Source: Ardenticatenaceae bacterium
Lineage (GTDB): Bacteria; Chloroflexota; Anaerolineae; Promineifilales; Promineifilaceae
NCBI GenBank assembly: GCA_020634245.1
Contig: JACKCC010000009.1
Span: forward strand, 346,100 to 378,099
Direction of reading: 5' to 3'
Length of the DNA: 32,000 bases
Position 1 is the first letter of the stretch, and every line of letters starts with the position of its first letter. Under the pieces are notes generated by a model. The model was not told where the DNA came from, searched no databases, and saw nothing but the letters and a program-made list of their open reading frames with translations. Shown here in pieces: positions 1-32,000 of this stretch. Position numbers and translations under genes: made by a program.

Positions 1-3000
1 TTCACCACTTTGGGAATCAGGTCGCTGTCCGGCTTGAGGCGGATGAGGGCATCGAGGATGAGGCCGTCGGTGCGGCGATTGGAGTGCAGCATCAGGTAGG
101 CTTCGTCGCCGTAAGAAGTGGTGAAGTTGGCGGCAGCGGCCGTTTCCACGGCCCGGTTTTGCAGATGGCGGTAGATGTCGGCCGATTCAGCCGTATCGGA
201 CAGAACCGGCCACAACCAGGCCAACCCTTCCAACGGCCAATCGTCGATGGCGATTTCATTGTAGAGCTTTTGCGCTTTGACCGGATCGGTGTCGCCCATC
301 AACTGGCGCACGTACAGGGCGTAGGCGCTCAGGCTGCGGCGGATTTCCGGGCCGTAGTACGATGGGTAGTAGGATTCGATGTTGCGCAAATATTCCAGCG
401 ACTGCTGCATCATCGATTCGGGCACGTCGAACCCTTTGGTGCGGGCCATCATCAGGGCGTGGGCGACGTAGATGCTGTGGTAGGGGATAGATTCGTCGCC
501 ACGTTTCCAGACCGGGAAGCCGCCGTCGTAGTTTTGCATCCCTTGCAGCTTTTCGATGCCGCTGGCGACGCTGACTTCCATGGCCGCCGGGCTGGGCAGG
601 CCTTCAGCTTCAAAGGCGGTCAGCACGTCGCGCAGGGCGGCAATAGCCATAATACGCGAGGCGGTTTGCTCGGAACATTCAAAGCGGTAGGTGGTCAGGT
701 ACAGGACGGCGTCGGTTAATGCTTGCAGGGCGGTGGAGGAGGTGTTGATTTCCAGCCCGCCAAACTGGGTGAAAACGTTGTCGGGCACAGCCACCGGCTG
801 GGCGATGGCCCCCTCGTCAATGACGCCGTAGGTGGCGAAGGCTTCGGTCGTGGCCGGGGTGTAGACGGGTAATTCGATTGTGGCGGCGTCGGCGTAGTTG
901 CCGGAAACGGCCGCTACCTGAATCCGCGCCGTGCCCGGGTCAAAAGTCGTCGTCGGGAAGCGCACTTCCACCCGGTCGTTGGCCGGGACGGTGACGCTTT
1001 GACCGGCGGCGTCAAGCAGTTCCAGGTTGGAAACCTGGGCGACGACTTGGACTTCCAGCGGATCGTCAGTCTGGTTTTGGACGACGATGGGTAGTTCAAA
1101 TCGGTCGCCGAAGTTGAGGAAGCGCGGGGCTGACGGCCGTACCATCAACGGCAGTCGGGCAGTCAGATTAGATTCGGCCGTGCCAAACTGCTTACCACCG
1201 GCGACGGCCACGACCATGATGCGGTAGCGGGTCAGATTATCGGGCAGTTGGACTTCGACCTGGGCACGGCCGTCACTATCTGTGTGGACCGTTGGCGCAA
1301 AGGTGGCCAACGGATCAAAGTTGCTGCGCACCTGGATCGGTTGTTCGGCAGCATTGCCATTGGCCAGACCAAAAGCAGCTTCCTCTGCCGCCGGTTCTGC
1401 CATCGGCGCGGCCGATGGCATGGCCATCATGACTTCGCCTTCCATTACCGTGTCCGCGGTGGCTACAGCTTGACGGGCTACGGCACTTTTAACCTGGTCG
1501 CTCAAGGCTTGCGGGTTGGCCAGGACGATATTGGCCCGGCTGTAGTAGCTGTTGAGCCAGGCGGGGCGGTTGCTGTAAAAAACGCCCAGCGGATCGGCCA
1601 GTTGGTAATTGGAGAGGGCCAGAATTGCTTCATCAACAACCACAACGGCCAATTCAGCATCGGTGACGGGACGGCCGTTCGCATCCTGCACCGTCACGTC
1701 AACCACCGTCTGACCGCCCGGTTCCAGTTTGCTGTCCTGGGGTACGGCCGTAACCGAAAGCGTCCGGCTGTGCGGCGGGATGTTGAGATTGAGCGTGCCG
1801 GTGGCGTAGGCGGGACGCGGTGGAATGCCTTCAATCGGCTCGCCATCGTCGCCGGTGCGGGGTGATTCGCCCACCAAATTGACCTGGACGTTCAGGTTGG
1901 GGATGTGCGCATCTTCGATGGGAATACGCAGCGTGTAGGAGCTTTCCGCCATCTGGAAGCGCTCGGTGTACAAAATCCCATTGCGGGCGACGGTCAGCAG
2001 CCCTTCGGCCGGGCTAAAGGGAGCCAAAACGAGGATTTCGGCCGTGTCGCCGGGCTGGTAGCTCTCTTCGCTGGGGATGAGCGTGACGCTTTCCTGTTCG
2101 ACGTTGCGGGCCGGGGGACGTTGGCCGCCGCTGACCCAGCGAGTGAACTGGCTTTGGTTTTGCCGCCCCTGATCGTCGGTGATAACGGCCGTTATCAAAT
2201 AAGAGCCGCCCTTGTCCGTGTTAAAAGTGCAAACCACAGGCTCGTTGGCCGAAGTCACGCTGCACTCCTGCACGTCCACCGATTCCTCGCCCCACGACCC
2301 TTGACGATATTTCCATTCCTGCCGCGCGGCTGTTATTTTGATAGTCGTGCCCGCGACGGCATTGCCATCCAAATCGGTGACGATGGCTTCGATGTCCAGT
2401 GGTTTGCCCCGCTCGACGAAGGTGCGCTGGCTGCGAATGCCGACGTACAAATCGGACGGATGAACGAGCAGCGTCGTGCCCGCCGTCCACGCCTGCCGGT
2501 TGACGTCCATCACCGTTGCTTCGGCCAGGACACTGAACGGCCGTGGCGCGGTAATCTCGTCAAAATCGAGGCGCAGGAAATGCTCGCCATTGGCATCAGT
2601 CGTGCCGCTGAACGTCTGGTAGATGGTTTCGTCGCCATAACTGGGACCGCCGAAGTAGTCTGCCTCCATCGCATAGCCGTAATCAAACCACCACCAGGGC
2701 GACCAGGTGCCAAAGGTGAAGCCGGACCAGTTGGGCGGAGAGTAGCTGCTGGGCGACGAGGTCACGTTCCAGGTCACTTCAGCGTTGGGCAGCGGGCCGC
2801 CGGCGTAGTAGTTGGCAGATGTGGCCACAACCGCATGATCGCTGACGAAGTAGGGGCCGGTCGTTTCGTTGCGGGCCGTCACTTCAAATTCGGGGCGGCG
2901 GAATTCCTGAATTTGGAAGTTGTGGTAATAGTCACGGCCGTTCATGCCGCTGCCTTGAACAAACAATTGTAGGGTGGCGTAACCCAGATTGGTGTTGTCG

Positions 3001-5366
3001 GGCAGGGTGAAAGCCAGATCGAAACCGCCCAGGGCATTGAGCTGGGCCTGCCCGGTGAGCAGTTCGTTGCCCTGCGGCCCCATGACGGTGTAGGCAAGGC
3101 TCGTTCCCGAACCGGCAAACAAACTAACGTCACCGCCTTGCTTGTTGCCAATCTGCCGAATCCAACCCTTGACATGGACTTCTTCGCCGGGGCGGTACAT
3201 CTGGCGGTCGTCGAAGACGTACCAGCGCAGTTCATCGCTGGGCGGATTGGCGCTCCAGCCGTAATCGTCCCAGTAGTAGGGGCTGTTGGGCAGCATGGCC
3301 ACGTCGTCCCCTTGCCGGGCCACCAGATAGGTCGCGCCGCTGGACGGCAAATCAAGGCTGGTTGTGCCGTCGCTGCCGGTGGTGGCCTGGCCGCCGTTGG
3401 GTTCTAGTTGCACGGTCACGCCGGACAGAGGTGTACCATCTTGCAGCGCATTGGCCCAGACGACCATCTGGCTGTGATCGGTAAAGGCATCCAGGCCGAT
3501 TTGGGTGACCTGCACCCAGGCCTGCACCGGATACGGCCGATTCTGTTTGCTGCTCAGTAAGGAAGCCGGTGGTTCAACGATGACGATGAGGTGGCCGAAT
3601 TGGCCGTCGAGGGCTTGGGTCAGGTCAACGGCCGTTTCCGTCAACACATCATCCTGAGCATCCACGGTAATCGTCTCATCCAGCACCTTTTCGCCGGGCG
3701 GCGAGGGCCGGTTTTCTTGCCAATAATTGTCCAGATAATCGCGGTAAGCCCGCCAATCGGACGGCTCTACCCGGTAGGCGCGGACGTGAAGCTTGCTGTA
3801 GTTAATCGAATAGACGGTGAAAACGGGCTTGCTGGCCGATGGATCCAGGGTGATAAACTGGCTGTCGGGGCCGGAGAGGAATTCCGGCGCAGACCCGACC
3901 TTGAAGGTCAGCAGTTCTTCCTGGCCCAACGTCTGGCCGAACACATCCTGGATATCGCCGCTGACGCGGACGCGGTAGGTGGTGCGGCCTGCGGTCAGCC
4001 CTTGAATCTGGATGGTGCTGCCCATGATGTTGACGCTGGCTCCGGCCAGTTCAGGCGTGATTTGCAGCATCCCTTCCTGGAAAGCGGCGGGGTCGATGGG
4101 GTTGCTAAAGTTGATGATGAAGGGCGTCAATGGCGGACAGTCGCCTTGATTGTACCAGCCGCAGCTGTAATCGGTGATGCGCAGCGGCGGGTAGGTTTGG
4201 AAGCTGAATGACTGTACGGTTTCTGTCAGGCGCGGCCCTTCAGCGGAAGGTGTGCCGGGGCCGATAGTGACGTTGATACTGGCATCGGTGGGCAGTTCTT
4301 GTTGGGCACGGAAGACAAGGTAACGGCCGTCTCCTGCATTCTTTACCAACCGGCTGACTGTCTCGTCTTCGGTGATGTCGGAGTCACTGGCCAACTGCAC
4401 GGTGACGGTTTTGTTATCGGCCGTGACCTGAATCGTGTTCAAAACGGCCTGCGGGTCAATCAACTGGTCAAAGGAGACAAAAAAGAGCGGGTCTAACGCT
4501 ACCGAACCGCCGGAGGGGTAATAGTTTTGCATCTGCACCGGCGGCGTGCTGAACGTCCAGGAGACGGTTTGGGCCAGCGTGCCGCCCGTCGCCGATTGGG
4601 TTCCGGCCGGGATTTCGACAGTGAAGTTGGTGGCCATGGGCAGGCGGTCAACGGCCGTTGAATCATATTCAAAGCTCAACGTCTTCGTGCCTAACCAGAC
4701 CCATGTTCCGGGCAAATCGGGGGTGATATTGACGGGCACGTCGGCGGCGGTCAGCGCCTCCTGCGTCATCAGCGCCACCATCGGCTGGTTGAAGGTCACG
4801 TTGAGGAAAGGGGCCAGCGGGATTTCGCCTTCCGGCGAGTAGCGCAGCACTTCCAGCGGGCCGGAGGGCACTGCTTCGGGGACCACTTCCGGTGCAGGCG
4901 GCGGGAAGGATTCATCAATGATTGCGCCGGGGCGCGGTGGCGGAATCAGTTCGTCGGGCAAGTTGAAATCGACTTGATCGCCTTCTTCCGCTTCCAATGG
5001 CGGCAGACGGTCGAGGATTTGCTGGATTTGCTCGGCGCTCAATGGGTCGCCGGTGACGATGGAGATGGCCGGACCGGTTTGCTGCACTTCCTGCCCCTGG
5101 CTGAGGCGGAAGAGGAGCTGAGCACGGCTGCCACTAGTGCTGCTCCCACTGCTGCCTACAAAACCAGCATCAGTCACGACGACCCCTTGCTGACCGGAAT
5201 CGGTATTGACGACCGGGATGTCGATCATCACGCCCGGCTGGTTTAACCTGTAGCGGGTGACGGCGGTGTTGATACCGTAGCCAGCCCCGCCCAGAACGAC
5301 GATACCCAGCAGCGCCAACAACCAGTTGCGCGGCCGGGAAAGGATTTGCTGCCATTTTGGTTTCAT
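1..5366 (-). CDS. alpha-2-macroglobulin family protein (thioester-containing bacterial A2M); C-terminus lies beyond the left window edge
   Basis: Uninterrupted minus-strand frame from ATG 5366 down to position 3 (1788 codons). An in-frame TGA lies 5 codons upstream and AAGGGG about 8 nt upstream. It is absent from the ORF track because no stop lies in the window. N-terminal TM helix NWLLALLGIVVLGGAGYGI. A2M-type motifs LPDNLTRYRIMVVAVAGGKQFG and PRFLNFGD. Thioester motif C-S-E-Q is encoded at 666-677. The + strand ORFs at 84-5246 are antisense shadows of this gene. Confidence 0.85.
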   Translation of the reverse strand, partial: MKPKWQQILSRPRNWLLALLGIVVLGGAGYGINTAVTRYRLNQPGVMIDIPVVNTDSGQQGVVVTDAGFVGSSGSSTSGSRAQLLFRLSQGQEVQQTGPAISIVTGDPLSAEQIQQILDRLPPLEAEEGDQVDFNLPDELIPPPRPGAIIDESFPPPAPEVVPEAVPSGPLEVLRYSPEGEIPLAPFLNVTFNQPMVALMTQEALTAADVPVNITPDLPGTWVWLGTKTLSFEYDSTAVDRLPMATNFTVEIPAGTQSATGGTLAQTVSWTFSTPPVQMQNYYPSGGSVALDPLFFVSFDQLIDPQAVLNTIQVTADNKTVTVQLASDSDITEDETVSRLVKNAGDGRYLVFRAQQELPTDASINVTIGPGTPSAEGPRLTETVQSFSFQTYPPLRITDYSCGWYNQGDCPPLTPFIINFSNPIDPAAFQEGMLQITPELAGASVNIMGSTIQIQGLTAGRTTYRVRVSGDIQDVFGQTLGQEELLTFKVGSAPEFLSGPDSQFITLDPSASKPVFTVYSINYSKLHVRAYRVEPSDWRAYRDYLDNYWQENRPSPPGEKVLDETITVDAQDDVLTETAVDLTQALDGQFGHLIVIVEPPASLLSSKQNRPYPVQAWVQVTQIGLDAFTDHSQMVVWANALQDGTPLSGVTVQLEPNGGQATTGSDGTTSLDLPSSGATYLVARQGDDVAMLPNSPYYWDDYGWSANPPSDELRWYVFDDRQMYRPGEEVHVKGWIRQIGNKQGGDVSLFAGSGTSLAYTVMGPQGNELLTGQAQLNALGGFDLAFTLPDNTNLGYATLQLFVQGSGMNGRDYYHNFQIQEFRRPEFEVTARNETTGPYFVSDHAVVATSANYYAGGPLPNAEVTWNVTSSPSSYSPPNWSGFTFGTWSPWWWFDYGYAMEADYFGGPSYGDETIYQTFSGTTDANGEHFLRLDFDEITAPRPFSVLAEATVMDVNRQAWTAGTTLLVHPSDLYVGIRSQRTFVERGKPLDIEAIVTDLDGNAVAGTTIKITAARQEWKYRQGSWGEESVDVQECSVTSANEPVVCTFNTDKGGSYLITAVITDDQGRQNQSQFTRWVSGGQRPPARNVEQESVTLIPSEESYQPGDTAEILVLAPFSPAEGLLTVARNGILYTERFQMAESSYTLRIPIEDAHIPNLNVQVNLVGESPRTGDDGEPIEGIPPRPAYATGTLNLNIPPHSRTLSVTAVPQDSKLEPGGQTVVDVTVQDANGRPVTDAELAVVVVDEAILALSNYQLADPLGVFYSNRPAWLNSYYSRANIVLANPQALSDQVKSAVARQAVATADTVMEGEVMMAMPSAAPMAEPAAEEAAFGLANGNAAEQPIQVRSNFDPLATFAPTVHTDSDGRAQVEVQLPDNLTRYRIMVVAVAGGKQFGTAESNLTARLPLMVRPSAPRFLNFGDRFELPIVVQNQTDDPLEVQVVAQVSNLELLDAAGQSVTVPANDRVEVRFPTTTFDPGTARIQVAAVSGNYADAATIELPVYTPATTEAFATYGVIDEGAIAQPVAVPDNVFTQFGGLEINTSSTALQALTDAVLYLTTYRFECSEQTASRIMAIAALRDVLTAFEAEGLPSPAAMEVSVASGIEKLQGMQNYDGGFPVWKRGDESIPYHSIYVAHALMMARTKGFDVPESMMQQSLEYLRNIESYYPSYYGPEIRRSLSAYALYVRQLMGDTDPVKAQKLYNEIAIDDWPLEGLAWLWPVLSDTAESADIYRHLQNRAVETAAAANFTTSYGDEAYLMLHSNRRTDGLILDALIRLKPDSDLIPKVV

Positions 5367-5544
5367 TTGAATACCCCTTGTTCATTGCGTAAAACGTGAA
5401 ACGTGATGCGGGATGCATCATACGTCATGCGTCATGCGTCGGCTTTGGCGCATGACAGTTCACCTTATAGACGGTAAAGGGATGCTTCTGGTTCCCGTCA
5501 AATTAGATTATAAGGCATTTGGCAGGATTTCAGATCGGATAATT

Positions 5545-5609
5545 GGGATTACCAACAGTTCACGGTTTTTGATCCGGTTATTTTTTATTTGGGGAGTGTA
5601 CGGCCGTTA
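5545..5609. repeat. Copy A of a shared ~70-bp upstream element (partner at 10530-10604)
   Basis: GGGATTAcCAACAGTTcAC..GGTTTTtGATCCGGTTaTT..TTT.AT.GGGG.GTGTACGGCCGTT aligns with 10530-10604 apart from a 10-nt insertion and a few mismatches. It lies about 180-240 nt upstream of the A2M start on the gene's 5' side. Confidence 0.6.
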
Positions 5610-6670
5610 CGCATTATAACAAAGTCTGGAAACCAACCGCAGCCGGGGGAAAAGGGGCACGGCCTAAGACCGGTCATAGCCAGGCGGGCCGTTTTTGTCG
5701 CTGTGACTGTATGTGTAATCAAGGCAACCCGAGTCGGTTCAGGCATAGGCGTTGCCGTTCCGCAAGCCGCTTACCATAGCAAAATCAGGAGCAAGAAAAA
5801 AACGCTATTTGTTTTCATGCTGTCGTTATAATAACAGTTGTATTACGCTAAGGCTATGAAATTATTGGCCGTTGATTTCTTGCCACCCAAGCGCCCCGCC
5901 CACAGTATTTGTTGCAATCTCAATGACTGTATTATCATGTATGCTAATCAGAATAAGACTGTTGACAACAACATCATCATAGAGAGGGTGGTTTGTCAAT
6001 GCAAGCCAATTTCCATCAGGTGAAAGTGATAGCCAAGACCACGAATCGGTTACATCGGTTAAAGAATAGATTAACCGTTTTTCAAAAGTGCTTGTATCAA
6101 TCTCATATACAGAACCTGTGTCTTGCATTTGTTCCACATAATAAATGTACTCACTATTATCTCCCCAAATTGGGCTATATAGCATACCAATAGGCAATTC
6201 AACTAATTGAGTAATCACAGTCCCGTCAGAATTGATGAGCATTAATCTCGCTTCTGGTTCTCTATCATCTTCTTGAATAAATAGAAGTTGCATATTATCT
6301 GGAGATCGGGACAGGTAAGAAGCTCCTGGGAATCCATTTAGTGGCAAACGAAGTTCTTCATGATAAACTCTTTTTTCTTCTAACCCGTTTTGCCCTATTT
6401 CAACTGTGTAAACTCCATCATCATCTCCGCCACATACAAGATAACCAGAATAACGAATTGCCATACTGAATGATGAACCAGTAGGAGACCAACTAATGGA
6501 AGCACAACCTGATAGCGGGAGAAGTTGCGTTGTTGATGTTGAGCCAAGATCCATCCATCCACCCTCCCACTTTACAACCCAAATTGCCAACCATTCTTGA
6601 TCGTTTGACCAACTAACAGGAACATACACAGTAATATCTGGATCATCTTGAGAAAGCCCTTCTAGCTCAT

Positions 6671-6678
6671 TTTCCCAG
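6671..6678. repeat. Target-site duplication TTTCCCAG (left copy)
   Basis: Identical 8-mer directly abutting both ends of the IS (6671-6678 and 7653-7660). Confidence 0.85.
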
Positions 6679-7652
6679 GGCTCATGTTTAGTACAAGTGA
6701 TCGGGTAAAATAGCCAATATGGACTTTCCAATTGTTGACCTAATGGACCGCGCTTCCTGCGAGGCATGGATAGAAACATATTTTCATCCTGATGGCCTGA
6801 AATGTCCCCATTGCGGGGCGTCATTGGAGCAAGGTCGCTGGTTTCGCCGTACCCAAAAGAGCGACCTCGATGTGTACCGTTGTCAGGAATGCAAAGGCAT
6901 CTACAACTTGTACAGCAATACGGTCTTTGAAGGCCGTTATTTTCGCCCAGAGCAAACGGTCTTGTTTATCCGAGGCGTTTGTCAGGGGAAACCGACGGCA
7001 CAGTTGGCCCGGGAATTGCGTATCAGCCGCACAACAGCGACGGAAGTACGACATCAGTTGCAAGCCAACGCCGAAATAGAACAACCAGAAACCCCACTGG
7101 AAGATGAAGAAGTAGAAACCGACGAGATGTTCCAAAATGCGGGGGAAAAAAGGTGAATGGCATGGTGACCCAGATGACCCGCCCCGTCGTCGCGCCAACA
7201 AACGGCGCGGCCGAGGCACATACACCAATGACCGGCCGCCGGTTTGTGCAGTCATTGGTCGCCAATCACGGCAAGTGCGTATCCGCGTGGTGCCCAACAC
7301 CCAAGGGGTCACATTGTGTCCTTTTGTCGAGAAGTTTACCAAAGCTGATGCTACCTTATACACAGACGAGTATGACAGTTACAATCGGCTCAAACGTATC
7401 CGTTACACCGTCTGTCATAGTCAAAACGAATGGGCGCGAGATGATGATGGTGATGGAATCCGTGAGGTTCATGTGAATTCTAATGAGGGCGGTTGGACAG
7501 GATTACGCAATTTCTTGCGGCCTTTTCGCGGGGTCCACAAAAAGCACCTGCCCGGCTACGTTGCCATTCATGAATTTGCCGTCAATCAGAAATGTGTATC
7601 TCCCAAATTCATCGCTTCTATCGTTCGTTTGCACTAGTTCTAAACATGAGCC
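6679..7652 (+). mobile_element. IS1595-family (ISXO2-like) insertion sequence, 974 bp
   Basis: Terminal inverted repeats GGCTCATGTTTAG (6679-6691) and CTAAACATGAGCC (7640-7652) are 13/13 perfect, with imperfect extension. Flanked by an 8-bp direct repeat. Encodes a zinc-ribbon plus DDE transposase. About 1 kb size and 8-bp duplication fit the family. Confidence 0.85.
6719..7637 (+). pseudogene. IS1595-family transposase, split into two frames (6719..7156 and 7137..7637) by one extra A in an A6 run
   Basis: N-terminal zinc ribbon CPHCG...CQEC, then VETDEMFQNAGEK, then PPRRRANKRRGRGTYTNDRPPV...LYTDEYDSY. Deleting one A from 7146-7151 gives a continuous ...QNAGEKGEWHGDPDDPPRRRANK... Confidence 0.8.
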
Positions 7653-7660
7653 TTTCCCAG
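7653..7660. repeat. Target-site duplication TTTCCCAG (right copy)
   Basis: Identical to 6671-6678. Confidence 0.85.
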
Positions 7661-8089
7661 AGCAATGAATGCGCGTTATTAGACAAATCAGCAATGTGTA
7701 AACCCATCTCACTCATATAGGCCAAATACTGGCTATCAGGACTGAATACAAAATTCTCAACTGCAATTATCTTGCTTTCTTCTGTCAATAGGATACTTTC
7801 ACCTTGAGGAAACCGACTATACTTCAACCCTTCCTCATCATAATAAGCAATCCACTGACTATTTGGACTTATTTTAGCTTCTGCTACGGAACCAGTACTT
7901 GACAGTAGTATTTTTTTCGATGCCCAAGTCTGAAAATCGTATTGATAAATTTCACCATTATCCTGATACCAGAATATCAATGGCGGTCCTGGTGTCGGAC
8001 TGGGAGTTGCCGTTGGTGTAGGTGTTTGGGTTTCCGTTGGCGTGACGATTGGGGTAGGCGTACTTGTTGGAATTGGCGTGTTGGTAGGG

Positions 8090-8366
8090 GGAACGGCCGT
8101 TTCCGTCACCGCAACTGTATTCATAACCATTACAACTGGCGTTGGGTCATGCGTTGGTGTTACATTCGCACAAGCCGCTAACCACAACATAATTGGGAAC
8201 AAGAGAAGATACGCATTTCTAATCATGCGGAAATTGTAACCGTTCTTTGTGCGGCTGCCTTAATTTTCACACTACGTATTAGCAACGGATGGGCGATTTT
8301 TTTCTCTTGTTGGAAATTAGGTAACGGCCGTTGCCAGTTCAATTTTATGGGAATTGTAGCGTGTTT
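8090..8366. repeat. 277-bp direct repeat, copy 1 (promoter/leader plus first 46 codons of the lipoprotein gene)
   Basis: Aligns with 9785-10061 with 4 substitutions and 2 compensating 1-nt indels. Covers codons 1-46 (MIRNAYLLLFPIMLWLAACANVTPTHDPTPVVMVMNTVAVTETAVP) and 140 nt upstream of the ATG at 8226. Confidence 0.9.
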
Positions 8367-8396
8367 GTGGGAGAACGGCTGTTTTCTCTACAATCG

Positions 8397-8648
8397 CTAC
8401 AAATCGCCTTTGTATGTTGACGACCAGCCAAATAAAGCCTTCCATTTTTGGGATGGATTGAACTTGAATACAGTCCCGCTACGCCGCACACTGATATAGA
8501 ACGTACCAAAGTTGACCAGCGTCACTTTTTCTTCTCTTTTCATGGCTTGATAGATTTCTTCAAGACCTGCTTCAAGAATTGGAGCGACTAATTCTTCTGG
8601 TTCCTCTAAACGTTGAGCTACCACTTTAATCCACTCTTTTTTATCCAT
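8397..8648 (-). CDS. HU/IHF-fold-like small protein lacking the DNA-binding beta-arm
   Basis: 83 aa with the HU-like core ...KVTLVNFGTFYISVRR....FKFNPSQ... The usual R-x-G-R-N-P arm segment is missing. Starts 19 nt downstream of the 8668..9921 gene on the same strand. Confidence 0.45.
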   Translation of the reverse strand: MDKKEWIKVVAQRLEEPEELVAPILEAGLEEIYQAMKREEKVTLVNFGTFYISVRRSGTVFKFNPSQKWKALFGWSSTYKGDL

Positions 8649-8667
8649 AGGCCGTTACTTCACATCT

Positions 8668-9921
8668 TTATTGCCATTGGGGAACAATGTCAATAAAAAA
8701 GGCATTATCAATTAACAGTTCAAAGGCGCCGATTTCAGCAAGAGGATAACGCCAAATCTGCGCATCATTGGGATTATACAAACTGCCATTACCTAAAATA
8801 ATAGCATCACCGCCGCCAGCGTCAGGCGACCAAGGCGACCATGCTAAATATCGCATTGGGGTTTCTAGCTCAAACAAAATCACAGGGTCATCTGCTGGTT
8901 CAAGTTTTAGTAGGTTGAAATAATCGGTATCTTCTGGTGAAGCAAGTGTGAGGGATGCTACATTTGTAAAGGTCGGATGGAATGCAATTGGGATACGTTG
9001 CAAGAGTTGTGAGCATACATTCCCTAAATATTGAGCCACACTATCGCCGCCTTCCCTTATATTAAAACTTTCTACCGACACGACAGCGTTCCCTTCCATC
9101 CAACATATATTGGGAGGATCGCTTGCAATGCCGGTGTGAGTAGAAGACACAGTGGTTAATTCACCGCTGGCGATGCTTAAAATCCTGATTTCACCCTCGT
9201 AAAGACCATCAGCATTCACTGCATTAGTAAAACAACAGGAAAAAGCAATTTGCCGACCATCTGGTGACCAAACCAATGTTTGAACTGCATCTGAGTACAA
9301 CTGGCGATTTATATTTTCGCCCAGATGGTAAATATACAGTCCGGCATTAGAGCTATATGCAAGACGGACAGAATCAGGCGACCAAACAAACTGTTGAGTA
9401 TGCCCCTCTATATCTAGTGTGCGATTTGGCTCTTGTTTGGTTACATCAATAAGCACGAGATTTTGACCATTCTGAGTTAAGGCGATCCAGCGTCCATCAG
9501 GCGAAACAAAAGGACGAGGAGGATAGCTTCCCGCCCACCAAGGATCGCCAGATACACCAAGTTCAACCCACTGCGCTAACAAATCATTTTCGGTCAATGG
9601 TGATTGGGATTCTCCGTTCAAATCGGCCCGCCATAAATCATTATCACGCATAAATAAAATGGGCATAGATGGTGTTGGTAAGGATGTTGGTGAAGAGGTG
9701 GGTTCGGATGTTTGAAGTGCTGTAGGGGTGGATGTTGGCGTGGTTATGACGGTTTCTGTCTGTATGGGAGTTATAGAAGGTAATGGAACGGCCGTTTCCG
9801 TCACCGCAACTGTATTCATAACCATTACAACTGGCGTTGGGTCATGCGTTGGTGTTACATTCGCACAAGCCGCTAACCACAACATAATTGGGAACAAGAG
9901 AAGATACGCATTTCTAATCAT
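8668..9921 (-). CDS. Beta-propeller (TolB/WD40-like repeat) lipoprotein
   Basis: 417 aa. Signal peptide with lipobox L-A-A-C, a P/T/S-rich linker, and repeated SPDGRWIA / SPDSVRLAY / SPDGRQIAF motifs typical of TolB-like propeller blades. Confidence 0.7.
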   Translation of the reverse strand: MIRNAYLLLFPIMLWLAACANVTPTHDPTPVVMVMNTVAVTETAVPLPSITPIQTETVITTPTSTPTALQTSEPTSSPTSLPTPSMPILFMRDNDLWRADLNGESQSPLTENDLLAQWVELGVSGDPWWAGSYPPRPFVSPDGRWIALTQNGQNLVLIDVTKQEPNRTLDIEGHTQQFVWSPDSVRLAYSSNAGLYIYHLGENINRQLYSDAVQTLVWSPDGRQIAFSCCFTNAVNADGLYEGEIRILSIASGELTTVSSTHTGIASDPPNICWMEGNAVVSVESFNIREGGDSVAQYLGNVCSQLLQRIPIAFHPTFTNVASLTLASPEDTDYFNLLKLEPADDPVILFELETPMRYLAWSPWSPDAGGGDAIILGNGSLYNPNDAQIWRYPLAEIGAFELLIDNAFFIDIVPQWQ

Positions 9922-10061
9922 GCGGAAATTGTAACCGTTCTTTGTGCGGCTGCCTCAATTTTCACACTACGCATTAGCAACGGGTGGGCGATTTTTTCTC
10001 TTGTTGGAAATTAGGGTAACGGCCGTTGCCAGTTCAATTTTATGGGAATTGTAGCGCGTTT
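9785..10061. repeat. 277-bp direct repeat, copy 2
   Basis: See 8090-8366. Covers the start of the 8668..9921 gene and its upstream region. Confidence 0.9.
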
Positions 10062-10093
10062 CCTCGCCGCTGGTTTGCGGTGACAGTATGTTT

Positions 10094-10501
10094 TTACTGC
10101 ACTTCAAATTCCAGCGTGCGATCCAGTTCACCGTTCAGGTACAGATCAACCTTGTACTTCCCGGCCGGCCAGAGTTGGTCGTTGGTTAAATTGAAGGTGA
10201 AAATATTGTTGTTCCCGGCCGTCATTTCCGTCTCGTCGATGAGCAAATTGGGTTCTTCGCCGGCAGCGGAAACGGCCGTCCACGATGCTTTCAATGTCGT
10301 ATCTTCCGGGGCATTGGCCAATTCAACGATGCAATAAAATATTTGGTCTGAGGCAAACACAGTCGTTTCCTGGGTTCCTTCGCTGTCAGTGGTCAGGATG
10401 GCGCTTTTGATGTTGGCCGTGCTGAAGCTGCCGCCGCAGGCCAGCGCGGGCAGTATCAATAATCCGATAAAAACCAAAACGTATAATTTATTCGTTTTCA
10501 T
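10094..10501 (-). CDS. Small secreted lipoprotein, unknown function
   Basis: ATG at 10501 preceded by AAGGAG. MKTNKLYVLVFIGLLILPALAC has a lipobox. The ORF-track start at 10540 is probably too far upstream. Confidence 0.55.
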   Translation of the reverse strand: MKTNKLYVLVFIGLLILPALACGGSFSTANIKSAILTTDSEGTQETTVFASDQIFYCIVELANAPEDTTLKASWTAVSAAGEEPNLLIDETEMTAGNNNIFTFNLTNDQLWPAGKYKVDLYLNGELDRTLEFEVQ

Positions 10502-10529
10502 TTTTGTCTCCTTGTCGGTACCCCAAAGA

Positions 10530-10604
10530 GGGATTATCAACAGTTTACAGCAGAATCCCGGTTTTAGATCCGGTTGTTATTTTCATGGGGGTGTACGGCC
10601 GTTT
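10530..10604. repeat. Copy B of the shared ~70-bp upstream element (partner at 5545-5609)
   Basis: Lies 30-100 nt upstream of the 10094..10501 lipoprotein gene on the gene's 5' side. Ends in GTGTACGGCCGTT like copy A. Confidence 0.6.
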
Positions 10605-10658
10605 GGTACCGCGATGTGGTTTGATGATTCCCGTGCATCCCGCCCTTGCTGTGGGGGG

Positions 10659-11492
10659 TTAACCGATGTGCTTTCGTAAAAACGACTGGATGTGTTGATT
10701 GGTAACGGCCGTATTATCCTGATTGGCATTGTGTCCGGCGTCAGGGATGATGTGAAATTCAGCCGCCTTTTCCATCTCGGCCCAAAGAGGCATATCGCGC
10801 TTAATCGTGCCCGTTTGGTCATGTTGGCCATGAACCAGCAGCAGAGGCACGTCAAACCGCCAGTCGGGATCGCCCTTTTCATCAATAGCCAGCGTCACCG
10901 CCTGCCAAATCGTTAAAAAATCCTTGTGGCTGATCTGGCGTGATGCTTCCAGAGCATAGGCTTGCACGGCTGGGGTAACGGCCGTATTCCGGGCCACCAC
11001 CTTCGTCAAATGACCGTAAGGCCATAATTTGAACAGTGGCATCGTCGCCTTCAGCGTCCAGATTTCCAGGCGGCTGTATGCTTTGGCCAGCGGGGTGGAA
11101 CCGATGATCATCAGGGCACGCACCCGCTGCGGGGCCAGCCGGTAGATGTGCTGGGCGATGTAACCGCCCAGTGATTGGCCACACAATACCGCCTGCTCCA
11201 CCCCTATTTCATCGAGGATAGCCAGCATATCGGCGGCGCACAGTTCCAATGAAAAACCGGAACCGATGGGACGGGAACGGCCGTGTCCCCGCGCATCCCA
11301 GGTCAACACCCGGTAATCGGCGGCAAAAGCTTCCACCTGGGCAGTAAACATGCGGTGGTCCATCGTGGCCCCGTGCATGAAAACCAGCAGCGGCCGTTCA
11401 GCCGGGCCGCCCAGCCAGTAATGGATGTCGCAGCCCTCACGCCGCAGGATGTGTTCTGTCAGCAGCGCCGGTGTTTCATCAAAATGGGTCAT
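10659..11492 (-). CDS. alpha/beta-fold hydrolase
   Basis: 277 aa. HGATMDHRMF oxyanion region and nucleophile elbow G-Q-S-L-G-G. GGAG lies upstream of the ATG at 11492. Confidence 0.75.
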   Translation of the reverse strand: MTHFDETPALLTEHILRREGCDIHYWLGGPAERPLLVFMHGATMDHRMFTAQVEAFAADYRVLTWDARGHGRSRPIGSGFSLELCAADMLAILDEIGVEQAVLCGQSLGGYIAQHIYRLAPQRVRALMIIGSTPLAKAYSRLEIWTLKATMPLFKLWPYGHLTKVVARNTAVTPAVQAYALEASRQISHKDFLTIWQAVTLAIDEKGDPDWRFDVPLLLVHGQHDQTGTIKRDMPLWAEMEKAAEFHIIPDAGHNANQDNTAVTNQHIQSFLRKHIG

Positions 11493-11610
11493 CTTATTCT
11501 CCCCAATACCCTCTTCAGTTTACGGGTATTGCGCTGCACCAGGGTTCGCATACGGCCGTTGCACCACAACCCAAAGCGCCAACGTCCACAGCTCACGGGC
11601 CATTACCATT

Positions 11611-11970
11611 CTACTCGTAAGGCAGCCCGGCATAGCGCCACCCCAACATACCGCCAGACAGGTTGTATATATCGCTAAAACCATGAACAGCCAGGTGCTC
11701 ACAGGCTGTGTGGCTGCGATTGCCGGAACGGCAAATGCATACAATCGGTTTGTCTTTGGGCAATTCATCCAATCGGGCCGCCAACATAGAGAGGGGAATG
11801 AGCTGGGAACCGGTGATACGGCCGTCATACTCATACTCGCCGGGTGTACGCACGTCAACCAGAACCAAATCATCATTATTTTGCATCATCTCAGCCAGTT
11901 GGTGAGCGTTAACGTGTTTGACAGGACTGAACTTTTGCAGCCCCTTTCGGCCAAATAAGGATTGGAACAT
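11611..11970 (-). CDS. Single-domain rhodanese (sulfurtransferase-like), cytoplasmic
   Basis: Active-site loop C-R-S-G-N-R-S. ATG at 11970 is preceded by AGGAGA. The track start at 11973 is a TTG one codon upstream. Confidence 0.8.
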   Translation of the reverse strand: MFQSLFGRKGLQKFSPVKHVNAHQLAEMMQNNDDLVLVDVRTPGEYEYDGRITGSQLIPLSMLAARLDELPKDKPIVCICRSGNRSHTACEHLAVHGFSDIYNLSGGMLGWRYAGLPYE

Positions 11971-12122
11971 CAATCATTTCTCCTATAAAAATGAGGCGCA
12001 AGCAGCTTACTCGCTCTTTGCGGTCGGTCAGACCCAGCTCCACATTCATTTGTAGTGGTATTTGCAGCGCATGACATTGCGGTTTTTATGAATTATTTCT
12101 TATTAATTATAAGCCAAGGCTG

Positions 12123-12162
12123 ATAAAAAACGAGGGTGTAACGATGACCGGTTACACCCTCG
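12123..12162 (-). terminator. Rho-independent terminator after the thioredoxin reductase gene
   Basis: 12-bp stem CGAGGGTGTAAC (12131-12142) / GTTACACCCTCG (12151-12162). On the minus strand it is followed by a T run (A run at 12125-12130 on +). Confidence 0.7.
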
Positions 12163-12194
12163 CGTCCCCAGAGATGTGGGAGGTAAAAAACTCG

Positions 12195-13250
12195 CTAATT
12201 CCAGTCAATCTGGACTTGCTTGCGATTATGAACGAATTTATCAACGGCTACCGCAGCGATGACGCCATCGGCGGCGGCAATAACAGCCTGTTTAATGTGT
12301 GAACACAGCAAATCACCGACGGCAAAGACACCGGGAACGGCCGTTTGCATTTCCGCATCCACTACCAGACAGCCCTCCGCCGACGTTTTCAACTGACCCA
12401 TCAAATAATCAGTAATCGGCTGACCGCCTTGCAAGTAAACAAACGCGCCATCAACCGGCAATACACTCTCTTCCCCGCCGCGCGGATGAACACGCACGCC
12501 GGTAACCTGACCCGCACCTTCAATGCGTTTGAGACGCGTGCCCAACATCAAAGTCACTTTTTCATGATGGGTAATTTCGGCTGCCAGCGATTCCTGCGCC
12601 TTTAGCGCCGGCGTAGGCACAACCAGATACACCTGGCTGGCAAACTTCGTCAAAAACAGCGCTTCCTCAATCGCTTCGTCGTTGTTACCAATCACCGCCA
12701 CCGGCTTGTCACGGAAAAAAGCGCCGTCACAAGTAGCGCAGTAACTGACGCCGCGTCCCAACAACTCTACTTCGCCGGGAACACTGCTGGTGCGTCCCAT
12801 CGAACCGGTGGCCAGGATGATGGCTTTAGCCTGGAAGCTGTTCGTGCCAGCCATCACCATTTTAGGATCTGACGCAATATCCAGCCCTACAACCTTGTCG
12901 GTCAAAAATTCAGCGCCAAACGATTTGGCCTGCTGGCGCATGATTTCCACCAACTCCACGCCGCTTACCGGGCCGGGCACGCCGGGATAATTACTGATTT
13001 TGCTGGTAATGCCCAGCGCACCGGCCGTCATCCCTTTGTCGATGACCAGCGTACGCAAATCGGCGCGCGCCGTATAAATGGCCGCCGATGCCCCAGCCGG
13101 ACCGCCGCCAATAATAATCACGTCGTACACGTTCGGGCCGCCGCCTAAATTGGCCAGTCCCAAACCCAAATTCATATCGAGATTCATAGTTTCAACAGTC
13201 ATAAAGTCATGCGTCGATAACAGCGCTTGACACATGACTTTATGCCGCAT
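12195..13250 (-). CDS. trxB: Thioredoxin-disulfide reductase (low-Mr TrxR type); true start probably internal, around 13202 or later
   Basis: FAD motif DVIIIGGGPAG, redox-active C-A-T-C-D-G, second dinucleotide fold VAVIGNNDEA, FAVGD near the C-terminus. About 20-25 N-terminal residues of the track ORF look non-native. Confidence 0.85.
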   Translation of the reverse strand: MRHKVMCQALLSTHDFMTVETMNLDMNLGLGLANLGGGPNVYDVIIIGGGPAGASAAIYTARADLRTLVIDKGMTAGALGITSKISNYPGVPGPVSGVELVEIMRQQAKSFGAEFLTDKVVGLDIASDPKMVMAGTNSFQAKAIILATGSMGRTSSVPGEVELLGRGVSYCATCDGAFFRDKPVAVIGNNDEAIEEALFLTKFASQVYLVVPTPALKAQESLAAEITHHEKVTLMLGTRLKRIEGAGQVTGVRVHPRGGEESVLPVDGAFVYLQGGQPITDYLMGQLKTSAEGCLVVDAEMQTAVPGVFAVGDLLCSHIKQAVIAAADGVIAAVAVDKFVHNRKQVQIDWN

Positions 13251-13256
13251 GAGATA

Positions 13257-13913
13257 TTACGCGGCTACGGCTTGCTTCAACTTGGCCAGGAGCATCGGTT
13301 CCGGCGCGGCCCCTTCCATGTGGATGTTTTCATTGATGACCGTGCGCGGTACGCCCTGTACCGAATATTTATTGGAGAGATGCGGGAACTCGATGGCCTC
13401 AACCATGTCGGCCGTGATCATATCGCTTTCCATCGCCAACTGGTGGCCCATCAATACGGCCCGCGGGCAGTAGGGGCAGGTGGGGGTAACAAAGACTTGC
13501 ATATGGACCGGGCTTTCCAACGCGGCTGCCCAGGCTTTCATTTCTGCACCCAGCCCTGTTTCGCCGGAGCCAACCATCATAATATCTTCAATGATGGAAC
13601 TGAATTCGTAGCCAGAGGGAATGCCAAAGAAGCGAATGCCGTAATCTTTGGGTTTGTCGCCGCCTAACATGATGATGGTGGCCGGGATTTTATCGACGTT
13701 GTACTGCTCGGCGATTTCCTGGTGTTTGACAAAGTCGTATACTTCCAACGAAATCATATCGGAAAGTTCGGCCACTTCTTCGGCCAGTTGGCGGGTTTCT
13801 TTGCAGTATTGACATTCCATTTCCTGAGTAAAGACGACCAATTTGACCGGTTTGTCCAACTCCGCGAATTTTTCTTGTAAAATCTTACGATCGGATTCTT
13901 GTAATAAAGCCAT
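13257..13913 (-). CDS. Protein disulfide oxidoreductase (PDO/glutaredoxin-like, two thioredoxin folds)
   Basis: 218 aa from ATG 13913, with GGAG upstream. Two CxxC sites (C-Q-Y-C and C-P-Y-C) in tandem thioredoxin-like halves. Sits immediately upstream of trxB on the same strand. The track ORF to 14063 is over-extended. Confidence 0.75.
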   Translation of the reverse strand: MALLQESDRKILQEKFAELDKPVKLVVFTQEMECQYCKETRQLAEEVAELSDMISLEVYDFVKHQEIAEQYNVDKIPATIIMLGGDKPKDYGIRFFGIPSGYEFSSIIEDIMMVGSGETGLGAEMKAWAAALESPVHMQVFVTPTCPYCPRAVLMGHQLAMESDMITADMVEAIEFPHLSNKYSVQGVPRTVINENIHMEGAAPEPMLLAKLKQAVAA

Positions 13914-13991
13914 GATAATTCTCCATTTTTCATCTAGTTTCGTATGGTTAGATAGAAACGGCCGTAAAAGGTTACAAAACAATTTAAAAAT

Positions 13992-14016
13992 GTAACAACT
14001 CGGTGAGTAAATCGTC
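13992..14016 (+). promoter_or_regulatory. Candidate ECF-type promoter (GTAAC-N16-CGTC) upstream of the sigma/anti-sigma pair
   Basis: GTAAC at 13992-13996, a 16-nt spacer, then CGTC at 14013-14016, about 22 nt before the ATG at 14038. Matches the generic AAC / CGT pattern of autoregulated ECF promoters. Confidence 0.35.
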
Positions 14017-14037
14017 CAAAAGGAAAAAGAAAAATCG

Positions 14038-14610
14038 ATGCTTGATGACAGCCAACTGCTCACAGCCCTGCGCCAGTGTGACCCAACTGCCTTTGCTCAA
14101 CTCTTTGAGATGTATTCCGACAAGATTTACCGGCTGGCTATCGGGCTGCTGGAAGACGAAAATGAAGCCGAAGGCGTGGTTCAGGATACATTCATGCGCC
14201 TGCTGGAACGGCTGAATCAATTTGAAGGACGCTCGACGCTGGGCACCTGGCTGTATCGGGTAGCTTACAATTTGAGCATTGACCGGCTGCGGAAATGGCA
14301 GCCTACATTTGCTCTGGCCGACGATCATGATGATGAATCCTTACCAATGCCGGCCGTTCTTACCGATTGGCGCGAAGCGCCGGAAACCTGGCTGACCGCC
14401 AACGAATTAACGGCTGAACTGGATAAAGCCATCACCGGTTTGCCAACAAAATTAAAAGCTGTGTTTATCTTGCGGGAAATCGAAGGGCTAACAACGGAAG
14501 AATGCGCCCAGGTGCTGGCCATCTCAGAAAGCGCGGCCAAGGTGCGCCTGCATCGTGCCCGGCTGCTGCTGCGGGAACGGCTGGCCGAGTACGTAACTGA
14601 ATTATTATAG
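14038..14610 (+). CDS. ECF (group 4) RNA polymerase sigma factor
   Basis: Sigma-70 region 2 (IYRLAIGLLEDENEAEGVVQDTFMRLL) and region 4 HTH (LREIEGLTTEECAQVLAISESAAKVRLHRAR). Confidence 0.85.
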   Translation: MLDDSQLLTALRQCDPTAFAQLFEMYSDKIYRLAIGLLEDENEAEGVVQDTFMRLLERLNQFEGRSTLGTWLYRVAYNLSIDRLRKWQPTFALADDHDDESLPMPAVLTDWREAPETWLTANELTAELDKAITGLPTKLKAVFILREIEGLTTEECAQVLAISESAAKVRLHRARLLLRERLAEYVTELL

Positions 14611-14612
14611 GT

Positions 14613-14852
14613 ATGCCCATGAAATGTGAAGAATTAGTACAATATTTATCGGATTATATCGACCAAGACCTGGATGAAGAGCTGGTGGCGGAAGCCCAGG
14701 AGCATCTGGCAACCTGCCACAACTGTCGCGTGGTGCTGGATACCACTCAACAGACCATTTTCTTGTTCCGCGAGCAAGGCAAGCGAACAATCCCGGCCCA
14801 GCGGCGGCAGCATCTGTTTGATCAATTGCAAGACACTTTTTTAAAGGAATAA
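14613..14852 (+). CDS. Small soluble zinc-binding anti-sigma (ZAS) factor, RsrA-like
   Basis: 79 aa with no TM segment. H-x3-C-x2-C motif (H31-L-A-T-C35-H-N-C38) plus N-terminal C5. Starts 2 nt after the sigma gene stop. Confidence 0.7.
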   Translation: MPMKCEELVQYLSDYIDQDLDEELVAEAQEHLATCHNCRVVLDTTQQTIFLFREQGKRTIPAQRRQHLFDQLQDTFLKE

Positions 14853-14865
14853 TGACCATCGCCGC

Positions 14866-14920
14866 CTGAGCTTATCGCCGCTTGAGCTTGTCGAAGGCAG
14901 CCGGGCTTCGACAAGCTCAG
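14866..14920. repeat. REP-like palindromic intergenic element (GAGCTTGTCGAAG / CTTCGACAAGCTC)
   Basis: 13-bp perfect stem at 14884-14896 / 14906-14918, plus an extra half copy CTGAGCTTATCG at 14867-14878. Located just after the anti-sigma stop. Confidence 0.75.
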
Positions 14921-15139
14921 CCCTCGATATGCTCCGGCAATAGATTTTCTCCAAACGAATTTTGTAACCTTTATGGGCATTCCCCGTCTAAAGAGCAAAT
15001 CGGGTAACAGGCATGTGTTATGGATTCGACAAAGACAAAGTTTTTGAAGTTAGGAATGGTTTGTATTGTATGTGTGGCTGTCGTTTCCGGGCTGGCCTGG
15101 CTGATAAACTTTTTCATTTCTTGAGATTTCGGAGGAAAA

Positions 15140-15343
15140 ATGTCTTTTAAGAAAAATGTAGGATCAACGGATCAAATTGTACGTATTGTTTTGGCTGTGA
15201 TTTTGGCAGCATTGGCTCTAACCGGAACCGTCAGTGGCGTGTTGGCCATTATATTTTATATTCTGGCGGCCGTTTTTGTGGTGACAGCCCTGGTAGGTTT
15301 CTGCCCCCTTTACCTGCCGTTTAATCTTTCGACGAAAAAATAA
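15140..15343 (+). CDS. DUF2892 (YgaP C-terminal-like) two-TM membrane protein
   Basis: 67 aa. ...DQIVRIVLAVILAALALTG...GFCPLYLPF... matches the DUF2892 pattern as I remember it. GGAGG lies upstream. Confidence 0.6.
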   Translation: MSFKKNVGSTDQIVRIVLAVILAALALTGTVSGVLAIIFYILAAVFVVTALVGFCPLYLPFNLSTKK

Positions 15344-15439
15344 ACGGCCGTTCTTACCCCAATATTTGTTTTTCACAACAGGCTGGATTACGATCCGGCC
15401 TGTTCTGTTGTTAATTCATATTATACGAGGAGATGATTG

Positions 15440-15865
15440 ATGAAACTGAAATTTTTCTTGCTTATCACATTGATTACTTTGGCGTTAACGGCGTGCGGCG
15501 GCGGGGAAACGGCCGTAGCCGAACCCCCGGTTGATGTCGCTGTGGCTGAACTCAATTTAGGCCCAACCGTTGATGTGGCCACTGTTGCCGCCATCATGGA
15601 CCGTGAGGACGTCGTCCTCATCGACGTCCGCGAACAATCCGAGTACGACGAGGTACACATCCCCAACATCACTCTCATCCCGTTGGGAACCGTGCCTGAC
15701 AGTCTCGATAAAATCCCCACCGACAAAACAGTCATCGTCACCTGCCGCAGCGGTAACCGCAGCGGCCAGGCCACCGAATATCTGCGCCAGCAAGGCTTTG
15801 ACAATGTCCACAACATGGAAGGTGGTATTGTTGCCTGGCAGGCCGCCGGCTATCCTGTTGAATAA
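15440..15865 (+). CDS. Rhodanese-domain lipoprotein (exported sulfurtransferase-like)
   Basis: ATG at 15440 after GAGGAG. Signal peptide with lipobox L-A-L-T-A-C. Active-site loop C-R-S-G-N-R-S. Paralog of 11611..11970. Confidence 0.8.
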   Translation: MKLKFFLLITLITLALTACGGGETAVAEPPVDVAVAELNLGPTVDVATVAAIMDREDVVLIDVREQSEYDEVHIPNITLIPLGTVPDSLDKIPTDKTVIVTCRSGNRSGQATEYLRQQGFDNVHNMEGGIVAWQAAGYPVE

Positions 15866-15936
15866 GACTCAAAAGTAAAAAAGTAGCAGAGTGGCGAAGT
15901 AAAACCTTGCCACTCCGCCACTTTGCAACTTTGCCT

Positions 15937-16620
15937 ATGTCCCTTCGCCCCGACCTTGACCAACTGATCCAGCATCTGCAAGCCAATGAATTCTTTGCCC
16001 GGCTGGATGCGCCAACTCTGCACGATTTGGCCCAAGGCGCGCTGTGGCGAGAATATGCCCCTGGTGAGATCATCTTTTGGGAGGGGGAAAATGCGACCGG
16101 CCTCTACTATTTGCATTCAGGCTGGATAAAAGTAGTTAAAACCGCATTGAACGGCCGTGAACAAGTTTTGCGTTTTCTGGAACCGGGTGACATATTTAAT
16201 GAAGTCGGTGCGTTTTCCAGCCAACCTAATCCGGCAACGGCCGTTGCCCTGGAACCGGTCGGCATCTGGCTGCTAAAACGAGAAACCATCACCCAACTCC
16301 TCAACCAGCGCCCCGACTTTGCCCAGCACGTCATCGAGAACATGGCCGAACGCGTGCAGCACCTCGTCACCCTCGTCGCTGATTTATCCTTGCGGTCGGT
16401 TATGGGCCGGTTGGCCCGCCTGCTGCTGGAAGACGCCGATGGCGACACCCTGCATCGGCCCCAATGGTACACCCAAAGCGAACTCGCTGCCCGCCTGGGC
16501 ACTGTTCCCGACGTTATTCAACGCGCCCTGCGCACGCTTGAATCCGATAACATTATTGAAGTACAGCGTCATCTCATCCGCATACAAGATCGTTCCACGC
16601 TCAACCAAATCGCCACCTGA
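15937..16620 (+). CDS. Crp/Fnr-family transcriptional regulator
   Basis: cNMP-binding-like beta-roll (GEIIFWEGENATGLYYLHSGWIKV) and C-terminal HTH (TQSELAARLGTVPDVIQRALRTLE). ATG at 15937 is preferred over the TTG at 15907. Confidence 0.8.
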   Translation: MSLRPDLDQLIQHLQANEFFARLDAPTLHDLAQGALWREYAPGEIIFWEGENATGLYYLHSGWIKVVKTALNGREQVLRFLEPGDIFNEVGAFSSQPNPATAVALEPVGIWLLKRETITQLLNQRPDFAQHVIENMAERVQHLVTLVADLSLRSVMGRLARLLLEDADGDTLHRPQWYTQSELAARLGTVPDVIQRALRTLESDNIIEVQRHLIRIQDRSTLNQIAT

Positions 16621-16846
16621 CTGCTCATCAACGAAGCCTTAACTTGCCGAAGGCTGGCCAGCACCAGATTTCAACAGCAGTACGACAAGTTCACCACCCG
16701 CTCAATGAGCCGCTTCTAGCCACATAACTTCTTCATACATTTTCGCTATAATGTGCTGTCGGAAACATAACCTCAATGAATTATTTCATTCCAACTCAGC
16801 ACCCGTATCTGAGGAACCGATCATACGTCTTTAGTAATAGGGAAAT

Positions 16847-17404
16847 ATGGTGAACGATCACGAACAGAGCCGATTGCAGCGAGCGCGATCATTCGATAGG
16901 CAAGCATTGGCTGCGATCTTCGATGAATATCAGCAGCCAATTTATCGCTACATATATCGGCAAGTCGGTGACGTGGAAGTAGCCCGTGATTTAACATCCG
17001 ATGTGTTTCAACGCTTTCTCCAGGCCCTGCAAAAAAATCAAGGACCGGATGATCAGTTGAAAGCATGGCTTTACCGGGTTGCCCACAACAACGTGATTGA
17101 TTATTACCGGCGGCGGCAGCATCGACAGCATTTGCCATTGGATGAACGTGTGGTGGAAAAAAGCGACGGGCCGGCAGCTTTAGCCGAACGCAACATTTCA
17201 GCCGAGCTGGTGCGAGAAGCATTAGTCCAACTCACACCCGACCAACGGGAAGTCATCACCCTGAAGTTTTTAGAAGGTTTTTCAAATGTAGAGGTAGCCG
17301 AGTTGTTGAACAAACCAATCGGGGCCGTAAAATCACTCCAGCACCGGGCATTAGCTGCTTTACAGCGCCAATTGGTTATGGTTCAGGATCAAGAATCCGT
17401 ATGA
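16847..17404 (+). CDS. ECF RNA polymerase sigma factor (second copy)
   Basis: Region 2 (IYRYIYRQVGDVEVARDLTSDVFQRF) and region 4 (LKFLEGFSNVEVAELLNKPIGAVKSLQHRAL). Its stop overlaps the next start (ATGA at 17401-17404). Confidence 0.85.
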   Translation: MVNDHEQSRLQRARSFDRQALAAIFDEYQQPIYRYIYRQVGDVEVARDLTSDVFQRFLQALQKNQGPDDQLKAWLYRVAHNNVIDYYRRRQHRQHLPLDERVVEKSDGPAALAERNISAELVREALVQLTPDQREVITLKFLEGFSNVEVAELLNKPIGAVKSLQHRALAALQRQLVMVQDQESV

Positions 17405-18771
17405 ACATGCATTTTACAGACATCTTAGACATCGCTTTACAGCGGCAAGCCAATGACGAACCAATTAACGCCATTTTGGCCGATTACCCACAGCAAGCCG
17501 CTGCGCTGGCCCCGCTGCTGAACGCTGCCCAGGCGCTCAACGTGGTCCAGCCAGTCGTCATGCCTGAAGCCGAAGCGCTGCAAGCCGACCGCTTGCAATT
17601 CTTGGCCCAGGTTGAACAGACGCTCCCCGCACCCGTACCTAATGGATTCCTGGCTCGTTTTAATCAGTGGACAACTCACCAGTTTCCCTGGATTTTGTCA
17701 ACGAATCGAAGAAGGGAGCCAAAACGTATGAACGCATTAATTTTGAAAGCAGCTTTAGTATTAACTTTATTATTTGGAGCAGCAGGGGGAACGGCCGTAC
17801 TGGCCCAGGAAAGCCTGCCCGATTCACCTGTTTACCCGATCAAACTGGTCTTAGAAGACGCCCGTCTGGCCCTGAACAAGGATGGCACTGAAGAAACAAC
17901 CCTGCATTTCAGCTTTGCCGAAGAACGGGCTCAGGAAATGGTGGCGATGGCTGCGGCTGGTGATGTTCCGGATACGGCCGTGCAAGCCCGCCTGGAAACC
18001 CACATCAACGAAGCCCTCAACCTGGCCGCCCAGCAGCCCGACGAAACCATGTTCAAATTACTCACGCAAGCCCAAAACATGGTTAAGACCCAATTACAAA
18101 ACATAGCCAACGTAGAAGCCGGCGCCAATGAAGCCGCTCAGAAAATGTTGGGCGAAGCCGCCGGTTTTCTCAACCGTGCTGGTCAGGAAATCGAAAGCGG
18201 ACTGCAAACACCCCAAATCTTCCGCGCCCGCTACGGCAACATCCCCGAAGGCATTGTGCCCCAGGATGCCGGCCCTTGCAACACAGGCGACTGTGAACCG
18301 GCCGGCGATGCCAACAAATTCGGCCAAGACCCCGATAATGAAGGACAAAACGGCCCTGGCACTTGCGACGGCGAAGATTGTGAGCCGGTCGGTGATCAGA
18401 ACCAATTTGGCCAGAATGAGGACAACGAAGGGCAAAACGGCCCCGGAGATGGCACTTGCGAAGGCGAAGATTGCAATCAATACCGCTACCAATATGGCCT
18501 GGACGACCTGCCATTAGAACCGCCACATTATCAATACCAAAACCTCACCGGTAATGGCGATGGCGAATGCAACAACGGCGATTGTGTGCCCGGTGGCAAC
18601 GACGTGAATCACGGCGACGGCAATAATGGTGATGGTAACAATGGTGATGGCAACAACGGCGACGGTAACAACGGCGACGGCAATGGTGACGGTAATAACG
18701 GCGACGGTAACAATGGTGATGGTAATAACGGCGGCAGTGGCGGCAACGGCGGTGGTAATGGCGGTGGTTAG
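17401..18771 (+). CDS. Membrane anti-sigma-like protein (DUF5667-like ectodomain) with a Cys-x4-Cys acidic module and GDGNN repeat tail
   Basis: Translationally coupled to the ECF sigma. One TM (ALILKAALVLTLLFGAAGGTAVLA). LPDSPVYPIKLVLEDARLAL resembles DUF5667. The C-terminus has C-NTGD-C, C-DGED-C, C-EGED-C and C-NNGD-C, then (GDGNN)n. Confidence 0.6.
   Translation: MNMHFTDILDIALQRQANDEPINAILADYPQQAAALAPLLNAAQALNVVQPVVMPEAEALQADRLQFLAQVEQTLPAPVPNGFLARFNQWTTHQFPWILSTNRRREPKRMNALILKAALVLTLLFGAAGGTAVLAQESLPDSPVYPIKLVLEDARLALNKDGTEETTLHFSFAEERAQEMVAMAAAGDVPDTAVQARLETHINEALNLAAQQPDETMFKLLTQAQNMVKTQLQNIANVEAGANEAAQKMLGEAAGFLNRAGQEIESGLQTPQIFRARYGNIPEGIVPQDAGPCNTGDCEPAGDANKFGQDPDNEGQNGPGTCDGEDCEPVGDQNQFGQNEDNEGQNGPGDGTCEGEDCNQYRYQYGLDDLPLEPPHYQYQNLTGNGDGECNNGDCVPGGNDVNHGDGNNGDGNNGDGNNGDGNNGDGNGDGNNGDGNNGDGNNGGSGGNGGGNGGG
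18613..18729 (+). repeat. 15-bp tandem repeat array encoding (G-D-G-N-N)n
   Basis: GGYGAYGGYAAYAAY is repeated 4 times, then one 12-nt unit, then 3 more. It lies inside the 17401..18771 CDS. Confidence 0.9.
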
Positions 18772-18821
18772 CCCCAAATTTCATTAGCCTCCCTAATCCG
18801 AAGCCCACCGGTCTCGGTTAA

Positions 18822-18860
18822 AGAGGAGTTCGCCAAACTCGCGAACTCCTCTTTTCATTT
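18822..18860 (+). terminator. Rho-independent terminator
   Basis: 12-bp perfect stem AGAGGAGTTCGC (18822-18833) / GCGAACTCCTCT (18841-18852), 7-nt loop, then TTTCATTT. Confidence 0.75.
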
Positions 18861-18888
18861 CCCTATTCTACACAATGCCGCAGGCCGA

Positions 18889-18969
18889 ACCTGTCGAAGC
18901 CCGCACTGCCTTCGACAAGCTCAGGCAGCATCAAAAAAAACTCGGGCAACATCGACAAGCTCAGGCAGC
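18889..18969. repeat. REP-like element copies (CCTTCGACAAGCTCAGGCAGC and TCGACAAGCTCAGGCAGC)
   Basis: 18909-18929 and 18952-18969 are direct copies. A partial inverted arm CCTGTCGAAG lies at 18889-18898. Confidence 0.7.
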
Positions 18970-18986
18970 GCCGTTACAATTTGGGT

Positions 18987-19400
18987 ATGATGACAATCTC
19001 TTCCAAAACATGGCGTTGCCTATTGATCATTGGCGATTTACTCGCTCTGATTCTATTTGTCCTGGTTGGGCAGGCTGATCACGGTACTGTCAATCAAGGC
19101 AATCCATTTGGAGGCATACTGCAAGCGTCATGGGAATTCGCTTTGCTCTGGCTGCTGGCTGGTTGGCTGTTAGACGCCTTCCCGCGATTTGAAGATTGGG
19201 CGGCCCGGATTTTGTTAATCCGGGCATTGGTAACGTGGTTAGTCGCTGCCCCGTTGAGTTTACTGCTGCGGTCATTAGTGCTGGCCCGATTGAATATCCC
19301 TACCCTGTTTTTGGCGGCAACACTGGGGTTTGGTATCCTTTTTCTGTGGGCCTGGCGGCTGCTGCTTATCTTGCTCTGGAGGAGAATCGCAAAACGATAA
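18987..19400 (+). CDS. DUF3054-like small polytopic membrane protein
   Basis: 137 aa with 4 predicted TM segments. The N-terminal IIGDLLALILFVLVGQADHG motif resembles DUF3054 as I recall it. Confidence 0.5.
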   Translation: MMTISSKTWRCLLIIGDLLALILFVLVGQADHGTVNQGNPFGGILQASWEFALLWLLAGWLLDAFPRFEDWAARILLIRALVTWLVAAPLSLLLRSLVLARLNIPTLFLAATLGFGILFLWAWRLLLILLWRRIAKR

Positions 19401-19427
19401 TTTACGTGATGATACAGCACGCCGCCC

Positions 19428-19462
19428 GAGCTTGTCGAAGGCAATTGGGCTTCGGCAGGCTC
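19428..19462. repeat. REP-like palindromic element
   Basis: GAGCTTGTCGAAGGC (19428-19442) and the degenerate partner GCTTCGGCAGGCTC (19449-19462). Preceded by CGCCGCC, as in the 14861 copy. Confidence 0.7.
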
Positions 19463-19610
19463 AGCCACCGATCGTTCTAAAAAGAGCGCTTAAAGATGAT
19501 TCAACTATCTTCTAGCGCTTTTTTGCTGCCTAAACCCGACAAAAGTCGGCGACTCATCATCAACAAACCAGTAAGATGTTTCTTGCAATTAAAAACAAAA
19601 GGAGCATTTT

Positions 19611-19922
19611 ATGGAAAAAACTACGCTGTATCCCCACTGGGAAGAAATAATTGTGTATTCAGATGCTGGCCCGCAGCCGCAAATTCTACTGGCTAATGAA
19701 AAAATCAAGTTTATTTTGGCGGGACTGGAGCCGGGTCAACAGATTCCAGAGCATGCTGAAGCGCAGGCTGTTTATCATTTTCTGGCGGGCCGCGGCTGGA
19801 TGACAGTTGATAGTGAACGATTGGCTGTTAGCCCAGGCGTAACGATTGTTATGCCGGAAGGGGCTGTCAGGGGCATGCAGGCAGAAACACGACTGGCTTT
19901 TCTGGCTACTCGTATTTCATAA
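19611..19922 (+). CDS. Cupin-domain protein
   Basis: 103 aa. Small beta-barrel pattern (IPEHAEAQAVYHFLAGRGWMTVD...VTIVMPEG). AAGGAG lies upstream. Confidence 0.55.
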   Translation: MEKTTLYPHWEEIIVYSDAGPQPQILLANEKIKFILAGLEPGQQIPEHAEAQAVYHFLAGRGWMTVDSERLAVSPGVTIVMPEGAVRGMQAETRLAFLATRIS

Positions 19923-19945
19923 TCGGGTAAAGGCTGGTAAATAAC

Positions 19946-20230
19946 ATGAAGTTTTGGTCTAAGTGGTTACGCAAGATTCATCGTTGGCTGGCTGTGCCAA
20001 CTTTTATTTTAATTCCAACGGCCGTTATCCTCAAATTAACCGGTAATGGCGCAGTAATGACCGCTGTACCCCAATGGGAAATGGTGCAGTCATTATTAAT
20101 GCTCTTTTTAGCCATCACGGGTTCATATCTGTATCTACTGCCTTATTTAACCAAATGGCAGCGGCAGCAGAAACGCAAAAATAGTATTTCACCCAAACAA
20201 GAACCAATTTCAACGGGGGATGTAAAATGA
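19946..20230 (+). CDS. Small two-TM membrane protein, unknown function
   Basis: 94 aa. WLRKIHRWLAVP followed by hydrophobic helices. Its stop overlaps the next start (ATGA at 20227-20230). Confidence 0.45.
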   Translation: MKFWSKWLRKIHRWLAVPTFILIPTAVILKLTGNGAVMTAVPQWEMVQSLLMLFLAITGSYLYLLPYLTKWQRQQKRKNSISPKQEPISTGDVK

Positions 20231-21438
20231 ATCCTTATCTTTTGATGGTTGTTTTGTATCTTTCTGTTGCCGTACTGGGCGCGCTGGAGTCTTCGTTTTC
20301 CAGTTTGCAAATCCTGCCCTGGTTTAACGGGATGAAATGGCTGCGCATTCACTTAATTACGCTGGGAGCGCTGACGGAAACAATTTTCTGGTTGATGCCG
20401 CTTTTGGTGGCCCAGCGGGCTAAACTGCCGCATCCCAAATTGCGTTGGGATATCTGGCTCTCGCTAAATGGGGGCATTTTGCTGCTGCTGGTTGGTATTC
20501 CGCTGGTCGATTTTGTGCCTATTTTTGCCGGCGGCACGCTAGTTTTCGTGGCGGCGGTTTTGTTAATAGGCCAGTTGTGGGGAATGAAAGCGGTTGGAAA
20601 GGATACGGCCGTTTCCTCCCCAACTCGTAAGTTTTACATAGCCGGACTCAGTTATTTTCTGCTGGGCATCATTGTAGGCACCGGGTTGTGGTTTGGGTGG
20701 GCCGAGCCGCTGCACATTGCCACGCCGCTGGAAGTACATATTCATGCCAACAATTGGGGTTTGTTATCGTTGGTTTTCGCCGGGCTGCTGATTGATTTGT
20801 ACCCAATTTGGGCAAAACGGCCGTTAGCCAACCCTCAATCTATCAACACCATTTTCTGGATGATGACCGCCGGGGCGTTTGGCCTCATCTTCGGACCCTG
20901 GTTTGCGGCCACCTGGCTGCTCGTCCCCGGTTTGCTGTTGCATTTGGGCGCAACCGGCTGGCTGCTTTACAACATCATCAAACCCCTGCGCGGCGACCGC
21001 GCCGCCTGGACGCCGGGTATGCTGCATCTGGTTACATCCTACTTTTGGATTCTCGCGCCTGTTCTGGTTGCCCCGTTAGTTCTGCTGCAAGTGCCCGGCA
21101 TCCCCGGCCACAGCATTGAGGCCAATGCCCCCCAGGCTTTAATTTACGGCTGGGTGCTGCAATTCGGCTATGCTCTTATCCCCTATTTTGTCCGGCGCGT
21201 TTTTCTGCCCCAGGAAGCACCTAAACTGGGCGGCAGCCGCTTCAGTCTGGTTACCGTTCATCTTGGTGGGATATCGTTGTGGGCCAGCATTTTTGCCGAA
21301 GGCTCCCTTCGAGGCATTTTACATGGATCGGCCTATTTGCTGTGGGCGCTTTCCTTGCTGCCCATTGTGTACGAATTATGGCAAATTGTTCGTTCCGGAA
21401 TGGAACGGGCTGAAGTTGAATTGGCCACGGCCGATTGA
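20227..21438 (+). CDS. His-rich polytopic (~12 TM) membrane protein, unknown family
   Basis: 403 aa, almost entirely hydrophobic helices. Intramembrane histidines occur in RIHLITLG, EVHIHANNWG, LLLHLGATGW, MLHLVTSY and VTVHLGG. Translationally coupled to the preceding gene. Confidence 0.6.
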   Translation: MNPYLLMVVLYLSVAVLGALESSFSSLQILPWFNGMKWLRIHLITLGALTETIFWLMPLLVAQRAKLPHPKLRWDIWLSLNGGILLLLVGIPLVDFVPIFAGGTLVFVAAVLLIGQLWGMKAVGKDTAVSSPTRKFYIAGLSYFLLGIIVGTGLWFGWAEPLHIATPLEVHIHANNWGLLSLVFAGLLIDLYPIWAKRPLANPQSINTIFWMMTAGAFGLIFGPWFAATWLLVPGLLLHLGATGWLLYNIIKPLRGDRAAWTPGMLHLVTSYFWILAPVLVAPLVLLQVPGIPGHSIEANAPQALIYGWVLQFGYALIPYFVRRVFLPQEAPKLGGSRFSLVTVHLGGISLWASIFAEGSLRGILHGSAYLLWALSLLPIVYELWQIVRSGMERAEVELATAD

Positions 21439-21470
21439 TGCTGGAATAAGGTTCATCAATCTTCTTTAAC

Positions 21471-21515
21471 TGTTCAGGTCGCTGCCTTCGACAGGCTCAG
21501 GCAGCGACCTGAACA
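21471..21515. terminator. Bidirectional hairpin between convergent genes, with a REP-family core in the loop
   Basis: 16-bp perfect stem TGTTCAGGTCGCTGCC (21471-21486) / GGCAGCGACCTGAACA (21500-21515). The loop TTCGACAGGCTCA resembles the REP core. Followed by TTCTTTTTTA. Confidence 0.65.
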
Positions 21516-21527
21516 ATTACTTCTTTT

Positions 21528-22340
21528 TTATTCCATTAAACCGGCAGCCAACAATGTGTCGTGTACGGCCGTAAACGTATCCGCATCAACCTGTGAAACC
21601 TGGCCCTCGTCAACCAATCGCCGCAAGAAAATCGTCTGCCGGCTTTCCTCACCGCCGCGCGTTTGCCCTTCATCAGCCACCAACAGCACGTCCATCAAAG
21701 CGTGAACCGTTAGAAAAGTGTCACCGTCAACCTGCGTGATGAGGCCTTGCGATACCCCTTCGGCCACCATCTCGGCATGTTTGACCGCTTCTTCCACCGG
21801 ATCATAAGCGGCATGGTCACCCTGTTGATCGGATTCAACCTGACCGCTGCCCAGCGCTCGCATATAGTTAATCAAATCCCAACGAGTCTGCTCATCCAAA
21901 ATATTTTTCCAGGATGGCATGACCGAATTAAATGGCGCAAACAAGCCGCCTTCGCTGATGCGATAAAACAAGTACGCGTCACTCATCATCTGGCTGGTAT
22001 GGGCAATAGCAGCCGGTGCCGGGTTTAGGGCAGCGCCCGCCGGCCCATCTCCCTGGCCTGTTTCGCCATGACAAACCAGACAGCGTTCACCATAGATAGC
22101 TGCCCCGCGAGCCAAAGATTCGTCATCGCTGGTGACCGGGTTAACCAGGCTGGCATATTCATCGGGGATAGGTGCATGATGGCGATCCCGCATTGCACTG
22201 TTGGCCCCCATCCCCCCGCCCTGATGCTCTGTTGTGGGAACGGCCGTTGCCAAATCAGACTCCACCAAGGCTTCTGTGGCCGGTTTGCAAGCCACCAATA
22301 AAATCAAAACAAACAAAAAAACAGATAATTTAAATTTCAC
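21528..22340 (-). CDS. Lipoprotein c-type cytochrome
   Basis: Signal peptide with lipobox L-L-V-A-C. One heme motif C-L-V-C-H. A distal Met candidate in NSVMPSW. The C-terminal helical segment is duplicated (QVDGDTFLTVHALM / QVDADTFTAVHDTL). Confidence 0.75.
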   Translation of the reverse strand: MKFKLSVFLFVLILLVACKPATEALVESDLATAVPTTEHQGGGMGANSAMRDRHHAPIPDEYASLVNPVTSDDESLARGAAIYGERCLVCHGETGQGDGPAGAALNPAPAAIAHTSQMMSDAYLFYRISEGGLFAPFNSVMPSWKNILDEQTRWDLINYMRALGSGQVESDQQGDHAAYDPVEEAVKHAEMVAEGVSQGLITQVDGDTFLTVHALMDVLLVADEGQTRGGEESRQTIFLRRLVDEGQVSQVDADTFTAVHDTLLAAGLME

Positions 22341-22572
22341 TATTTCCTGCTCCTATTCGCAAACAGTTTGCGCTCAAGCCCCAAAATTAGTATGGACAAG
22401 GCAATCAAGCTAACTCTTCGTCAACATTATTGCGACAACAATGCGATCATATGACGGCCGTATAAGAATTCCAAATTCTGCGAAGCATTGCCACAAAGTC
22501 AAACGTCTTCATTCATTTCGATTATAAAACCCCATCCATTCGACAAATATTAAGAGCCTATCCTAAAATTAA

Positions 22573-22647
22573 CCGCGGAGAACGTAGAGCGCGCGAAGAT
22601 AAAGCAATTATTTCTCCGAGTTCTCCGCGACCTCTGCGGTTTTTCGG
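22573..22647 (+). other. Orphan hairpin element in the AT-rich spacer
   Basis: 10-bp inverted repeat CGCGGAGAAC (22574-22583) / GTTCTCCGCG (22620-22629). Alternative pairing AACCGC (22571-22576) / GCGGTT (22636-22641), followed by TTTTT. TTCTCCG is duplicated at 22612 and 22621. A partial third copy TGCGGAGAAC lies at 22736-22745. Confidence 0.4.
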
Positions 22648-23343
22648 ATAGATTCTAAGATTAGTATTTGACATCGTACATCCTTACTTTGTTTTGTAAA
22701 CACAGGTGCGAATTATCGAATTACTGAAGCAGTTTTGCGGAGAACCCAGACATAACAACTTATTATATCCTTCCACAAAACTGTATTAACTCATGCCTGG
22801 GCGTAATTAAAAGACCAAAATTCATATATCCTTTATTGAGTGACTCTTCTACCAACCGTCTCGCTTGTAAGAAAAACGTAAGTATTTCTTTAAGCTGGCA
22901 CTTATAGAATTCCTCAATCCCGGTGGGTGTTTACGCATGCATACATTGTGCTTTATCGCACAATCTTGACGGTGAAATTTAAGAACAGTAATCTTTTACC
23001 ATTGATACATGCAGTTTGACCCACTTACCATAAATCATTCTAAATATCCATTTTGCCTAAACCTGGTGTTTGGGCAAATCAACAGCATTCAAAAGTAATA
23101 TAACTTACTTCCAAATATGCTGACTATTTATTTGTTGGGTAATAGCCGATTGTAATCAATTAATAATACTTTTGTTCCGGGGCATTATTCAAAGGGTTTA
23201 GTCCTATTTAGATGAAGACACTTCTTCCCCCAAACAAAAGGATTTAGAGGAGGTGGTTATAAAAAGAGCCAATTGTTAATGTTAGTCTTTCCATTACTTA
23301 CTGAAAATCTTATTTAAGCAAAAGGAAAATAGTGAGGAAAACT

Positions 23344-26300
23344 ATGAAGAAGATCAGTTTATTGTTAGTGCTGTTGATAGTTCTAATAGCTGCACTCCCA
23401 GCAGCAGGCCAGGAAGGACCTGACCTTCAGACACCGGCAGATGTAGTTAACAGCATCAACGCAAACAAAACAAAGTCAGTGTATCTTGTCCTGATGCGCG
23501 ACGATCCGGTTATTGCCTATGATGGCAATATTGGCACTTTGCAAGCCACTCAACCGGCGGAAGGGGAAAAAATCGATCCTGACAGCTATCACGTTTTAAG
23601 ATACGCGACCTACATTAAAGCCGGGCACAATCAGGCTTTGGCTGCGGCCGGTGTAAACCTGGATGCCAAGCTTTATGATTACGTTTACTCTGTTAACGGC
23701 TTCGTAGCTCAATTAACCGAGGCTGAGGTTGCTGCACTGGAAGGCCAGGCAGGTGTTATGGCTGTTTACCAAGACGAACTTCGTTACCCCCAAACAGACA
23801 ACACCCCTGATTTCCTCGGCATTGCCGATCGTGGTGGTGCCTGGGCTGCTGGTTACACTGGTGAAGATGTTGTGGTTGGTGTCATTGATACCGGCATCTG
23901 GCCAGAACACCCCAGCTTCTCCGACACAGCAATGCTGTGCGTGAATGCCGATGGCGACACACGCGAACCCAACAAATACGGCAATTGCCGCCGTGGATAC
24001 GAGCTAACAGAAGTGGTAGTTTACGGCCCTGCGCCAGCATCCTTTACTGCTACAACTTGTGATTTTGGTAACACAGCTTTCAATCCGCTGGATGCTCCTT
24101 TCACCTGCAACAACAAACTCCTGGCCGCCCAATCCTTTGGTTTAGGTTACCATGGTGGAACCGGCGCGGGAACGCCTCCGGGATCATATCTGTCGGCTCG
24201 TGATGCCGACGGTCATGGTACGCACACAGCCAGCACGGCCGCCGGTAACAAAGATGTTCCGGTTACCCTCCAAGGCAGTGAATTGGATCCCATTAGCGGT
24301 ATGGCTCCTCGCGCCCGCATTTCCGTCTACAAGGCTTGCTGGGACGGGTGTGCTGTTTCTGACCTGGTGGCCGCTATTGACACGGCCGTTGCCGATGGTG
24401 TTGACGTCATCAACTACTCCATTGGTTCCAGCTCCTACCTCGTTGGCCCAGACGATGTTTCCTTCCTCTTTGCTGCTGATGCTGGCGTATTTGTCGCCAC
24501 ATCTGCTGGTAACAATGGCCCTGGCGCCAGCACCGTTGGTTCACCGGCTTCTGTGCCCTGGATTACGGCCGTTGCCGCCACCACCCAGAACCGCAGCTTC
24601 GACAGTATCATCACTTTGGGTAATGGCGCTCAATACATTGGTACAGGCATTGGCGTAACCGGAGAACTGCCGCTAGTTGATGCAGCCGCTGCCGGTGATG
24701 CACTTTGCAACATTGGCGCTCTGAATCCGGCCGTTGTCTCCGGCAACATCGTCCTCTGCTTGCGCGGTGCAATTCCGTTGGTTGACAAAAGCCAGGCCGT
24801 TTTGGAAGCTGGTGGTAAAGGTTTGATCCTCTACAATGCTTCCGCCGCTCAAACACCTTACCTGACGTCACATGCAGTTCCCACCGCTCACACAACCTAT
24901 GACGTTGGTGTCGCTGTAAAAGATTACATCGCCGCCGCCGGCAGCTCAGCAACGGCTTCCCTCTATGGTGGCATTTACGTTGATAGCCCGGCCCCATGGA
25001 TGGCCAGCTTCTCATCACGTGGTCCCAACCTGCAGTCCTCCGACATTATCAAACCGGACATCGCTGCACCTGGGTTTGGTATCCTGGCTGGCTACACACC
25101 GACACCATTCACTGGCGCACCGGATGAAATGTTTGCTGTTATCCAGGGTACTTCCATGTCCAGCCCGCACATCGCTGGTATCTTTGCCTTGATCAAACAA
25201 GCGCATCCAGACTGGAGCGCTGCCATGGCCAAATCGGCGATGCAAACCACAGCCTTCAACACTTCTGCACAAGACAATTTCATTATGAAAGAAGATGGTG
25301 TGACACCGGCAGATCCCTTTGATGTAGGCGCGGGTTTTGTGAATATGGCTGACAAAGCTCTCAAGCCAGGCTCCATTTTTGAACCAGGTCTCGTTTATGA
25401 CGCTGGCCTCTTCGAATATGCTGGCTATACCTGCGGTGCTAACCTGGGTGTATTTACCACCGGCACCTGCAACTTCCTTAATGCCATTGGCGTCCCCAGC
25501 GATCCCAGCGATCTGAACCTGGCTACCATTGGCGTTGGTGAATTGGTCGGCACACAAACTGTGTACCGTACAGTTACCAGTGTCGCCAAGACACAACGCA
25601 CTTTCAAGGTTTACGCTTTTGCACCCGATGGATTTGATGTCACGGTTACTCCGGACAAACTCAAGTTGGCTCCTGGTGAATCAGCGACATACGCTGTTAC
25701 CATCACCAATGACGGCACGGCCGTTGAAGGTGAATGGGCCTTCGGACGGTTAGAATGGCAATCTGGCAGCTACAAAGCAACCAGCATCATGGCTGTTCGT
25801 CCCTATCCGTTCGCCGGACCAGCTGAAGTCTCCGGCACCGGTGCCAGCGGTTCCGCCAGCTTCGACGTCCAGTTCGGGTTCGATGGCAATTACTATGCCA
25901 ACGCCCATGGTCTGGAAGCGGCCAGGTTAACCCCCGGTAATGTCGCCGATGATCCGGGTAACTCTTTCACCCCCTTCGGCCCAGGTACAACCCTGCACAT
26001 GATCAACGTACCTGTGGGATCGGCCTATGCCCGCTTCTCGCTGTTCGATGACTTCACCGACGGTGCTGATGACCTCGATTTGTACGTTTACTACCCAACT
26101 GGTGCATTTGCCGGTGGCAGCGGTTCAGGCACTTCAGCCGAACAGGTTGATGTACTCATGCCGATGGCTGGCGATTACTATGTATTCGTACATGGTTGGG
26201 GCACTGATGGGCCAGACGCGAACTACACGTTATTCGACTGGTCTGTATCATTGACCCCTGGCGGCAGCTTGAGCATTGACTCTGCTCCTACAGCCGGTAC

Positions 26301-26427
26301 GGTTGGCAGCATCGGCACCATCGATATTAGCTGGACTGGTCTCGCAGCCGGTAAATATCTCGGTGCTGTTTCACACGCCACTGATGACGGCCTCGTCGGA
26401 CTGACCGTTGTTAGTGTTGAAAATTAA
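23344..26427 (+). CDS. Secreted subtilisin-like serine protease (S8A): I9 propeptide, PA-domain insertion, Fn3-like domain and C-terminal pre-peptidase-like domain
   Basis: ATG at 23344 after AGGA. Signal peptide MKKISLLLVLLIVLIAALPAAG. Catalytic Asp in VGVIDTGI (codon 23887), His in DGHGTHTAS (codon 24214), Ser in GTSMSSPH (codon 25153). The long insertion between His and Ser is typical of PA-domain subtilases. Confidence 0.85.
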   Translation: MKKISLLLVLLIVLIAALPAAGQEGPDLQTPADVVNSINANKTKSVYLVLMRDDPVIAYDGNIGTLQATQPAEGEKIDPDSYHVLRYATYIKAGHNQALAAAGVNLDAKLYDYVYSVNGFVAQLTEAEVAALEGQAGVMAVYQDELRYPQTDNTPDFLGIADRGGAWAAGYTGEDVVVGVIDTGIWPEHPSFSDTAMLCVNADGDTREPNKYGNCRRGYELTEVVVYGPAPASFTATTCDFGNTAFNPLDAPFTCNNKLLAAQSFGLGYHGGTGAGTPPGSYLSARDADGHGTHTASTAAGNKDVPVTLQGSELDPISGMAPRARISVYKACWDGCAVSDLVAAIDTAVADGVDVINYSIGSSSYLVGPDDVSFLFAADAGVFVATSAGNNGPGASTVGSPASVPWITAVAATTQNRSFDSIITLGNGAQYIGTGIGVTGELPLVDAAAAGDALCNIGALNPAVVSGNIVLCLRGAIPLVDKSQAVLEAGGKGLILYNASAAQTPYLTSHAVPTAHTTYDVGVAVKDYIAAAGSSATASLYGGIYVDSPAPWMASFSSRGPNLQSSDIIKPDIAAPGFGILAGYTPTPFTGAPDEMFAVIQGTSMSSPHIAGIFALIKQAHPDWSAAMAKSAMQTTAFNTSAQDNFIMKEDGVTPADPFDVGAGFVNMADKALKPGSIFEPGLVYDAGLFEYAGYTCGANLGVFTTGTCNFLNAIGVPSDPSDLNLATIGVGELVGTQTVYRTVTSVAKTQRTFKVYAFAPDGFDVTVTPDKLKLAPGESATYAVTITNDGTAVEGEWAFGRLEWQSGSYKATSIMAVRPYPFAGPAEVSGTGASGSASFDVQFGFDGNYYANAHGLEAARLTPGNVADDPGNSFTPFGPGTTLHMINVPVGSAYARFSLFDDFTDGADDLDLYVYYPTGAFAGGSGSGTSAEQVDVLMPMAGDYYVFVHGWGTDGPDANYTLFDWSVSLTPGGSLSIDSAPTAGTVGSIGTIDISWTGLAAGKYLGAVSHATDDGLVGLTVVSVEN

Positions 26428-26459
26428 CGACTAAGTCGTTAACTCTCGACGATTAGATG

Positions 26460-26494
26460 GAAGGGTGCTCTGTAAAAGGGCACCCTTCTTTTTT
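26460..26494 (+). terminator. Rho-independent terminator of the protease gene
   Basis: Stem GAAGGGTGC (26460-26468) / GCACCCTTC (26480-26488), followed by TTTTTT (26489-26494). A second small palindrome TTAACGAC-TAA-GTCGTTAA spans the stop codon (26424-26442). Confidence 0.8.
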
Positions 26495-26523
26495 ATTAAA
26501 AGATGTTGTTCGATTTACGGCCG

Positions 26524-27799
26524 CGCGTTGCCTCAATAGAAAATGTTACCGAAGGGGTAGTCGTTGCCTCAAAAAGCATGTTACTTTCCCAATCGCACTA
26601 ATTGCTTCACTTTCTCATCAATATTGCGGCGGCATTGAGCCGGATTGGTGTCCCGATATGTCGCCTGCCACAGGTCACTATTTTCAGGCGAAAGCAGCTT
26701 CATGTCCAATACCCGTTGCAAGGGCGTCTTGGGCGTTTCATACTTCTTGTACACCTTCGCGCCGGTACGCTTTTTGCTCACCAACTTGAAGGTTGGCTGA
26801 AATAGATTGGTGTAGAGATGTAACTCAGCATAGATGTCACCCAGCAATTGGTGAGCCGCCTGGGATTCAAACCGTTGATAGCCAATGGTGTGGCGCACAA
26901 TTGACCAGTTTTTCTGTTCAACAAAACATTGGTCGTTTTTCTTGTAAGGGCGACAACGGGTGAAGGTAATCTTGTGCATTTGGCAATCGTTCAGAATCAG
27001 GTCATTGATAAAGACACTGTCATTGTCAGAATCAATGCCCAAAAGTGGAAAAGGTAAACGTTGTCGTAGCTGGTCTAGCGCCTCAGTCACAGCGATTTGT
27101 GAGCGGTGCCGTAAGCTGAAACACTCCGTCCAGCCAGTGGCCACATCGGTGGCGGTGAAGGAGCATAGAAACTGTCCGGCTGTACTTTCACCACAGTGAG
27201 CCACCAGGTCTATCTCGACAAATCCGGCTTGAGTGTCATCCCAGTCTGCAAAGGTGCGTACCGGGATTTGGTGTTTGAGCAGCCCCCCAGGCTTCGTCGT
27301 ACTTTGACCCCGCTGCTGGCTGGTCTTGAACGGCTGTAACAATCGGTCAATGGTGGCCGGACTAACCGCCAAGACCAGCCTCTTGGTTTCCTGATCCAGC
27401 GCGAGTTCCTGATGTCGCTCCAGGGAAGTGACCATATCGGCCAAGATAGGCTGGAGCCGCTTGCCGCAGATACCGCCACAAATGCGCCAGATTTGGGTCA
27501 GGGCGCTCACCACGCTGCCTGTATAGATTTTCTGCCGACCACGACGCTCTCGCTTTGGCTGATTTTGTTGGCGCAGGCGGCGGATCGCTGCCTTGCGGTG
27601 TAGGCCGGTTACAGCCACAAACTCATCCAAAATCTTTGTTTTCTCTTTGCGGTCTGCTTTGAGGTATCTCGGTTGCAGACGCTGGACTAACTCTCGTTTA
27701 CTGTGTTGACTCATTTTCGCATCCATCATGGTTGCGAAGGTAACACTTTTTATGATTCAACGACCCTTTCTTGGGTAACATTTTTTTTGAGGCAATTCG
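26524..27799 (-). mobile_element. 1276-bp single-gene rve-type transposable element with ~70-bp composite ends
   Basis: Each end has two ~21-bp sites. Left: TTGCCTCAATAGAAAATGTTAC (26528-26549) and TTGCCTCAAAAAGCATGTTAC (26564-26584). Right, as reverse complement: TTGCCTCAAAAAAAATGTTAC (27775-27795) and TTGAATCATAAAAAGTGTTAC (27740-27760). Flanked by direct GGCCG at 26519-26523 and 27800-27804. Confidence 0.7.
26581..27729 (-). CDS. DDE transposase with integrase-core (rve) fold; IS family uncertain (ISNCY/IS481-like)
   Basis: 382 aa. N-terminal HTH-like KRELVQRLQPRYLKADRKEKTKILDEFVAVTGLHRKAAIRRL. Candidate catalytic residues in VEIDLVAH, LLGIDSDNDSVF and KKNDQCFVEQKN. Confidence 0.7.
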   Translation of the reverse strand: MMDAKMSQHSKRELVQRLQPRYLKADRKEKTKILDEFVAVTGLHRKAAIRRLRQQNQPKRERRGRQKIYTGSVVSALTQIWRICGGICGKRLQPILADMVTSLERHQELALDQETKRLVLAVSPATIDRLLQPFKTSQQRGQSTTKPGGLLKHQIPVRTFADWDDTQAGFVEIDLVAHCGESTAGQFLCSFTATDVATGWTECFSLRHRSQIAVTEALDQLRQRLPFPLLGIDSDNDSVFINDLILNDCQMHKITFTRCRPYKKNDQCFVEQKNWSIVRHTIGYQRFESQAAHQLLGDIYAELHLYTNLFQPTFKLVSKKRTGAKVYKKYETPKTPLQRVLDMKLLSPENSDLWQATYRDTNPAQCRRNIDEKVKQLVRLGK

Positions 27800-27824
27800 G
27801 GCCGTTTCCCCATCTGCTGTATAA

Positions 27825-28837
27825 TAAACATTATCGGCAATAAGAAAAAGGTGGATACAATTCTCGGCCATGTTGACCTATGAATTGCTGAAAACGAAAC
27901 CAAAAGAATTTCTGAGCGCAACCGGGATGACCATTGTTGAGTTTGAGCGGTTGCTGCCAGCCTTTGCCCAGGCTTATGAGACGCGGTACCGTGACGATAC
28001 GACAGTAGCCGGCACACCGCGACAGCGTCGAGCCGGTGGTGGCGCCAAAGGCAAGCTGCAGCGGATAGAAGACAAACTGCTCTTTAGCCTGGTGTATCAA
28101 AAGACGTATCCCTTGCAGACGATGCAAGGTTTGCACTTTGAGATGAGCCAATCCCAAGCCAACGAGTGGATACATCGTTTGTTGCCCGTGTTGCAAAAGG
28201 CGCTGGCGACACTGGAGATGAAACCAGAACGGGAAGCGAGTGGGCTGACCACCGGTGACGCTTTGTTGACAGAACCGGCCGACTTGTTGATAGATGGCAG
28301 TGAGCGTCGGCGGCAACGGCCCAAGGACAACCAGAAACAGCGCCAACATTACAGCGGCAAGAAGAAAGCGCATACGGACAAGAACCTGCTGATAGCCAAT
28401 GGCCAAACGAACCGGGTGCTCTATCTCAGTCCAACCGAACCCGGCCACACCCACGACAAGAAAATGGCTGACAACGCCAACATCACCTACCCTACGGCGA
28501 CCACGCTGGGCCAGGATAGTGGCTTTCAAGGGTATCAGCCGTCCGGCGTGGCCCTGACACAGCCAAAAAAAGCCTAGAGGTAAAGAGTTGATCGCCGAGG
28601 ATGTCTTTCTGAATCGCATCATTTCTGGTTTCAGGATCGAGGTCGAGCATGTGATTGCCGGGGTTAAGCGGTGTCGAATTATCAAGGATACATTTCGCAA
28701 CACCAAAGAGGGGTTTTCTGACCTGGTTATGGAAGTTGCCTGTGGCTTGCATAACCTGCGGGTGACTTGCCGTCATCCAGTACCCTCTTTGGATCTGCTT
28801 GACCTGTGTACCTGACCACTATTACCGATAATGTCTA
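27825..28837 (+). mobile_element. IS5-family (DDE_Tnp_4 type) insertion sequence, ~1 kb; ends approximate
   Basis: Inverted repeats ACATTATCGGcAATA (27828-27842) and TATTaCCGATAATGT (28820-28834). The flanks are AT-rich, so the exact termini and target duplication cannot be fixed by eye. Confidence 0.6.
27870..28815 (+). pseudogene. IS5-family transposase split (27870..28577 and 28588..28815) by one extra A in an A7 run
   Basis: HTH_Tnp_4-like N-terminus (KLLFSLVYQKTYPLQTMQGLHFEMSQSQANEWI). DDE_Tnp_4-like core (LIDGSERRRQRP...YSGKKKAHTDKN...GFQGY...NRIISGFRIEVEHVIAGVKRCRII...ACGLHN). Deleting one A from 28565-28571 gives ...TQPKKPRGKELIAEDVFLNRIISG... Confidence 0.75.
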
Positions 28838-28883
28838 ATATTAATCAACAAACCAACCATCCCACTCAAAATCGGAGCAATTG

Positions 28884-30707
28884 ATGTACGAATCATTCGG
28901 CGCCGTCGTCACCGGCAATCAAGTGACTTTTAAGTTATTCCTGCCCGACAATGCCGTCGATCCGGCCCAGTACACGCGCGGCGGTTCACCCAAAATTAAG
29001 GAAATTCGCATTCGCGGCGATTTTCAAAACGCATTAGGTGGCGAAGATTGGGCGCTGGAGAGCGCTCCGGCAATGGTCAAAGAGGCCCACCCGCATGGCT
29101 GGCTGTGGAACTGCACTTTGCCAGACGACCTGCCCGAAGGCTATTACCAGTACAAATATTTCGTCACCTTTGAAAATGACACTGACCGCTGGATTACCGA
29201 CCCCTGTACCAGATACGGCGGCAGCGACGGGCAGGAAAATTCAGCGTTTGTGGTGGGCGGCAGCACGGCCGTTGTCCAACCCATTGCCCATCGCCTGCCG
29301 CCGCAAGATTTGGTTTTGTACGAGTTGATGATTGACGATTTTACGGCCGAGTTTAGAAACGGCCGTGCCCCCATCGACGCCATCCACGACAAAATAGACT
29401 ACTTGGTCGAGTTGGGCGTCAACGCCATCGAATTCATGCCCTGGACCGCCTGGCCCGGCGACGACTTTAGCTGGGGTTACGATCCCTTCCAGTTTTTCGC
29501 CGTTGAGTACCGCTACGTCCACGATAACGCACAGCCAGCCGACAAAATCTTCCGCCTCAAGCAGTTAGTAAACGCCCTGCACGAACGGGGTATCCACGTT
29601 ATTATGGATGGTGTGTTCAATCACGTGCGCGCCGGGGTAAACCCTAACAAAGGTTTTCCCTATTTCTGGCTTTACCAAAATCCAGAAGAGTCGCCCTACA
29701 TCGGCCAGTTTGAGCGCGGCGGCTTCTTTGAAGAGTTTGATTACAATAATGAATGTACCCAGGAATTCATCCGTGACGTGTGCTTCCATTGGCTGGACAT
29801 GTACAAGCTTGATGGCATCCGCTTTGATTTTACGATTGGCTTTTACAATCCTGGGAATGTGCATGAAGGTATCACCCAACTGATTGCTGATATCAAAACC
29901 CATATGTCTGAACAAGGGCGGGAAAATGTGGCTCTTATTGTGGAGCACTTAAGCGACAATCGCTTCGAAGCGATTGATGCCGCCAATAAAATGGACGCCA
30001 CCGCCTGCTGGTTTGACCCGTTTATGTATCAATCGCAGGCGTATGCGCGTTACGGCCGTATCGACTCCCAACTTCTACGCATCCTGGACGCCAACCGCGA
30101 CTTTGCACCAGGGAAACTGCCCGTCACCTACGTCGAAAACCACGATCATTCCACTATTGTCAGCGAAGCCGGAGGACGTAACCATTGGTACAAAACCCAG
30201 CCAGCCGCTATCGCCCTACTCACATCGCCAGGGCTGATCATGCTGCACAACGGTCAGGAATTCGGCGATGATTACTGGCTGCCGGGTGATGGTGCGGGAC
30301 GGGTGCAGCCACGGCCGTTACACTGGGACATATTCAGCCAGGATTTCGTTGGCCAGCGCTTGTTTGGCATCTATCAAAAACTTATTGCTATCCGAAAATC
30401 ACACCCTATTCTCCGCTCCCGCAATTACTTTCCAACAGAGAATGACCCTGACGGCTATGGGGTTGTCAACGATCAAGTTGTGGTATTTCACCGGTATGGC
30501 AACGACGAGAACGGCCGTTTCCAACGTTTCATCATCGTCATCAACTACAGCGACAGCAGCCAAACCATCGATATCCCCTTCTCTGGCAATGGCCTGTGGC
30601 AAGATTTGCTCAACGACAAAGCGGATTTTGTCCAGAATTATCGTTTATACTATCAACAGATCCCCTCCAATTGGGGTCGTATCTATTTCCAAAACAGTGA
30701 ACAGTGA
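28884..30707 (+). CDS. GH13 alpha-amylase-family glycoside hydrolase with N-terminal CBM48/E-set-like domain
   Basis: ATG at 28884 after GGAG. N-terminal beta-sandwich (VTFKLFLP...IRIRGDF...YQYKYFV). GH13 conserved regions I (VIMDGVFNHV), II (LDGIRFDFT), III (LIVEHL) and IV (YVENHDH). No signal peptide. Confidence 0.8.
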   Translation: MYESFGAVVTGNQVTFKLFLPDNAVDPAQYTRGGSPKIKEIRIRGDFQNALGGEDWALESAPAMVKEAHPHGWLWNCTLPDDLPEGYYQYKYFVTFENDTDRWITDPCTRYGGSDGQENSAFVVGGSTAVVQPIAHRLPPQDLVLYELMIDDFTAEFRNGRAPIDAIHDKIDYLVELGVNAIEFMPWTAWPGDDFSWGYDPFQFFAVEYRYVHDNAQPADKIFRLKQLVNALHERGIHVIMDGVFNHVRAGVNPNKGFPYFWLYQNPEESPYIGQFERGGFFEEFDYNNECTQEFIRDVCFHWLDMYKLDGIRFDFTIGFYNPGNVHEGITQLIADIKTHMSEQGRENVALIVEHLSDNRFEAIDAANKMDATACWFDPFMYQSQAYARYGRIDSQLLRILDANRDFAPGKLPVTYVENHDHSTIVSEAGGRNHWYKTQPAAIALLTSPGLIMLHNGQEFGDDYWLPGDGAGRVQPRPLHWDIFSQDFVGQRLFGIYQKLIAIRKSHPILRSRNYFPTENDPDGYGVVNDQVVVFHRYGNDENGRFQRFIIVINYSDSSQTIDIPFSGNGLWQDLLNDKADFVQNYRLYYQQIPSNWGRIYFQNSEQ

Positions 30708-30772
30708 AAAGGTAGAAGCCGGAACATACTGCCTTCTGCCTCCAACCTTCTGCCTTTTCTTCGGAGGTTACG

Positions 30773-31894
30773 ATGCATTTCAATCTTGTTTTTGAGGGGG
30801 GTGGCGCCAAAGGCATGGTTTTTGTTGGGGCCATGCAAGAATTCGAACGGCGCGGGCATACGTACGGCCGTTTACTGGGCACATCCGCCGGAGCTATCAC
30901 CGCCGCCCTTCTAGCCGCCGACTTTTCAGCCACGGAAATGATGGAGCAGGTCAACGAAAAACTACCCGATGGTTCGCCCCGCTTTTCCACTTTCATGGAC
31001 GTGGCCGACGCCATCGCCGACCAGGATTGGGAAAACAGTGTCCTATTTAAGCTGTTTCAACAAATTGATTGGCCTTTCATCCCCGAAGCGGCCGAACGCC
31101 GCATGGATGATCGCGTGTTCAATCAATTTATGAAACTCAAGGTTTACCGGCTGATATTCACCTTCCTGGAATTGGGCGGCCTGTACGCTGGCGATGCCTT
31201 CCTGGCCTGGCTGCGGGAAAAGTTGGATATGAACGGCCGTAACCTGGGCCGCGCCACTTTAGCCGAATTTTACGAACACACCGGTAAAGACCTCAGCGTT
31301 GTCGCCTCAAACACCACCAACGGCGATATTTTGGTGCTCAACCATCGCACCGCCCCAAAATGCCCGGCGGCCTGGGCCGTGCGCATGTCCATGAGCATCC
31401 CCTTCATCTGGCGTGAGGTGCGCTGGAAAGGCGATTGGGGATTGTATGACGGCCGTGACATCACCAATCACGCCATTGTCGATGGCGGCCTCAACTCCAA
31501 CTTCCCCATTCGTCTGCTCATTTCTCGCAGTCCCGATGTCACCGACGTAATGGGACCGCACGATGGCGCGTTTGCCCTGGGTATGCTCATCGACGAAACG
31601 TTACCCGTCCCCAACGCTCCGGCCCTCCGCCAACACAAAGAGGTTGATCCCAAGTCGCCAATGGCTATTCCCAATCTGCCCATTGTGCGCCGCGTATCCA
31701 ACCTGGTAAACACAATGACCAACGCCCACGACAAAACGGTCATCGAAGCTTACAAAGACGGCGTCTGCCGCCTGCCGGCCCAAGGGTATGGCACCACGGA
31801 ATTCGACATGAGCGATGAACGAGTTACCGCATTGGTAAACGCCGGTCAACAAACAATGAGTAACTTCTTTAATAACTTTGATCTAAGAAAATAA
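30773..31894 (+). CDS. Patatin-like phospholipase
   Basis: Oxyanion G-G-G-A-K-G, nucleophile G-T-S-A-G, and catalytic Asp in V-D-G-G-L. GGAGG lies 5 nt upstream of the ATG. Confidence 0.8.
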   Translation: MHFNLVFEGGGAKGMVFVGAMQEFERRGHTYGRLLGTSAGAITAALLAADFSATEMMEQVNEKLPDGSPRFSTFMDVADAIADQDWENSVLFKLFQQIDWPFIPEAAERRMDDRVFNQFMKLKVYRLIFTFLELGGLYAGDAFLAWLREKLDMNGRNLGRATLAEFYEHTGKDLSVVASNTTNGDILVLNHRTAPKCPAAWAVRMSMSIPFIWREVRWKGDWGLYDGRDITNHAIVDGGLNSNFPIRLLISRSPDVTDVMGPHDGAFALGMLIDETLPVPNAPALRQHKEVDPKSPMAIPNLPIVRRVSNLVNTMTNAHDKTVIEAYKDGVCRLPAQGYGTTEFDMSDERVTALVNAGQQTMSNFFNNFDLRK

Positions 31895-32000
31895 AATATT
31901 GCTCTACAAACGCTTGATTTTTCCACCGAAAAAAGCGTAAACTATAAGCATCGTTGCATCATCGTTCACAACGGCATCCGGATTTACACAGTTTCCGGAA

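Follow-up and report, generated by a model that had tools for sequence, protein, structure and literature searches.

Results

Gene content of the locus and distribution of the palindrome

The locus analysed here (the window) is a 32 kb stretch of DNA from an activated-sludge MAG of class Ardenticatenia (Chloroflexota). It holds genes for an A2M/MG2-family protein, two lipoprotein paralogs, an alpha/beta hydrolase, a rhodanese, a thioredoxin reductase, Thioredoxin_3 and YgaP-like proteins, a Crp/Fnr protein, a DUF5667 anti-sigma-like protein, a membrane protein of 403 aa, a cytochrome c, an S8 subtilase, an alpha-amylase-family protein and a patatin, in addition to three transposase genes. Across the window, the eight-base palindrome ACGGCCGT occurs exactly 47 times, as had been counted in an earlier note on the sequence. 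The copies, the reading of each coding copy and the two longest stretches devoid of the word are as follows:

1133..1140, copy in the A2M/MG2-family gene (- strand), read V-R-P
1266..1273, copy in the A2M-family gene, read D-G-R
1671..1678, copy in the A2M-family gene, read N-G-R
1744..1751, copy in the A2M-family gene, read T-A-V
2185..2192, copy in the A2M-family gene, read T-A-V (context GATAACGGCCGTTATC)
2537..2544, copy in the A2M-family gene, read P-R-P
2934..2941, copy in the A2M-family gene, read N-G-R
3628..3635, copy in the A2M-family gene, read T-A-V
4323..4330, copy in the A2M-family gene, read D-G-R
4651..4658, copy in the A2M-family gene, read T-A-V
5600..5607, intergenic copy (upstream of the A2M-family gene)
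5608..8092, second longest stretch without the word (2.5 kb, GC 0.46), holding an IS1595 transposase gene (7137-7637, +)
8093..8100, copy in lipoprotein paralog A, read T-A-V, in the 278-bp duplicated segment
8324..8331, intergenic copy (leader of paralog A), in the duplicated segment
9788..9795, copy in PD40 lipoprotein paralog B, read T-A-V, duplicate of 8093
10019..10026, intergenic copy (leader of paralog B), duplicate of 8324
10272..10279, copy in a hypothetical 135-aa gene, read T-A-V
10595..10602, intergenic copy
10705..10712, copy in the alpha/beta hydrolase gene, read T-A-V
10978..10985, copy in the alpha/beta hydrolase gene, read T-A-V
11277..11284, copy in the alpha/beta hydrolase gene, read H-G-R
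11552..11559, intergenic copy
11818..11825, copy in the rhodanese gene, read D-G-R
12337..12344, copy in the thioredoxin reductase gene, read T-A-V
13958..13965, intergenic copy (leader of the Thioredoxin_3 gene)
15344..15351, intergenic copy, directly after the stop codon of the YgaP-like gene
15509..15516, intergenic copy
16151..16158, copy in the Crp/Fnr gene, read N-G-R
16237..16244, copy in the Crp/Fnr gene, read T-A-V (context GGCAACGGCCGTTGCC)
17791..17798, copy in the DUF5667 anti-sigma-like gene, read T-A-V
17974..17981, copy in the DUF5667 gene, read T-A-V
20018..20025, intergenic copy
20605..20612, copy in the 403-aa membrane protein gene, read T-A-V
20817..20824, copy in the membrane protein gene, read K-R-P
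21565..21572, copy in the cytochrome c gene, read T-A-V
22240..22247, copy in the cytochrome c gene, read T-A-V
22454..22461, intergenic copy
24382..24389, copy in the subtilase S8 gene, read T-A-V
24565..24572, copy in the subtilase gene, read T-A-V
25717..25724, copy in the subtilase gene, read T-A-V
25725..29264, longest stretch without the word (3.5 kb), holding an rve-type transposase gene (26581-27729, -) and a DDE_Tnp_4 transposase gene (27870-28577, +)
29265..29272, copy in the alpha-amylase-family gene, read T-A-V
29359..29366, copy in the amylase-family gene, read N-G-R
30052..30059, copy in the amylase-family gene, read Y-G-R
30311..30318, copy in the amylase-family gene, read P-R-P
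30511..30518, copy in the amylase-family gene, read N-G-R
30864..30871, copy in the patatin gene, read Y-G-R
31233..31240, copy in the patatin gene, read N-G-R
31449..31456, copy in the patatin gene, read D-G-R

Four of these copies (8093/8324 and 9788/10019) are two pairs created by a local 278-bp duplication, which leaves 45 independent sites. The extended form AACGGCCGTT occurs 14 times, while ACGGCCGTTTCC occurs 5 times as written and 2 times as its reverse complement. The earlier note had placed the copies at 5600, 8324, 10019, 10595, 15344 and 22454 in leaders, after stop codons or in spacers, and these sites are indeed intergenic. Its estimate of the near-matches, however, requires a minor correction: CGGCCG occurs 76 times, leaving 29 sites that are not the full word, and of these only 17, rather than about 23, differ in a single flanking base, with 12 differing in both.

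Over-representation of the word

The observed count of 47 (1.47/kb) was compared with several expectations. A dinucleotide shuffle expects 0.73 copies (maximum 3 in 100 shuffles), and Markov models of orders 0-3 expect 0.57, 0.61, 1.34 and 2.17, respectively, corresponding to observed/expected ratios of 22-82; the Poisson probability of at least 47 copies, given 2.17, is about 3e-45. The next most frequent palindromic 8-mer has 3 copies, and the only more frequent canonical 8-mers are overlaps of the word itself. A maximal-order Markov model, as proposed in the earlier note, gives 40.5 expected copies and is uninformative, because the 7-mers and 6-mers consist almost entirely of the word itself.

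A DNA-level feature with consequences for proteins

In order to determine whether the word reflects a protein motif, codon usage or a dispersed repeat, we examined its placement relative to genes and the sequence around it. Its density is equal in coding (1.42/kb) and intergenic (1.71/kb) DNA, and the 47 copies comprise 20 read as T-A-V, 13 as x-G-R, 4 as x-R-P and 10 intergenic sites, such that all three reading frames are used and 79% of copies lie inside genes. Shuffling synonymous codons yields 4.0 ± 2.0 in-gene copies against 37 observed. Apart from the local duplication, the flanks do not align (median identity 30%), and information content falls to background beyond about 4 bases on each side. 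As a control, the word CGAGCTCG in Gaiellaceae is explained by composition (37 against 27 expected), but the present word is not.

The word has also reshaped proteins. In loci rich in the word (hereafter carrier loci), 149 of 152 Thr-Ala-Val tripeptides (98%) are spelled ACGGCCGT, where codon use predicts 14%, and the tripeptide is 6.1 times more common than amino-acid composition predicts. In non-carrier relatives the corresponding values are 1.03 times and 1 of 23.

Distribution among relatives, origin and conservation of sites

The word is just as abundant (0.5-2.8/kb) in about ten related species, where it is likewise the most frequent palindromic octamer, and reaches 2760 per Mb in one of them (L004). 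These carriers form one clade of Ardenticatenia (MAGs labelled Ardenticatenaceae or Promineifilaceae) in a thioredoxin reductase tree, which rests on a single gene. The distribution is nonetheless patchy: the word is absent from sister lineages and from one lineage, L008, that nests among the carriers in this tree, while two others (L240 and L020) possess weaker or imprecise versions. About 70 control loci have 0-2 copies. The word is present in independent assemblies from NCBI, JGI, ENA and Logan.

Alignment of thioredoxin reductase indicates that sites arise by substitution rather than insertion. Seven related species share the T-A-V site at 12337..12344, and it aligns without gaps to T-S-I, T-N-I or T-S-V codons in relatives without the word. 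Sites are created through 2-4 simultaneous changes, including amino-acid replacements. Furthermore, sites are conserved well beyond background: 12 of 12 are shared at 89% nucleotide identity, against 46% for all 8-mers, and other pairs give 4/5 against 26%, 3/3 against 17% and 3/4 against 13%.

A symmetric 16-bp motif and its variants

The preferred site is a symmetric 16-bp palindrome, GGnA-ACGGCCGT-TnCC. The same flank preferences appear upstream and downstream in coding orientation, and also in intergenic sites, and the two half-sites are not negatively correlated. The CGGCCG core is the part least tolerant of change: its single-base variants are depleted (110 in 405 kb against about 166 expected from non-carrier relatives), while variants at the outer position are enriched. 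Per variant type, transitions are more frequent than transversions (52 in 3 types against 58 in 6 types), and all classes are depleted similarly.

Mobile DNA and candidate enzymes

The three transposase genes of the window carry no copy of the word, although this absence is only marginally significant (about 3.5 copies expected in 2.4 kb). In contrast, contigs that look like mobile elements carry 2-3.5/kb. Motif scans of about 0.6 Mb of carrier DNA, which is a very small sample of gene content, revealed no C5 or N4/N6 methyltransferase and no Vsr signature, and no reader protein or competence gene has been identified.

Discussion

The data presented here support the central reading of the earlier note, namely that ACGGCCGT behaves as a highly iterated palindrome and is not a protein motif, a repeated gene or part of a larger repeat. 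As inferred from 32 kb of this genome and roughly 20-kb samples of its relatives, the word is scattered through these genomes about once every 400-700 bases. It is a close parallel to HIP1 (GCGATCGC) and its cyanobacterial variants (GGGATCCC, TCGATCGA, CAGGCCTG), whose high abundance is described only in cyanobacteria in the HIP1 papers consulted; no earlier description of the present word was found in the literature searched. Its density and over-representation fall in the HIP1 range quoted by Elhai 2015 and Xu 2018 (for density, 300-2700 per Mb). As with HIP1, the octamer occurs in genes in all frames and in spacers, is created by substitution, is conserved above background between genomes, is spread patchily across a clade, has palindromic extensions and encloses a classic type II methylation site. 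It differs from HIP1 in the word itself (core CGGCCG instead of CGATCG/GATC), in the phylum, and in that no cognate orphan methyltransferase has been identified in the limited DNA scanned.

Other over-represented words provide further points of comparison. The DNA uptake sequences (Neisseria DUS, Pasteurellaceae USS, Campylobacter methylated RAATTY) similarly occur at about one copy per kb in either orientation, have a strongly conserved core with graded flanking preferences, are tolerated in coding DNA at the price of amino-acid changes, are restricted to a clade and are expected to be missing from newly acquired DNA; DUS and USS are not palindromic. Chi sites are over-represented 5-8-mers that mark self DNA for the recombination machinery, and a Chi-like role has been proposed for HIP1 (Kamoku and Nielsen preprint). 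Known Chi sites are asymmetric and oriented with replication, are less dense when they are 8-mers, and none is palindromic. The Dcm/Vsr-driven bias of CCWGG in E. coli also shifts the abundance of a methylation-site word by directional repair, but that effect is modest and specific to T:G mismatches, whereas the enrichment here is 20- to 80-fold.

We consider it somewhat more likely than not that ACGGCCGT is a lineage-specific, HIP-class element that is read on double-stranded DNA by a two-fold symmetric sequence-specific protein or enzyme pair. In this inferred scheme, DNA carrying the site does better than DNA lacking it, and near-matches are steadily converted into matches. By analogy with HIP1, for which there is precedent for a methylation-dependent role in transformation or recombination (Kamoku and Nielsen preprint), the most likely version is a self-DNA tag, probably methylated at the CGGCCG core, which would favour tagged DNA during exchange, recombination or repair in the manner of an uptake signal or a Chi site. 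Recently arrived insertion sequences would then lack it, while long-resident mobile elements would carry it. This mechanism is not shown, and natural transformation is not known for these uncultured filaments.

A link to CGGCCG methylation or mismatch repair, as suggested in the earlier note, remains a conjecture. A purely mutational drive, in which a CGGCCG-specific m5C methyltransferase and a Vsr-type very-short-patch (VSP) repair nuclease convert T:G mismatches in near-cognate sites towards the methylated word, would be in keeping with the constraint on this EagI-class core, with the depletion of near-cognate core variants and with the presence of the word on resident mobile elements, as expected for a process acting on all DNA in the cell. 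It nevertheless appears unlikely, since VSP repair corrects only T:G and should specifically deplete the C>T/G>A variants, which is not what is observed. Nor does a 6-bp methyltransferase explain the A/T flanks or the graded symmetric preference out to 16 bp; the creation of sites through 2-4 simultaneous changes, and the absence of C5 methyltransferase or Vsr motifs from the roughly 0.6 Mb scanned, also speak against it. Binding sites for an abundant nucleoid-associated or chromosome-organising protein, kept by ordinary selection for chromosome folding or segregation, would correspond to the structural role that Xu et al. 2018 proposed for HIP1, for which a periodicity argument has been made. 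A symmetric 16-bp motif with graded information is typical of a dimeric DNA-binding protein, and the conservation of sites fits this view, yet we regard it as similarly improbable: the word is equally or more dense on contigs resembling plasmids or conjugative elements, L008 has no such sites, and no regular spacing is seen (gap CV 1.08, roughly exponential), though 32 kb is too short to test this and the spacing neither supports nor excludes an architectural role.

A footprint of a defence system, in which the word is the protected (methylated) form of a restriction target or a host nuclease spares DNA rich in it, could account for its absence from recently mobile IS genes and its presence in long-resident elements. 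However, targets of active restriction systems are normally avoided in the host genome, whereas CGGCCG is enriched (76 in 32 kb against about 11 per 16-21 kb in non-carrier relatives). A restriction role was tested and rejected for HIP1 (Kamoku and Nielsen preprint), and no restriction-modification gene was seen in the DNA examined, making this very unlikely. Copies of a small mobile or REP-like element, a protein motif, a codon-usage effect or an assembly artefact may appear to be suggested by the duplicated pairs and by T-A-V being the commonest reading, but these are refuted by the unalignable flanks, the gap-free alignments in relatives, the use of three frames and spacers, the synonymous shuffle and the independent assemblies.

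It is possible, though doubtful on present evidence, that this is an independent, convergent HIP system outside the cyanobacteria, in which a dedicated symmetric reader of the 16-bp site drives accumulation of its own recognition word across chromosomes and resident mobile elements of Ardenticatenia, as a self-recognition tag for DNA exchange or recombination. If so, HIP-type tagging is a general bacterial strategy rather than a cyanobacterial oddity, and L008 would offer a natural control for finding the genes responsible.

In practical terms, the word offers a simple marker for binning and host assignment of contigs, plasmids and phages of activated-sludge Chloroflexota, and for flagging recently acquired DNA. 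HIP1 has been an open puzzle for about thirty years, and a second instance, with a different word in an unrelated phylum, makes the question comparative: any gene family shared by the two carrier clades, and missing from their non-carrier relatives, becomes a candidate for the machinery, including orphan methyltransferases, uptake or secretion systems, and repair nucleases. The case also shows how strongly such a word can bend protein sequences, as seen in the over-representation of Thr-Ala-Val in carrier loci.

Abundance of the word

In what follows, a genome or locus in which the word ACGGCCGT is abundant is termed a carrier, and a relative in which it is not is termed a non-carrier. As the earlier note had reported, ACGGCCGT occurs exactly 47 times in the 32,000-base window. 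Dinucleotide-preserving shuffles give a mean of 0.73 copies and never more than 3, while Markov models of order 0 to 3 expect 0.57, 0.61, 1.34 and 2.17 copies, so that the excess is 22- to 82-fold (Poisson P about 3e-45). No other palindromic 8-mer exceeds 3 copies, and the only 8-mers with comparable counts are overlaps of the word, such as AACGGCCG. The maximal-order Markov test proposed in the earlier note gives an expectation (40.5) that is close to the observed count only because the 6- and 7-mers are made of the word itself; since that test cannot decide the matter, lower orders and codon-aware shuffles were employed instead. Of 76 CGGCCG cores, 47 carry the A...T flanks, 17 differ in one flank and 12 in both, and the figure of about 23 one-flank variants in the earlier note is thus slightly off.

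The 8-mer CGAGCTCG looked like another iterated palindrome in control loci from Gaiellaceae and other Actinomycetes (L067, L082, L071 and L058). It occurs 20-37 times per 21 kb at a GC content of about 0.70, yet a third-order Markov model already expects 15-27 copies. Hence, this is a composition and codon effect, and it serves as a useful negative contrast.

The window derives from an uncultured member of the class Ardenticatenia, phylum Chloroflexota. Window positions 2195-23188 match 21 kb of contig JACKCE010000011.1 of assembly GCA_020634195.1 in reverse (locus L001, the other assembly of the same organism). All 133 mismatches and 153 gap columns between the two assemblies fall in the 4.5-kb stretch matching window 17000-21500, where the gene calls in L001 are fragmented. 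These indel-rich differences initially resembled strain variation; however, they look like unpolished long-read error and were not used for evolutionary inference. No tRNA or Rfam family lies in the window. Genes of the window include the following:

12195-13175, - strand, thioredoxin reductase gene, identical to a protein of a MAG labelled Ardenticatenaceae bacterium
7618-8226, - strand, lipoprotein gene, paralogous to the next
8668-9819/9921, - strand, lipoprotein gene, paralogous to the preceding
17401-18771, gene for a DUF5667 anti-sigma-like protein that ends in a long low-complexity tail of NGDGN repeats followed by a glycine-rich run

Relation to repeats, coding sequence and protein composition

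Pairs of sites share only 30% identity (median) over 80 flanking bases. The exceptions are two pairs (8093/9788 and 8324/10019) that belong to a local duplication of a 278-bp segment at 97.8% identity (window 8090-8366 and 9785-10061), which covers the leader and the first codons of the two paralogous lipoprotein genes. The two proteins share an identical 46-residue N-terminus, and each copy of the segment carries two ACGGCCGT sites 231 bp apart. In the related MAG HK-STAS-CHLO-30 (locus L002), several intergenic copies of a dispersed repeat of 90-210 bp were observed at 13040-13380 and 19560-20150, with 80-92% identity and some of them inverted. With a curated gene map of the window, 20 copies of the word read Thr-Ala-Val, 13 read x-Gly-Arg, 4 read x-Arg-Pro and 10 are intergenic, and the density is 1.42/kb in genes and 1.71/kb in spacers. 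Shuffling synonymous codons while keeping every protein sequence gives 4.0 +/- 2.0 in-gene copies (maximum 10 of 300), against 37 observed. The word is therefore neither a repeat element nor a protein motif.

The word bends both codon choice and protein sequence. In about 51,000 codons from ten non-redundant carrier loci, Thr-Ala-Val occurs 152 times against 24.9 expected from amino-acid composition, and 149 of these are spelled ACGGCCGT, where codon usage predicts 14%. In twelve related non-carrier loci the tripeptide occurs 23 times against 22.4 expected, and one is spelled that way. The gene calls behind these figures are crude (longest open reading frames), although the contrast is far too large to depend on that. 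In thioredoxin reductase, the copy at window 12337 aligns without gaps to T-S-I, T-N-I, T-S-V or T-T-V codons in other species; here the word was made by several substitutions, including amino-acid replacements.

Distribution and conservation

A scan of one genome per species, anchored on thioredoxin reductase, returned 80 loci. Together with loci obtained through close homologues, the word is abundant in about ten species, the loci of which span GC contents of 48-59%.

Table. Density of ACGGCCGT in carrier loci
Locus; density
L002/L013; 1.67/kb
L004; 2.76/kb
L007; 0.65/kb
L011; 1.72/kb
L012; 1.49/kb
L014; 2.38/kb
L017; 1.10/kb
L018; 1.41/kb
L020; 0.80/kb
L030; 2.01/kb
L240; 0.48/kb

L002/L013 and L011 are about 98% identical and so nearly the same organism. 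The close relatives L008, L015, L016, L019 and L022 have 0-1 copies, and about 70 loci from other phyla have 0-2. In a neighbour-joining tree of thioredoxin reductase the carriers form one clade, with L008 (GCA_034409055.1) nested inside and the other non-carriers outside. This suggests one gain and at least one loss, although it is a single-gene tree and L008 shows no clear leftover excess of Thr-Ala-Val (3 against 2 expected, which is inconclusive). One MAG, reached through protein P0101, has a weaker version of the word. In the weaker carriers L240 and L020, the half-decayed, one-flank variant ACGGCCGA/TCGGCCGT is as frequent as the perfect word (14 against 10, and 8 against 7, respectively). 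This could mean decay of the system or a shifted flank preference, and it recalls the 'imprecise HIP1' of some cyanobacteria.

A metagenome scan for three clustered copies mostly returned other things, and only about nine loci behave like this word. L168, L155, L193, L164 and about 30 short metagenome contigs (Ga0056108, Ga0056133-35, Ga0209259, Ga0209459) hold non-coding arrays of a different 16-bp palindrome, GTACACGGCCGTGTAC, at 5-18 copies per kb with spacings of 12, 23, 25 and 45 bp. This is a satellite-like repeat of unknown origin that shares the 8-mer but not the flanks of the Chloroflexota motif. Contig L143 (Ga0102925_1021296) holds a CRISPR-like array of about 30 units spaced 68-72 bp apart, the repeat of which (GTTTCAATGGCCTGAACGGCCGTGCTGTTGCAAC) contains the word, echoing the HIP1-containing CRISPR1 repeat of Synechocystis.

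Word sites are conserved between carriers beyond the background of all 8-mers, which is the behaviour that Xu et al. reported for HIP1. In the near-identical trio L002/L011/L003, only one of about 30 sites differs, where about five substitutions per pair would be expected.

Table. Conservation of word sites between pairs of loci
Pair; nucleotide identity; word sites shared; all 8-mers conserved
L004 / L012; 89%; 12 of 12 (P about 8e-5); 46%
L017 / L018; 80%; 4 of 5; 26%
L001 / L007; 79%; 3 of 3; 17%
L018 / L030; 77%; 3 of 4; 13%

Anatomy and variants of the motif

The information content falls off symmetrically on either side of the word: position -1 is A in 53-76% of sites, with T at +1 to match, and positions -4 and -3 are G in 50-64%, with C at +3/+4 to match. 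The same preferences appear upstream and downstream when sites are oriented by the gene that contains them, although those positions fall in different codon positions, and they also appear in intergenic sites. Furthermore, the two half-sites are independent or positively correlated, never alternative. The preferred site is thus a true 16-bp palindrome, GGnA-ACGGCCGT-TnCC, which points to recognition of double-stranded DNA by a two-fold symmetric protein, rather than by a 6-bp enzyme with sharp edges.

In 405 kb of carrier DNA there are 844 perfect copies. Variants at the outer position number 353, about five times the density in non-carrier relatives, while variants at the three core positions number 110, against about 166 expected from those relatives. 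The CGGCCG core is therefore essential and the flanks are preferred, and near-cognate words seem to be drained into the perfect word. Transitions are not selectively missing (52 in three types, compared to 58 transversions in six types), and the pattern is not the T:G-specific signature of very-short-patch repair.

Mobile DNA

The two longest stretches without the word, 25725-29264 and 5608-8092, hold transposase genes:

7137-7637, IS1595 transposase gene, in the stretch 5608-8092
26581-27729, rve transposase gene, in the stretch 25725-29264
27870-28577, DDE_Tnp_4 transposase gene, in the stretch 25725-29264

The region around the IS1595 gene is also low in GC (about 0.45, against 0.52 for the whole window). 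None of the three genes carries the word, so they look like recent arrivals. Conversely, a scan of the viral collection for three clustered copies returned 28 stretches, many of which carry 1-3.5 further copies per kb. Contigs filed as viral (L096/L101, L092, L098, L117, L118 and other IMG/VR contigs) carry the word at 2-3.5 per kb. Most of their large open reading frames have no family match; where families could be assigned, they look like plasmid or conjugative functions (ParA, an FtsK/SpoIIIE-like translocase, a lytic transglycosylase and a ParM-like actin), and these contigs are probably plasmids or conjugative elements of carrier hosts rather than phages. It seems, therefore, that long-resident mobile elements share the word and recently mobile insertion sequences do not, although the statistics for the latter are weak.

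Possible mechanism and relation to HIP1

A directional, DNA-level force creates and preserves the word; it acts on chromosomes and on some mobile elements, is specific to one clade and reads a symmetric site. The agent itself is inferred, and HIP1 is the only closely comparable system. HIP1 is recognised by orphan methyltransferases, and recent experiments show that it raises natural transformation in a methylation- and homology-dependent way, and not through restriction; uptake-signal-like and Chi-like roles have been proposed for it. We therefore favour, though only tentatively, a self-DNA tag, probably methylated at CGGCCG, that gives tagged DNA an advantage in exchange, recombination or repair. 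Regular-expression scans for C5 methyltransferase motifs I and IV, the N4/N6 (D/N/S)PP(Y/F/W) motif and the Vsr motif found nothing in the carrier loci, the viral-collection loci and the metagenome loci.

Among the alternatives, a function-free repair drive ranks ahead of binding sites of a chromosome-organising protein, and a defence footprint ranks behind both. A repeat element, a protein motif, codon usage and an artefact are excluded.

In contrast to the tentative mechanism, we are highly confident that this is a HIP-class element. The HIP1 papers consulted treat cyanobacteria only, and no description of this word as an iterated palindrome was found in a literature search that did not reach most subscription journals, so that an earlier mention cannot be excluded. 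We consider the element to represent the HIP phenomenon with a new word in a new phylum.
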